Shown here in pieces: positions 1-64,000 of a stretch of 64,000 bases of DNA. Source of the stretch: Haliotis rubra. Its lineage: Eukaryota. The notes under the pieces were generated by a model. That model made no database searches. It was not told the DNA's origin and saw only the letters and a list, made by a program, of their open reading frames with translations. The position numbers and the translations under genes are program-made. Location: positions 434,001 through 498,000 of the forward strand of contig NW_025766981.1 of NCBI RefSeq assembly GCF_003918875.1, given 5' to 3'. Every line of letters starts with the position of its first letter. Positions within the stretch are counted from its first letter, which is position 1.

Positions 1-571
1 TTCAGAGGTCATCACGACAGTATGTAATGAAGATTCGATGTAGGACACCGATAGATGCCAACATATAGCCACACGGATGCGTCACATCGTGAATGTTGTA
101 TAATGAACCTTCCACTGGCAGAGATTTCATACTTCTGTTTGATAAACGGCTATCGAAATCACAGTTTCACAAATACTGACATTATCAATTCGATTTCTTT
201 CCCACTTGGATGTGAATGACCTGAAAATATAGCATCACCTTGATATTTTATCGGAACATCCCCGAGCGACTGCAGCGACGGTGAATGACATGCCAGAAGA
301 GCCCCACCTCATTAGGGGCGTAGATGATGGAGTGTTGAGATTTTGTGCCCATCTGTTTCATGTGGTCGAGTGACATATGGACATTATCAGAGGTCGTTAT
401 TTCGAACATTCCATGAGGTTACATGAAAAATTAACCGATAACTATTACGCAGGGTCATTACTGGTTGTGAAGAAATAATAATATCTGGTACCAGACCCAC
501 AGAAACACCAAAGAGTATACGAGGACGAGTTCAGAGATATATGAAGCTATTTCGGAAGTAAACAAGTAAAA

Positions 572-3500
572 ATGGATAACATTAAAAAGCAGGACTTAAC
601 GTCGTCCAAAGATGACAAAAGTAGTGATCAAGAAAAGCCAGTGTCTTACACTAAGGATAGAGTTGTAACCACCATCGTTCTGATGCTGTACATGAGTGCC
701 AGTATGCCTTCCGTCCCTTTGTTCACCCAATACATCCATTCTCGCTTTGAGGACTTCTACAGGAACGGCACAAACTCCTCGTCAAGATCGCCCTGTACAC
801 ATTCACCGTGTCTTCGCAACACAAGCGAAGAAGCTGATAAGTTGCAAGTGCACATTCAACAGTCCACGTCGTATGAGGTACTGAAGTTAAGCTTGTCTAT
901 TCAGGTCCCCGCTATCATCGTCAACGTAGTCGTTGGGTCCTACTCGGACCACATCGGCAGGAAGATGCTGTTTATATTGCCGCTGCTAGGATGTATTTGT
1001 AAATATGTAGGTTTCATGCTGGTTGTCAAGTTCCATCTTCATCTCAACTTCATCATCCTCGGGACTCTCCTGGACGGTTTTTCCGGTTCAACAAGCACCT
1101 TCCTTCTTGCCACCATGGCCTATGCAGCCGACGTGACGAAGACCCAAACAACCAGGACATTCGCTATAGTAATTGCCGATAGTTCGGTGGCCACCGCCTT
1201 AGCATTAGGACAGCTTATGACAGGATTCCTTATTGAGAAGCTTGGCTACTTCTACCCATCAGTCATTAATACATCTTTAATCCTTCTTGCCACAACCATC
1301 GTCATATTTTGCCTTACGGAAACAGTAAAGAAAACGGAGGTAAAGGAACTTTCGCCTGTAGTTCATTTAAAGAAAGTGTTTGGATTTTACGTCAACAAAA
1401 GCGGAGTCAATAAGCGTTTCATATTTATTGCCTCTGTGATTGTCTTTGCCCTACTAACCATTGTGAATAATGGTGTAAACTCAGTAGAGACATTGTATCA
1501 GCTGGGTCGACCCTTCTGTTGGGACCCTGAAGAGATAGGTTACTTCAGTGCTTATTCCACAGTATTCATGACCATTTGCGGACTCGTTGCCATCAAGCTT
1601 GGGTCAGCGTGCGTGAGGGTGGAGATTCTTGCTGTGACAGGGATGTTCTTACAGATGGGGTCTCTCATTCTGGAAGGCCTGGCCAGCACAGACGCCATGC
1701 TGTATTTGGGTAATATGCTATATTTGTCTTAAAAATAACTATGCAGAACTTTACAAATTGTACAATTCTTTATTCCCTAAACACATAGGTTAAAGCTCTC
1801 AGTAGAGTGTTTGCACAATTTACACTCACTTCTGTTTGTTTGTTATTTAATGCCGCACTCAGCATTATTCCAGCTATATGGCGGCGTTCTGTTAATAATC
1901 GAGTCTGAACGAGACAATCCAATGATCAACGGCATGAGCATCAATGTACGCAACCTGGATGTGTCAATCAAGTCAGCGAACCTGACCTCCCGATGCCGTT
2001 AGTCGCCTGTTACGACAAGCATGGGTTGCTGAAGACCCGGTGTTTCGCTGGTGCTACACTCACTACTTACAGAGCACGTAAACCTTGTATATTTAGGATA
2101 GGATCTCCACATGCCATGACACTTACTTTCGTCACTGGTTCTATTCCCAATTTCCTCTGGTTATCTCATACGGTTTCTCAGCACCATGCCAGTTGTTGTG
2201 GCCAGATGTCGCCACATTTCACTTCGGGCTTTCGTCTCACATAAGACTGCGTTCGTGGTCTAGTGGAGAGCGCGTCAGCCGAAGGTTAGTTGTTCGAACC
2301 TTGGATCCCTAGCATACCAAATGGTGCTGAAAGATGGTGCTTGTTGTTTCCCGGCCTGGTGCACATTCAGGGCACAAAACAAGGACTGCTCGGCCCAGTG
2401 TCAGTATACTGAGTGGGACATCCATGATACTGCAAATGGTATCTCAGAGGGCGAGCTGGCATTAAAACCTCGCATTTCGGGACTACTGCAAGCAGACAGA
2501 AATCACATCTTACCTAACCTCACCTCCCTCTCGAAGCCGCGTTACTTAAATACCACAATAGCAATCCAGGTCCTAATTTTCGTTACTGCCATTTCATGTG
2601 TATTGCTTGAGAGAAATGCCTAGATTATTGACGTTAGAGATACTTACTAACATTTTGGATAATTTAGATCAGTATTAGTAACGTGAATTCAGAAAGTTTT
2701 ATCCTGCCCCTTTTTTCGTAAAGTGTATTTGCAGAACTCTGGAAAACATATAGCTTTATAAAAATGATTTTGTGGCAATGATGGACATGTGTATGTGTAT
2801 AAATCTGGTCTCATCGCTAAATGGCTGAAATATTGCCGATGCGACGTAAAATCTCAATTCACTGAATCAAACACATATCAAATTATAATAATTTGATTAA
2901 TTTTATACTGATATTTGTATATATCTTATAATTGTATATATATTATATTTGTGTATGATTGATATTTGTTTACATTTTATATTTGTATACATTTCATAAT
3001 GTTGATAGCCTGAAGAGACTAGGTGTCATAATTTAAAGTAAATTGTTTTACGGGCATATTATTTCAGTGCCCTTTGTTGGGTCATTCAGTGGTGTGTCGG
3101 TGTCTGTGATTCGGTCGGTGATGTCGCACATGGTGGATCCTCAGGAACAAGGTATGTACTGATGGATGTGTCAATACCATAGCACATAGGACGCGGTTAT
3201 TCAAACGTTTTAAGAGCAGGTGTCCGTTCTCAATATATTCCACCATTGACCACAGTTTTACGTTGCAGGCATTATGTTCAAATATAACTCTGTAGGCCAA
3301 AAGGCAACTTTTATTGTGCATTCATTGATTTTAGAAAGGCTTTTGATTATATTGACAGGAACCAATGCTTATATTTACTCATGCAAAGAGGATGCCATGG
3401 TAAAATGCACAATCTTTTAAAAAGTATGTATGGAAATGTAAAAGCAAATGTAAAGGTTGGTTGCTCTAAAACTTCCTTCATAGCACCTCTAGTAGCGTAG

Positions 3501-4984
3501 GACAAGGGTGCGATTTGAGCCCTGTCCTGTTTATGTTCTTTATCAATGAGTTTGTGTATGTGTGGGGGCGGTTGGGTAGCGTAATTGTTAAAGCGTGTGC
3601 TCGTCACACTGATGACCTGGGTTTGATTCTCCGCATAGGTACAATGTGTGAAGCCCATTTCTGGTGTCCCCTGCCGTGATATTGCTGGAATATTGTTAGA
3701 AGCGGCGTAAAACCATACTCACTCACTATAAAAGGAGGCTGCTTGTGATCATGGTATATTTGTTATCCAAAATATTGAAGATCTAATGTTACTCTAATTG
3801 CCAATGACATTGTGCTTATATCGTATACTGTTTGGGGCTCGCAGTAACTGTTGTAAGGTGCATATTGCTGACACTGTCACTGTAGATGAACAGGTATTGT
3901 TTTAATGCAGTACTTGTACTTCCTTCGTACCAGGTGCAATCTTCTCCAGCATGGCTACCGTCGACACCCTGAGTGGAGCTATTGGGAGTGCGACCTTCAC
4001 CTTCCTGTACAGCGCAACGGTCGATACAATAAGAGGGACGGCGTTCTTAGTAATGGCGGCCGTCATTTTTATGGCCGCTGTGACTAGGTAACCTGTTCAA
4101 AAGTATATGACTGCTTGATGCGTGTGTTTGTTTTTCAATCATCTGAGCGGTGGGGTAGCCTAGTGGTTAAAGCGTTTGCTCGTCACGCCGAAGACCCAGG
4201 TTCGATACCCCGCATGGGTACCATGTGTAAAGCCCATTTCTGGTGTCCACCGCCGTGATATTTCTGGAATATTGTTAAAGGCGGCGTAGAACCAAACTCA
4301 CTATCTCACTTTCAATCATCTCTTGGAATCATCGAATTATTGTTCGAATCTCAGATTCAGTATAATACAATGGTTGACAAATTATACCTTTGATTTAAAC
4401 GAAAAGTTTTCTTTTATGTTACTATAGGTTTTCCAACGAAACAAACCGGAAGGATAAATGTTGCCTTAACCCAAGTTTCAGTTACATGTCACTTGTACTC
4501 AGTCCCATTATGACCCAACCGTTGTTAACCTCATGATGTTTCGATTAATGTCTCCTTGGCTTTCTGACAAATTATCGGGGCGGCAGTGGTTAGAGCGTTC
4601 TCTCGTTATGCCGAAGACCCAGGTTCGATTCACCAAATGGGTATTATGTATGAAACCCATTTGTGGTGTCCCCCTCCGTGATTTGCTGGAATATTACTAA
4701 AAAGCGGCGTTAAACTAAACTCACTCACTCACTCTGACAAACTGAAACTAATCATTGTTAAAAGATACATTAAAAGACTCGTCTTTTACGCTTTTTTTGT
4801 TTTCAGTGTGGTAATTGTATGGTCTCCAAAACAACCGGACTATGTCCTGCTTATTTCTCCACGTGAAGATGAAGATACACCTGGAACTGGATGTAGCCAG
4901 GAAGATACAGCTGGAACAAAATTGCTGAGAGGACCACCTCAGAAAATATATTTAACCATTAAGAAACATCCTGCTGTTGTATGA
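572..4984 (+). CDS. SLC46: SLC46-family MFS transporter (PCFT/SLC46A3-like), paralogue 1, about 517 aa
   Basis: Exons 572-1709, 3068-3151 (84 nt), 3934-4087 (154 nt), 4807-4984 (TGA). All introns are GT-AG, phases 1/1/2, and the frame stays open. Family motifs: GSYSDHIGRK (loop 2-3), YAADVT, LYQLGRPFCW, IRSVMSHMVDPQEQGAIFS. C-tail contains YVLL. Confidence 0.9.
1833..2040 (-). mobile_element. Family B element
   Basis: Reverse consensus match. Confidence 0.78.
2250..2530 (+). mobile_element. Degraded SINE family C copy
   Basis: gtggtctagtgg head, cataccaa, ggtgcttgttgtttcccggcctgg, acaaggactg, tcagtata, ggtatctcag. Confidence 0.6.
3216..3850 (+). mobile_element. Degraded LINE RT fragment in intron 2 of paralogue 1, split by a SINE
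   Basis: Translates in pieces to STIDHSFTLQAL, CAFIDFRKAFDYIDR, KSMYGNVK, GQGCDLSPVLFMFFINE. Confidence 0.75.
3564..3727 (+). mobile_element. tRNA-Asp-like SINE (family A, about 165 bp)
   Basis: Family consensus ggggcggtggggtagcctagtggttaaagcgttcgctcGTCacgccgaagacccgggttcgattcc...gcggcgtaaaactaaac(tcac)n; more than 20 copies in the window. Confidence 0.8.
4145..4309 (+). mobile_element. SINE family A
   Basis: Consensus match; TSD tttcaatcatct. Confidence 0.88.
4577..4732 (+). mobile_element. SINE family A
   Basis: Consensus match with a short head deletion. Confidence 0.8.
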
Positions 4985-5019
4985 AAGTATAAGGCGAGAA
5001 TTAACCGGGTCTCACACTT

Positions 5020-5600
5020 TGTGGTGTACCAGTGGGTGGAACATTCAACTGAAAGTGGTTGCACTTTACCATAAGGAAGAGAGTTTTGTGGATGTCAGAC
5101 TTGGGTACCAGTGTGGAACATTCAACTGAAAGTGGTTGTACTTTACCATAAGGAAGAGAGTTTATGGATGTCAGAGTTGGGTATCATGCTGTGTGGTGTA
5201 CCAGTGGATGGAACATTCAACTGAAAGTGGTTGTACTTTACCATAAGGAAGAGAGTTTTATGGATGTCAGAGTTGGGTATCATGCTGTGTGGTGTACCAG
5301 TGGATGGAACATTCAACTGAAAGTGTGTACCAGTGGGTGGAACATTCAACTGGAAGTGTACCAGTGGTTGTACTTTACCATAAGGAAGAGAGTTTTATGG
5401 ATGTCAGAGTTGGGTATCATGCTGTGTGGTGTACCAGTGGATGGAACATTCAACTGAAAGTGGTTGTACTTTACCATAAGGAAGAGAGTTTTATGGATGT
5501 CAGAGTTGGGTATCATGCTGTGTGGTGTACCAGTGGATGGAACATTCAACTGAAAGTGGTTGTACATGCTGTGTGGTGTACCAGTGGATGGAACATTGCT
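5020..5600. repeat. 96-bp minisatellite just 3' of the paralogue 1 stop codon
   Basis: gtgtggtgtaccagtggatggaacattcaactgaaagtggttgtactttaccataagg... recurs at 5191, 5287 and onward, with partial units. Confidence 0.9.
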
Positions 5601-6865
5601 GAAATCGTTCCATTTGTATATGTGACTTGGGTTCACAATCTGGTGCCTTCATGTCGGTAATGGGTTTATCCTGTAATTGTTAAATCGTTCCATTCAATGA
5701 CGACTGTAATTGTTAAACCTCAATGACGACGCCTTATTATCCCTTTGTTGTAATCTGCACGACAACGATGATTGCTGTAAACTGATTTGTGATTAGTCCA
5801 TCACCTCAACAGTGAATGTAATTAACGATGCTCCTCATATTAATATCATTGTCAGACATTTCGAACTGATTGTATCAGTGTCATTGTAAGGGTTTGATTG
5901 GATGGTTAATTGTTCACTAACTCCCTAATTGACTATATACCTTTGCTACTGTCCATATAAATTGATTAGTATTGTAGTGTTAGTATTTGACAAAAACTCA
6001 TTAGTGTAGAGTACGTCAATACCTGAGTCCAATAGTTGTATTATATTACATTATTATAATACCTATTCTAGCTATCGCAGATAATCGCGTTTACAGACAC
6101 AACTCACGATAGCGTTGTTATTGTGAACTTGAGATTGTGTCATTTAGTTTGACCGAAGCATCGATGGCCAGTCGCGAGTATGCCACGAAGGTATATGTGG
6201 CACGGGAATCGACCATGGGATATAAACATACAGTACAGATCAACGTATTGCACTTTGGTTCTATTAGCTTTAGAGATACTGGTCTCGGATTACGTTCGAT
6301 GCTCGTTATCAATGTGACCCTTGACAGGTTTAAGATTAAGGAACGTGGTCAGTTAGTCTGTAATATTTTCAGTTTTCAATAACACATACCGTTATAAAAT
6401 ATTGGTAAAACTTGTCCACTTTTGCCGTGTTAAAACTTGTGAATAATGAGCTTATCCGGATACTTGATATGAACCATAACACAACCGCCTACCTTCCATA
6501 AAGATCAATAAGATGATGGCAACACCCCTACCATAACACTAACGAAAGTTGTAACAAGCATTGTCGATCAGTGTTCAAGATGTAAACCACCTTTACATAA
6601 CTCATCATCGTTTTCTACAAACCCAGTTCCACACGTGCTCGGTTTTATAAGCATTTCAGTAAATTTGGGCAAAAGTAAATTATAAACTAAAAGCTTATTT
6701 TTAGATGGATTCTTTGTACAAACATACTAATTAAATACAACGGATGCATTTCCCGCTGTATAAATGCTTCATTGTTCTGACTGTCACTACCAGGCTGGTG
6801 ATATAAAGGTAGCAGGAGGTCACTAGAGAGCATGTCAATTTATAATTGTGCTGTGATAATGTATG

Positions 6866-6976
6866 TATGGAATACTGTAAGGGACATTCTCGCGATCTCG
6901 CATTCTCGCACTTTTGGCATTTGTAGCTTGTTTCCAAAGGTCGAGATCGCGAGAATGTCCCTTACAGTATTCCATA
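6866..6976. mobile_element. Palindromic MITE (TATGG...CCATA)
   Basis: 35-bp perfect inverted arms; flanks tgtatg / tgtatc (5 of 6 match). Confidence 0.7.
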
Positions 6977-7217
6977 TGTATCGCATGGTTACTGTGACAT
7001 TTACGATCTCACTTCCTCTTCTTTTTTTTTACCAGCTTCCCTTTCATATATATCGCATTTATCCAGCAGCATGACATCATGAATTATCTCCCCTTCTCCG
7101 AGGGTTAACATTGAACTTTCAGCATTCAATTTATTTCTTTGAGAGGCATTTTAAAAGTTGTAAAGAGAAGAAGGAAAACCAAGTTCTATGGATAGTCAAC
7201 TACTTTATTGCAGTGAA

Positions 7218-7257
7218 TGCGACGTTTCGGTGTAGATACTAACACCGTTATCAAGCA
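7218..7257 (-). ncRNA. Minimal type-I hammerhead ribozyme motif (U3:A8 variant) in a Penelope-like LTR remnant
   Basis: UGC-UUGAUAA-C-GGUGU(loop)ACACC-GAAA-CG-UC-GCA, followed by AAUAAA. Confidence 0.65.
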
Positions 7258-7421
7258 ACTGATTTGTTCATTCAATTTATTGTTCTCACTGTAAAACGTC
7301 CAGATGTGTTTTTACCTAATGTGTGTATCCTGCCGATACCTTATGACATCACATGTGCACTTATAAATGTATAACGTTTATAACATAACCCTTACGATAT
7401 TATGTCGCTTATTATGCTAGG

Positions 7422-7588
7422 AGGGGCGGTGGGGTAGCCTAGTGGTTAAGGCGTTCGCTAGTCGCGCTGAAGACCCGGGTTCGATTCCCCACATGGGTAC
7501 AATGTGTGAAGCTCGTTTCTGGTGTCCCCTACAGTAATATTGTTGGAGTATGCTAAAAACGGCGTAAAACCCAACTTACGCACTCACT
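7422..7588 (+). mobile_element. SINE family A
   Basis: Consensus match; imperfect TSD tatt.tgctagg. Confidence 0.85.
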
Positions 7589-8033
7589 ATTCTGCTAGGT
7601 GGTAGGGAATTATGTTTGCCACAGAATACGATGTTTTCACTTTTGTGAGACATACAAGTTATTTCTTCTTTTATAAATGCCGAGTTGATCCTGAAGATTT
7701 GTAACTTATTATTGCTTTAGATGTTTGTTATGATAACTAATGTTAATTAATATTGCATTGTACATAATAATTGTATGTATAATCTTGTGTACATAAACAC
7801 CTATTTCACGAGGCAGAGATACATACTACTTTCGTTTTCATCCTCGAGTTCCAACGAAGGCCACCTCATATGTGATAGTACTGGACGTACAGCATCGATG
7901 TGTGTCGAGGCATGCTGATGTGGACGTCTGTAACGACAGGCAACTGCTGCGCAAACTGATCCACCGGAAACTATAATGTTCTACTACACTATCCTAAAAA
8001 CAAAACTGTTCTAATAAATATCTAATTTGTTGT

Positions 8034-8203
8034 GGGGCGATGGGGTAGCCTTGTGGTTAAAGCGTTCACTCGTCACGCCGAAGACCCGGGATCGTTTCCC
8101 CACATGGGGACAAGGTGTGAAGCACGTTTCTGGTGTCCCCCGCCGTGTTATTGCTGGAATATTGCTAAAAGCGGCGTAAAACCAAACTCACTCACTCACT
8201 CAC
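8034..8203 (+). mobile_element. SINE family A
   Basis: Consensus match; imperfect TSD tcta.ttt.ttgt. Confidence 0.85.
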
Positions 8204-8425
8204 TCTAGTTTATTGTAAGGACATGGAGACATCTAATCGTCACTGGAATCCACACCTTGTTGAATGCTCGTCCCAATCAAACCACACACTAGCACTCGGA
8301 TATTACCAACAACTTAACAATGCATTTATTTATATTACTATGGTTTCTATCGACAATGCAATATACATTTGTGTTCTAGTTTGTTGTTTGTTGGGTTTTT
8401 TTCAGTGTCTCATAACTCTATATTG

Positions 8426-9938
8426 TGCGGAAGCGTAGTAGGGCCACGTTGAAATTATTTTTTGTCTCACTATCTGCTACGTAGGACATACAAACTCCAA
8501 GTAGGAGTTGTTAAGTCCTACGTAGGACTTACTATCTCCTGCATAATACTTAATATCTCTACGTAGGACTTACTATCTCCTACGTAGGACTTAATATCTA
8601 CTATGTAGGACCCACTGTCTCCTACGTAGTACTTAATGTCTCTTATGTAGCACTTACTGTCTCCTACGTAGTACTTATATCTCCTACGTAGGACTTACAA
8701 TCTCCTACGTAGTACTTAATATCTCCTACGTAGGACTTACTATCTCCTGCGTAGTACTTAATATCTTCTACGTAGGACTTACTATCTCCTGCGTAGTACT
8801 TAAAAACTCCATTAATCTGAAAGGGTCGATTTAAATCCCCAGATACGCAAACAATCAGTACCTGCCTAAACAATTCTTCTATTTCTTATTTGCAAATGTA
8901 ATGTAATATGTAGCAAACAAATTAACATGAGAATATGAATTATATTATGCTTAATGGAAGCACTACTACCAAACATACTTGCACCACAAATAACAGACAT
9001 ACACAGATAAATCAATTTTAACTGAATAAGGAAAATGATAATGTTATGGCATGGACATTGCCATTAATTGTTACGTAGCGACACAATAACGGTAGTGACA
9101 TTATTAATAATAGCCAGTTTTATATGTTTACTTTAAAAGATAATTTCATGAATTTGTCAGTCAGATATTTCAGAATGTTGAAGAATATGTAATAGGCAAA
9201 AGATTTACATAGATATCACTGCCATGTTAAAAACAGGTAAAGACCGCATGTTACGGCAGTGACATTGTGACGGTGTATAATGTCACTACCGAAACGGCCC
9301 TATCACAGCCGTGGTCTTCTTTGTCACAGCGGTTACACTACCCTGCCCTTACTGTAACAAAAATTCATACTTATATGCTTATTGCTTATATTCAATTGAT
9401 ACAAAAATGTTGTGTTAAATAAGATTCCAAAACATTTGATATCTTTGAATGGAAAATTTAGATACAAACAACATCAAACTAGAAAAATGCCACTGCCGTC
9501 ACAAAATCTGTCCTTACCGTAACAAAACCCATGATAAGTTTTAAAACAATGACTGGTCCCCAAAGTTTACTAAGTACACATTTTCAAATGATTTCCCCCC
9601 TTGTCAAAGATTCTTGGCGTTGTTTCATTTCAGATTAATGTATATTAATATATATCGCTCATCTCTCACGCAGGAGATATTAAGTATTACGTAGGAGATA
9701 GTAAGTCCTACGAAGGAGATACTAAGTCCTACGTAGGAGATACAAAGTCCTACGTAGGAAAAATTAAGTACTACGTTGGAGATAGTATGTCCTACGTAGG
9801 AGATCGTCTGTCCTACTGTAGAACTTAAGAACTCCTACATAGGAGATACCAAGTCCTACGTAAGATTTACTAAGTACTACGTAGGAGATAATACGTACTA
9901 ACTCCTACGTAAGAGATACTAAGACCTACGCTTCCGTA
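8426..9938. mobile_element. Foldback-type DNA element with 21-bp subterminal arrays
   Basis: Termini tgcggaagcgtag / ctacgcttccgta. Arrays of tctcctacgtaggacttacta at 8477-8800 are mirrored as reverse complement at 9668-9920. Inner inverted repeat cattaatctgaaa. Confidence 0.8.
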
Positions 9939-10354
9939 CATCCGTAATATTAGCAAATAAACTCACAGTTAAGAAATATTTGGTGGTTTTGTGTGGTCCT
10001 GTGCTTAGAGCATCAACAAAGCAACGATGGGCAATGAAAGTCAATGGATGGGTGACCGTATTTGGCAGTTTCACTCCTGAGAGTTTCTTGGACTTCAGTC
10101 CTGCCTCACAACAACGCACATGTGATACAGGTGGTCTCACCTTAGGGGAGTTTGTTAAAAATCGCCTCTGTTCAAAAATGAAAATGGGTACCCGGTGAGA
10201 TAAGACTAGTGACTGTAACCTTCTGGCCCCTTCACAGGCAGCTTGGGTTATCCGGGGTAATAATGTGCTGCTCTTTGATTGTCAGCTGTGTGAGCATTCA
10301 CCTAGTGAATGGATTTTATAAATCATAAATAAATCATAAATGCACTTGTTATTA

Positions 10355-10792
10355 TTCCTGTACATTATTATATCAGTACATTGTCTGACGTTTATTTGCT
10401 TACATTAGTTAATACTTCATTACCGACACACGACATCTGAAGGGCGTGTCGGACTCTCTACTCTCTGACTAAAATCGAGTGACCAAATTGCAATATGAAT
10501 TCCTCCTCGTCATCTAATATGTACCGCTATAGCTTGGGTCACAACCATCTGACTCTTCCCTGTAATCATGCAACAGATGGTGCATTGTTATACTCCATCT
10601 CGTGATGTACATTAACATTCAGTAGATCAAATTAACCACCAACTACCAGTGGGAATCAGGAATGACTCTGCTTGATGTAATAAAAAAAACACAACATTGG
10701 CACAATTTGTGTCATATTCAGAGCGAGCAAACACACGGTTCAGTTAGAATGAAATGAAGTTATTAATGAGGTAAACTAACAACCCGGTAAGG
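10355..10792 (+). promoter_or_regulatory. Conserved upstream block (promoter/5' UTR) shared with paralogue 3 (27765-28213)
   Basis: Colinear non-coding similarity; the motif aacattc...aaattaacc...aacta also occurs upstream of paralogue 1 (about 405-445). Confidence 0.45.
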
Positions 10793-13700
10793 ATGGACAG
10801 CGTACAAGAACAGCCTAATGTAAAGTCACAGGAAACCGCTAGTAATGTTCATGACAAACCCAAGTCTTACATCAAGGAGAGGGTCATATCAAGCGTGGTT
10901 CTGATGCTTTTCACGTGTGCCAATAACTCCTCCGTCCCTTTGTTCACCCAGTACATCCATTCTCGTTATGAGGACGTCTACAGTAACGGCACACACTCCT
11001 CGTCAATATCGACAAATAAACAATCATCGTGTCTTGCCAATGCCAGCGAGGAAGCTGTTGAGGTGGAGGTACGTGTTCAGCAGTCCACATCTTTCGAGAT
11101 CTTGAAGCTATGCCTGTGTTTTCAGATTCCCCCGGTCATCGTGAACATGGTCGTGGGGTCCTACTCGGACCACATCGGTAGGAAGCTGTTGTTTGTTTTA
11201 CCGATGCTAGGATGTACTTGTAAATATGTAGGCTTCATACTGGTAATCAAGTACCATCTTAATCTCAACTTCCTCCTCATCGGGACTCTCCTGGAGGGGT
11301 TTTCCGGTTCAACAAGCACCTTCCTCCTCGCCAACATGGCCTATGCAGCCGACGTGACGAAGACCCACGCCACCAGGACATTCGCTATAGTGATGACAGA
11401 TAGCTCGGTGTCTATCGCCATAGCATTAGGACAGGTTATGACAGGATTCCTTATTGAGAAGCTTGGCTACTTCTACCCATCAGTCATTAATACAGCTTTA
11501 ATTCTTCTTGCCACAGCCATCGTCATATTTGGCCTTACGGAAACAGTAAAGAAAACGGAGGTTAAGGAACTTTCGCCTGTAGTTCATTTAAAGAAAGTGT
11601 TCGGATTTTACGTCAACAAAAGCGGAGACAATAAGCGATCCATATTTATTGCCTCTGTGATTGTATTTGCTCTGCTGTCCATTGGACTGAATGGTAAAGG
11701 TGCGATTGAGATATTGTATCAGCTTGGTCGACCTTTCTGTTGGGATCCTGTAAAGATAGGTTACTACGGTGCCTATTCCACAGTGTTCATGACCATTAGC
11801 GGACTTGTTGCCATCAAGCTTGGGTCAGCGTGCGTGAGGGTGGAGATTCTGTCTGTAACAGGGATGTTCCTACTGATGGGGTCTCTCATTCTGCAAGGCC
11901 TGGCCAGCACAGACGCCATGCTGTATTCGGGTAATGTTAACACTTATGTCTTTATGTACATAATAATGCTCTCTAGATAATGCATGAACGCATTTCGATA
12001 ACCAATGGCTCAACAGGGAGTAGACTGTTTGATGAACACTCATTTTGCATAAATTCGCAGGAGTCGATTTAACCTTATAAAGCATACATTGGTGCAACTT
12101 GGCATTTAAACATTATAAATGTACATTTGTAGCTAGTATTAAGCAAGTAACAAAACATCATATTCACCGCAGTACGTCACTAGTCTCAGTGTAGTGTGTG
12201 ATACGTCATTGTTCCTTGCATCAACAATTGTCCTTCATGATTATGGGCACACCGGGCAAAAGAAAGTTATCACTTTTAAAGTAATTGCATAAAAAACCAA
12301 AACCCTGGTACAGGTTTGAATCCAAGCAGAAAACACTCACCGAAAACATGGTCTCGATAACAACGCATTTTTCACAACGTGGAAAACGTAGTTATGGGAC
12401 ATTGGTCCAAATGCACATGCATGATTATGGCATAAATACCGAAAATAAAAACACAACGAGCTTGCCAAGACTTACGCACGTAACGAGACAGGGCGGTCGG
12501 TATGGCCAATATGGGGGCTTCACTGCGTTAGGTGGCAAGAACTTTCAACTGCAACCAGCCCATCATCAGCAAATTGATAAACTGCTACCAGCAAACAGGC
12601 TAGACCCAAGACTGCCCAAGATAGCGAAGACCGACCGAAGACCACTATATCCGGCAGATCCGGCTCCGGAACAGATTCGTAACGGCGCCCCCGAAAGCCC
12701 AGCGATACAGGGATGAAGTGTTCAGACCTTTTGTGACAACAGCCAAGAAGAGTCATTTTGCAGCACGACAACACAAGGTCTGACACCGCCAGAATCGAGA
12801 AAACCTGCACACAGTTAATGTCAACCTACTGCTTTGGCCAGTGCTTTCTCCAGATGTGAACAATACCAGCATTACAATGAATTTTCAGTCAATATACTGG
12901 AAAATAATTTCTGTTTGTAAAATAATTATCATAAATCTCACATACGTCTTTGTTTCTAGTTTTGGGTCAAGTGAAGTCAGTGATACCTAGCCCGGTAGTT
13001 ATATTGTCATACACAACCGCCTGTGTACTGTCATACTGCGTGGTAAAAGTTTATTTGCATGAGCTTTGTCGCCCTCTTACCTGTTTGAGAGATCAGATCA
13101 TTGATTGATAATTGTACTACCTTGTTTACTTCAGTGCCTTTTGTGGCGTCCATAAGCTCCGTGTCGATACCTGTGACCCGCTCCGTTTTGTCCAGCATGG
13201 TGGAAGCTCATGAACAAGGTATGATCTAGTTCTAAGATGTCGACGGATACACATGAAAAAGTAACACAAGACAAGACAAGACAAGAATTTTATTGTATTC
13301 AAGGCCTCCGGCCCACATACAGTTTACAGAGTTATACATAAGTATTATTTTTTTTACAAGTCAATTGTAACTAATTTTTCAGCAATTCATCTACTGGAGT
13401 GTTTTATAAAAAATGACAGATTTCTAATATTTTGTTCATGGTAAGAACATAATAGTGATTTAAAAGCTACATCGGGGGTCGGGGGGGTGTGTGGCTGGGG
13501 GGTTGACAGATAATACTCTAGTATATATTTCTTTCTAAGGTCAGCATATGATTTACAGTTAAAAGTGAAGTGAATTTCGTTTTCTACTGCTTCTTTGCAT
13601 AATGGACAGATTCTTTGATTTCTCTCAATGGACGTTTTTCTTCCTTCATTTATCATCATATTTAGCAAACCTAGTCTACATTTTATAAACTTATGCCTTA

Positions 13701-16373
13701 AATCGTTGCATCTAGGTACAGATAAATATTTTTCTTGTTGTAGTAAAGTTTTAAATGTCCTTAACAATCATAGCGTGTGCTATTATTCAAACTTGATTGC
13801 CATTCCTGGTGAAACATATTAATAGCTCGATTGCGAAAATCATTAATAAATACATCAATATGACCAACAGTTTGGTTTAACCAGACATACCCATAACCGT
13901 GAGAAAACAATAAACATCTTATTCTTGATGCCCAAGTTACTTTGCCAATACTATCTAAGTGAACCAACATATTATAGGACAGTTTTGGAATGTGTTTGTT
14001 AGGCATGTTAATTATTTTAAGCCAGTATTTTAAACATCTTATCTGTGAGTTTATGTAGAGTGGGTATCTCCCGCACTCCCCATACACCCTAATCTTCGGT
14101 GTTGACGATCCAACTCCCAAAAATCTTCTACATGCTAATAAATGTATTTTTTCTAAACAATCGAAACGTTGAAATCCCCATATTTCTGAACCATATAATA
14201 AAATGGGTTGTATTTGGGCATCAAAAAGTTTAAAATATAGACCTAGTGTTAACATTCCAGTCTTGTAAATAATCGGTATTAAGTGGAAAAGAGCTTTCTT
14301 AGCGCGTAGGGAGAGATCATAAAAACTTTTTTTCATATTGAACACCGAGATACGTGTAACAATGAACTGTTTTCACAAGTTGATTACCAAGAAACAATTT
14401 ATCTTTTGGAGAAATTTGACCACCCCTCCGAAAACTAACTACATTGGTTTTATCAAGATTTACTGAGAGTTTCCAGTCCTTGGTGTAATTATCTAGAATG
14501 TTAAAATGTCTTTGTAATTCCGTCACTGTATGTGAGAGTAAAATCACATCATCTGCGAAGAGAAGCATTAACATTTCCAAGTAATCTGGAAACAGTTGAA
14601 TACCATGTTTTCCATAAACAGCAATATCATTATATAATTCACTGATAAAAAATGAAAATAGGATGGGACTGAGGATGCAACCTTGTCGCAAACCTATAGG
14701 ACAATCAAAATAGTCTGTTGTACCCGTTTCACAACGGTCACAGGACTTTATGTTTGAGTACATTTCCTTCAGCATGGAATACATTTTTTTCCCTGAGACC
14801 AGCATCTCTTAAGCAGTTCCAGAGTTTGAACCTATCAACTGTATCGAATGCTTTTTTGAAGTCTACAAATGCAACATTTAATTTATGTTTTCTACATGAT
14901 AAACATTTTTTAATAATAGCATATAAAGTGAAGATATGATCAGTCTTGGAGTAGTTTTGTCTAAACCCTGCTCGTGTTTCTGGAATTTTACCACGCATAT
15001 TTGCCCACTGGGATATCCTTTTGTTCAACATTGTTCAAATATCTTCCCTAATGGTGTGACTATACAACCGACAAAAAGTAAGAGAATTGATACTTAGTAT
15101 TATAGTGTTATGAGCCCTCTCATAAGGTCCGTAAAATTAGATCAATATCAATATCAATATCACAATAGTGGGCGACAGATGCAATGTTCCAGCTATATGG
15201 CAGCGGTTTGTAAATAATCGAGTCTGGACCATACAATCCAGTGATCAACATCATGAGCATCGATCTACGCATTAGGGATACGATGAAATGTGTTACCCAA
15301 GTCAGCGAGCCTGACTACCTGATCCCGTTAGTCGCCTTTTACGACAAGCATGGATTGCCTTCATCTGTGAAGGTCTGGATTGGAATTGGTCATGAGCAAC
15401 CCATGCTTTTCGTAAGAGGTGATTAACGGGTTCTGGTGGTCAGATTCGCTGACTTGGTTAACACATGTCATCGTATCCCAGTTGTGTAAATCGATGCTCA
15501 TACTGTTGATCACTGGATTGTCTGGTCCAGACTCGATTATTTACAGACAGCTGTCATTTAACTTGAACATTGCTGAGTGCCTCCATTAAACAAACAACCA
15601 ACCATCAACCAACCTCTTCACCAGTATATGTCGACATTTTGGCTGATTGTCGAGATTCTCTCTCGAAGGCATTTTTAAGTGTGCGCTCGGCCCTTGCACT
15701 AGTGATTGTGAGTTCCACAATAGATGTTGATGCTGTTGCTGTTGATGCCTGTGCTAACACATATTTCTCATGCACTAGGTGCTATCTTCTCCAGCATGGC
15801 TACCGTCGAAACCCTGTGTGGAGCTATAGGGAGTACGGCCTTCGTCTCTCTGTACAGAGCCACAGTGGGTACCATGAGAGGAATGACGTTCCTTGTTATC
15901 GCGGCCGTCGTGTTCATGGCCGCCATAATGAAAATGTATGTAACCCACAACCGTGACATTTTTAATGAAACATGTATCAAAATATCCAGTTAAAAAATAT
16001 ATTATAATAACTCCGTGGTCAATCAATACTGGTTTGTTTGGGTTTATTTCAAAAAGTATGACTCTTATCTGAGGTACTATTCAAAGAGCTTATTTTGCCA
16101 GGATCTGCAATAAGTCGTAATTTCAGGTTGTCTTCAAATGCTTCGAATACCACTTTTACACTCTATGAGTAAACACGAGTAATTATCTAAGCAGATTTGA
16201 CGTTATTGTAACACTTACGCTACATCTTCTTTTCTAGCGTGGTAATTGTGAAGTCCCCCAGGCAACCGAGCTATGACATCTTTCAGTCGCCACCAGAAGA
16301 TCAGAAGGCGCAAACTCCTGACCACAACCAATATGGAACAATTCCGAAAGGAGAAAACAATACACCATGCTAA
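10793..16373 (+). CDS. SLC46: SLC46-family MFS transporter, paralogue 2, about 504 aa
   Basis: Exons 10793-11930, 13135-13218, 15779-15935, 16238-16373 (TAA). GT-AG introns with the same phases as paralogue 1. Motifs SDHIGRK, YAADVT, PFCW, EQGAIFS. Tail has YDIF and YGTI. Confidence 0.92.
13266..15051 (-). mobile_element. 5'-truncated non-LTR retrotransposon (RTE-X-like LINE) in intron 2 of paralogue 2
   Basis: Frameshifted RT: AGFRQNYSKTDHIF, FVDFKKAFDTVDR, GLRQGCILSPILF, LLFADD, YTYLGV; C-terminal CPLC...EIHF..NC. The 3' end on - is AATAAA followed by (TCTTG)n. Clade assignment is inference. Confidence 0.88.
15185..15612. mobile_element. Two family B elements head-to-head (15185-15357 on -, 15364-15612 on +)
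   Basis: Consensus matches in opposite orientations. Confidence 0.82.
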
Positions 16374-16548
16374 AGCATGGACAAAGGCCCTGTGATTTTT
16401 TTATATTGGTTTCTTTTCACCTTGCCATGGTATGTGATATAATCTGAACTGCTGTATTTGACTGTAGCATGGCGTAAACAATATGGCAGCTGTATACGTG
16501 GATTATTAGATCGTTTCAAAACAATTGCCCGTCCATCTGAAAGACTGT

Positions 16549-16715
16549 GATTGATTGAGTGAGTATAGTTTTACGCCGTGTTTAGCAATAATCTAGCAAT
16601 ATTACGTCGGGGTAAACCAGAAATGGGCTTCACACATTGTACCCATGAGGGGAATCGAGCCCGAGTCTTCAGCGTGACGAGCGGACGCTAAAACCATGAG
16701 ATTACCCCACCGCCC
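16549..16715 (-). mobile_element. SINE family A
   Basis: Reverse-complement consensus match. Confidence 0.82.
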
Positions 16716-16791
16716 GTCATGCTGTGGGGGAAGTGTTCGATTATAAGGGGCTTCATCTTGTTAATCAATGCCGTTTCTATTTATGTAAGTG

Positions 16792-16959
16792 AGGGCGGTG
16801 GGGTAGCCCTGTGGTTAAAGCGTCTGCTCGTCACGCCGAAGACCCGGGTTCGATTCCCCACATGGGTACAATGTGTGAAGCCCATTTCTGGTGGCCCCCG
16901 CCGTGATATTCCTGGAATGTTGCTAAAAGCGGCGTAAAACTAAACTCATTCACTCACTC
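16792..16959 (+). mobile_element. SINE family A
   Basis: Consensus match; TSD atgtaagtga. Confidence 0.88.
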
Positions 16960-17130
16960 ATGTAAGTGACATTAATTTTATCATACACATTAATATTACT
17001 CAAAATTTCAACATTCACATTAGATATATTTTAAATAAATATGTAATCTTTGATGCTAACCGATGCTCGTTTTAACCGAGCATGTTCGATATTACAAGCG
17101 GAGCTGTCGGTGGCTACGCATTTGCATATA

Positions 17131-17624
17131 TACTAGCCACATAAAGAAACTGTGCACACCGAAAGTTCCTTCAGAATTGGAATACAACACAGAAAAGACG
17201 ACATGATGTGGACACTTTATAAGCTGAAGTATCGGGCCTCAACAACATGTCAAAAGAACATGAACAATATCCGTAACGATGACGTCAGAAGTTTAAAGTT
17301 GAGTCGGGGGTCACACGTCGAAGTCACAAAGTCAATAACGGGTATGGCCATCATGCGCGTGAAGCACAGCAGTGCATCGACGACGCATAGAGGCTACCAA
17401 TTTTTCCAAATGAAGGCCTGGGGAATGGTTTGGGACGTGGCTGTACATGCAGTAACACATTGCAAGTCCATAGGCCACCATCAATGACGTCACGTCGCCT
17501 GGCACCTGCATGAGCGTTTGATTGTCTCCAATACTTGCTATGTACACACCTTTATTTATGCATAAAGACGCTGTCTGCCTATCTTTATATTTTCTGTGTG
17601 CACAGTTTCTTTATGTGGCCAGTA
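17131..17624 (-). mobile_element. Non-autonomous Tc1 derivative (MITE)
   Basis: TIRs of about 28 bp, same as at 63273; TA flanks; remnant ASMRRRCTAVLHAHDGHTRY. The empty site is visible at about 35305. Confidence 0.88.
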
Positions 17625-18699
17625 TAGTTTTTCATGCTCTAGATCAGCAACAGAGGTTCATTGCATTTGGAAATACCGCTTGCAATGGTATGCACAATCA
17701 GTTGTTCACTTTAACAAATGGGAACAGATATCTTTATTGTTATGCTGATGTATCAAATTACATTTTTATTGATCGGCGTGTCTGTCAGCATTAAGGTTGG
17801 TAACTCATGTACAACTTCATGAGTTGTTGTCTGATTCAAACTGGCCCCAGACTGTTGTAAAACAAAATTATTTACCAAACATTTTCCTTTACTTATAAGC
17901 ACTGGAATCACTATACTTCTACACAGCAGTCATAATTCAAAATTATCTGACTATATTTTCCGGTCTGTCACATGATTGTCTGGTTCGTTAACAGGCCGCG
18001 GTAGCATGGTAGGAGAAGGACTGTGCGGCGTCAGGTACAAACATACTTCTAATTTCTGACAAACACAGGTAGGCGAGGACATGCTTACCTTTTTCGCGAA
18101 CACCTGGTGTCATCACTGATTTTCAGTGATCTATTCATATAAGTTCCAGTGCTAATTTTCCCTCTACCGCAAACGGAATTTGTGTCTGAGAATAGTTAAG
18201 ACTGGTTATTCCTTTTCACGGCGTTCAAAATGAATATGTAGACGACAGTTCGCTTTTTGCGAACAGCTGGTGTCATCACTGATTTACTATTCTTAAACGT
18301 TTCACTGCTAATTTTATCTGTACCGCAAACGGAATTTGTGTCATGGGATAGTCAAGGCAGAGTATTATTTTGCAATGGCGTTCTGTTTGAATATGTAGAC
18401 GATATTTGGCTTCTTAAGAAAATATCATATGTAATAGGTTATCGTGCGACCTAAACATTGGTTTAGGACATGAGGAAAGTCTGGACATAATGTGCTGTGT
18501 GAGTCGATTGCAACAGCGTTTTTGGTTTTCAAAAAAACCAAGACACCATTATACACATAACACAATTAAACTACAACATGTCATTGTATAATTTCACTTT
18601 TACCTTCCACCAATGCACATAGGACAAAAGGGCGTGGGACAGAGTTCAGTTTGTTATTGTTATTTTATTTTAGTTTAATGGTGTTCAACGCCGCACAGA

Positions 18700-18946
18700 C
18701 CAGTGAAGATCCGGGTTAGAATTGAAGTTCAGCAACCCATGCTTGACATAAGAGGCGACTAACCAGATCTGGTGGTCAGTCACGCTGACTTGGTTGACAC
18801 ATGTCATCGTATCCCAGTTAGTAGGTCGGTGTTCATGCTAATGTTAACTGGATTACCTGGTCCAGGCTAGATTATTTACAGACCGACGCCATATGCATGT
18901 AGCTGGAAAATTGCTGAGTGAGTCGTTAAACAACAACCAACCAACC
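18700..18946 (+). mobile_element. Family B element
   Basis: Full length, with (ccaa)n tail. Confidence 0.82.
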
Positions 18947-19982
18947 AATATGTGGCTCGTGGTGTAAACCTACCATGGGACGCATAAGAATTTGAGACTC
19001 CCAGTGGTACTGCTGCAACAACATAATTTAACGGCAATCATGAAATAAAAATCTATTGACTATTTGTGGAAAACAGCTGTTACTTTGTGCTACGCGGTGC
19101 TGCGCTGTGTCGCATGACTGTCACTGGCGCGTTAACAATTTGCAGCTTTTTGTTTCATAGTGCATATAAGGGATGTATTTTCCCGCTTCAGAAATCTTCG
19201 TGCAACCTGGGATTTTTCGTTGCCAGGTAATTCACTCTACTGCTCGGAAATGTATTCCCCTACATTATATTTTATCAAGATCATTCGAAGCAATCACATC
19301 TCAACATTCCGCTGTTAAATACAGGTAAATATACATTGCAGGTCATTTGAATAAATCTTGAAGATTCATAAAACGCTAAAGCTGCAGTTTCGTTTCTGTC
19401 CGCTGAGATTCATTAGTTAGTGAGAATGGTTTAACGCCGCTTTTAGCAATAATCCAGCAATATCACGGCGGGGGACACCAGAAATGGGCTTCACACATTC
19501 ATACATACATACACAAGCTCATTAATAAAGAATATAAACAGGACAGGGCTCAAACCACACCCTTGTCCTACGTCCTTTTTTTACATGTTCTTTGTTTATC
19601 CACTGAACATCGTTTCATAAATATTCACCACCTTTATCTATCTAACATAATAACCATGTGTCTGAACTTAAGCAACTGTGAAAACATTCCTATCAGCTCA
19701 CTAATTTTACCAGTTCACTGACAACTCACGGTTCAACAGCCTGTTATAATGGTTATTCCTTTATGAAGCTGCATCAGATATATGGAGATCTATATGGAAA
19801 TGTATATGCGCTTTAAGTATTGTGTGCAGATGTCAAATATTAACAGGATGAATAGTTTTTTATGATTATATTCTTCCTACCCTTTTCAGGCATCTGGCCA
19901 AGGGGGGGTCTCTGTTTGCATTGCGTTCTGTGGCTTTCAGGCATAATATAACCGTATTATGGCTGGTTGTTGTTGGTTGGTA

Positions 19983-20200
19983 GGCTCTATACAAAAAGAT
20001 GAAGGTCGAACTCCCCATAGCTCCACACAGGGTTTCGACGGTAGCCATGCTGGAGAATCTTTCGCACCTAGTGCATGAGAAATATGTGTTAGCACAGCAA
20101 CAGCATCAGCATCTATTGTGGAACTCACAATCACTAGTGCAAGGGCCGAGCGCACACTTAAGGATCTCGACAATCAGCCAAAATGTCGACATATAAGTGA
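19983..20200 (-). pseudogene. Inverted SLC46 exon-3 fragment with its upstream intron
   Basis: Reverse complement matches 15615-15860 (intron end plus MATVETLCGAMGS...LYRA). A 2-nt insertion follows the acceptor, and the exon is truncated. Confidence 0.85.
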
Positions 20201-20208
20201 AGAGGGTG

Positions 20209-20455
20209 GTTGGTAGGTTGGTTGGTTTGTTTAAGGCAGCACTCATTAATATTCCAGTTATATGGTGACGGTCTGTAAATAATCAAGTCTGGACCAGACA
20301 ATCCAGTGATCAAAATTATGGGAATCGCTTCATGCAGTTGGGATACGATGACATGTGCCAACCAAGTCAGCGAGCCTGACCACTCGATCCCGTTAGTCGC
20401 CTCTCCCGACAAGCATGGGTTACAGATGACCAATTCTAACCGGGATCTTCACGGG
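20209..20455 (-). mobile_element. Family B element
   Basis: Full-length reverse copy; part of the inverted SLC46 intron fragment. Confidence 0.82.
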
Positions 20456-20939
20456 TATTGATGCGCTTTACCGGTGCACATATGTCGGTGATGCGAGGGC
20501 GGTAAACGGTGTCGGTTCGACTATATGCCAGACACTGATCACATTTCCCGTTATGATAAATGATCAACACGGCAATGGGATCATTGGCCCTAATAGCTAA
20601 CTTGTAAGTGTAAACAAACACATATCCAACACATGGATGCAGCGGTAGATAACGAACGTTCATTAGGCCACGCACAATTATCTTTATTACTGACTCTATT
20701 TATGAAAGTTCACCAAACTATCCATTTAGGGCTTACGTGCTATGAACGGTCTGGTAGTAAGTTGTATTTTAAGCCAGTTTAACTTCATATATCCATATCA
20801 TGGCGGAGGACGCCAATAACCTGTTTGACACATTGTATCCCATTTTGTAGTTTGAACCCGGACTTTTTGCGTGACGGGCCAACACTTTAACTACAAGGCT
20901 ACCTCACAACCCCAACAGGGTGTTAGTTAATATTCGGTA

Positions 20940-22180
20940 GTACTTGGGTTTTAGAGAGGAATGGCCACAAGCAGGCCTTTAGGTAGTAATGGTCACAAGC
21001 CGGTCTTTAGGGAGCAATGGTAACAAGCAGGCCTTTAGGGAACAAAGGTAACAAGCAGGCCTTTAGGGAGGAATGGTAACAAGCAGGTCTTAAGGGAGGA
21101 ATGGTAACAAGCAGGCCTTTAGGGAGGAATGGTAACAAGCAGGTCTTAAGGGAGGAATGGTAACAAACAGACCTTTAGGGAGGAATGGTAACAAGCAGGC
21201 CTTTAGGGAGGAATGGTCACAAGCAGACCATTAGGGAGGAATGGTAACAAGCAGGTCTTAAGGGAGGAATGGTCACAAGCAGACCATTAGGGAGGAATGG
21301 TAACAAGCAGACCATTAGGGAGCAATGGTAACAAGCAGGTCTTTAGGGAGGAATGGTAACAAGCAGGCCTTTAGGGAGGAATGGTCACAAGCAGGCCTTT
21401 AGGGAGCAATGGTAACAAGCAGGTCTTAAGGGAGGAATGGTAACAAACAGACCTTTAGGGAGGAATGGTAACAAGCAGGCCTTTAGGGAGGAATGGTCAC
21501 AAGCAGGCCTTTAGGGAGCAATGGTAACAAGCAGGTCTTAAGGGAGGAATGGTAACAAACAGACCTTTAGGGAGGAATGGTAACAAGCAGGCCTTTAGGG
21601 AGGAATGGTAACAAGCAGACCATTAGGGAGGAATGGTAACAAACAGACCTTTAGGGAGGAATGGTCACAAGCAGACCATTAGGGAGGAATGGTCACAAGC
21701 AGACCATTAGGGAGCAATGGTAACAAGCAGGCCTTTGGAAGGTATGGTAACACGCAGACCCTTATGGGGCAATGGTCACAAGCAGGCCTTTAGGGAGTAT
21801 GGTAACAAGCAGGACCTTAGGGAGGAATGGTAACAAGCAGACCCCTTAGGGAGCAATGGTCACAAGCAGGCCTTTAGGGAGCAATGGTCACAGGCAGGCC
21901 TTTAGGGAGCAATGGTAACAAGCAGGCCTTTAGGAGGCATGGTCACAGGCAGGCCTTTAGGGAGTATGGTAACAAAGCAGGCCTTTAGGGAGTATGGTAA
22001 CAAGCAGGCCCTTAGGGAGGAATGGTAACAAGCAGGCCTTTAGGAAGGAATGATCACAAGCAGGCGTTAAGGTAGGAATGGGAAGCAAGCAATGATCACA
22101 AGCTGGCCTTCAGGTGTGTGTGTGGGAGGGGGGGAGTCACAAGCAGGTTTTTAGGGGAGGATTGGTAACACACGGGTCTT
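20940..22180. repeat. 28-bp minisatellite (about 40 units), most units containing TTAGGG
   Basis: Unit ggtaacaagcaggcctttagggaggaat; period 28 (21061, 21089, 21117). Confidence 0.95.
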
Positions 22181-22741
22181 AAGGCATTTAAAAGGAATGG
22201 TTGGTTATACGCAGGCCGTTAGGGGCGAATGGCTACAAGCACGCCTTTTTGCGCTCAACATATCCCTTGCATTCATGATACTGATCAAATGTGTAATGTG
22301 TATTACATGGATAGGATATGTAAGTATGCATCTACCACGATATTGGTTATTTATCAACTCGTGCGTGTCAGACACGGTAAAATAAGTAATTACTCCCCTG
22401 AATACTTACTGAATAGTTGTGTCACAGGCACATGTCCAAAGAGGCTTAGAAATAGAAAGATCCTTTATGTTTAAAAAGCTATGAATAATAATCCCATTAT
22501 GTTGTGGGTGGGTACAAGCAGAAAGGCAACCTATGCTAGCTCCGAACGAATGAGGTCATCGACCCCTGTGGAAAATAAATGACCTTGCAGTTTTCGTAAC
22601 CAGGGACAATGTACCAACATACTGACCTTGCCCATCCTTCTCTTTAGTGATGAGTCACTTAACCATTAAGTAAATAATTCGTCGTAATCTTAGCTTGTTG
22701 TCTCTTGCCTACCCCGACCTCCTTAATCAGTTGGTTTGAAT

Positions 22742-22773
22742 CAGAGACCATATAATAGATTATATGGTCTCTG
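22742..22773. mobile_element. 32-bp hairpin insertion with 8-bp TSD (hAT-like)
   Basis: gtttgaat[cagagaccatataat-ag-attatatggtctctg]gtttgaat. Confidence 0.75.
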
Positions 22774-23303
22774 GTTTGAATCTAGTAGCTTCCTCAACAG
22801 ACTGTTGGTCCCGACTATTTTAGGCCCTCATTTTTCTGTTTTCATTGGCGCTAATTTTCTGTAATGTTCACGCATCCAATAGCAATGAGTCACTCATGAG
22901 TCAGAGCTACCAAGCACGTTTTAGTAACCGTTCACGTAGCTTCACACTGTCTCAAAATGGAACGACGGAGAAATGAAAATTGACAAATATAACGATGAAA
23001 TATATACGAATGATATTCGCTGCTTGCAGTCGTCCGGAGTTCTGTGCACAAACCAACGAGCACTGGTCACCAAGCAGATGCACTTTCCACGAGGTCACGG
23101 TGGAGGTCCTTCACGTCAAAGTGTATTTGGTTTCCTCACTATAAATGGAAATTGATATTATATAATGCAGATTTTCTTTCATATTTATAAGTTTGCCTAC
23201 TGGAAGGTAACACACACTTTGACTGTTAGGAAACTAACATACACACACTATCAAATCATGATCAAATCATTACCATGTAGAATTACAACATAGATAAAAT
23301 ATC

Positions 23304-23456
23304 AGACAAAATATTATGGATGTCAACTTCTTCTTTATTGGATACACAACGTTTCTAGGCTATTCCTTGCCCGTTCGTCACCTGAAGGGGCAAGGAATAG
23401 CCCAGAAACGTTGTGTATCCAATAAAGAAGAAGTGGACATCCATAATATTTTGTCT
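23304..23456. mobile_element. Inverted pair of Penelope-like LTR ends forming a palindrome of about 150 bp
   Basis: Each arm has a degenerate hammerhead (ctgaag..gggc/gccc.gaaacgtt) followed by aataaagaag...atccata, like the 7218 and 45101 remnants. Confidence 0.65.
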
Positions 23457-23611
23457 TATACTTGAATACCAACTCATATATGGCTCTCAAGAACCTGATA
23501 GATAAAATGACATCATAACATTTAAAAGATTCACTCAGAAACAAAATATGCAACAATTTTCACACACACACACACACACATATATGTAGAGAGAGAAAGA
23601 GTGAGAGGAGC

Positions 23612-23767
23612 GGCTATATGGCGGCAGTCTGGAAATAATCAAGTCTGGATCAACAATCCAGTGATCAACAGCATGAGCATCGATCTACGCAATTGGGATG
23701 CGATGACATGTGTCAACCAAGTCGCCTCTAACGACTGAAGACCAATTCTAACTCGGATCTTCACGGG
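23612..23767 (-). mobile_element. Family B element (internally deleted)
   Basis: Reverse match ending tcttcacggg. Confidence 0.75.
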
Positions 23768-24451
23768 TTTGTATCTCACTACGTGAGTGTGTGTGCAATA
23801 TGGGCTTGGTTGACTACATTCCAAACACACAACTCTCAGGATTTTTGCGACTATACCAAATGCATTAACGATATTTAGCTATTTAGAGTTTAGGTGAAAT
23901 CAGCAATATTGCACTTGTATAACCTGTAGAAAGTATGCATGCCCTTCTATCCATCAAGAACACTTATTCAATTTCAGCAGATTTTGAATGACTATGTACT
24001 TACAATGTCAAAAAAAAAGAAGTAGTGTTTATCAGCCTAAACTTTAAACTGATGACCCCGACTTTACTTAGGAATTGACTGTTTAATACTCTGTGAGAAA
24101 GGCGGGTTAACGTACTCACATGTGGATGGAAACATATTATAATATACCGAATCGTTTCCTTTAAACATGACACAACCGCATAGTCAATAGATGATAACAA
24201 ATAAAGGTTCCAAACGTAACCTCAATGCACATAAACGACTGGGGCATTGTACACACATGTATTTTTACCTTCACACAGAAATCCCCATAAACCCATGTAA
24301 CTTTAAACACCAATGGCAGTTTAACAGTGCGTCGGTTAGGACTGCATTCAAGAATACTTAGCACTGGAAACTTCAGTAGTCCTGCTTGCCATAACCAATG
24401 AAATAAATGCTCATTTCTGTCAATATGGAATCTCCTGGACAGGTTTTGCAA

Positions 24452-25110
24452 GTAACAGCGAGGAAGCTGATGAGATGGAAGTGCTTGTTCAGCAGTCCAC
24501 GTCTTCCGAGATCCTGAAGCTATGCCTGTGTTTTTCAGATTCCCCCCGGTCATCGTGAACATGGTCGTGGGGTCCTACTCGGACCACATCGGCAGGAAGA
24601 TGCTGTTTGTTTACCGATTCTAGGATGTATTTGTAAATATGTATGTTTAATACTGGTTGTCAAGTTCCATCTTCATCTCAACTTCCTCATCCTCGGGACC
24701 CTCCTGGAGGGGTTATCCGGTTTAACAAGCACCTTCCTTCTTGCCAACATGGTCTATGCAGCCGACGTGACGAAGACCCACGCTACCAGGACATTCGCTA
24801 TAGTGATGACAGATAGCTCGGTGTCTATCGCCATAGCATTAGGACAGGTTATGACAGGATTCCTTATTGAGAAGCTTGGCTACTTCTGCCGATCAGCATA
24901 GGCGGATCCAGAGAGGGGGTGTAGGGAGGCGCACACCCTACCCCGTTTTGTCCTGAAAGTTTATTAAATGACCACTGAAACTCTCGTGAAAACGGGTGAA
25001 ATGAACTGTGCATCCCCCTTACTGAACTTAGCATCCCCTATTTTTTCTCAAAAGTTGTATCCGCCCCTGCATCAGTCATTAATACAGTTTTAATCCTTCT
25101 TGCTACAACC
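24452..25110 (+). pseudogene. SLC46 exon-1 internal fragment, frameshifted and split by a MITE
   Basis: Aligns by eye to exon 1 of paralogues 1-3 from NSEEADE to ILLATT. Has indels (tgtttttcag, gtttaccgattc), a MITE at about 24896-25070, no start codon and no splice donor. Confidence 0.85.
24896..25070. mobile_element. MITE with (g)ca(t/g)(a/g)ggcggat TIRs inserted in the SLC46 pseudo-exon
   Basis: The intact paralogues give the empty site cccatcagtc; 4-6 bp are duplicated (atca/catcag). A second copy is at 32188-32353. Confidence 0.75.
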
Positions 25111-25286
25111 AATGACTTAAATATTCATTTCTGTCAATATGGAAATACAGTATGTGAGTCGAGACATGCTGATGTGGGACACTACAACTGCATCTACAAC
25201 GCCAGCAACCGATACACAAACCGATCCACGCGGAAACTAAAAACGTTCTATTACACACTTCTATATACACAATTGGTATAATATAC

Positions 25287-25640
25287 TCCGTGGTGTAGTG
25301 GTTCGAGCGTCAGCCCGGAGAGCGGAAGGTCGCGGGTTCTATTCCCGACCGCGTCATACCAAAAGACGTTAAAATGTGGTACTTGTTGGTCCCTGCCTGG
25401 CGCTAGCCATAAATGGGTACAACAAGGACTGGTCGGCTCGGAGTCAGTATAATGCGTCTGAGTGGGGTATTCATGCCTACCTGTGGCATGGTATCTCAGT
25501 GGGCTAGCACTATAAAACCAGCTAAGCAGCTTAAGTCTGGGCTAGTACAAGCAACCGCACATACACATACACACGCATGCACGTCGTCATATGATCGAAA
25601 TTTTCTCAAGCACGACGTCAAATCCAATTTCACCTCACCT
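25287..25640 (+). mobile_element. SINE family C copy
   Basis: Colinear with 45433-45788. Confidence 0.82.
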
Positions 25641-25644
25641 ATAA

Positions 25645-26189
25645 GGTGTCCTCCCATTTGTGAGAACTCCCAGTTGTGAGACACATTAATTATTGGTTCA
25701 GTGCACATAGGTGGTGTTTCCACATCCCAACAATGAAAGTGTGATCAGCCCAGTTGTTGAAGAGTACCCACAGGAGGCATAGTTCATTGATGAGTTGATT
25801 AATGAAATAGATTATCAAAGATTTTATTTACAAAGAAGAAATAGTTCATTAAATATTTTATTTATTCAGAAGAATATGTAATTATGATAACATATTTTTA
25901 TTGACTAATATGAAGGTTGAAAGTCATTTTGGTTTAAGATATTTTATTATCATTATCAAAGTGTGTAATTTTTAAGGACATTTACTGGAGTATTTTAATC
26001 AATATATCTTATAAAGTTTCATTAAGTTACCTCCAAAAGATTCAGTTACATAGCAAATCAGTAATTAGCTAGGGTTAATCCATTCTATCAGGCAGGGGTG
26101 TATGGTGTGTTTTCTTTGTTAATTACTTACTCAACTGTCTCATAACTGGGAGTCTCACAATTGGGAGTTCTCACAAATGGGAGTAGACC
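25645..26189. mobile_element. Mutator-like MITE
   Basis: TIRs of about 38 bp (gg...ctcccatttgtgagaactccca.ttgtgagac) and a perfect 9-bp TSD cacctataa at 25636-25644 and 26190-26198. Confidence 0.85.
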
Positions 26190-26999
26190 CACCTATAATA
26201 TTCTAGGGTGTATTCTCTTTTTGCCTGCACTTTAATTGGCTACAAGCGGATTAGGATTAACAGTCCAGTACCTGCACAATTATAGTCTGTTCAAGTAAGT
26301 GGAGTTCACTACCGGAACCTTGAAGAAAGACCTTGAGAAACATAGACTCTTGACTGTTGCCATCTCACCGCTTGTTTATGGTGATGCCGTTTCTCATCTG
26401 GTGGGATTGTGAATGTGTTTATTATGTCATGTGAAAGAAATTATACAATTGTATGGATTTATGTATAATGCACAGTGCACATAAATACTTATTTCCTGGT
26501 GTGACATTTAACGCTCATTTTGTGTATTTGCTGATTTCAAATTTCATCATATTTGTCAGATAATTAATGTTCGTATATTTGTATATATGCAATATTGTGC
26601 ATGCATATGATGTTACTAGTCTGTCATACAGACCCTGAAGCAAATATATCCAAGAAACCCACGCGGGTCTAGAAAATGTGGCAAGTCTAGATTTCCTAAA
26701 CTTAAATAATGAGTAATCCCAATAGTATCCTGTAACCAGCTCATTCACATTAAACTGTTTCCTCGAGGTCAACACGACATAGTGCGACAATAGCATCACG
26801 TGTTCAGGAAAGTGTTGGTTCGTCATAGTGACCAGCAAGTTAACTGGGGGTTCAAACAGTGGTATATACAATAGCAGAGAGAGATAAGGGCCTGACAAAA
26901 GCTTTATTTCATAAATAAATTTCATCGCTCTATCCAAGGAAAGTAGAGGCCAATACACATGCGTTGATGCTTGTTCACTGTCGGTCATTGTTCAGGTAC

Positions 27000-27300
27000 C
27001 TGTTTGAAATCGCAGCTAAAATTGTCACGGAATTCTTAAGGCAGCAGGGTGTAGAGCGGATGGAGTGGCCAGCATGCTCACCAGACCTCATCCCAATTGA
27101 ACATGCCTGGGATGAACTCGGTCTACGTCTGTACACATGTCACCCAGCACCAGTGGCTCTCCCTTGACTCCGTAGAACTCAAGTAGAGGAATGGAATGCG
27201 ATTACGCAAGTTGTCTTTATGAACTTGATAAGGAGCCCGAGAACAAGGCGCACCTGTGTCTTGGACGCGCGGGAGGGTACACAAGTTATTTATTGAATGT
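27000..27300 (+). mobile_element. Tc1 transposase C-terminal fragment
   Basis: Translates to VTEFLRQQGVERMEWPACSPDLIPIEHAWDELG. Confidence 0.75.
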
Positions 27301-28213
27301 CCGAGTGTTTCAAGTTTGGCATTTTCATTTTAGGGGGTTGGTCTATACAGCTGATGTTTGCTAGTGCTGTTTGAACTTTTTGTCTGTATGTCACGATGCG
27401 TCACGTTTGTCAACACATTAAATATTATGACACTCTTAGTTCTATTATTTCTGAGAAATTTTTCTTTACATGTGCTTTATAGCATTTGACCCTTTATTAA
27501 TGACGCCTAGTAAATATATACTTAGCTTGCTGTAATCAGATAGAAACACCGAATCATTACTGGAACCCACGTATCGCTGCATGTTCTTCCCAATTAAAGC
27601 ACATGTCATTGGGATATTGCCTGTGGCTTTAAAATGCATATGATTTCTATCGACAATGCAATATACATTCCTGTTCTTGGTGTTTGTTCATTTTTCCGTG
27701 TGTCATAACCAGATACTAATAACAAATAAATTTAGAGTTATGAGATATTTTTATAATCAATTTCTTCCTGTACCTGTCAGTACATTGTCTGACGTTTATT
27801 CGCGTACATTAGTTGCTAGTTCCCTGCCGGCACATGGCATCTGAAGGGCGGGTCGGTGGCTTTACTCTACTGTGTGACCAAATTGCAATAGGAGTTCATC
27901 ACCGTCATCAAATAAGTACACAGTGGGTTGCATATGAGCACGGCTGCTGTACGTGGGTCTGAACCATCTGCCTCTTCCATATAACCATGCAACAGATGGT
28001 GCATTGTCATACTCCATCTCGTGATGTACATTAACATTCAGCAGATTAAATTAACCACCAACTACTAGTGGGAATCAGGAACGCCTCTGCATCATGTGAT
28101 GATAAACATTGGCACATTTTGTGTCAGATTCACGGTGACAGAGCGAGCATAAACACGGTTCAGTTTAGACTAAAATGAAGTTGTTTATGACATGAACTAA
28201 CGACCCGGTAACG

Positions 28214-31200
28214 ATGGACAGCGTACAAGAAGAGCCTAATGTAACGTCAAATGGAAACCCTAGTCATATTCAAGACAAACCCAAGTCTTACATCAAGGAG
28301 AGGATCATATCAAGCGTGGTTCTGATGTTGTATATGTGTGCCAATGTCTCCTCCGTCCCCGTGTTCACCCAGTACATCCATTCCCGCTATGAGGACGTCT
28401 ACAGTAACGGCACAAACTCCTCGTCAACATCGCCAAATAAACAATCACCGTGTCTCGCTAATAACAGCGAGGAAGCTGATGAGGTGCAGGTGCTTGTTCA
28501 GCAGTCCACGTCTTTCGAGATCTTGAAACTCAGTTTGTGTGTTCAGATTCCCCCGGTCATCGTCAACATGGTCGTGGGGTCTTACTCGGACCACATCGGC
28601 AGGAAGCTGTTGTTTGTTTCGCCGCTGCTAGGATGTATTTGTAAATATGTAGTTTTCATACTGGTTGTCAAGTTCCATCTTCATCTCAACTTCCTCATCC
28701 TCGGGACTCTTCTAGAGGGCTTTTCCGGTTCATCGAGCACCTTCGTTCTTGCCAACATGGCCTATGCAGCCGACGTGACTAAGACCCACGCCACCAGAAC
28801 ATTTGCGATAGTAATTGCCGATAGTTCGGTGTCTATCGCCATAGCATTAGGACAGGTTATGACAGGATTCCTTATTGAGAAGCTTGGCTACTTCTACCCA
28901 TCAGTCATTAATACAGCTTTAATCCTTCTTGCCACAACCATCGTCATATTTTGCCTTACGGAAACAGTAAAGAAAACGGAGGTAAAGGAACTTTCGCCTG
29001 TAGTTCATTTAAAGAAAGTGTTCGGATTTTACGTCAACAAAAGCCGAGGCAATAAGCGTTGCATATTTATTGCCTGTTTGGCGGTTTATGCTCTGATGAG
29101 CGTTGGGTTTAATGGTAAATATACGATTGAGACATTGTATCAGCTGGGTCGACCCTTCTGTTGGAATCCTGTAAAGATAGGTTACTATGGTGCCTATTCC
29201 ACAGTATTCATGACCATTAGCGGACTCGTTGCCATCAAGCTTGGGTCAGCGTGCGTGAGGGTGGAGATTCTTGCTGTAACAGGGATGTTCTTACTGATGG
29301 GGTCTCTCATTCTGGAAGGCCTGGCCAGCACAGACGCCATGCTGTATTCGGGTAATATGAGCATTTATGTCTTTATGTATATAATAAAAAAATTCTAGAT
29401 ACTGCATCTACGCACCCAAATAATCTCCACAGCGAATAGAGTATTTAATGAACTCTCATTTTGGATGCACTCATAGGACAAATTTGTAACTACTACTGAG
29501 CAAGTAAACCCTGCTTCATATTAACCGGAGTACTATGCCCAGTGTAGTGACTTGTCATTGTTCCATGACTTGACGTCATCAAATTTTCCTTCATGATTAT
29601 TGCAAACATATTTGTGATTTTTCGGGTCAATTCGTCATTTCCTTTCCTGAAAGCATATGATAGCAGTGTTGAACCTGGTACTACGCACATAATGTTTCGT
29701 TCCATGAGTGAAAAGTAATAATGACATGCATGCTGAAGGAATCCTAAATCTCCTGCTGCCTTTTGAATCTTCTAATGTTCATTGGAATGGGGCGGTGGGT
29801 AGCCTAGTGTTGAAAGCGTTCCCTCGTCACGTCGAAGACCCGGTTTCGATTCCACAAAAGGGTACAATGTGTGAAGCCCATTCTGGTGTCCCTAGCCATG
29901 ATATTGCTGGAATATTGCTAAAAGCGACGTAAAACTAAACTCACTCACTCCATCGAAACTTTAGCATGACATTACATGCTAATGTCCACAGACGGCACCT
30001 CACAAGATTATTGACAATGACAATAAATTGTACTTAACTAGCTACACTAGTCACCTATCAAAATTCAGTTTACAACATGTGGACCCAAGCAACCAATGCT
30101 TCGAGTAAGAGGAGGTTAAATGGATCCGGAGAGGGAGAGGTAGCTGGAGAGGGTCGATGTTGGGGTTCGGGGAGGTTGTTCCAGCTTCGGAAATTTCTTT
30201 GGAAACCTTCAGAAGAATACGTAGAAAAACATGTCAAAACATGACGCTTTACGGTCGCGTACCTTCCAACCATATTGTCATACACAGCCGTCTGTGTGCT
30301 GTCATAGTGCGTTGATTTCATTTGCATGACCTTTGTCGCCCTCTTACCTGTTTGAGAGATCATTGATTGATGCTTCTACTACCTTGTTTCCTTCAGTGCC
30401 TTTAGTGGCGTCCATAAGCGCCGTGTCGGTACCTGTGACCCGCTCCGTCTTATCCCGCATGGTGGCTGCTCATGAACAAGGTATGACCTTTAGATCTAGG
30501 ATGTCGACGGAAACACATGATCAATTAAAACGTGGTGACTACACAGTCGACAAAAAGTAAGAGAACTGATGAAATGATAGACTTAGTGAAGATGTCATGA
30601 TGACAAATGTCTGTAAAATATATTGCGGGCATGTGGATCAATATTTGCTGTGTCAACCATAGTCGGTGACAGGTGTATGAGTTCTTGGTGTCACACTGCT
30701 GAATAACGTTTTCCCTTAGTGTTGCCTCTCATAGCACCTGAAGAGCTACCTCGAGATGGTGGCGTGCACTTTCAACCAGAGAACATCCTAAAGATGCGCT
30801 GTATCAGGGACACCTCAGGGAACCAGGGCCTAGATTTTCGAAGCTCTCTTAGATAGTCGTAAGTTAATGTCAATGTATGGCACTTACGACTATCTTATCG
30901 CTAAGAGAGCTTCGAAAATCTAGGCCCAGCCCATTTGTCTTCTCTTCGGAGAAAATAGGTGCCGAAATGGCCAGGAGTTATCTGGCGTTGTTATCGTACA
31001 GTTGGAAATTTCTGGCAATAATTTTCGCGAGTTGGAACAATATCGTCAACATATTGCCTCAACCCAAATTCTGTCTCGAAGGCATTTTTAAGAGTGCGCT
31101 CGGCCTATTTGGACTAGGGTTTGTGAGTTCCATAACAGATGTTGTTGTTGATAGCTTAAACTAACGCTTAGTCTCTAATATACATGATATTGACAGAAAC

Positions 31201-31992
31201 AAACATTTCCTTTTAAACTGAAAATGAGCCCCAGTGAGATGGGAGATAGGAACCTGAATCTGACGAAATGTAGACTTATTTCATGTTGGAATTTAGCAGT
31301 AAAGACTGGGCGGAAGGGAAAATAAAGCAGGTCATGGACTGTGAGATAGACTATTGATAAATGTGCTAACATATTTTTCTGCACCAGGTGCAATCTTCTC
31401 TAGCATGGCTACCGTCGATACCCTGTGTGGAGCTATAGGGAGTACGGCCTTCACCTCTCTGTACAGCGCCACAGTAGAGACCATGAGAGGGATGGCGTTC
31501 CTTGTTATCGCGGGCGTCGTGTTCATGGCCGCCATGGTGAAAATGTACGTAACCAACAACCACCATAATGACCCATGTAGTAAAATATCCAGTCCAAATG
31601 TATATGATCGCACGTTCAATAAGTATTGGTGGTGTTTTTTCAAAACGTATCATTTTCTAAAGAGCTACTCCCTGAGTTGCCTTTTGCCAGGGATCTGCAA
31701 ATCAACGGTTCTAATTTTAGGTTAACTTCAAATGCTGGACCGTTCTCAACCAATTTTACACTCTTGTAGTAAACAGAAATCATTACCTAAGCCGATGTTG
31801 ACGTTACTGTAACATTTATACTACCATGTATTTTCCAGCGTGGTAATTGTGAAGTCCCCCAGGCAACCAGGCTATGTCCTGCTTCAGTCGCCAACAGAAG
31901 ATGAGCACGCGCATAATCCTGACCGCATACTTCCGGAAGGAGAAAACAATACACCATGCTCAAGCACGGATAAAGGCCCTGTGATTATTTGA
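28214..31992 (+). CDS. SLC46: SLC46-family MFS transporter, paralogue 3, about 510 aa
   Basis: Exons 28214-29351, 30397-30480, 31388-31544, 31839-31992 (TGA). Closest to paralogue 2, including introns and flanks. Tail has YVLL. Confidence 0.92.
29789..29950 (+). mobile_element. SINE family A
   Basis: Consensus match. Confidence 0.82.
30827..30926. mobile_element. Palindromic MITE with 3-bp CAG TSD (PIF/Harbinger-like)
   Basis: cag[ggcctagattttcgaagctctcttag...ctaagagagcttcgaaaatctaggcc]cag. Confidence 0.75.
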
Positions 31993-32187
31993 TATTGGTT
32001 TCTTTTCACCTTGCCATGGTATGTGATATAATCTGAGCTGCTGTATTGACTGTATCATGGCGTAAACAATGTGACAGCTGTATCCGTGGAATTTCCCGTC
32101 TATCGGACAGACTGTGAGTGTGTCTGGGAAGTATAGTTTTACGCCGCTTTTAGCAATATTCCAGCAATATCACGGCTTGTACCACCT

Positions 32188-32353
32188 GCATAGGCGGATA
32201 CAAGGGGGTTGGGGGATGTGCAATGGTCCTCCCCTTTTTTAAAAAAATATTTTATTTGGCCTGAAAGTGTATTAAATGACCATTGAAACTCGTGAAAACG
32301 GGTGAAAATGAACTGTGCATTCCCCTTTCTCAAAAAAGCTGTATCGGCCCCTG
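32188..32353. mobile_element. MITE, same family as 24896
   Basis: gcataggcggataca...tgtatcggcccctg with shared interior (attaaatgacca.tgaaact...aaaacgggtgaaa). Confidence 0.7.
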
Positions 32354-32516
32354 ACCTCCACAGGCCCTCGTGATGTATTGTACTGTGAAGCATTTCGAGA
32401 CGGTTAACATCATGATGTATTGTACTGTGAATCATTTTGAGTCGGGGGTCATCTCAAATTTTTATATATTTTTTAAGAATCTTTAAATAATCCTCGCAGA
32501 GACAAGAGGGCCTGTG

Positions 32517-32890
32517 TTGACCTCGTCTCCTTCAGTGCCTTTAGTGGCGTCCATAAGCACCGCGTTGGTACTTGTGACCCGCTCCGTCTTGTCCTGTATG
32601 TTGGATGCTCATGGACAAGGTATGACATTTAGATCTACGATGTCAACGGATACACATGATCAATGAAAACGTGATGACAATACACATAGTCGACAAGCAC
32701 GGATAAAGGCCATGTGTTTATTTTACATTGATTTATTTTCACCATGACATAAAATATATGGTATGTGAAATTAAACTGAGCTGCTTCTAGACTGTAGCAT
32801 GACGCCGAATACAAGTGGACAGCTGTATACTGATATAAAACAAAACAAGTTCTCGTCAATCTGAAAGAGCGTGAGTGTGTTTGGAAAGTT
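32517..32890 (+). pseudogene. Orphan SLC46 exon-2 copy fused to a copy of the last-exon end/3' UTR
   Basis: 84-nt exon 32536-32619 with AG/GT intact (VPLVASISTALVLVTRSVLSCMLDAHGQG), then about 75 nt of intron 2, then aagcacggataaaggcc..., matching 31961 onward. Confidence 0.8.
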
Positions 32891-33007
32891 TTCAATGACT
32901 TCATGGTCATAAGTATCAAATTCATTTATTTGTCATTCCTATAACCATGATCCTATCTCAGTGTTCGTTATGACGGTGAATATAGTCCCAGCAAGTGAGT
33001 TTCGGAT

Positions 33008-33404
33008 ACAATGAAACCCCTTCAATTCGGACGGCGCTGTTCCCAATTAGATGTCCGTATTTACGAATTATTGATGACTTGTAATGTAATCTTAACGACA
33101 TGCATACGTCCCAGCGAATACCTGATAGGAGGGGCGTCCGGCTTAACAGAATGCGGATTAACAAGGTAGTAGTTACGAATTAGTGACAACGTGTAATGTA
33201 ATCTTAACGACGTGCATATACCCAGCGAATACCTGATAGGAGGGGTGTCCGGCTGATCAGAATGCGGATTAACAAGGGTCCGTATTTACGAATTAGTGAT
33301 AACGTTTAATGTAATCTTGACGACATGCATACGTCCAAGCCAATAATTTCCATGAGAGGAGCGTCCAGGTTAACGGAATCTGAATTAATGAGGCTTCACT
33401 CTAT
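33008..33404. mobile_element. MITE with about 3 internal 112-113 bp tandem units
   Basis: Ends tacaatgaaacccc / gaggcttcactcta; unit marker acgaatt at 33063, 33175, 33288. Confidence 0.55.
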
Positions 33405-33571
33405 AACCAAGTCGCAAATATCATTTTATTACAGGGTATAATGTGCTTCATCGTGATCAATGCTTTTCTGTTCATGTAACCTCGACTGAACAATATTACA
33501 TGTATTTTAGACATTAAAATTAAATACTGAAAACGTTAATACTACTTATATTTCCAGCATTGCTATTTATA

Positions 33572-35081
33572 TACTCTCCCCAAAAAGAAACGCATATAGG
33601 AATTTCAACTGTATTTTTATGTTTATTTTGAAACATCTTGTAGGCTTTATGGGTCAATGAAATATAGCGAAATTGCACACTGGGAATGCAGACTTATCCG
33701 TCTTTGGCACCAACTCGAGGAAAGTCAGTTTGAGTGTCACATAGAGACGTGTGGTGGCGCTGAAGTCAACACCTCGTGTGACCACCGTGGGCATCCAGAA
33801 CTGCCCGGCATCGCCTCGGCATCGAACGAATAAGTCTCAGAATCTCGTGTTGCCCAACCGCAGCCCACTCTGCCTGTAGTGCCTGTGCGAGTTGCTGAAG
33901 TGTCTGGGGCTGAGGGTTACGGCGTCGCACCCGTCTGTCCAGGGCACCCCAAAGATGTTCGATCGGGTTAAAGTCCTGTGATCTTGAGGGCCAGGGGAGC
34001 ACATTGATGTTGTGGTTCTGGAGGAAGTCTCTAGTGTGACGTGCTGTGTGGGGCCTGGCATTGTCCTGTTGAAACAACTCCCTCTGGCGATCAATGATTG
34101 GAAGGAGGTGTGGGCGTAGGATTTCGTCACAGTACCGTTGAGCTGTCAGGTTGCCCTGGATCTTCTCCTACGGCAGGTGATCGCTCCCCACATCTTAACA
34201 CTGCCCCGGCCTAATCTGTCCACCTGGGGAACGCAAGCGTCGGCGAAACGTTCACGTCGACGTCTGTACACCCGCATTCTTCCATCGCGTCGTTCCATTA
34301 GAAATCGTGATTCATCACTGAACCAGATTCTACGCCAATTCGGTAGGTTCCAGGCCTGAACGTTGGTGCACCATTGAACTCGATGTCGACGATGTTGTTG
34401 TCGAAGCACAGGGCCAAAATAAGGTCTTCTGGCACGTAAACCAGCCTCTCTCAACCTGTTCCTGACGGTCTGTGCAGAAGCCTCCTCAATCCGGGTATTT
34501 GTCGAGCGGTACTGGTCGCCGTAGCTGTTCGATGACGCAGGTGATATACCCGGATGTAGCGATCCTGTGCCGCAGTGGTCGCTCGAGGTCGCCCACTACG
34601 AGGGGCATCTGCTACCGCATTCTGCCGGCGATATCACTCCCAGAGCCGTGAAATGGTGCTTTGGTGAACATTCATGCGTCGGGCAACTGCACGTTGAGAC
34701 TGGCCAGCTTCAAGTAAACCAATGGCGATATGACGGTTGGCTTCACTTAGACGTGGCATTTTGCGTTCGTCAACAATATTCCAAATACAGTGAATAATCG
34801 ACAGACAGCGATCAACCTTTTATACCCATCATTGAGACTATCTGATCCCCAACTTTCACGTGCATTGCATGTGAATTGTGTATTCTGTGACACTACACGC
34901 CGAAATTGAAAATCATGCTGTTAAATACGGGTATTTTACGGATGGTGCGTTTTGTTGTGATGTTTCAAAACATAAACACCATAGGACTCATAAACAGAGC
35001 AAAACCTTTTGTAAAATGGATCACGTTTTAATTCATACATGAAATTGCTATTTTCATGATGCGTTTCTTTTTGGGAGAGTA
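33572..35081 (-). mobile_element. Full-length Tc1/mariner DD34E transposon with disrupted transposase
   Basis: TIRs tactctcccc aaaaagaaacgcat / atgcgtttctttttgggagagta with TA on both sides. ATG at 34759 (MPRLSEANRHIAIG). Motifs WFSDES, QQDNARPH and SQDFNPIEHLW, with 34 residues between the second D and E. Contains a stop and frameshifts. Confidence 0.93.
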
Positions 35082-36114
35082 TATTATAAACGTTAATATT
35101 ACAAATTTTATAAATGTTTTTTTTTTAATTCAACCAATCTATATTATTTAAGTAATCATATTGTAAATATCAATATTACTAAACAAAATTCCACCTTCTC
35201 ATTGCATATATTTTCAACATTATTTATGCTTTGGTGCTGACCGATGCTCGTTTTAACCGAGCACGTTGGATATTACACTCGGAGCTGTGGGTAGTTGTGC
35301 ATTTGTACACTTTTTTTCATGCTCTATATCAGCAACAGATGTTCATTGTATAAGGAAATACTGCTTGCAGCGGCATGTAAAATCAATTTCGCGCTTTAAC
35401 AAATAAAAACAGATTAGTTTATTATCATGCTGATGTATCAAACTCCATTCATATTGATCGGTAAGCGTGTCTGTGAGAACTAAGGCAGATAACTCGTGTA
35501 TTGCTTCACGAACCAAATAAGAGTTGTTGTCCATACAAACTGACCCAAGTGTGTTGTAAAACGAAGCTAGTTCGAAACATTTTTCGTTACTTATAAGCAC
35601 TGGAATCTCTGTACTTCTACACAGTAGTTGTAATTGAAATTATCTGACTATTTTCCGGTCTATCACATGATTGCCTGGTTCCTTAACAAGCCGCGGTAGC
35701 ATGGTAGGAGAAGGACTGTGCAGGGTCAGGTAAAAACATACTACCGGGGCAGGACATGCTGACCCTTTTCGCGAACACCTGGTGTCCACTGATTTCATGT
35801 AATTTTCACTGCTATTTCCCCCTCTACCGCAAACGGAATTTGTGTCTGAGGATAGTTAAGACTGGGTATTCCTTTGCAACGGCGTTCTATATTGAATATG
35901 TAGACGACATCTGGCTTTCCGCGAACACCTGGTGTCATCACTGATTTTCAGTGTTCCATTCATTTCACTGCTAATTTTCCCTTTACCGCAAACGGAGGAT
36001 AGTCAAGACAGGGTATTATTTTGCACTGACGTTCTATATTCAATATGTAGACGACATTTAACTTGTAAAAAATATCGTATGTAATAGGTTATCGAGTGAT
36101 CTGAATATTTGTTT

Positions 36115-36660
36115 ATGAAGGCGCGAGGAAGGTTTGGGCATTCCGCGTTGTGTTAATGAAAGGCGCAAGGAAAGTTTAGGCATCACGTGTTGTGTTGATA
36201 TAAAGGCACGAGGAATGTTTGGGCATTACGTGTTGTGTTGATGGAAAGCACGAGGAATGTTTGGGCAGTACCTGTTGTGTTGATGAAGGGCGCTAGGAAA
36301 ATTTAGGCATTACCTGTTGTGTTGATGAAGGACGCTAGGAAAGTTTAGGCATTATCTGTTGTGTTGATGGAAAGCACGAGGAATGTTTGGGCAGTACCTG
36401 TTGTGTTGATGAAGGGCGCTAGGAAAATTTAGGCATTACCTGTTGTGTTGATGAAGGACGCTAGGAAAGTTTAGGCATTATCTGTTGTGTTGATGAAGGG
36501 CGCTAGGAAAGTTTAGGCATTACCTGTTGTGTTGATGAAGGCGCTAGGAAAGTTTGAGCGTCATCTGTTGTGTTGATGAAAGGTGCGAGGAAAGGTCGGG
36601 AAATATTGCGTGTTGTGTTAAAGGAGCGAGGAAGTTTGGACATTACGTGTTGCGTGAGTC
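36115..36660. repeat. 42-bp minisatellite (about 13 units)
   Basis: Unit ggcattacctgttgtgttgatgaagggcgctaggaaagttta; includes a duplicated 3-unit block. Confidence 0.92.
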
Positions 36661-36797
36661 GAATGGAACAGCGTATTTTTGTTTTCAAATAAACCAATTA
36701 ATACACAATATAATCTACAATATATCATTATTTCTCTGTTATCTTCACTAATAGAACCAGTGCACACTATATACACGTCATGCAGTGTCTGATAGTT

Positions 36798-37210
36798 TGG
36801 CTTGGTTGTTGTTTAACGCCGCACTCACCAATATTCCAGCTATATGGCGGCGGTCTGTAAATATTCGAGTCTGGGCCAGACAATGCAGTCATAAACATCA
36901 TGACTGAGTTTGGTTTTACGCCGCTTTTAGCAATATTCCAGCAACATCACGGCGGGGGACACCAGAAATGGGCTTCACACATTGTACCCATGTGGGGATT
37001 CGAACCTGGGTCTTCGGCGTGACGAGCCAACGCTTTAACCACTAGGCTACCCCACCGCCCCTCATAAACATCATGAGCATCGATGGACACAATTAGGACA
37101 TGATGGCATGTGTCAACCAAGTCAGCGCTCCTGACCACCCAATCCCCTTAGTTGCCTTTTACGACAAGCATGGGTCACTGAAGATCAATTCTTTCCCGGA
37201 TCTTCACGGG
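36798..37210 (-). mobile_element. Family B element split by a family A SINE
   Basis: The two halves rejoin across the TSD. Confidence 0.85.
36904..37061 (-). mobile_element. SINE family A nested inside a family B copy
   Basis: 15-bp TSD tcataaacatcatga. Confidence 0.9.
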
Positions 37211-37227
37211 CTGCAGTGTCTGTAAAA

Positions 37228-37385
37228 CAGTTTAGTTCAGTTTTATGCCGCTTTTAGAAATATTCCAGCAATATCCCAACGGGGGACGCCGTAAATGGGC
37301 TTCACATATTGTACATGCGTGGGGAATCGAACCCGGGTCTACGGCGAGACGACCGAACGCCGTAACCACAAGGCTATCCCACCCA
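37228..37385 (-). mobile_element. SINE family A
   Basis: Reverse-complement consensus match. Confidence 0.8.
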
Positions 37386-37974
37386 CATGATTTGCTACAA
37401 GAACAGACAACAGAAATGTACCTTTTTGTCTTGCACTTTTTCATCATAAAAAGTGTTTGTCAAGTAGTTTTATAGCCAAAGCAGTACAGATATCAGAAGT
37501 AACTAATTTAGTTTTTGCGTTATATCGATTCATATTTTCATATCAACCGAGAGTTCTATGTCCACAATAAACACATCATGTCTATGTCATGATGAAAGGG
37601 GGGTAACTCTGGCCTGTTTAGCTCGGCAAACAAAGGCCTCATAATGTATAACATTTCAGCACATATATTGAGGGCTATACTTTCAGTGTTTGAAAAATGA
37701 GTGTCTATTTTCAAGCATTGATATTAATTAATGTCAAAATTCCTGTTTGTTTCACATAAGAAAAACGTGATTTTTGCGCGTACACTTCTCCTTTAAATCT
37801 CCATTGAAAGAACACGCGTTTTGATGCATAAAAATGTTTGACAAACACTAGTTTACCCTTATACTTACCTTTAAGCGAGATGTGAATTGTTTTATTGAGC
37901 CCATGTAGCCGTTGAACTCATGAATAGTAGATAATTGTCGCATACAGTGACAGAGCTCACAGTTGGCTATAACT

Positions 37975-38202
37975 GAGTGAGTTTAGTTTTACTCCGCACT
38001 CAGCAATATTCCAGCTTTATGGCGACGTTTTCTACATAATCAAGTCTGGACCAGACAATCCAGTGGTCAACAATATGAGCACCGATCTACGGAATTGGGA
38101 TACGATTACATGTATCAACCAAGTCAATAAGCCCGACCACCCGATCCCGTAGTCGCCTCTTACGACAAGCTGAAGATCAATTCTAACCCGGATCTTCACG
38201 GG
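37975..38202 (-). mobile_element. Family B element
   Basis: Reverse match; imperfect TSD agttg.ctataa.t. Confidence 0.82.
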
Positions 38203-39063
38203 TTAGTTGACTATAATTTAACCAGGCGCCATGGCAATGTGCGGTACTGAATACAACATGGAACAGAACAAGGTCATAAGGCGACACATCGCATGACAAT
38301 ATGCAATATAATGCGTCAAAGATTCTTCTTGTTTGACTATGCAAATATGGGTTTTACACGCGTACATACATATAGCTACATCGGAAATATATTCTAAGAC
38401 TTACATTTGTTTTGTTATCTTTAAATAGTATGAAAATTTTAATTATGTAATGTAACAAGGTGAGACTTAACCCGGACGCTCCTCTCATGGAAACTATCTG
38501 TCTGTTTTGTTATGCAAGCGGACACGTTTCCATCAGGTCACCAGCTTAATCACTTTCCTTCAACCTGTTGTCAGTTATTTCGACAAAGGTGAGTAGGAGA
38601 AAAGGTCTCCAGAGTTTGAGCCGTTAAGCGTTTGCTTACATTTTGTCATTCATTTGAAATTAAGAATAGTGTTGATTTATGTTTTAGTTATTCAAATTCT
38701 TCATGCGTATATCTGCGCAGGGAACTGAAATATATGATTTATGATAGTTTCCAAATGCACAGGTTACGTATTTGAAGCAAATACGCAGCTTAACAGCGGG
38801 TCCGGGCAGGTATTAATGCATTAACACCTTGTACAGGTACCTCAGCTTCTTTCCTTGTTTCCAGTACCTCAAGGATAATTGGAAATTTTTTTAAAACATG
38901 CAACATAACGTACGCATTTTGTTTCAAAACCTATATTCTATATCTACTATGTGTAAAATAACGGGTTGCACAAAAGACAAAAGAGGAAAATTAAAAGTGA
39001 AACCGTAATAGAGAAATATATTTTCCTTTTAGCAAGAAAGAAAGGTGTGCCTATGAAGCCCTG

Positions 39064-39180
39064 CCTAGCTATTCTCGAAACGTTCGTAGCCCTACGAACT
39101 TCTTAAGCCCATTCTGAACACATTGGCTACGATCAAAGTTAAGAATTCCTAGGGCTAAGAACGTTTCGAGAATAAGGGCC
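39064..39180. mobile_element. Palindromic MITE of the same structural class as 30827
   Basis: tattctcgaaacgttcgtagcccta / tagggctaagaacgtttcgagaata; ctg on both flanks. Confidence 0.65.
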
Positions 39181-39391
39181 CTGGTGCGTTCCAGACACAT
39201 TACTTTTGCGAATATTTATAACTTAGCAAGTTTGATGTAGGTTTTAAAACAGGATAGCGTCAAATCTTTAGTGGCAACCTTTACTAACTGCACACGTACA
39301 TGTTGATACAGTCATATTTGTCACATCATACCAACCCTGTAAATATAATGCAAATGTATAGGCATTGATCAGTTTCAGTTCATACGAGAAA

Positions 39392-39557
39392 AGGGAGCGG
39401 TTGGGTAGCCTAGTGGTTAAAGCGTTCGATCGACATACTGAAGACCCGGGTTCGATTCCCAACATGGGTACAATGTGTGAAGCCCATTTCTGGTGTCCTC
39501 CGCCGTGATATTGCTGGAATATGGCTAAACCCGGCGTAAAACTAAAACTGACTCACT
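39392..39557 (+). mobile_element. SINE family A
   Basis: Consensus match; TSD catacga.aaaag. Confidence 0.86.
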
Positions 39558-40255
39558 CATACGACAAAAGATTCGTGCTGTCCATTCATATAGCTTTCAC
39601 ACCCGTGTTTCCCATTACATCAAACGGAATTTGTTTCTGGGGATATTCCTGAGAGGATGTTCTTTTGCACTGACGACTTGTACAAACCGAAACATGAGTC
39701 TCATTAACCAGTTCAGACAAGGACCTACTTTCCGGCTGATCCGAATTTTCTCGTGTGAAAGTGGAAAGAGACACTACAAACAACTATGGTTACACTGAAT
39801 TCGAATTAGTTGTTTCATAAGAAAATGGTATTTACAAATGACTTTTAATTTCAAACTTTAATAAAATCGTAGTTTTATATTTTATGGCGAGGTGTAGGCA
39901 GCATGATCTTACTAAGACGTCACAGACTGCCCCTGTTTGATGAGGTCGGAAAATGATTCACAATTCATCTGGCTCACTGGTTACACCTGTTATGGGTTCT
40001 TGGCGCTTAGTCAGTGTATTTTTGTAATGAACAATGTGACTGACATAATATCATGTCCGTACCAGACCACCAAACGTTTCTACCGGCCGAGCCTCGTTTT
40101 GAGATTTCCACGATTTCTAGGTTTCCGTTTGTCAGAGCACGCTGTACGACAGAGCACGCTGCACGACGTGTTTGAAAGGAGTGTAGTGTTGCAGTATGCA
40201 AGTGCTTAGATGTATAAAATAATACTGATTAATATTTATATATCCAGTTGTTAAA

Positions 40256-40761
40256 TACTCTTCAAAGAATGTAGGGGAACTTCATTTAATTTACGATTGA
40301 AAACATTGGGAGATATATCGGAGTCAATCAATGTTGATATGATAATAATGAATGTTTTGAGTATGTATCACCACTTGCATTTCCACATGACCATAGTTGT
40401 TTGTACAGTATTCGCTCTTGAAAGATGATTGGTGTATGACGTAAAATTTGCATGTGTACGATTTTCATATTCAAACAAAAAATGGCTAGAAACAAACACT
40501 AACAACTGTGTGATGCAAGATGATTGTCAAAATTAATGGTCTACAGTGATTTATCGACCTTCTTGAAAACCGTCAAAATCAAGAATGACACCCCATGCAC
40601 GTGTATGGGGCGCTACTGCGTTGTGAATGTCATGTGTTGTGTTTAGGATGGTGTTAAAAAGAAATGGTGGTGCGTAAGATGTCTGTGTTTGAAAACTTTG
40701 TTAACGCTTATACTTCCTATCGAAATTGAAAGTTCAGGTTCCCCAACTTTTTTGAAGAGTA
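40256..40761. mobile_element. Tc1-type MITE
   Basis: TIRs tactcttcaaagaatgtaggggaac / gttccccaacttttttgaagagta; TA on the right side. Confidence 0.75.
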
Positions 40762-41186
40762 TACAGAGGATGAACAAAACGTCAAAACCAATTGCCCTGT
40801 GTAGTTGGATCTGCGTTTAAACCTTGAATGTTTGGCTTGTTTTACAAATACTCATTTTCGCTTTTACCTGATATACAGAAATCCAGCTTTTTAATATGGA
40901 ATGAAGATATGTGTTTTAACGTTGCCAAAAACCTTTAATTGTATTGTATCTTAAAGTCGGGTTTTATTGTATCAGTGATGTCATTTTGTAACTCTGTGCC
41001 TTATATCTGGTGTTTATATACTTGCATATTTTAAAGATAAATATTTCCACATTCATGTGAGGAAAGGTTTTGTTTTAAATGTATATACATAGTCATAATT
41101 CTACTAGAATTACTTGTGTGCATGGTTTTACTTGTTCACAATATTGTTGTACATGTGGTGAGACTTAAATAAACTATCTGTCTCTT

Positions 41187-41500
41187 CAACATATGTTATA
41201 TTTGGGATTACACTTTCTTAGTAAAGTACAAATTATAGTACTTTTTCCGGGAATCGGACCCACACCCTCAGAATCAGGCACCAAATCGCCAGCACACAAA
41301 GTCAGCCGCCAAATGGAAGCCAAATGGAAGTCGGACAACTGGTAGTCAAGACTGCGGACTTTGTGTACCCCTCTGATAAGTGTAATGGCACGGCTCCCAC
41401 GGCAGAAAGCTATGGACTACCAGTTGTCCGACTTTGTACTTTACTAAGAAAGTGTAATCCCAAATATAACATATGTTGCATTTGACCACTTTCCAAATGT
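41187..41500. mobile_element. Unclassified element with inverted ends of about 46 bp and an internal tRNA-like B box
   Basis: caacatatgttatatttgggattacactttcttagtaaagtacaaa and its perfect reverse complement; internal 19-bp hairpin; related copy at 57022-57233. Confidence 0.65.
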
Positions 41501-41526
41501 CATATATGTCTGTCTGTCTGTATCCA

Positions 41527-42866
41527 TACTACTGGTATAAAGTAACTGTGCATCATAATATTGAAATCTGAATGGTTTGATGTCAAGCACCGTGACACAC
41601 CCTTGAAGAGAGGTCAGTTCACAAATCCAGTATCTTGTGTGTCCACCATTGGCGTTGATGCAGGCTTGACAATGACTACGCATAGACGACACTAAGCGAT
41701 TGGAGAAAGATTGTGGAATGTTGTTCCATGTCTGAACCAACGCTTATCCCAATTCAGTTAACGTCAAAGGCTGATCCTGGGCTTGACGTAAACGTCTCTC
41801 CATTGCATTCCAATCGTGCTCGATAGGGGACATATCCGGAGAAACAGCTGGCCAGGGGAGTACCGGAATGCTGTGTCCGAAATCTGTAACAACACGAGCG
41901 ACATGTGGACGGACATTATCTTGCTGAAGTGTGAAGTTACATCTCTGTCCTTGAATCGGCAGCACATCAGGCCCAATGATTTCATCCCTGTATCGTAGGC
42001 CTGTCAGATTGCCATTGACAGTGACAAGACGTGTCCGACGATGAGATGTGATGACCCCCCATACCATAACGCCCCGCCACCAAACTGCTGACGTTGAACA
42101 ACGCGCGCGTCAGCATACCGTTCACCTCGTCTGTACACCCTTCCCATGCCATCTGAGCTGTTCAGATGGAATCTCGATTCGTCAGTGAACCATCTCAGTC
42201 TTGTCCCCCTTATCGTAGATGCTGTTTGCACCAGGCAGGACGTGTCGGTGACGTTGGAGCAAAATTGGACGTATTGCAGGCCGCCGGGTCCGGATGCTGT
42301 GCTCCCTCAGTCAGTTCCGTACAGTGCTGGAACTGATTGGACCTAAGCCAGGCACTGTTCGAGCAGTCAAAGTGGCAATTTCGAGTCGATTTCTTAGATG
42401 GGTCATCCGAATGTGGTTGTCTTGCTGACGTGACGTCACACGTGGACGGCCGGTCCCGAGGCAAATCTCTCATGTTCCCATTATGTTCAAAACGTCTCCT
42501 TAGAGATGAAATCGTGTTTCGAAGGACACCAAAATGTCTGACCACTTCATCTTGGGCCATTACAGTAATCAACATACCCACGGCGCGGAGACGCTGATTT
42601 TCTGTTAGCCGTGACATCACGTACGCGCAGTTTAGGTTGAAACGTGTTTTCCACAACATTCTGAGGCTAGAGAATAATCAACCGTTCTTCAATTTTCAAT
42701 ATCAGGTGTTTGAACTTTAAGTGTCAAAACGTGAATCAAATACGTGACATCAAAGTTTGATGCAAAGTGCTTTGCTACGTGTTTATATAGGGTTATTTTT
42801 ATAACTTTTTAAATAACTTTTATTTCTTGCAATTTTGTTATGCACACTTACTTTTTTCCGTTAGTA
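41527..42866 (-). mobile_element. Degraded Tc1/mariner transposon
   Basis: Transposase pieces MSRLTENQRLRAVGML, WFTDESRF, QQDNVRPH, SPDMSPIEH, GGHTRY. Imperfect TIRs tactactggtataaagtaactgtgca / tgcacacttacttttttccgttagta. Confidence 0.88.
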
Positions 42867-44687
42867 TATTACAGTCAGTCATGGCCAATGTAATAGAGGG
42901 GAGTTACTCTAAAGACTTAAGATAAATCGTAGGGACGTATGTATTTACGCAAAACACATACAAAAAAACAGCTGGCAGGCCAATTTGAATGCCAAGGAGA
43001 ATGTCAGTTTTCTCAATCAAATTCTTATTGTCAAAGACACGCGATGTGAACGCATTCATCAATATTCCGATTATATGACGCAACATGTGACAAAAACATG
43101 TTTATATGATTGTATTTGTGTCGACAATAATCTGTTGTGGCATCTGGCAGCCAACGCTTCGTCAAGAACTGCGCAACTCAATATATGGTATCCTTTCAAT
43201 ATCATTGAAAACTGAAGAAATATTTGTCACCTTCAAACTACCGCCTGCCAAGATTGAACAAATGAAAAGCAGTATTGTCACAAAGTAGAAATACATATCA
43301 GTACAGACTATTGACACATCTGAAACGATTAATCGAGTCATTATCCTGACGCCACATGTTGTGGTCTAGGTATCGCGATACTTTAGCGAATGTTTTTCAG
43401 ATGCACTATTCCATGGCAGTACTGGCAGTGGTTGTTGTATGCACCTGGTGCAATGAAACATGTAATTGTACTTTAATTGACCGCTTTGCCTCGTTGTATA
43501 CTAACTTGAGGGCGAGATGGCCAGGCAGTACGCATGGCAGCCACGTGTTCAAGAAGAATAATGTGCAGCAACACCTTGAAACTCATACAGGACGGTGTTA
43601 TTCTCGATGACAGTAGATGCGCATGTCGTCTATTATTCATGACTCCGGGTGATTCAATAAAATAAAAAGTGTCATGCATAATTAGGTTTAATGTTGCTAT
43701 TAGTTATTAAAGTATGCTATAACCGGAATCTGGCCATGATAAAATGTGAACTAATAGTTACGAATTACTAAACGATACACTGCCTTTAACCCGAGCGTCA
43801 ATGGCTGCAAAAACGAACGTTCATTTTTGGTGAATGAGACAAGTCACAAAGTCTTGTTTTGAATTTTATTTTCGGAACGATAATTTGTGAAAAGCATGAC
43901 GTAGTCACTCAGTGAATGCCCCCAGTGCCTACAGTGGAAATTTCAGGCAATGAAAATAAACATCGTTATTTCAACAGAAGCCATGCATGTAATGGAGGAT
44001 AAGAGAAAATCATTTTCTGTGAAAAGTGAAACAAGAATCAAGTAGAAAATCATTCTACATGTGACATCACGGCACATGAAAGCTGATTTCTTGAAGTTTG
44101 GAACAGTATTGGTATTCATGGAAATGCTCTATTTATGTTTGTTTATTTTATACATTAATGTTATTTTAGCAATTTTAATATTATAGAGTCTTGTGATTCT
44201 AGACATTAAAATGTGTTTTAAGCCTAATTTTAATGTGTTTTGAAATGTCATGGAAATACACATATTTACATCAGTGTCAATTCATGTCCATTATCCTGAC
44301 ATGTGTGTTATGTCATATATTCCAAAGGCTAATGACACGTAAGCAAATTAATGACATTTCCATGTGTTTACATACCAATGGAATGATTTGGACAGTTTAC
44401 TATTTCAATCCTTATGTCACACGTGAGAAATCAAACATTTCAATTCAATTTCGAGATGCAGGGTTTCACGTGTGGCATATATTAGATTAAGTGGCACCTA
44501 TACGTTTGGAATGATTAGAGAAACTAGTTAATCAGTGGATTGCTTGTCATTACAGAAAAAGAAGAAGATTATCTTATTACAGTGGCTGTGAGTGGCACAT
44601 GCTGTGGTACAATATATATGGACATGTTATGAAGTTACATTAAATACAGCACCCGGTCAGTTGGCTTACGAGACAGTAATTACTTCA

Positions 44688-44827
44688 NNNNNNNNNNNNN
44701 NNNNNNNNNNNNNNNNNNNNNNNNNNNNNNNNNNNNNNNNNNNNNNNNNNNNNNNNNNNNNNNNNNNNNNNNNNNNNNNNNNNNNNNNNNNNNNNNNNNN
44801 NNNNNNNNNNNNNNNNNNNNNNNNNNN
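44688..44827. other. Assembly gap
   Basis: Run of N. Confidence 1.
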
Positions 44828-45100
44828 ATACATACATCAGGTACGTACACACGCACACATGCACGCATATGCATGCGCACCCACGCATGCACGTATTAAA
44901 CAATGCAATAGATTATAAAAAGGATAAAATGTAGCTAAGGGTTAATATAAAGTTTACGGTGCCTGTATATTTTTTAATGTCTGTAGGCACTTCCTGCGGC
45001 TTCTGTCAACAAATTTACAGCTCGTTAATTTGGACAAAGGATGCTAAGTAGGAGTTGGGAAGTACAAATTTTATGGATAACAACTTCTTTATTTCGTGAG

Positions 45101-45140
45101 TGCGACGTTTCGATATAGATTCTTGTATCGTTGTCAAGCA
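45101..45140 (-). ncRNA. Minimal hammerhead motif (U3:A8 variant), Penelope-like remnant
   Basis: UGC-UUGACAA-C-GAUA(loop)UAUC-GAAA-CG-UC-GCA, then AAUAAA. A degenerate third copy is at about 62930-62980. Confidence 0.62.
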
Positions 45141-45432
45141 GCAATGTAACGTGAAGTGGAGGCGAAGTATATATACTGAGTGTAACAAAGAAAACCATAA
45201 TTGGCTTGGCAGAAAGCTCATAAACCCAGCGAGTTGAAAAAAGGAAAAGGCGTAGAGGCCAGAGATGTACAAATGAAAGGGGTAGTTTACAAAGGAGGAG
45301 ATGTTTATACAGTTGATTGGGTTTGATGGAGGAGTGCGTCACAGCGGATGGAATGAAATATGGTGGGCTTTTGGCGTTTGATGTGAATGGCTTTTGCGTC
45401 TGCGTTTGAATCCGTTGATTACTCTTGTGGCA

Positions 45433-45788
45433 GACCGCCTCCGTGGTGTTGTGGTTAGAGTGTCCGCCCGGAGAGCGGAAGGTCGCGGGTTCGATCCCCG
45501 ACCGCGTCATACCAAAAGACGTTAAAATTTGGTACTTGTTGGTCCCTGCTGGCGCTCGGCATTAATGGGTACAACAAGGACTGGTCGGCTCGGAGTCAGT
45601 ATAATGTGTCTGAGTGGGGTATTCATGCTTCACTGCGGTATGGTATCTCAGTGGGCTAGCATTTTAAAACCAGCTTCAGTCTGGGCTACTACAAGCAACC
45701 GCACATACACATACACACGCATGCACGTCGTCATATGAGCGAAATATTCTCAAGCACGACGTTAAACCCAATTTCACCCCACCTCACC
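45433..45788 (+). mobile_element. tRNA-headed Meta/MESC-type SINE (family C)
   Basis: A and B boxes; core gtcataccaaaagacgttaaaa..tggtacttg..ccctg.ctggcgctcggcatta; 13-bp TSD tactcttgtggca. Confidence 0.82.
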
Positions 45789-46056
45789 TACTCTTGTGGC
45801 AACTTAAAACAGCAGACATTACAAGACTTGCTAAACACTTCGAAACAATCAGGAATTACCTTTTCAGGTGAAAAGAAGGTAGCGTGAACATCTAAAACCT
45901 TTAAAACAGCTAGCTATAACTGAAGGGGGAGAAGTCAAATACTGTAGATATGTAGGATATTGATTTAAGTTAATCGATGCCTAGAGTAGTGTGTTTAAGC
46001 AGACTGAGTGAGTTAGAAATTTACGTCACAAGGGCAATATTCCAGCCATAACGTGA

Positions 46057-46291
46057 CTGAGTTGTGTTTTACGCCGCACCCAGCAATATTCCAGCTATAT
46101 GGTGACGGTCTGTAAATAATCAGATCTGGACCAGACAATCCAGGGATCAACGGCATGAACATGATCTACGCAAATGGGATGCGTTGACATGTGTCAAACA
46201 AGTCAGCGAGCCTGACCACCCGATCCCGTTAGTCGCCTCTTACGACAAGCATAGGTTACTGAAGATCAATTCTAACCCGGATCTTCACGGG
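46057..46291 (-). mobile_element. Family B short retroelement (about 240 bp, no tRNA head)
   Basis: Consensus cccgtgaagatccgggttagaattgatcttcagtaacccatgcttgtcgtaagaggcgactaacggg...ctggaatattgctgagtgcggcgt(t/a)aaac; TSD cataacgtga; about 13 copies in the window. Confidence 0.85.
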
Positions 46292-46656
46292 TCATAACGT
46301 GAGGAAAAATTGAATATTAATATTGGATATATACACAAAGAACTTAGTTAAGCACCCCCTGACATATCACACGATTGAATGAGCCCCGATCGTACCTCTT
46401 TGGGGCATATCTCGGACGTGATTGGTCGTGGTGTGCAACAAAGGGATCCTCCTGTACAGAACCTGGCCCAATTGGAAGCTGGTTTACACGTGGACTGACC
46501 CTTCAGAGGAACAGGAGGCTGACAGGGGATATAAGGTGGAGAGTGCTGACTGTCGTACAGTCACATGGAGGTTGCACTCGGTGTAAGACACACCAAATGA
46601 CATTTTGAATGTTACAATAACAAATATGCGGTCTTAAAAAACCTGGCATGCATATT

Positions 46657-46824
46657 GACTGACTGCCTGAGTTTGGTTTTACGCCGCATTTAGCAATATT
46701 CCAGCAACATCACGGCAGGGGACACCAGAAATGGGCTTCACACATTGTGCCCATGTGGGGATTCGAACCCGGGTCTTCGGCGTGACGAGCCAACGCTTTA
46801 ACCATTAGGCTACCCCACCGCCCC
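46657..46824 (-). mobile_element. SINE family A
   Basis: Near-consensus reverse copy. Confidence 0.88.
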
Positions 46825-47446
46825 GGCATTCATCTTGAATGGTGTGGGACATACATACCTTCCCAGGGGGACAATTATTTTGTGATACTTCAGCCAGCCA
46901 GCCCCCCCCCCCGCGAGATTATAGCCACTAACAATCGCAGTTATTTATACGCACTGCCAATTTCTAAAATATTAGTATGCACATCAGAATTTATCAGTCA
47001 GTTCAATGTCCTTTAAAAATTCAAGAAATTTACCGAGAGCTAACATTGTAAACACAGATCCTTCATTGTCGAAGCTTTGAAATATCCATCCCCTGTGATG
47101 GAAACATATTATATTGTTTCTGGTTTAGGCCGAGAAGTGGGCAATCGTCTGGGCCAAGGCTCAGGCATTCTTGAGAGATTTGAAAGTAGGCTCAAATCAC
47201 CCGACTGATTTTGGAAGGGATTAATAAGGAGCCAGCTAATTCATAAATTAGTGTAAGGGTCATATAAAAAAGGTCCTAATACAATTTGTAAAATTAATTA
47301 GTAGTGGTAACTGCTAATTCTATTTCCCTAGCTCATTTCAAATGCTGACATACTGTAAGCATATTATATAACTAATCTTCAACCGTTTTTTTTTCGAGAA
47401 TATATGAGCTGGTTGATAACACGAACAACTATCAATACAGAAAAGA

Positions 47447-47581
47447 ATGAGTGAGTTAACTTAATAGTCCAGCAATCATCTGGAACACCAGAAATGGGTT
47501 TCACACATTGTACCCATGGACTCAATCCCGGGTTTTCGGCGTGACGAGCGAACGCTTTAACCACTAGTCTACCCCACCCCC
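47447..47581 (-). mobile_element. SINE family A (degraded)
   Basis: Reverse copy with deletions. Confidence 0.75.
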
Positions 47582-49790
47582 TCAGAACAGAAAAAGACAA
47601 GACAGACAAAATAGTTGATTTATGTGTCACGTGAATGTACATGTCAAAAATGGCAACGGTAAAAAGACATAGAAAAATACAGACACCAGGCCAGATGGCC
47701 AATGAGACACACTAGACAATATGTGCATAAAATGTATAAAATATAAGATTAAAACATTAAGGAGTATCACACATATGAAAGACCTAAGGAAAAAACAACT
47801 TTATTGGGATGATAGCTTACGCCGATACATACGGCTAACTAAAGCGGCCAGTGGATTAACAATAATATCTGTTTGTAAGAGGAGTGTAGCTTGTTCAGTG
47901 TTTGATAACTGAGCAAAATTTGGGTGTAAGATACTAGATTTTCTAAACAAATCATACCGAAGATCAAAATAATAAGGACAGATAACTATGAAATGGACTT
48001 CGTCTTCGACAGCCTGACTACTACAGTGACGACAAAGCCTGTCTGCAAGTGGCGTCGCAGGACGAGAAAATCTACCACGTTCTATTTCTAATGGAAGTGT
48101 ACCACAGCGAAGTTTACCTAGAACGCTACTGTGCCATCTGGGCAGTAAAGCAGTTATGTGTGGTTCTGGAGTAACAGTGTACTTAAACTGTCTATATGTG
48201 CGTATCTTATTACTGTTAGGATTACCCTAGTCATTCCACAATTCCCGTAGCCACTCCTGGTGATCTAACAACTGTATAATATGTTGAAATGACAAAGTCA
48301 ATTCACTACTAGACATGTGTAGCAGGTCTCGCACTGGGACTTGCAACGATTGTAGTAAAGATGACACTGTGTTATCCCATGATTTGGCTAAACGCCGTGA
48401 CCAGCTGCTAATAACAGAAGGCAATCGGTGCCATACGGTGCAACTTAACCCCAAAACGTTCTATGTTTTGACAAAGTACTTCGAAGAAAAGAACTTTCAG
48501 GAACGTGCGAATATGTACTGCTAATATAAATTCATCTATGGGCCCATTTCTGGTGTCCCCGCCGTGAAAATGCTGGAATAATGCTAAAAGCGGCGTAAAA
48601 CCATACTCACTCATCAATAGAGGGCTCACGACAGAAGTTACTTCTCCAACCATAACTTAACTGTTTCATACAAACATATTGTTTGTATATCCACATTAGG
48701 TCCCATGTTATCCTTTCCTTTCATCTTGTACGATAACCTCACATTTAAGATGAGTAACAAAATTATGTTTAATTTAATTTCAGGGGAAATAATAGCCAGA
48801 ATCGGTAAAGATTTTGTTTAGGTGTCAAGTCCTGGTGTTATGTAACCAATTTCCGCCCTGTCTCTCAACGGGGTGCTGTTTAAGTCCTCTTATCGTTCGG
48901 ATTTCCTAGCCAGTGCGTATTGACCAGTAAGGTCAAGAGTTCATGTGCTGATGTCATAGTCACCACGTGACAGCCCCACGCGACAATGTTTACATTAAGA
49001 CACGGCTGCGGACTGAGTTGTGCGATCAGAAACATCACAACAGATTACGATATGCAGGTTCGGGGTTACAGGTTAGACGGACCGTAAGAAGCACACACAA
49101 GCTATATAGGCGGGCTGTGAATGTGCTGCTCATTCGACAGTGACGCTAGGTTCTAAATATACCTCCTTAATTGCCAACTCTGAGCCGTGGTGACTCGCGG
49201 CCATGGGGTAACTGGACCGTGTTCTGTGACAGTCAGCAACAGTGAGCAAGGAGGTCGACGAACATGCTGCACTCCTCAAGTGGGTTATTCATATATCTCA
49301 CTCCGTGACAGCCCAGATGATTTATGTCTGTCACTGCGAACACGGGACTTCTGCACTCCTCCCAGTCCAGAGTTCAGAATCCAGGTTTGTCTGACCTCAT
49401 AACAATAACTCCACGTGATGACTCGATATGGAACTAAAGATGAACTGACTGACATGTAGCTATCTAGGATACCTCCACCACCGACAAACGTCTCTCATCT
49501 TGAAAACAGTGTTGAATAAGGCAAGTACTGAACCGTTTGATCTTTTGCTTATCTTAAGCGGGCTGTCTCGTCAAAGGGAAGTAACTCTAATTTGTTATGC
49601 GTGGGATAAAACAAGCGTCGGAGGCTTTCTTTGTCTGTGAACACGAATGAAAGGAACAGTGCTGGAACAAAACTAGTCTGTCTCACAGTCCATGAACCAC
49701 ATTATTTTCCCTACAGCCTAGCCCTCCCCGCAATGCCAAAGCCCTAAATGAAGTCTAGATTTCCCTAGGTCCTGAATCTCCCAACTCACT

Positions 49791-49989
49791 NNNNNNNNNN
49801 NNNNNNNNNNNNNNNNNNNNNNNNNNNNNNNNNNNNNNNNNNNNNNNNNNNNNNNNNNNNNNNNNNNNNNNNNNNNNNNNNNNNNNNNNNNNNNNNNNNN
49901 NNNNNNNNNNNNNNNNNNNNNNNNNNNNNNNNNNNNNNNNNNNNNNNNNNNNNNNNNNNNNNNNNNNNNNNNNNNNNNNNNNNNNNNNN
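49791..49989. other. Assembly gap
   Basis: Run of N. Confidence 1.
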
Positions 49990-50198
49990 TTGTCCGATTC
50001 AGAGTGTTTTCATTTCAACCAAATCGAGATCCTATGTGTTTTATCCAGTCTATAAACCGACCTTTTGTAAGAAATACCAAAAAGAGAAAAATACACCAGC
50101 CGAACCTGATAGATAAACAAAGCCGTAGTGGCGGTATAAAACGAATTCTATGAAAACCACGTGCACATCCTGACGTCACATGACAAGGGTGAGGCGAC

Positions 50199-50272
50199 AT
50201 TCGTAACTACTCGTCTCTTTCCCATTGAAAGTCTACTTTCAGGTTATGGCAAGGGACGAGTAGTTACGAATG
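50199..50272. repeat. Hairpin / small palindromic element
   Basis: cattcgtaactactcgtc ... gacgagtagttacgaatg. Confidence 0.6.
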
Positions 50273-51314
50273 GGGGAAGGGAGAGGAACAGCTCGTTCTG
50301 AAAGGTCAACAAGACAGGGGTTGCAGGCACAATTCACAACATGAAGTTTTCATGTGAAATAAATGTCATTTAACGTGTAAAAATTCAAAATTAGAAGCAT
50401 ATAAAAGGTTGTTTATACAATTTAAACTGTCAAACTATGGCTTAAAGGTTTTGAAAGACAAAGGTTTTGTTGTTAGCGTATGTTCCGCTTGACTGATTCA
50501 GGCTCGTCTAGAACTGCAAGGTGCCATCTTGTTGTACATTTTGTATGTACTCCTTTGTTATACTCATGTACCACCGATGGTGGATTAAGTAATAAACGTG
50601 TGATGACAAAGGACAATATATGTTATGCTACCTGAGTGAAGAACCGGTTTTACTAAAGTGTACAATGTATATATTAAGCTGGCAGTCATATTTCTATTTT
50701 GCAATTGTTTTATAGCTTTGTTTAGATGTTTTAGAAAGAGGTCCGATTGTTCCTGTCACGACCGAAAGGGTTAATGTTGTATTTACGAAGCCCTGACCCT
50801 AGCCTGTCTCACAGTCAGTGAATCGCATTATTCCCTCCCTCCCATTCCTTTCTGCAATGCTGTAAATCCCTATATGAAGCAAGTCTAGATTTTCTCACGT
50901 ACAGGTTCTAAATTTCCCATCTCACCGGGGCTCCTTTTCAATTTAACAGGAATTGTTTTGTTTCTATCAAAATGCTTTTATATTCAGTCTACCCCAACCC
51001 TAATTTTATTCATAGCTAATTCACTTTCACATTGCTTTTAGATATCATAAATGTTTGGGGGATGTAAAAATTAAATTGATTTAAGTGAATGAAGTCTTTC
51101 TGAGGTTTTCAACCTTTAAAACTAGGGATATAGTATGTATTTTATTTTCGAGGATTTTATTGAATAGAGTTGGACCCTATATGTTGGAAAAATAAGCGGA
51201 AACATTTCTTAAATATGACATTGTGGTTTCGTGCGTAATTATCTTTCATCGACAAGGTGGATTACCTTAATTAATGTGTTTGCATTTCTCTGTTCGTGAA
51301 CAGAATTCTTCACA

Positions 51315-54300
51315 ATGGAGACGAGTCTAACAATATCGAAAGAACATAAAAAGGTCAGTACCATTTTCGGAGGGGTGATGGTTTCTGTGATCTTGACACT
51401 TTACACGTGCGCCGTCATGGCAGGGGTGCCACTTCAGAGCCAGTACGTGAGGCACAGACTCCTGCAAGAGTACACGAACACCAGTAACGCCAGCGACATC
51501 TTCGCCTCATCGTGCGACAACGACACCGTACAGGACATGGACATCCTACAGATGGTTCAGGAGGACACTGCTCGCCGACTCCTCTACTTCTCCCTCAGTG
51601 GCAGCATCCCGTCAATTCTCGTGAATCTCGTGTTTGGCTCGTATTCCGATTTCTTGGGAAGGAAGATTCTGTTCCTTTTACCTCTATGTGGAGACCTGTT
51701 GAAGAACATTCTTTCCGCTTTGATAATACGATATAATTGGAGTTTAACATTATTTTATGCGGGCAGCGTAGTTGGAGGATTTTGTGGATCTTTCACTACG
51801 ATTCTTCTCGCCTGTTTCTCTTACACTGCTGATATTACACCTCCACAGAAATCCCGTACAATCGCTATAGCTTTGTTAGAAACAGTTCTGGCTGTGGCAT
51901 CTTCTGCAGGGTCTCTAGTCACCGGATACCTTATCAGCTCCCTAGGGTACTTCTACCCCTCGCTCATGATCGCCATCCTCCTCGCCGTCGACGTACTCAT
52001 CGTCATATTCCTGCTGCCGGAGACGCTTAAGAATGTCGAGCACATTATTATATCGCCAATTGTACATCTGAAAAAGTGTTTCGGATTTTACACGATATAC
52101 GGGAGCGGTTTAAAGCGGATTAAATACAACGTGTGCATGGTCATCTTGTTCTTTGGCGTCATTAGCCTGATCGGACGGACGTCCATAGAAACCCTGTATC
52201 AGCTGGACTTGCCGTTCTGCTGGAACTCCGTGAAGATAGGATACTACGGCGCCCTGCGTATTGTTATCCAGTCCATATGTAGTGTCCTGGCCATCAAGAT
52301 GCTCCAGCCTTGCCTCCGGGACGAAATCATCGCCATCATCGGGATGCTGTTTGGGGCGGCCTCTCTAGCCATGGAAGCGTTTGCGACAACAGATTGGATG
52401 ATGTATATAGGTAAACACTTATAAATCTGTATAACTATAACCCACCAATGATGAGTAGTTTGCGTGGACATTAGATTGTTGTCATGTAGACCCGTGAAGA
52501 TCCGGGTTAGAATTGGTCTTCAGCAACCCTTGTCGTAAGAGGCGACTAGCGTGATCGGGCTGTCAGGCTCGGTGACCTGGTGACACATATCATCGTATCC
52601 CAGTTTAGATCGGTGACCATGCTGTTGATCACTGGATTGCCTGCTGCAGACTCGATTGTTTACAGACCGCCGCCATACAGCTGGAATGTTGCTAAGCGTG
52701 GCGTTAAACAGCAAGCAAACAAAACATTGTAATGCAACTTTGGGGGCCGGGGTAGCCTAGTGGTTAAAGCGTTTGCTCGTGACGCCGAAGACTTGGTTCG
52801 ATTCCCCACATAAGTACACTGTGAAGCCTTTTCTAGTGTCCCCCGCCTAGATATTGCTGAAATATTGCAAAAAGCTCCCTCACTTCAGTTAGGCGTGACT
52901 TAATGACAGTATGTTTAACATGAATTAATATACTTTTATCGGTGATCACAAACACAGGGACCCGTGAAGATCCGGGTTAGAATTGATCTTCAGTAACCCA
53001 TGCTTGTCGTAAGAGGCGAATATCGGGTGGTCAGGCTCACTGACTTGGTTGACACATGTAATCGTATCCACGGAGGTATCCAATATCAACAAAATCTTGT
53101 GGTCGCCTTGAGGCCGAAGGGAAATATAATAACGGGCGATAAATGTTAAGCCCACAGGAGGTAACTCTATCACGATTATTTACAGACTGCCGTCATATAG
53201 CTAGAATATTGTCTCAGTGGGGCGTAAAACTAAACTCACTCACTTTTCTGTGTTGCAGTGCCTGTTGTGGGAATCTGTGCCTACACAACCGTTCCGATAT
53301 TCAGAGCCATCATGTCACGCATGACGTCACCGAAAGAACAAGGTAAGCCATGACGCTGAGACCATTCGGTTTGTTGTGTTGTTTACGGAAAGGGTCGAAT
53401 GGTGGCGAATGGGATGGGTGTTGACTAACGTCTCTCTCTCTTTATTTATATATATTGATAAAATAGTTCCTTTTAAATTGAAAAGGAGCCAGTGAGACGA
53501 CATATCCTGAAATGAGGTAATCTAAACTACAGATAACTGGTCTACAGTCTTTGTGAAATCCAAACATGGAACTATTTTGTCGACTGTCGAAGAAGGTGTG
53601 AGTAGTAAGACGGATGACGTCACTCAAAACCGTTGTGCTGTGTATTAATGCTCCTCCATGGTAATAAGGATGGAGATGATCTGTGCTGAAATGGTGTGCC
53701 TTTATAGGATATAAACAGATTACTTCACTCGTGCAGTAATGTTTAAGTACTTGTGCAGTAATGTTCACAGTATATAATTACTAATCGATATGTTCAAAAC
53801 ATTTACTTTTGTTATATTTTTATCCCCCCGGCATGTAATGCGGGGGGATATAGTCGTCGCCTCGTCCGTCCGTCCGTCCGTCCGTCCGTCCGTAATCATT
53901 TTGTTTCCGGAACTCCAAGAACATTCGATATTTTTCAACCAAAAATTGTAGATATATCAAACAGAACCTAAGGTGGTGCCTTTTGCTATTTACAGATTTT
54001 TGGCATTTTTGTTTTTCTCAGTTTCCATGGAAACGTTTTGGACTTAGTCTTAAAGGGAGGGGCAGGCTTCGTTTCCGGAGCATAACTCAGAAACCGTTCA
54101 GTATTTTTCTGCAAAACTTGGTAGATATATCAAACAGAACCTAAAGTGGTGCCTTTTGCTATTTACAGATTTGTGTGATTTATTATTTTCTTGGTTTCCA
54201 TGGAAACGATTCGGACTTAGTCTCAAAAAGGAATGGTGGGTTTCGTTTCCGGAGCACAATTCGAAAACTTCTTAATATCTTTCAGCAAGCTTGGCAGATA

Positions 54301-54470
54301 TGTTAGGCAGATCCCAAAGTGGTGCCTTTTGCTATTTGAAGATTTTTGTCATTTATGTTTTTCATGATTTCCATGGAAACGATTTGCACTTAGTCTAAAA
54401 TCAAGCTGGACTTTAAGTAACTGTCAGATGATTTGTTCTTTCAAAGATTTTGGGGCCGGGGGGATATGTC

Positions 54471-54527
<57 letters not shown>

Positions 54528-56565
54528 CCTATCCGTCCATTCCATCTTTCGGTTTGTTTAACAACGCACTCAGATATATTCGAATTATATGTATGGCTTG
54601 ACATACTGAGCGACATGCCATCCTGCAGGTTATGTTCATTGCGTCGCCTCCTACCACCAGCGGGAGTTGCTGGGGACCCTTTCTAACCCAGATCCCCAAC
54701 ACCGACTTACTGAAAAATACCCCCAAATTCTATACCTCTCGCCTTGTACTCTGCAGGTGCCTTGTTCTCCAGCATCGCCGCCATGGAAACTGTCTGCTCC
54801 ACCGTGTCCATCACGCTATACAACACCGTCTACGAGCTGACTGTAGGGACCATGAAGGGGGCAGTGTTTCTCATGATGTCCGGCTTCTGCGGCCTTACAG
54901 TCCTTCTTATCTTGTGAGTCTCTTTACACGTGGACATTCATCTCAATGCACTGATATAATTGAAACATAAAATGGGCGTAAGGCATGACTTTATATCTAT
55001 GATTAATGGACACAAACTGACGGACAGATTTTATTGGTATATATGGCCCGGAGGCCAACAGTACAATGTAAATATATTGTACGGAACACAGTGACAGCGC
55101 TACCATGCAATACGACGTAAATAGCATACCATAAATAGACAATGCTATGGGAAATAAACAGTTATTGTTGATGTGATCTATTGCGATTTATATGCTATAG
55201 TATTAAGGCTAACTTGTACAGTAGCTGCACGTCACTCGTTGTTAAAACAGCAATAAACTTTTCTTTTGATTGTTGTCTAAATTGACACATACTATTTACA
55301 TTGTCACCTTCTATGTCTATTTATTCTTTCTACGCGTATGGAAATGATACATAAGATCAACGTAATATTCCATCAATCCAGCAATGTGTTAATGGCCCAT
55401 GATATTATAACAACGAATGTGTATGTATTCAGATGGCTTCCCTTACAGTGAGTGGGTGAGATTGGTTTTATGCCGCTTTTGGCAATATTCCAGCAATATC
55501 AGGACGGGGACACCAGAAATGGGCTTCACATATTGTACCCATGTGGGGAACCGAACCCGGGCTTTCGGCGTGACGGGCGAACGCTTTAACCACTAGGCTA
55601 CCCCACCGCCTCTTCCCTTACAGACCCATTTTATATTTGTTTCTCGTCTATGCAGTCCAATGTGAGTGAGTGAGTTTGATTTTACGCCGCTTTTAGCGAT
55701 ATTCCAGTAATATCACGGCGAGGGACACCAGAAATGGGCTTCACATATTGTACCCATGTGGAGAACCGAACCCGGGCTTTCGGCGTGACGGGCGAACGCT
55801 TTAACCACTAAGCTACCCCACCGCCTCTTCCCTTACAGACCCATTTTATATTTGTTTTTCGTCTATGCAGTCCAATGTAATCATCCCCAGTTCAGATCGG
55901 AAAGTAAGATACGATATACAGTAGCATTCCAACTGAATTCTCTTTTCTCCGAGGCAGTGGGGTAGCCTAGTGGGTAGCGTTCTAGCGGTTAAAGCGTTCA
56001 CTCGTCACGCCGAAGACCTAAAGAATGGGATTCGATTCCCCACATGGGTACAATGTGTGAGGCCCCATTTTGGTGTCCCCGGATTTGATGTTGATATTGC
56101 TGGAATATTGCTAAAAGCGGCATAAAACTAAACTCACTCACTCTCTTTTTCCCAAATGAATAGGGTGAAGGGGTATATTGGACAGTGATTACATTTTAGC
56201 GATCACTCTCATAAATTACATAAATAAACATTTCTGTGGTGTCCCTATCTTTAGAGCATACAAGTATAGTTTGGACAATAGTTTATGTTGATATCAGTTG
56301 CCATGACAATTTTACAATACTTATCAACACTCGATCGAGACTTTGTAATGTATACGTGTGGAGTTACGTCCCTTGGTTGAGATGATCTGCCTGTTGATTA
56401 TGCCTGTATGAAGACTTATTTGCATATACATTTTTCACTAGGATGTTCATGGTCATCTCAAGAAGTTCCCCTTCTTCCTACGATTACCTAATTCCGGAAG
56501 AAGATGATGTGCGTTCAGGTGCCAGTGTACTGAATCACGATCACTATGACGACGAAGACGACTGA
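51315..56565 (+). CDS. SLC46: SLC46-family MFS transporter, paralogue 4 (divergent), about 486 aa
   Basis: Exons 51315-52410, 53259-53342, 54757-54913, 56442-56565 (TGA). Motifs GSYSDFLGRK, YTADIT, RTIAIALLE, LYQLDLPFCW, FRAIMSRMTSPKEQGALFS. Tail has YDYL plus an acidic cluster. An acceptor-like tract ending CAG at 51303 suggests an upstream non-coding exon. Confidence 0.92.
52491..52723 (+). mobile_element. Family B element
   Basis: Starts at cccgtgaagatccggg. Confidence 0.82.
52742..52885 (+). mobile_element. SINE family A (degraded)
   Basis: Head and body match the consensus. Confidence 0.75.
52961..53243 (+). mobile_element. Family B element with a foreign insert, ending 15 nt before exon 2 of paralogue 4
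   Basis: 5' and 3' consensus matches. Confidence 0.78.
53817..54472 (+). mobile_element. Helentron-associated non-autonomous element (HINE, DINE-1/pearl-like)
   Basis: T-run then tatcccccgg subterminal repeat with partner ggggggata; (GTCC)n at 53862-53892; about 3 internal units of about 170 bp (gtttccgga at 53904, 54071, 54246); terminal ccggggggata. Confidence 0.78.
54470..54530. repeat. (ATCT)n microsatellite
   Basis: Read directly. Confidence 0.95.
55449..55878 (-). mobile_element. Two SINE family A copies duplicated in tandem with about 50 bp of flank
   Basis: Copies at 55449-55611 and 55663-55827, each followed by cttcccttacagacccattttata...gtccaatgt. Confidence 0.85.
55951..56141 (+). 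mobile_element. SINE family A
   Basis: Consensus match with small insertions. Confidence 0.8.
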
Positions 56566-56569
56566 AACC

Positions 56570-56636
56570 GAGGCTGCACATACCACACGGAGGCTGCACA
56601 TACCACACGGAGGCTGTACATACCGCACCGAGGCTG
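56570..56636. repeat. 20-bp tandem repeat (about 3.5 units) in the 3' UTR of paralogue 4
   Basis: Unit gaggctgcacataccacacg. Confidence 0.85.
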
Positions 56637-57021
56637 TTAGGAGTATTCAAACGATGCGGCTTATGGAATGAGAATTTGTAACTTTAGAAGATGAGAGGGA
56701 CCTCCTCATTCGGCTGTCCCCAACTACAAATGGTGCTGTATATTAAGTATGCATTTGTGTTTGAATAGTTTTTGTCTCGTATATAAAGCAAATGAATGGG
56801 TTTAACTAATACATGATACGGCATCTAGATTCGATTCTAAACGAGCTCATTGTGCAACTGCTCTCTTTACGGGAACAATTTTGAATTTATTAAATATTTA
56901 GCTGCGGTCTTTCCATTGTGTACTGTGATATAAGCGTTCAGACACATCTAATGCAATCTCTCTTTTTGTGATGTGTTATATACTGATTATACACCCTGTG
57001 CGTGTAGCCTAAATATTTCAG

Positions 57022-57233
57022 CAAATGTAACATATGTTCTATTTTGGATTACACTTTCTCAGTATGGTACATATTCTAGTATTTTTGTTTGGTTGAGTCC
57101 GGGATTCGAACCCACTCCCTCAGAGTCAGTAAAGTACTGTACTTTACTGAGAAAGTGTAAACCCAAATATAACATACATTGGATAAACGGGACACGACTG
57201 TATATTACATTTGACCACATTCTAAATGGCATT
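57022..57233. mobile_element. Shorter copy of the 41187 element, 3' of paralogue 4
   Basis: Same inverted ends; gggttcgaatcccgg on - strand; same trailing catttgaccac. Confidence 0.6.
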
Positions 57234-58833
57234 GTGTATTCATCGTTTCAGTATATGGTGTAGATGAATATTGCTTAGTGCATGTTGAAGATATGGGATA
57301 AGAATGTGACTAGTCTCACCAATATTACTGAGGGTACGAGGATATATTCAGTTTAGCAAGTAACAAGATGTTGAGGATAGTACTTGCGTATTTTGGATAG
57401 TACTTCCATGTCTTGAATAGGTATTGCACTTTGTAAATAAGGTGTAATATTACAGAGAGTGCTTTCATATGGTAAAACGTAGTTTCATATTATGAATAGT
57501 ACTTGCATGTCAGACATTACTTTCATGTCTTTAGGTTAGTACTTACATACCACGAATACTTTCATGCAGAAATAATTCTTTCATGACTGTGATGGACAGG
57601 TTTTGCACATTATTATGTATATATGTATATAACTACTTTATAGGTATACGATTGGCATACAATGAATAGAACCTGAATATTATGGATTGGGCTTTCACAT
57701 AGCGGAATATCACATACATTTAATGGTTGTTTTTGCATGTAATGGATGGTACTGGCACATTGAAGGTAGCGTTTCAACAGACTGAGTATAGAATGTTGCA
57801 TTTTGATTGCTGAAACTGGACAGTTAAGCTTGAATCAGTCCGTGAAAAGGAACTTTAACAGTTGTATTCTGAAATTGAAAGAGATGGGAATTGCAGGACG
57901 CGACTTCTCGTAAATGTGTCTATGCACATGACAGACTCATCGACTAGTTCCAGCCATAACCCGTTACATCATTCCTGGATGTGCCTCAACGTCTTCAGCC
58001 ATAGCTAATCAACGTTATCATTCAAATTTGATCATCTCATTTTGTGATTGCGCCAGGTGGGCACATTACTTCCTACTGACTTTATCATGGGCTCCCGTTT
58101 GTTCTTTTGATGGGAGTGTATTTAGTTTATGATGAATATTTTGTTTGATGCACGTTCTGTGTACCATTGCATCTATGATTACACAACACAGCTGAATAAT
58201 ATCTTAATTCTTTTGCAGTTTTTTATATTATTATTTATAGCACCGTTTTACTTAATCTTTTTTATAGGCGTTTACATCTGATATGCATTTAGACAACATA
58301 TTACTGTCTGTATTATGTTGTGCCAATAAAAGACTGATCGGAAATATTTGTTTTTATTTTAAAGTTTGACTTTATATTACATTTATGTGCAGCATCTTAT
58401 GAGATCATCAAGTCGCCATTATCTTCCTTACTTCATCAGGAACAACCGGACACAGGGTTAGTCTGGATGACCCGTTAGTCCGGACACCCAGTCAGACTAG
58501 ACACTCCATTTGGGCACAGTTTTAGACTGGAAATGCCATCGACCCGGAAACCCCTTTGTACGGTTACCCCATTAATCGGGTTGGCCCGGAAACACCGTTC
58601 AGCGAGGTACCCCACCTGCCATAAGTCATTTACAGGAGCTCTGAATGGATGTGTTTGACAATTTGGTCGTTGACAAGGAAATACGTCACCATTGTCTTGT
58701 CAAACAAATTTTTCACAACTGCCATTCGTTTGTTCCGCTGATGGCGTATTAATAAATATGTTAACTGGCTCACATTCTTTGAACTGCTCTTGACATACAC
58801 ATGACACCTCCCTTTAGACTCTTTCTTTGCATA

Positions 58834-59065
58834 CCCGTGAAGATCTGGGTTAGAATTGATCTTCAGTAACCCATGCTTGTCGTAAGAGGCGTCTAACGGG
58901 ATCGGGTGGTCAGGCTCGCTGACTTGTTTGACACACGTCATCGTATCCCCAATTGCGTAGATTGATGCTCATGCTGTTGATTACTGAATTGTCTGGTACA
59001 GATTCGATTAGTTCCAGACCGCCGCCATATAGCTGGAATATTGCTGAGTGCGGCCAACTAACCAA
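58834..59065 (+). mobile_element. Family B element in the 3' region of paralogue 5
   Basis: Full length; imperfect TSD tct.tc.ttgca. Confidence 0.84.
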
Positions 59066-59123
59066 TCTGTCCTTGCACTGTTATGGCACATGTCAGACTG
59101 CTTGATGTTGCTGTGGAATAGAG

Positions 59124-62100
59124 CTACTGCTGCTCCTCATCAGAGGCATCCTCTTCATCACGCCCTTGTACACAGAGGGTGTTCTGGGGTGACACTGCTA
59201 TCGACCGAGTCTTGAACACAAATACTCTGAAAATGAATGGACGTGATCATTTAACCATTTCGAGGGGCGGTGGGGTAGCCTAGTGGTCAAAGCGTTCGCT
59301 CGTCACGGGTACAATGTGTAAAGCCCATTTTATGTGTCCCCCGCCGTGATATTGCTGAAATATTGCTAAAAGCGGCGTAAAACTAAACTTACTCAAAACA
59401 CAAATTTAACCATTTTGAGAGTCACAAACATTATCCCTTATTCTGTCTGATTGATTCTTGAAATACACCTTTATCACCAAACATTTTTATGATGCGTTAT
59501 TTGTTTTGCGCAAATATATAGCTGCGGTCTGTCAATAATTGAGTCTGGACCAGACCATCCGGCGCTTATATTTAACCATCGTCAAACACGAGTATGTACT
59601 TTCTTTCGCCCGTTTGGTTCAAGTGTAAACCAGAAAGTTCGAACACCTGCAGTACTTACGTCAACAATATAATGGCTACGATTTTGGTGGCCGCCATTAT
59701 GAGAAACACTGCACCGCGCATGACGCTCAGCGTTGCTTCATAGACGACGTTGAGTGAGGTAGACCCGACAGCATCACAGACAGCCTCCACCACAGACATA
59801 CTTGTAAATATGGCACCTACAACAAATTGTCACCTCAATTAACCATTAAACTGAGAGAACCGATTTCTCAGAACACACAAGTGGATTGTTTGCTTTTTAA
59901 TGCCGCATTCAGCAATATTCTACCTATACGGCAGCGGTCTGTAAATATTCGAGTCTGAACCAGAGAGTCCTGTGACGAGCATCATGAGCATGACATGTGT
60001 CAACCAAGTCAGCGAACCTGACAACCCGATCCCGTTAGTCGCCCATACGATAAGCATGGGTTGCTGAAGATCAACTGTAACCCGGACCTTCACGTGTTAC
60101 CCTATACGTGACAAAGTCAACTTAGCATCAACTGATGTGAATGTCGTTAGAAACCTGGCTATGCATATCTATTGTGCAAATTCTTTCAGGGTGACTCATG
60201 TCGATTAATTATATATCAAATTGTCAGAAATGCTAAATGACCACCTGTTGGAACATGTGCCGCAGTCCTACATTCTCCACGAATAAAGACATATCTATCT
60301 AAGCTATATATGAACGTCAGACATCGTTCTACTTTTGAAAATATGCCATGCACATTTAACTGGTTTTTAACAAGATGTTGGCGAACATACTTACCCTGCT
60401 CGTCGGCTGGTACCATTCTAGACAGGATAGCCCGTAATGCTGGTGAGATAGCTGATGAAGCTAAACCCACAACCGGAACTGATACCCGGAAAGAAAGAGT
60501 GAACTGAAGGTAAGTGTAACGTGACAATTGGTAGGTTACATATGTTTAGGTATAAACGTATTTTCTAAATGAGTTATGTACCAATTTACCATGTTCCATC
60601 CTGTTCCTATAGTTTCAATGTTCGGCGTTAATTAAGAACCAGATTTGATACCATGAGTGGAGGGACAATAACAAGGGCAATATATAATACAGAGGATAAT
60701 TGGCTTTTCTTGTCAAATGTATTTCGTCTCGTGACCCGACACAATAACATATTTATCACATCTCGTGACCCGACAAGATAACACATTTATTTAATCTCTT
60801 GACCTGAAAGAAAAGTTTTTTTCATGCGTGCTGCAATGCAAATGTCAGTTGATTCATATCACGAGTTTATTCATATCTTACCGATCTTCATGACCTAAAT
60901 ATTATAACCATTTTGTCTTTGAATTGTGACTGAAAGTTGTAATTTCACTGGAATTCGATATGAATGTTAACGTTTCAGATAAATACAGTATGTCATCACT
61001 AAATGCATAATTAACATAACTACCACTATTTTGGAATATATTTTTAAAGACCCTGGCACTGTTTGGTAGCCCAAAGCTGTAAAATGACTGACATTCATAG
61101 CGAATTTAATTTAAAATCATCAAGTAAAGAATATGATATAAAAGTGATCTAGTGAGTTCTGATTTACGTGACTTTAAGCACTTTTCAGTAATATAATCAC
61201 AAGGGGTGGGTGATTATTATTTTACGCCTCTTTTAACAATATTGCAGCAATATCACGGCGGGGGGGGGACACCGGAAATGATACCCATGTGGGGAATCGA
61301 ACCCGGGTCTTCGGCGTTACAAGCCGCCTCATTATAACAAGGATAACACATGTGGAGTATCGAACCCAGCCTTCGGCGTGACGAGTCAATACCTTAATAA
61401 GTAGGCTACCTTATAACACATAGCACCCACCTAAGTACAACATCCAGTCCACGAAAGCAAGGCCTTGTACAATTTTAGATGCAGCTGCAGACATGAAGCC
61501 GATGATACCAACTATACCGTCCGTGGTGCAGACGTGGAGGGCCTTAATGATGACGACACTGCTGAAGTAGTAGACGCCGTACTTCAGGGCACCGTACAGT
61601 CCCAGTTTGACAGAGTCCCAGCAAAAGGGCGGACTCAGCATGTACAAGTTCTCGATATTTACTGTGCCATGCTCGTCTATCATCTTAAACAAGAAAACGC
61701 TTATACAGATCCAGAATAGGGCACGGTTACCTGTAGCCCCTTTTCTAAAATAAAAACCAAACACATTTTTACGGCCGCAATGGGAGAGATACAGGCCCTA
61801 TTTCTTTTGACCGTTTCCGGAAGCAGGGTCACCACGACAAGGAGGTCCAGCATTGTCAAGGCAGCCATCCCCACAGACGGATACAGGTAGCCGTTAATCT
61901 GAATCAAATACCCAGTGGCTATGTGTAGAGATATCTCAGCGATACCCCTGGCTGCATCCACCACAGCCAGTGCCACGGTTCTCACTTTAGCAGGTGGGGT
62001 AATGTCTGCCGTGAACGCGTACCCCGCTAGGTAGAAGGTGAAGCTAGACCCACACAATCCGTCAGCGCCGTACCCGATGAAGAAATAGCGAAGGTCCAGA

Positions 62101-62582
62101 TTCCATGCGATGGTAGCAACTGTCGTGAGGTCTCTGGTGATTCTCCCCACCAACATGGTCATGAACAAGAACCGGCGTCCGAAATAGTCCGAATAGGCTC
62201 CAAGAAATAGGTTGGTGAAGATAGCAGGGATGCTTGTAGCGAGGGTGAGCTGCATGTTGAGGTTGGTCGCATCTCTCTGGACCTCATCCTGGAGGTCGGA
62301 GTCCGCTGCGGTGTTGTTGACAACACATTGACCGTGAGACGTCTTCCTTTCCGGATACGTTGAGTTTGGAAAGTACTGTTGGCTGTATCGCAGGTATAGG
62401 TACTGGGACATGAGTGGACTGTGGATAGCAGAGGAGCCGCCATGGAGGAACAGGATGAGGCTGACGAGGAGCAGGCGGCCGATTTGGGTGGTCTGGTGGT
62501 TTCCAGGAACAATGTTCTGGTCGCCGACATCTTTAATGAGTGGTTCTGTCTCACGTCCTTGGTTGATGTTTTCGTCCTCCAT
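59124..62582 (-). CDS. SLC46: SLC46-family MFS transporter, paralogue 5 (divergent, convergent orientation), about 498 aa if the 1-bp frameshift is corrected
   Basis: Exons 62582-61431, 60478-60395, 59816-59660, 59226-59124 (TAG). Motifs GAYSDYFGRR, FTADIT, LYMLSPPFCW, LRAILSRMVPADEQGAIFT. The two provided ORFs (293 aa and 117 aa) join if the A5 run at 61766-61770 is A6. Confidence 0.82.
59262..59395 (+). mobile_element. SINE family A (B box deleted)
   Basis: Flanked by atttaaccattt duplication. Confidence 0.8.
59884..60096 (-). mobile_element. Family B element
   Basis: Reverse consensus match. Confidence 0.78.
61205..61410 (-). mobile_element. SINE family A fragments
   Basis: One degraded copy plus a second head fragment. 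Confidence 0.7.
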
Positions 62583-63272
62583 CCCAGGCTTGTGTTCGTG
62601 TTATTGTGAATCGTATTGATACGGGTTATCAACTGACGTCTTTCACTGACAGATAAACTAGTAAACGTACCTGTCAGTTCCAGTACGTATCACATAATAA
62701 CCTGGGAACAATCTGGGACACATTGACGAGATTGCACGCCAACATGTACACAGCAGGGTGATGATAACATACTGGGTTTTTTCTAACCGTTTTTTTCACA
62801 GAACTAGATAGCATGTAAAGCGATTTGATGTGTATGATTTTAAGACGCTTTTAGCAATATTCCGGCAATAGGACGGCGGGGGACACCAGAAATGGGCTTC
62901 ACACATTATTGAACAAACTTGATGGTAAACAGCTTCTTTGTTTCGTGAGTGCGACGTTTGGATACGGATTCTTGTGTAACAGCTCACGCCGAGACAACAC
63001 GACTCGCTGTGGGGTGTGAATCCGTTTATTGTTGAGCAGAAGAAAAATACCCTGTAACATTTCATTATGAATATAAATCACATTGCATTGAATGACAGTG
63101 GTATCACAGATTCATTTGCACATATGTGAGAAAAGAAGGGAGACAACTTAAAAAAGCATTTAACGCATGATCACATTTGAACAATAAACAAATGCATTGA
63201 TAATGAACGGTTTTCCCTTTGAATTATTTCAATTCAATAACGATGCTGGGTTTGTAATAGGAGTTTATTATA

Positions 63273-64000
63273 TACTAGCCACATAAAGAAACTGTGCATT
63301 GTCAAAATATTATCCCAGTCGATAAGTACGATAACAATGTCAAAGGTACATATAAACTTTAATGGAGGGATCATGAGACCATAACAAGTCATCGGGGAGA
63401 ATTGGACTCATCTGTAAAACAACATTTATCCACATAAACAAGGGTCTGCGGACATGATTTCGGCACCACATTCGGCGAGCTTGTCGATGACGTTGTGTCA
63501 GGATAGGCCGTATGGCGGGACGTCGTGGTCTGATCCCGTGATGACGTAAACGTTGTCGAACAGTGTTGGGGTGGATACGGCGAAGTCCTGGGATGGTTCG
63601 GGCAGTCATCACTGCAGTCTGAAACCTGTGGCGCAGATTGGTCACCCTTATCCATCTGTCCTGTCTTGGCGTTGTTACACGTGGACGTCCAGAACGTGTT
63701 CGATCGATGACGTCATTTGTGTTCTGGTAGCGTCTCACCAGTGCAGAAATGGTGTGCCGGTGGCAGTGGAAATGTGCAGCCACTTTTCGTTGAGACATCC
63801 CCCACGGACCATCCCAATGGCCTCATGACGTTGTGCAGACGTGAGCCTTGGCATGCTATGCGTTTCAATAGCCGTTTAATTTTTTGAACGATCGCAAGGG
63901 CAGGGGTTGAGCTTTCCAAAGTGACAGTATTGTGTGGCATTCATTTGCTCTGTTTCTCTTGCCCGGAATGCACGTGCAACAACGTATTGCACGTCTCAAG
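63273..64000 (-). mobile_element. Internally deleted Tc1 element running off the window
   Basis: TIR tactagccacataaagaaactgtgca after TA. N-terminal HTH region (SQRKVAAHF...RSGRPRVTT) continues to FTDES; the rest of the catalytic domain is missing. Confidence 0.85.

What the first reader, a model, noticed from the sequence alone, without database searches (positions are those of the whole stretch)
572..62582. Tandem array of five SLC46 transporters plus orphan fragments: candidate diversified small-molecule or PAMP uptake locus
Seen: five genes with the same intron positions, three recent paralogues, two old ones and three pseudogene pieces in 64 kb. Established: mammals have three SLC46 genes, which carry folate (A1), muropeptides and cGAMP (A2) and lysosomal catabolites or muropeptides (A3); SLC46A1 also has an 84-nt (28-aa) phase-1 exon at this position. 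Inference: birth-and-death expansion suggests substrate diversification, either innate-immune sampling of microbial ligands or uptake of dietary metabolites. This is the best candidate for an undescribed system here.
Basis: partly seen in the sequence, partly recalled or inferred. Interest (0 to 1): 0.75.

Follow-up and report, generated by a model that had tools for sequence, protein, structure and literature searches.

The report
Abalone SLC46 transporter gene array
This stretch of the blacklip abalone genome holds five neighbouring genes for SLC46-type membrane transporters plus three broken leftovers: a real but ordinary duplicated gene family, already machine-annotated, whose cargo is unknown and probably not folate.

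Summary
The window is Haliotis rubra scaffold QXJH01000310.1, 434001-498000. It carries five SLC46-family MFS transporter genes: A, B, C and D on the + strand, E on the - strand. All have four coding exons, a phase-1 first intron, an 84-nt exon 2 and a 157-nt exon 3 (154 nt in A). Three gene fragments are also present.

The two N gaps lie in the C-D spacer, outside every exon. The same gene order in H. asinina supports C-D adjacency.

A-D match RefSeq proteins named "SLC46A3-like". E has no H. rubra protein on record. In the window it is one base short at 61766-61770. Other runs carry frame-restoring forms, so this is probably a segregating null allele or a consensus slip.

The duplications predate the H. 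rubra/H. asinina split. Synonymous-site mosaics show gene conversion among A, B and C. A variable TM7 patch is paralogue-specific, but positive selection is not significant.

The best structural relative is chicken PCFT. The PCFT gating salt bridge is kept. The folate-specific residues Arg156, Asp164 and His289 are lost in all five, and Tyr323 is lost in A-D.

The scan found a second six-gene SLC46 array on the same scaffold before. An immune or PAMP-uptake role is untested. Verdict: a new member of a known kind, of modest interest.

The parts
572..4984 (+). Gene A, 4 exons (572-1709, 3068-3151, 3934-4087, 4807-4984), 517 aa
   Evidence: Exons 1-3 match P0004 (XP_046575200.1) exactly. The NCBI model reads through the donor to a TAA at 4089-4091. 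Exon 4 matches the C-terminus of the H. asinina orthologue P0006.
10793..16373 (+). Gene B, 4 exons (10793-11930, 13135-13218, 15779-15935, 16238-16373), 504 aa
   Evidence: Reproduces P0003 (XP_046575152.1) exactly. A LINE reverse-transcriptase fragment lies in intron 2.
19983..20096 (-). Relic: 5' part of exon 3 plus 26 nt of intron
   Evidence: 89% identical to B 15750-15861.
24453..24896 (+). Relic: exon-1 piece (codons about 84-230) with +2 and -1 indels
   Evidence: 92% identical to B, 90% to C.
28214..31992 (+). Gene C, 4 exons (28214-29351, 30397-30480, 31388-31544, 31839-31992), 510 aa
   Evidence: Reproduces P0001 (XP_046575154.1) exactly. Modelled as a 12-TM MFS protein, pTM 0.77.
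32520..32889 (+). Relic: orphan exon-2 copy (32520-32696; open frame and AG/GT kept) followed by 3'-end-like sequence (32694-32889)
   Evidence: 88% identical to C exon 2. A counterpart at the same relative position exists in H. asinina, L005 28264-28399.
44688..44827 (.). Assembly gap 1, in the C-D spacer
   Evidence: No SLC46-like coding sequence nearby. Not filled.
49791..49989 (.). Assembly gap 2, 1.3 kb upstream of the D start codon
   Evidence: It may lie in D's promoter or 5' UTR. Not filled.
51315..58340 (+). Gene D, 4 exons (51315-52410, 53259-53342, 54757-54913, 56442-56565), 486 aa, plus about 1.8 kb of 3' UTR
   Evidence: The model equals P0038 (XP_046575155.1). Contigs of the probable RNA run X11 cover about 56430-58337. 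An AATAAA signal lies at 58325.
59124..62582 (-). Gene E, 4 exons (62582-61431, 60478-60395, 59816-59660, 59226-59124), 498 aa if read with X at the break
   Evidence: 87-93% identical to the H. asinina and H. cracherodii orthologues P0025 and P0026. dN/dS is 0.14-0.18 on both sides of the break.
61766..61770 (-). One-base shortfall in exon 1 of E (T5 on the + strand)
   Evidence: The H. asinina orthologue has one more base. The X1 contig has +A behind 61770. One X5 contig has +T behind 61765. X4 and the rest of the X5 depth match the window.
1397..1486 (+). Variable TM7 patch (codons 276-305; same codons in B 11618-11707 and C 29039-29128), flanked by homogenised tracts (codons 205-275 and 306-378)
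   Evidence: Sliding dS/dN. TM7 is helix 280-311 in the model.

Best explanation
This is a tandem array of five SLC46-family major-facilitator transporter genes in the blacklip abalone. It is one of at least two such arrays on the scaffold.

Shown:
- The array arose by repeated tandem duplication before the Haliotis species compared here diverged.
- It has since turned over by further duplication (H. asinina) and by decay to fragments (H. rubra).
- Gene conversion keeps homogenising parts of exon 1 among A, B and C.
- Each product has the PCFT-like 12-helix fold, with broken TM4 and TM10.
- Each keeps MFS motif A, the TM5 acid-TM10 arginine gate pair, and the TM11 acid.
- All five lack the TM4 Arg-Asp pair and the TM7 His, and A-D lack the TM8 Tyr, which PCFT uses for folate binding and proton coupling.

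Inferred:
- They work as proton-coupled alternating-access carriers of small organic solutes.
- Their cargo is not classical folate, and the paralogue groups probably differ in specificity.
- D is transcribed. E is intact in some haplotypes and carries a one-base null or consensus slip in the assembled one.
For: - Family: Pfam MFS_1 hits on all five genes. PCFT 7bc6 is the only strong PDB sequence hit (E 3.6e-47; the next is about 5e-4). It is also the top fold hit.
- Gene models reproduce RefSeq proteins.
- Tree: A pairs with H. asinina P0006. B is sister to H. asinina P0005, P0008 and P0009. C groups with H. cracherodii and H. rufescens proteins. D and E have 1:1 orthologues.
- The H. asinina array is collinear: A, four B-type copies, C, D, E(-).
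- Gene conversion: rubA-rubC dS is 0.04 and 0.08 in codons 205-275 and 306-378. Orthologue dS in the same tracts is 0.16-0.25, and dS in codons 1-120 is about 0.8.
- Purifying selection on orthologues: D has dN/dS 0.14, E 0.14-0.18, C about 0.1.
- Residue mapping onto chicken PCFT: R156 becomes T, S or Y. D164 becomes S. H289 becomes G, V, S or D. Y323 becomes T or S (Y in E). E193 becomes D or E. R384 stays R. E407 becomes D or E.
- Read evidence for D and E.
Against: - No transport, localisation or tissue data exist for any copy.
- Expression was checked only over D's last exon and over E, with contigs of one probable RNA run from a coded organism B.
- Proton coupling is inferred from three conserved charged residues only.
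- Lack of the folate determinants does not exclude folate-like or other anionic cargo bound differently.
- Orthology to vertebrate A1, A2 or A3 was not tested. The name 'SLC46A3-like' is NCBI's.
Confidence: 0.8

Rival explanations
1. Innate-immune sampling locus. The paralogues import bacterial muropeptides or cyclic dinucleotides into the cytosol for NOD-, PGRP- or STING-type sensing, and their diversification tracks microbial ligands.
For: - Mammalian SLC46A2 and A3 and Drosophila CG8046 mediate muropeptide delivery (PMC11509177).
- An SLC46A3-like transcript was induced in mussel haemocytes after Vibrio re-exposure (PMC6697025).
- Cavity positions differ between paralogue groups.
- Birth-and-death turnover resembles that of immune gene families.
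Against: - There is no expression, challenge or ligand evidence for these genes.
- Orthologue dN/dS values of 0.1-0.2 indicate ordinary purifying selection.
- The TM7 replacement excess is not significant.
- Gene conversion homogenises rather than diversifies most of exon 1.
- No immune genes lie in the window.
Confidence: 0.12
2. Redundant folate or vitamin uptake. The copies are PCFT equivalents, duplicated for dosage or tissue-specific expression without any change of substrate.
For: - PCFT is the closest solved relative by sequence and by fold.
- The Glu193-Arg384 pair and the Glu407 equivalent are kept.
- The intron positions are shared with SLC46A1.
- NCBI names one scaffold neighbour 'proton-coupled folate transporter-like' (P0033).
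Against: - Arg156, which binds the folate gamma-carboxylate, its partner Asp164, and His289 are replaced in all five genes.
- Tyr323 is replaced in A-D.
- None of the Haliotis SLC46 proteins retrieved keeps the Arg156-Asp164 pair.
Confidence: 0.08
3. Subfunctionalisation by expression only. The copies carry the same non-folate cargo, for example lysosomal catabolites or conjugated sterols as reported for SLC46A3. They differ in tissue, stage or membrane, and the sequence differences are near-neutral.
For: - Whole-gene dN/dS among A, B and C is 0.42-0.51, with no significant site excess.
- N- and C-terminal tails, which are candidate sorting regions, are the most divergent parts.
- Most core cavity residues are identical among A, B and C.
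Against: - D, E and the A-C group differ at several cavity positions and are only 35-40% identical.
- The TM7 patch is identical between the C orthologues of two species yet differs between paralogues, which suggests paralogue-specific constraint.
Confidence: 0.3

Closest known systems
SLC46A1 / PCFT (chicken PCFT structures 7BC6 and 7BC7)
   Same: 12-TM MFS fold with broken TM4 and TM10. Motif A (GxxSDxxGR[KR]). A TM5 acid-TM10 Arg gate pair. A TM11 acid. An extracellular TM1-TM2 loop with N-glycosylation sequons and Cys. An 84-nt phase-1 exon at the same residue.
   Different: 27% identity. The TM4 Arg156-Asp164 pair and His289 (human His281) are absent in all five. Tyr323 is absent in A-D. 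Most of the coding sequence lies in one large first coding exon. The tails are longer.
SLC46A2 and SLC46A3 (mammals) and Drosophila CG8046
   Same: Same family by NCBI naming. Multi-copy in an invertebrate, as in Drosophila. Proposed carriers of muropeptides, cGAMP or lysosomal catabolites.
   Different: Orthology was not tested here. No functional, localisation or immune-challenge data exist for the abalone genes.
Second H. rubra SLC46 array on the same scaffold (P0019, P0035, P0033; earlier notes s1-329543 and s1-329526)
   Same: A tandem SLC46 array with relics and a variable TM7. Same scaffold, starting about 121 kb past the window end.
   Different: A different clade, 30-40% identical and sister to E in the tree. 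It has Glu at the Arg156 position and Asn at the Glu407 position.

Membership tests
Major facilitator superfamily | Pfam MFS_1 match above the gathering score | tested here: met
   All five exon-1 products score 41-57 bits against a cut-off of 33.4.
Major facilitator superfamily | Twelve transmembrane helices in two six-helix bundles | tested here: met
   The AlphaFold model of C has pTM 0.77 and 12 TM helices plus a linker helix. At least 443 MFS structures match at E <= 0.001.
Major facilitator superfamily | Motif A (G-x-x-x-D-x-x-G-R-[KR]) between TM2 and TM3 | tested here: met
   GSYSDHIGRK in A-C, GSYSDFLGRK in D, GAYSDYFGRR in E. S125, D126, G129 and R130 are invariant in 31 sequences.
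SLC46 family | Closest characterised relative is an SLC46 member, well apart from other MFS families | tested here: met
   PCFT scores E 3.6e-47 against 5e-4 for VMAT2 by sequence. By fold it scores E 3e-18 against 3e-9.
SLC46 family | Discontinuous TM4 and TM10 | tested here: met
   The model's helices break at 171-172 and 384-386, as described for PCFT in PMC7612623. This is model-based only.
SLC46 family | Shared intron position: 84-nt phase-1 exon before TM11 | tested here: inconclusive
   The abalone exon spans codon 380 position 2 to codon 408 position 1. This corresponds to chicken residues 369-397 and human residues 361-389. The human c.1165/1166 boundary is inferred from a title cited in PMC8978580. 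The c.1081/1082 boundary comes only from my own memory.
SLC46A1 (proton-coupled folate transporter) | TM4 Arg156-Asp164 pair (chicken numbering): folate gamma-carboxylate binding and proton site | tested here: not met
   Thr/Ser in A-C, Ser/Ser in D, Tyr/Ser in E. Residue roles are from PMC7612623.
SLC46A1 (proton-coupled folate transporter) | Glu193 (TM5)-Arg384 (TM10) salt bridge, and Glu407 (TM11) | tested here: met
   Asp or Glu, Arg, and Asp or Glu at these positions in all five genes.
SLC46A1 (proton-coupled folate transporter) | Tyr323 (TM8) and His289 (TM7; human His281) | tested here: not met
   Position 323 is Thr in A-C, Ser in D and Tyr in E. Position 289 is Val, Gly, Gly, Ser and Asp in A-E, never His.
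SLC46A2 / SLC46A3 orthology | Phylogenetic grouping with vertebrate A2 or A3 | not tested
No vertebrate sequences were retrieved. The three word searches returned molluscan proteins only.

The most novel reading that the evidence does not exclude
Selection keeps paralogue-specific cavity residues apart (TM7 and the positions equivalent to PCFT 156, 289, 323 and 407), while gene conversion homogenises the rest of the scaffold. Together with the second array on the scaffold, Haliotis would then hold a battery of a dozen or more SLC46 carriers with distinct ligands, some serving uptake of microbial or algal small molecules such as muropeptides or cyclic dinucleotides for cytosolic sensing.
Probability: 0.15. 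Interest if true: 0.6.

Novelty: new member of a known kind. Interest (0 to 1): 0.3.

Why it matters
SLC46 carriers link nutrition (folate) and innate immunity (muropeptides, cGAMP) in mammals and flies. Molluscs have no adaptive immunity and live with dense microbial and algal exposure.

A genus-wide family of at least 12 genes that lacks the folate determinants is a reasonable place to look for new SLC46 substrates. It is also a tidy example of gene conversion and birth-and-death acting together.

As it stands, it is a machine-annotated family expansion with no functional data. It is useful for abalone genomics and aquaculture immunology, and not surprising to a transporter specialist.

Tried and rejected
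- **Word-index protein searches.** The three searches returned only molluscan relatives, so orthology to vertebrate A1, A2 or A3 stays open. I withheld the large profile search because the family is not in doubt.
- **Exact-protein look-up of P0001** found only the genome contig and no transcript contig. It gave no expression evidence for C.
- **The look-up of sequencing runs** listed no run on record as RNA. X11 is RNA only by the tool's guess. Its contigs stop at D's AATAAA signal, which supports that guess.
- **Positive selection in TM7.** Fisher tests of replacement against silent changes in TM7 versus the rest of exon 1 gave p 0.08-0.7. This is not significant, so I do not claim positive selection.
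- **Continuity across the N gaps.** The flanks have no informative matches in the window, and the spacer is not conserved at nucleotide level with H. asinina. Only gene order supports continuity.
- **Human c.1082 exon boundary.** Literature searches for it found nothing.
- **Folate-transporter reading** rejected on the residue mapping.
- **E as an old pseudogene** rejected. There is one break only, no other stops, and dN/dS is 0.14-0.18 on both sides.
- **Joined models.** I built joined exon models of A, D and E (E with X at the break) only inside scripts, for local alignment and trees.
Full report
**Source and identity.** The large ORFs at 572, 10793, 28214 and 51315 (+) and at 62582 (-) all hit Pfam MFS_1. 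Exon 1 of the third gene finds chicken proton-coupled folate transporter (PCFT, 7bc6) as the only strong PDB relative. With the full protein P0001 the match is E 3.6e-47 over residues 40-457. A word search returned a 100% identical RefSeq protein of Haliotis rubra. An exact look-up placed gene C at 462214-465992 of scaffold QXJH01000310.1, so the window is 434001-498000 of that scaffold.

**Gene models.** A splice search reproduced P0004, P0003 and P0001 exactly for genes A, B and C. D and E were built from orthologue-guided tblastn matches and GT/AG sites. The D model equals XP_046575155.1.

All five genes share one architecture:
- a first coding exon of about 1.1 kb ending in phase 1;
- an 84-nt exon 2;
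- a 157-nt exon 3 (154 nt in A);
- a terminal exon.

The NCBI model of A (459 aa) reads through the exon-3 donor to a TAA at 4089-4091. An intact exon 4 at 4807-4984 matches the C-terminus of the H. asinina orthologue and gives 517 aa.

**Gaps.** The N runs at 44688-44827 and 49791-49989 lie in the spacer between the orphan exon-2 copy (which ends at 32696) and the D start codon (51315). No SLC46-like coding match lies between 32654 and 51312, so no reading frame crosses a gap. The flanks gave no test of continuity. The only support is that H. asinina has the same order: C orthologue, D orthologue, E orthologue on the opposite strand, with a 10.5-kb C-D spacer. A copy hidden in a gap cannot be excluded.

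**Fragments.** Self-comparison confirmed three relics.
- 24453-24896 is an exon-1 piece, 92% identical to B, with two frame-breaking indels.
- 19983-20096 (-) is an exon-3 piece, 89% identical to B.
- 32520-32696 is an orphan exon-2 copy, 88% identical to C, followed by 3'-end-like sequence. It has a counterpart at the same position in H. asinina, so it predates the species split.

**Gene E.** Relative to H. asinina, the window lacks one base in a homopolymer run: T5 at 61766-61770 on the + strand. No H. rubra protein for E is in the database apart from the window's own ORF.

Public contigs were laid on 56430-62429.
- Run X1 (organism A, depth about 134) has an extra A behind 61770.
- One X5 contig (organism B) has an extra T behind 61765.
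- Both insertions restore the frame, giving ...AAVKNVF....
- A short X4 contig (organism A, depth about 7) and the remaining half of the X5 depth match the window.

So intact forms exist, and the short form appears in runs beyond the assembly. I rate a real segregating null allele at about 0.65 and a consensus slip at about 0.35. These are contigs, not reads. dN/dS against the H. asinina orthologue is 0.14 before the break and 0.18 after it, so any inactivation is recent.

**Expression.** Contigs of X11 (the tool guesses RNA) cover about 56430-58337 continuously. That is D's last exon plus 1.8 kb, and the coverage ends 7 nt past the AATAAA signal at 58325-58330. They give no depth on E exons 1-3. 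D is therefore very probably transcribed in that sample, and E was not seen in it. I could not test expression of A, B and C.

**Evolution.** A maximum-likelihood tree of 36 proteins shows:
- A pairs with H. asinina P0006 (support 100/99);
- B is sister to an H. asinina trio;
- C groups with H. cracherodii and H. rufescens proteins;
- D and E each have 1:1 orthologues.

The H. asinina array is collinear but has four B-type copies where H. rubra has B plus two B-derived relics. This is birth-and-death turnover.

The Nei-Gojobori analysis gave these values:

| Comparison | Region | dS |
|---|---|---|
| A vs B or C | codons 1-120 | 0.74-0.80 |
| rubA vs rubC | codons 205-275 | 0.04 |
| rubA vs rubC | codons 306-378 | 0.08 |
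| rubra-asinina orthologues | same two tracts | 0.16-0.25 |

Whole-gene dN/dS is 0.42-0.51 among A, B and C. dS in the two tracts is below the orthologue values, so gene conversion has acted within H. rubra since the species split.

Between the two tracts, codons 276-305 have dN/dS of about 0.8-1.2 between paralogues. This stretch is the first part of TM7, helix 280-311 in the model. It is identical between the C orthologues of the two species. The replacement excess there is not significant (p 0.08-0.2). These results bear out two other first-reader notes on this window (s1-333131, s1-333146), without proof of positive selection.

**Mechanism.** The AlphaFold model of C has pTM 0.77 and 12 TM helices, with breaks in TM4 and TM10. 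Its best fold match is PCFT: E 3e-18, TM-score 0.83 normalised by target, and nine orders of magnitude ahead of VMAT2.

I mapped the PCFT residues described in PMC7612623 through the HMMER alignment and a family alignment.
- Kept in all five: motif A, the Glu193-Arg384 gate pair (as Asp or Glu with Arg), and Glu407 (as Asp or Glu).
- Replaced in all five: Arg156 (to Thr, Ser or Tyr), Asp164 (to Ser), and His289.
- Tyr323 is replaced in A-D (Thr or Ser) and kept in E.
- None of the Haliotis SLC46 proteins retrieved keeps the Arg156-Asp164 pair.
- These positions differ between clades and are mostly conserved within them.

My inference is that these are proton-coupled alternating-access carriers of non-folate organic solutes, with specificity differing at least between the A-C group, D and E.

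**Comparison with what is known.**
- A-D are RefSeq 'SLC46A3-like' proteins.
- SLC46 expansion in a gastropod has been remarked on.
- This scan already reported a six-gene SLC46 array beyond the window's end on the same scaffold, starting about 131 kb out. I had met it independently as L001.
- With P0015 on another scaffold, H. rubra has at least 12 SLC46 genes.

**Verdict.** This is a real, well-resolved and ordinary family array. The immune reading is possible but unsupported.

Noticed in passing
window 4089-4984: The RefSeq model of gene A (XP_046575200.1, 459 aa) ends at a read-through stop. An intact fourth exon at 4807-4984 matches the tail of the H. asinina orthologue, so the annotated protein is probably truncated.
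   Followed up: yes
window 56566-58340: Contigs of a probable RNA run cover D's last exon and 1.8 kb downstream, ending at an AATAAA signal (58325). This indicates a long 3' UTR for D.
   Followed up: partly
window 13387-15031 (-): A LINE-type reverse-transcriptase fragment (Pfam RVT_1) lies inside intron 2 of gene B.
   Followed up: partly
window 33766-34454, 41444-42659, 63340-63798 (all -): Broken Tc1/mariner-type transposase copies (DDE_3, HTH_Tnp_Tc3_2) lie in the spacers.
   Followed up: partly
window 29789-29950 and more than 20 other places: A dispersed SINE-like repeat of about 160 bp sits in introns and spacers of the array. It reaches very high depth in all runs laid (compare note s1-333166).
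   Followed up: no
window 5026-5565, 8469-8810, 20950-22091, 36110-36594: Minisatellites: 96/233-nt units just downstream of gene A, 21-nt units, 41 copies of a 28-nt unit between the two B-derived relics, and 42-nt units.
   Followed up: no
L001 (QXJH01000310.1 619457-640587): More SLC46 genes (P0019, P0035; P0033 on the same scaffold) start about 121 kb past the window end. They form a clade sister to E.
   Followed up: partly
L004 1-1390 (H. asinina CM074533.1): A 483-aa MFS gene lies just upstream of the A orthologue in H. asinina, so the array may extend beyond the window's left edge in H. rubra too.
   Followed up: no

What the first reader, a model, noticed from the sequence alone, without database searches (positions are those of the whole stretch)
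1430..1545. Hypervariable TM7 island between two homogenised tracts
The segment before LYQL reads LTIVNNGVNSVET (1), LSIGLNGKGAIEI (2), MSVGFNGKYTIET (3), GVISLIGRTSIET (4) and KMIDEHGTVNIEN (5), while the flanks in 1-3 are almost invariant. It aligns to the TM7 region holding H281 of human PCFT, which lines the transport pathway. TM1 (SASMPS / CANNSS / CANVSS) varies likewise. Inference: the scaffold is homogenised while pocket residues escape, the signature of diversifying selection on specificity.
Basis: partly seen in the sequence, partly recalled or inferred. Interest (0 to 1): 0.7.

Follow-up and report, generated by a model that had tools for sequence, protein, structure and literature searches.

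The report
Unconverted TM7 island in abalone SLC46 paralogues
In a tandem cluster of abalone SLC46A3-like transporter genes, gene conversion keeps half of the first exon nearly identical between copies, but a roughly 60-base stretch of transmembrane helix 7 keeps each copy's own old sequence; this is a known kind of pattern that marks likely function-defining residues, not proof of ongoing diversifying selection.

Summary
The window is Haliotis rubra and carries five SLC46A3-like MFS transporter genes. Among copies 1-3, 29 of 58 bases vary at 1434-1491, against 6-9% in the flanks at 1190-1433 and 1492-1705 (0 of 100,000 permutations). Synonymous divergence in the flanks is 0.04-0.20. In the island it is 0.25-0.56, the same as in the unconverted 5' half. 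With orthologues from three other Haliotis species, the 5' half and the island group by paralogue type and the flanks group by species. So the flanks are homogenised by interlocus gene conversion after speciation, and the island escapes in three lineages. A profile alignment to chicken PCFT (E 2e-117) places residue 299 at human H281. Positions 296, 299, 300 and 302 match pathway-accessible PCFT residues. The diversifying-selection reading is only weakly supported. Island omega is 0.64-0.78, higher than the rest at 0.40, but not above 1. A site test is significant only on the island alone (p 0.017) and vanishes over the whole exon. The copy-3 motif has the same amino acids in H. rubra and H. 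asinina. The best reading is a peak of divergence kept by selection against homogenisation, as in primate L/M opsins. The scan noted the conversion before (s1-333146). Copy 5 is frameshifted.

The parts
572..1708 (+). Copy 1, exon 1 (TM1-TM9) of an SLC46A3-like MFS transporter; donor GT at 1709
   Evidence: ORF and Pfam MFS_1 match. 100% identical to NCBI H. rubra protein P0004.
1190..1433 (+). Homogenised tract A (TM6, the TM6-7 loop and the start of TM7)
   Evidence: 15 of 244 sites vary among copies 1-3. dS is 0.04-0.08 for codons 207-277. Conversion run between copies 1 and 3 at 1275-1372, P<2e-4.
1434..1491 (+). Core of the divergence island (TM7, codons 288-307; residue 299 aligns with human PCFT H281)
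   Evidence: 29 of 58 sites vary. For the codon partition 278-307: dS 0.25-0.56 and a tree that groups by paralogue type. Alignment to 7bc6.
1493..1522 (+). LYQLGRPFCW motif at the TM7/TM8 junction, conserved across the SLC46 family
   Evidence: Column entropy is 0-1.3 bits at most positions across 97 distant homologues; P314 and C316 are invariant.
1523..1552 (+). Small second cluster of copy-1-specific codons (DPEEIGYFS against DPVKIGYYG/NPVKIGYYG); EE is shared with H. asinina copy 1
   Evidence: Variable-site map and alignment.
1553..1708 (+). Homogenised tract B (TM8-TM9), which ends at the exon/intron border
   Evidence: Identity 93-98% in windows 1552-1701; it falls to about 35-50% in the intron. 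dS is 0.08-0.20 for codons 308-378.
3067..3153 (+). Copy 1, exon 2
   Evidence: tblastn of P0004, 100% identity.
3933..4088 (+). Copy 1, exon 3
   Evidence: tblastn of P0004, 100% identity. Donor AG|GTAACC at 4088/4089.
10793..11929 (+). Copy 2, exon 1; its island core lies at 11655-11712
28214..29350 (+). Copy 3, exon 1; its island core lies at 29076-29133
51315..52409 (+). Copy 4, exon 1 (41% identical to copy 1; takes no part in the homogenisation)
61430..62582 (-). Copy 5, exon 1, split over two reading frames by a one-base frame change at the A5 run 61765-61769; the end coordinate 61430 is approximate
   Evidence: Three-frame translation.

Best explanation
Copies 1-3 are old tandem paralogues of an SLC46A3-like, PCFT-related MFS transporter. 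They were triplicated before H. rubra and H. asinina split. Interlocus gene conversion repeatedly homogenises the 3' half of exon 1 (TM6 to TM9) within each species. A stretch of about 60-90 bases that encodes the middle and outer part of TM7 is not overwritten. It keeps each paralogue's ancestral sequence and has gone on accumulating both synonymous and non-synonymous differences. Because the same stretch is spared in three lineages, the most likely cause is selection against conversion tracts that would erase paralogue-specific TM7 residues. This is a 'peak of divergence' under gene conversion. By homology with PCFT, these residues (296, 299, 300, 302-304) sit on the cavity- and gate-lining helix and probably set substrate or gating differences between the copies. 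Conversion of the flanks, the age of the island and its escape are shown here. The location in the transport pathway is inferred from homology. Selection as the cause, and an effect on specificity, are inferred.
For: Identity of the genes: P0001, P0003 and P0004 are 100% H. rubra 'solute carrier family 46 member 3-like' proteins. Chicken PCFT 7bc6 matches at E 3.6e-47 with a single sequence and 2.4e-117 with a profile. The AlphaFold2 model has mean pLDDT 87.9 with TM7 as helix 276-311, and its best Foldseek hit is 7bc6 at E 1.5e-18. Conversion: dS between H. rubra paralogues is 0.27-0.49 in codons 1-206, 0.04-0.08 in 207-277, 0.25-0.56 in 278-307 and 0.08-0.20 in 308-378. Flank dS between orthologues is higher, at 0.09-0.26 for rubra against asinina and 0.48-0.66 for rubra against rufescens. 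Trees of the 5' half and of the island group by paralogue type, for example rubra with asinina copy 3 at 95/95 and 95/98. Trees of the flanks place the three rubra copies together. A rubra-only clade is rejected for the island (p-AU 0.0009) and for the 5' half (6e-6). The island alignment rejects the flank tree (p-AU 6e-7) and the flank alignment rejects the 5' tree (0.046). Runs of agreement are significant for rubra copies 1/3 at 1275-1372, rufescens copies 1/3 at 1140-1246 and asinina copies 1/2c, each with P<2e-4. Paralogues within a species share species-specific residues in the flanks. Parallelism: the same dip in paralogue identity at 1409-1498 occurs in H. asinina (0.58-0.73 against 0.83-0.93) and in H. 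rufescens and H. cracherodii (0.77-0.88 against 0.90-1.00). Conservation within a paralogue: the copy-3 island has the same amino acids in rubra and asinina, and it is the longest run of agreement between those orthologues. [quoted passage not shown] Many of the variable residues are polar or charged (N, K, Y, T, S, H), which is not expected of a lipid-facing surface. Theory and precedent: the peak-of-divergence signature is described in PMC3924837.
Against: No test here separates selection against conversion from a passive barrier set up by local sequence mismatch. The flank topology is only weakly resolved: the rubra clade has support 54/65, and single orthologue clades in the flanks are not individually rejected (p-AU 0.05-0.24). 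No coordinates of the model were available, so the orientation of the side chains rests on homology and on residue chemistry. The island coincides with the part of TM7 that is most variable across the whole family (3.2-3.75 bits), which would also fit low constraint. No RNA evidence for expression was found. The regions were defined after the data had been seen.
Confidence: 0.68

Rival explanations
1. Ongoing diversifying (positive) selection drives rapid amino-acid turnover at TM7 pocket residues.
For: Island omega is about twice that of the rest of the exon (0.78 against 0.40, LRT p 0.005). On the island alone, M2a beats M1a (2dL 8.1, p 0.017), with omega 2.3 at about a third of codons, including 296, 299, 302 and 303. 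The copy-1 and copy-2 islands differ between rubra and asinina, with pairwise omega of 0.54 and 1.69.
Against: Island omega stays below 1 (0.64). The whole-exon partitioned M2a model gains nothing over M1a (2dL 0.2). The window was chosen after the fact for its high variability, which biases the island-only test. Other windows have equal or higher pN/pS: codons 60-94 at 0.82-0.88 and the N-terminal tail at 0.60. The copy-3 motif has the same amino acids in rubra and asinina and is identical between rufescens and cracherodii. High dS in the island shows age, not speed.
Confidence: 0.15
2. A passive mismatch barrier with relaxed constraint. The segment diverged early because it is weakly constrained, and conversion tracts now stop at it because the mismatch density is too high. 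No selection for distinct functions is involved.
For: The island coincides with the most variable TM7 columns across 97 distant homologues. Omega is not significantly below 1 (p 0.06). Conversion depends on sequence identity (stated in PMC3966223, abstract).
Against: It does not explain how a 58-base patch first diverged inside a converting tract. It does not explain why the copy-3 motif is more conserved between species than its own flanks (identity 0.95-0.98 against 0.88-0.92). The sparing recurs in three lineages.
Confidence: 0.14
3. The flanks are alike through strong purifying constraint on protein and codons, without gene conversion, or the pattern is an assembly chimera.
For: LYQLGRPFCW and some flank motifs are conserved across the family.
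Against: Synonymous sites in the flanks diverge freely between species (dS up to 0.66) but not between paralogues within a species. Paralogues share species-specific residues in the flanks. The same pattern is seen in four independent assemblies. A contig of public run X1 spans 1351-1516 with no differences, though it may come from the same sample as the assembly.
Confidence: 0.03

Closest known systems
Peak of divergence in duplicated genes under interlocus gene conversion (Innan 2003; Teshima and Innan 2008; primate L/M opsin exon 5), as reviewed in PMC3924837 and shown for gibbon opsins in PMC3213168
   Same: Tandem paralogues older than the species split. Low divergence is maintained by conversion. 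A short internal segment has high divergence that includes linked synonymous sites, and it lies over residues known or inferred to define function.
   Different: There are three paralogues, and the pattern recurs in at least three Haliotis lineages. The function of the spared residues is only inferred by homology. Introns are not homogenised here, whereas in the opsin case they are (PMC3924837).
[quoted passage not shown]
   Same: 12-TM MFS fold, 27% identity, the TM2-3 loop motif D-x-x-G-R, the TM10 arginine (human R376), and the LYxLxxP(F/L)CW junction after TM7. TM7 is a cavity and gate helix.
   Different: The folate and proton-coupling residues are not kept. Human R148 is T, D156 is S, H281 is N, L or F, F282 is N, S or I, and Y315 is not conserved; E185 is D. 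It is therefore not a PCFT orthologue and probably not a folate carrier.
Vertebrate SLC46A3 and SLC46A2 (the source name given is lysosomal steroid-conjugate/bile-acid symporter; cGAMP and muropeptide importers are described in papers listed)
   Same: NCBI names the abalone proteins SLC46A3-like. They belong to the same family.
   Different: One-to-one orthology was not tested here, and no substrate is known for any mollusc member. The abalone genes form a lineage-specific tandem expansion.

Membership tests
SLC46 family of MFS transporters | 12-helix MFS fold | tested here: met
   Pfam MFS_1 at E 1e-10 to 1e-16. AlphaFold2 model with pLDDT 87.9 and a 12-TM helix pattern. Foldseek top hit 7bc6 with TM-score 0.83 on the target.
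SLC46 family of MFS transporters | Significant sequence similarity to a solved SLC46 member | tested here: met
   7bc6_A at E 3.6e-47 over residues 40-457. Profile search at E 2.4e-117.
SLC46 family of MFS transporters | TM2-3 loop D-x-x-G-R motif (human D109, G112, R113) and TM10 arginine (human R376) | tested here: met
   GSYSDHIGRK aligns with chicken GPWSDSVGRR, and R395 aligns with chicken R384. D126 and R130 are at least 90% conserved in alignment A2.
PCFT (SLC46A1) folate transporter orthologue | Substrate and proton-coupling residues R148, D156, H281, F282 and Y315 (human numbering) | tested here: not met
   The aligned residues are T165, S173, N/L/F299 and N300, and no Tyr is conserved at the Y315 position. 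Residue roles come from PMC8978580.
Peak of divergence under interlocus gene conversion | Duplication older than speciation | tested here: met
   The 5'-half tree pairs rubra and asinina orthologues at 95-100% support. A rubra-only clade is rejected at p-AU 6e-6.
Peak of divergence under interlocus gene conversion | Flanks evolve in concert within species | tested here: met
   Flank dS between paralogues is lower than between orthologues. Topologies are incongruent by AU tests. Run tests give P<2e-4. Support for the flank clades themselves is weak (54/65).
Peak of divergence under interlocus gene conversion | Local peak that includes synonymous sites and matches the divergence of unconverted regions | tested here: met
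   Island dS is 0.25-0.56 against 0.27-0.49 in the 5' half. Clustering of variable sites has P<1e-5.
Peak of divergence under interlocus gene conversion | The peak lies over residues whose difference is functionally selected | not testable with these tools
   Only homology is available: positions 296, 299, 300 and 302 correspond to hPCFT residues identified by SCAM. No transport or population data exist.
Diversifying (positive) selection | dN/dS above 1 for the region or for a class of sites, robust to recombination | tested here: inconclusive
   Region omega is 0.64-0.78. The island-only M2a test gives p 0.017, but the whole-exon partitioned M2a equals M1a. The data are 12 sequences analysed with my own script.

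The most novel reading that the evidence does not exclude
The spared TM7 residues (296, 299, 300, 302, 303), perhaps together with the paralogue-specific TM1 patch (residues 42-47), are the substrate-specificity code of SLC46A3-like carriers. Selection has kept them apart in parallel in several abalone lineages because the copies import different ligands, for instance microbial or dietary small molecules of the kinds that vertebrate and fly SLC46 proteins carry. The conversion-escape map would then be a natural mutagenesis screen that points to the specificity determinants of a poorly understood transporter family.
Probability: 0.3. Interest if true: 0.6.

Novelty: new member of a known kind. 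Interest (0 to 1): 0.4.

Why it matters
The SLC46 family has members whose substrates are still debated, among them folates, steroid conjugates, cyclic dinucleotides and muropeptides. Only PCFT appeared as a solved structure in the searches of the Protein Data Bank here. A segment that resists homogenisation in three abalone lineages names a short list of TM7 positions to test as specificity or gating determinants. It also adds a clean invertebrate example of the peak-of-divergence signature, replicated across lineages, which has mostly been documented in vertebrate opsins and immune genes. It does not reveal a new mechanism.

Tried and rejected
(1) I looked for polarity coupling between residue 299 (the H281 position) and residue 361 (the position of chicken N350, the hydrogen-bond partner of H289). 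Within Haliotis the pairs are N-Q in copy 1 and L-L or F-L in copies 2 and 3. Across 107 family members there is no association (Fisher p 0.43), so I dropped it.

(2) A whole-exon site model with region-specific trees found no class with omega above 1.

(3) Public reads were uninformative. All runs were short Logan contigs. There was no RNA holder, the introns are swamped by repeats, and no usable allele or expression information emerged. One contig does match 1351-1516 exactly.

(4) The two single-sequence HMMER alignments disagreed by one residue in the TM7 register. The profile alignment settled this in favour of the ungapped register.

(5) A donor for the island among copies 4 and 5 was considered and rejected. 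Their motifs are unrelated, and the island groups with orthologues.

(6) A tRNA scan of the window found nothing.

(7) A literature search found no paper that mentions both SLC46 and Haliotis.

The N runs at 44688-44827 and 49791-49989 were left untouched.

Full report
**What is there.** The window is Haliotis rubra. Three encoded proteins are 100% identical to NCBI H. rubra proteins named 'solute carrier family 46 member 3-like'. Five paralogous genes are present. Their large first exons lie at 572-1708, 10793-11929, 28214-29350 and 51315-52409 on the + strand, and at about 62582-61430 on the - strand. Each first exon matches Pfam MFS_1 and chicken PCFT 7bc6 (E 1e-32 for exon 1, 3.6e-47 for the full-length protein, 2.4e-117 with a 108-sequence profile). 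An AlphaFold2 model of copy 3 has mean pLDDT 87.9. Its best structural match is 7bc6 (E 1.5e-18, target TM-score 0.83), and TM7 is a continuous helix from 276 to 311.

**The observation.** All five quoted segments are at the stated places. Among copies 1-3, nucleotide identity is 93-100% at 1192-1431 and 1552-1701 and drops to 60-70% at 1432-1491. Variable sites per base are 0.27 in 572-1189, 0.06 in 1190-1433, 0.50 in 1434-1491 and 0.09 in 1492-1705. The cluster of 29 variable sites in 58 bases was never reached in 100,000 permutations. Copy 5's segment is read in a different frame from its start codon, because of a one-base frame change at an A5 run at 61765-61769. The TM1 strings are as quoted, but they lie in the generally diverged 5' half.

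**Homogenisation of the flanks.** I used Nei-Gojobori estimates on four partitions: codons 1-206, 207-277, 278-307 and 308-378. For the three H. rubra paralogue pairs, dS is 0.27-0.49, 0.04-0.08, 0.25-0.56 and 0.08-0.20 respectively. I fetched exon 1 of nine related genes from H. asinina, H. cracherodii and H. rufescens. Flank dS between orthologues is 0.09-0.26 for rubra against asinina and 0.48-0.66 for rubra against rufescens, which exceeds the flank dS between paralogues within a species. Purifying selection therefore cannot explain the similarity of the flanks.

Trees of the 5' half and of the island pair rubra with asinina orthologues, with support of 95-100 and 83-95 respectively. In the flank tree the three rubra copies are each other's nearest neighbours, at 96-97% identity. 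A rubra-only clade is rejected for the island (p-AU 0.0009) and for the 5' half (6e-6), yet it is the best topology for the flanks, with weak support of 54/65. The island alignment rejects the flank tree (p-AU 6e-7) and the flank alignment rejects the 5' tree (0.046). Sawyer-type run tests find significant shared tracts between paralogues, each with P<2e-4: rubra copies 1/3 at 1275-1372, rufescens copies 1/3 at 1140-1246 and asinina copies 1/2c at 1108-1168. Exons 2-4 and the introns are not homogenised.

**The island is old and specific to each paralogue.** The same dip in paralogue identity is seen in H. asinina and in H. rufescens and H. cracherodii. The copy-3 motif has the same amino acids in rubra and asinina and differs at two residues of the 13-residue motif in the Pacific species. 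The copy-2 motif is similar across species. The copy-1 motif has changed more. The longest run of agreement between rubra and asinina copy 3 is the island itself, at 1446-1519.

**Selection tests.** I wrote a Goldman-Yang type codon likelihood script and used region-specific trees with 12 sequences. M0 omega is 0.39 for the 5' half, 0.49 for tract A, 0.64 for the island and 0.37 for tract B. Omega of 1 is not rejected for the island (2dL 3.5). With shared frequencies, island omega is 0.78 against 0.40 for the rest (p 0.005).

On the island alone, M2a beats M1a (p 0.017) with omega 2.3 at 36% of codons: 278, 279, 283, 288, 295, 296, 299, 302 and 303. In the whole-exon partitioned analysis, however, M2a equals M1a. 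Sliding windows show equal or higher pN/pS elsewhere in the gene: 0.82-0.88 at codons 60-94 and 0.60 at the N-terminus. The island window was chosen for its variability, so the island-only result is biased upward. Elevated omega is therefore supported. Omega above 1 is not.

**Position in the protein.** The profile alignment is ungapped through TM7. It places abalone residue 299 at chicken H289 (human H281) and residue 300 at F290 (human F282), so the human number is the abalone number minus 18. A review of PCFT (PMC8978580) makes four relevant points:
- His289 hydrogen-bonds Asn350 and is protonated during gating.
- Phe290 stacks on pemetrexed.
- TMs 1, 2, 7 and 8 form the extracellular gate.

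These SCAM positions correspond to abalone 296, 299, 300, 301, 302, 304 and 306. Of these, 296, 299, 300, 302 and 304 vary between paralogues. Many variable residues are polar or charged. The residues that bind folate and couple protons in PCFT are not conserved, so these are not folate carriers of the PCFT type. The same TM7 columns are the most variable of the helix across 97 distant homologues, at 3.2-3.75 bits. That fits either specificity tuning or low constraint.

**Interpretation.** The pattern matches the 'peak of divergence' expected when selection preserves a difference between duplicates that undergo gene conversion. This signature is described for primate L/M opsins (PMC3924837; PMC3213168). 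Conversion and escape are shown here. Selection against homogenisation is inferred from the parallel sparing in three lineages and from the conservation of the copy-3 motif. An effect on specificity is inferred by homology. A passive barrier caused by sequence mismatch remains possible.

**Limits.** No model coordinates were available, so side-chain orientation was not computed. There are no RNA or population data. The analysis rests on 12 sequences from four species. Regions and groups were named after the data had been seen. The codon models are my own implementation, checked only against pairwise estimates.

Noticed in passing
window 61765-61769 (- strand): Copy 5's first exon changes reading frame at an A5 run. 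The ORF from the ATG ends at a stop codon at 61701-61703, and the TM7-TM9 part continues in another frame. This is either a pseudogene or a homopolymer assembly error.
   Followed up: partly
window 24445-24895 (+) and 19983-20057 (-): Relic fragments of a further SLC46-like copy lie between copies 2 and 3. One is a piece of exon 1 (residues about 81-230, 64-89% identical, with frame breaks). The other is an exon-3-like piece on the opposite strand.
   Followed up: no
window 4086-4091 and about 4790-4960: The NCBI model for copy 1 (459 aa) ends by reading into the intron (AGG TAA). The site is also a good donor (AG|GTAACC). An ORF downstream resembles the C-terminal tail of the H. asinina orthologue, so copy 1 probably has an unannotated last exon.
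   Followed up: partly
window 1652-1654 (codon 361): This is one of the few copy-1-specific codons inside homogenised tract B. It is Q in rubra and asinina copy 1 and L in rubra copies 2 and 3 and asinina copy 3, though two asinina copy-2 genes also have Q. It aligns with chicken PCFT N350, the partner of H289. Family-wide coupling with residue 299 was not supported.
   Followed up: yes
window 14320-14805 (-), 63343-63798 (-), 42213-42659 (-): Transposable-element remnants. A reverse-transcriptase fragment (RVT_1, E 2e-17) lies inside copy 2's second intron. A Tc1/mariner-type transposase HTH (HTH_Tnp_Tc3_2, E 2.5e-8) lies at 63343-63798, and a weaker HTH ORF lies at 42213-42659.
   Followed up: partly
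window about 1838-2171, 2673-3006, 3508-3841, 4009-4342, 4510-4843: Intron segments of copy 1 that attract contig depths of 1e4 to 1e6 in every abalone run laid on them, so they are highly repeated SINE-like elements. ARAGORN calls no tRNA in the window.
   Followed up: no
L001, L004, L005 (H. asinina): The H. asinina cluster holds more genes of this group than H. rubra: five exon-1 copies were used here (one copy-1 type, three copy-2 types and one copy-3 type), and the gene table lists a further 498-residue gene. Copy number therefore differs between species.
   Followed up: partly
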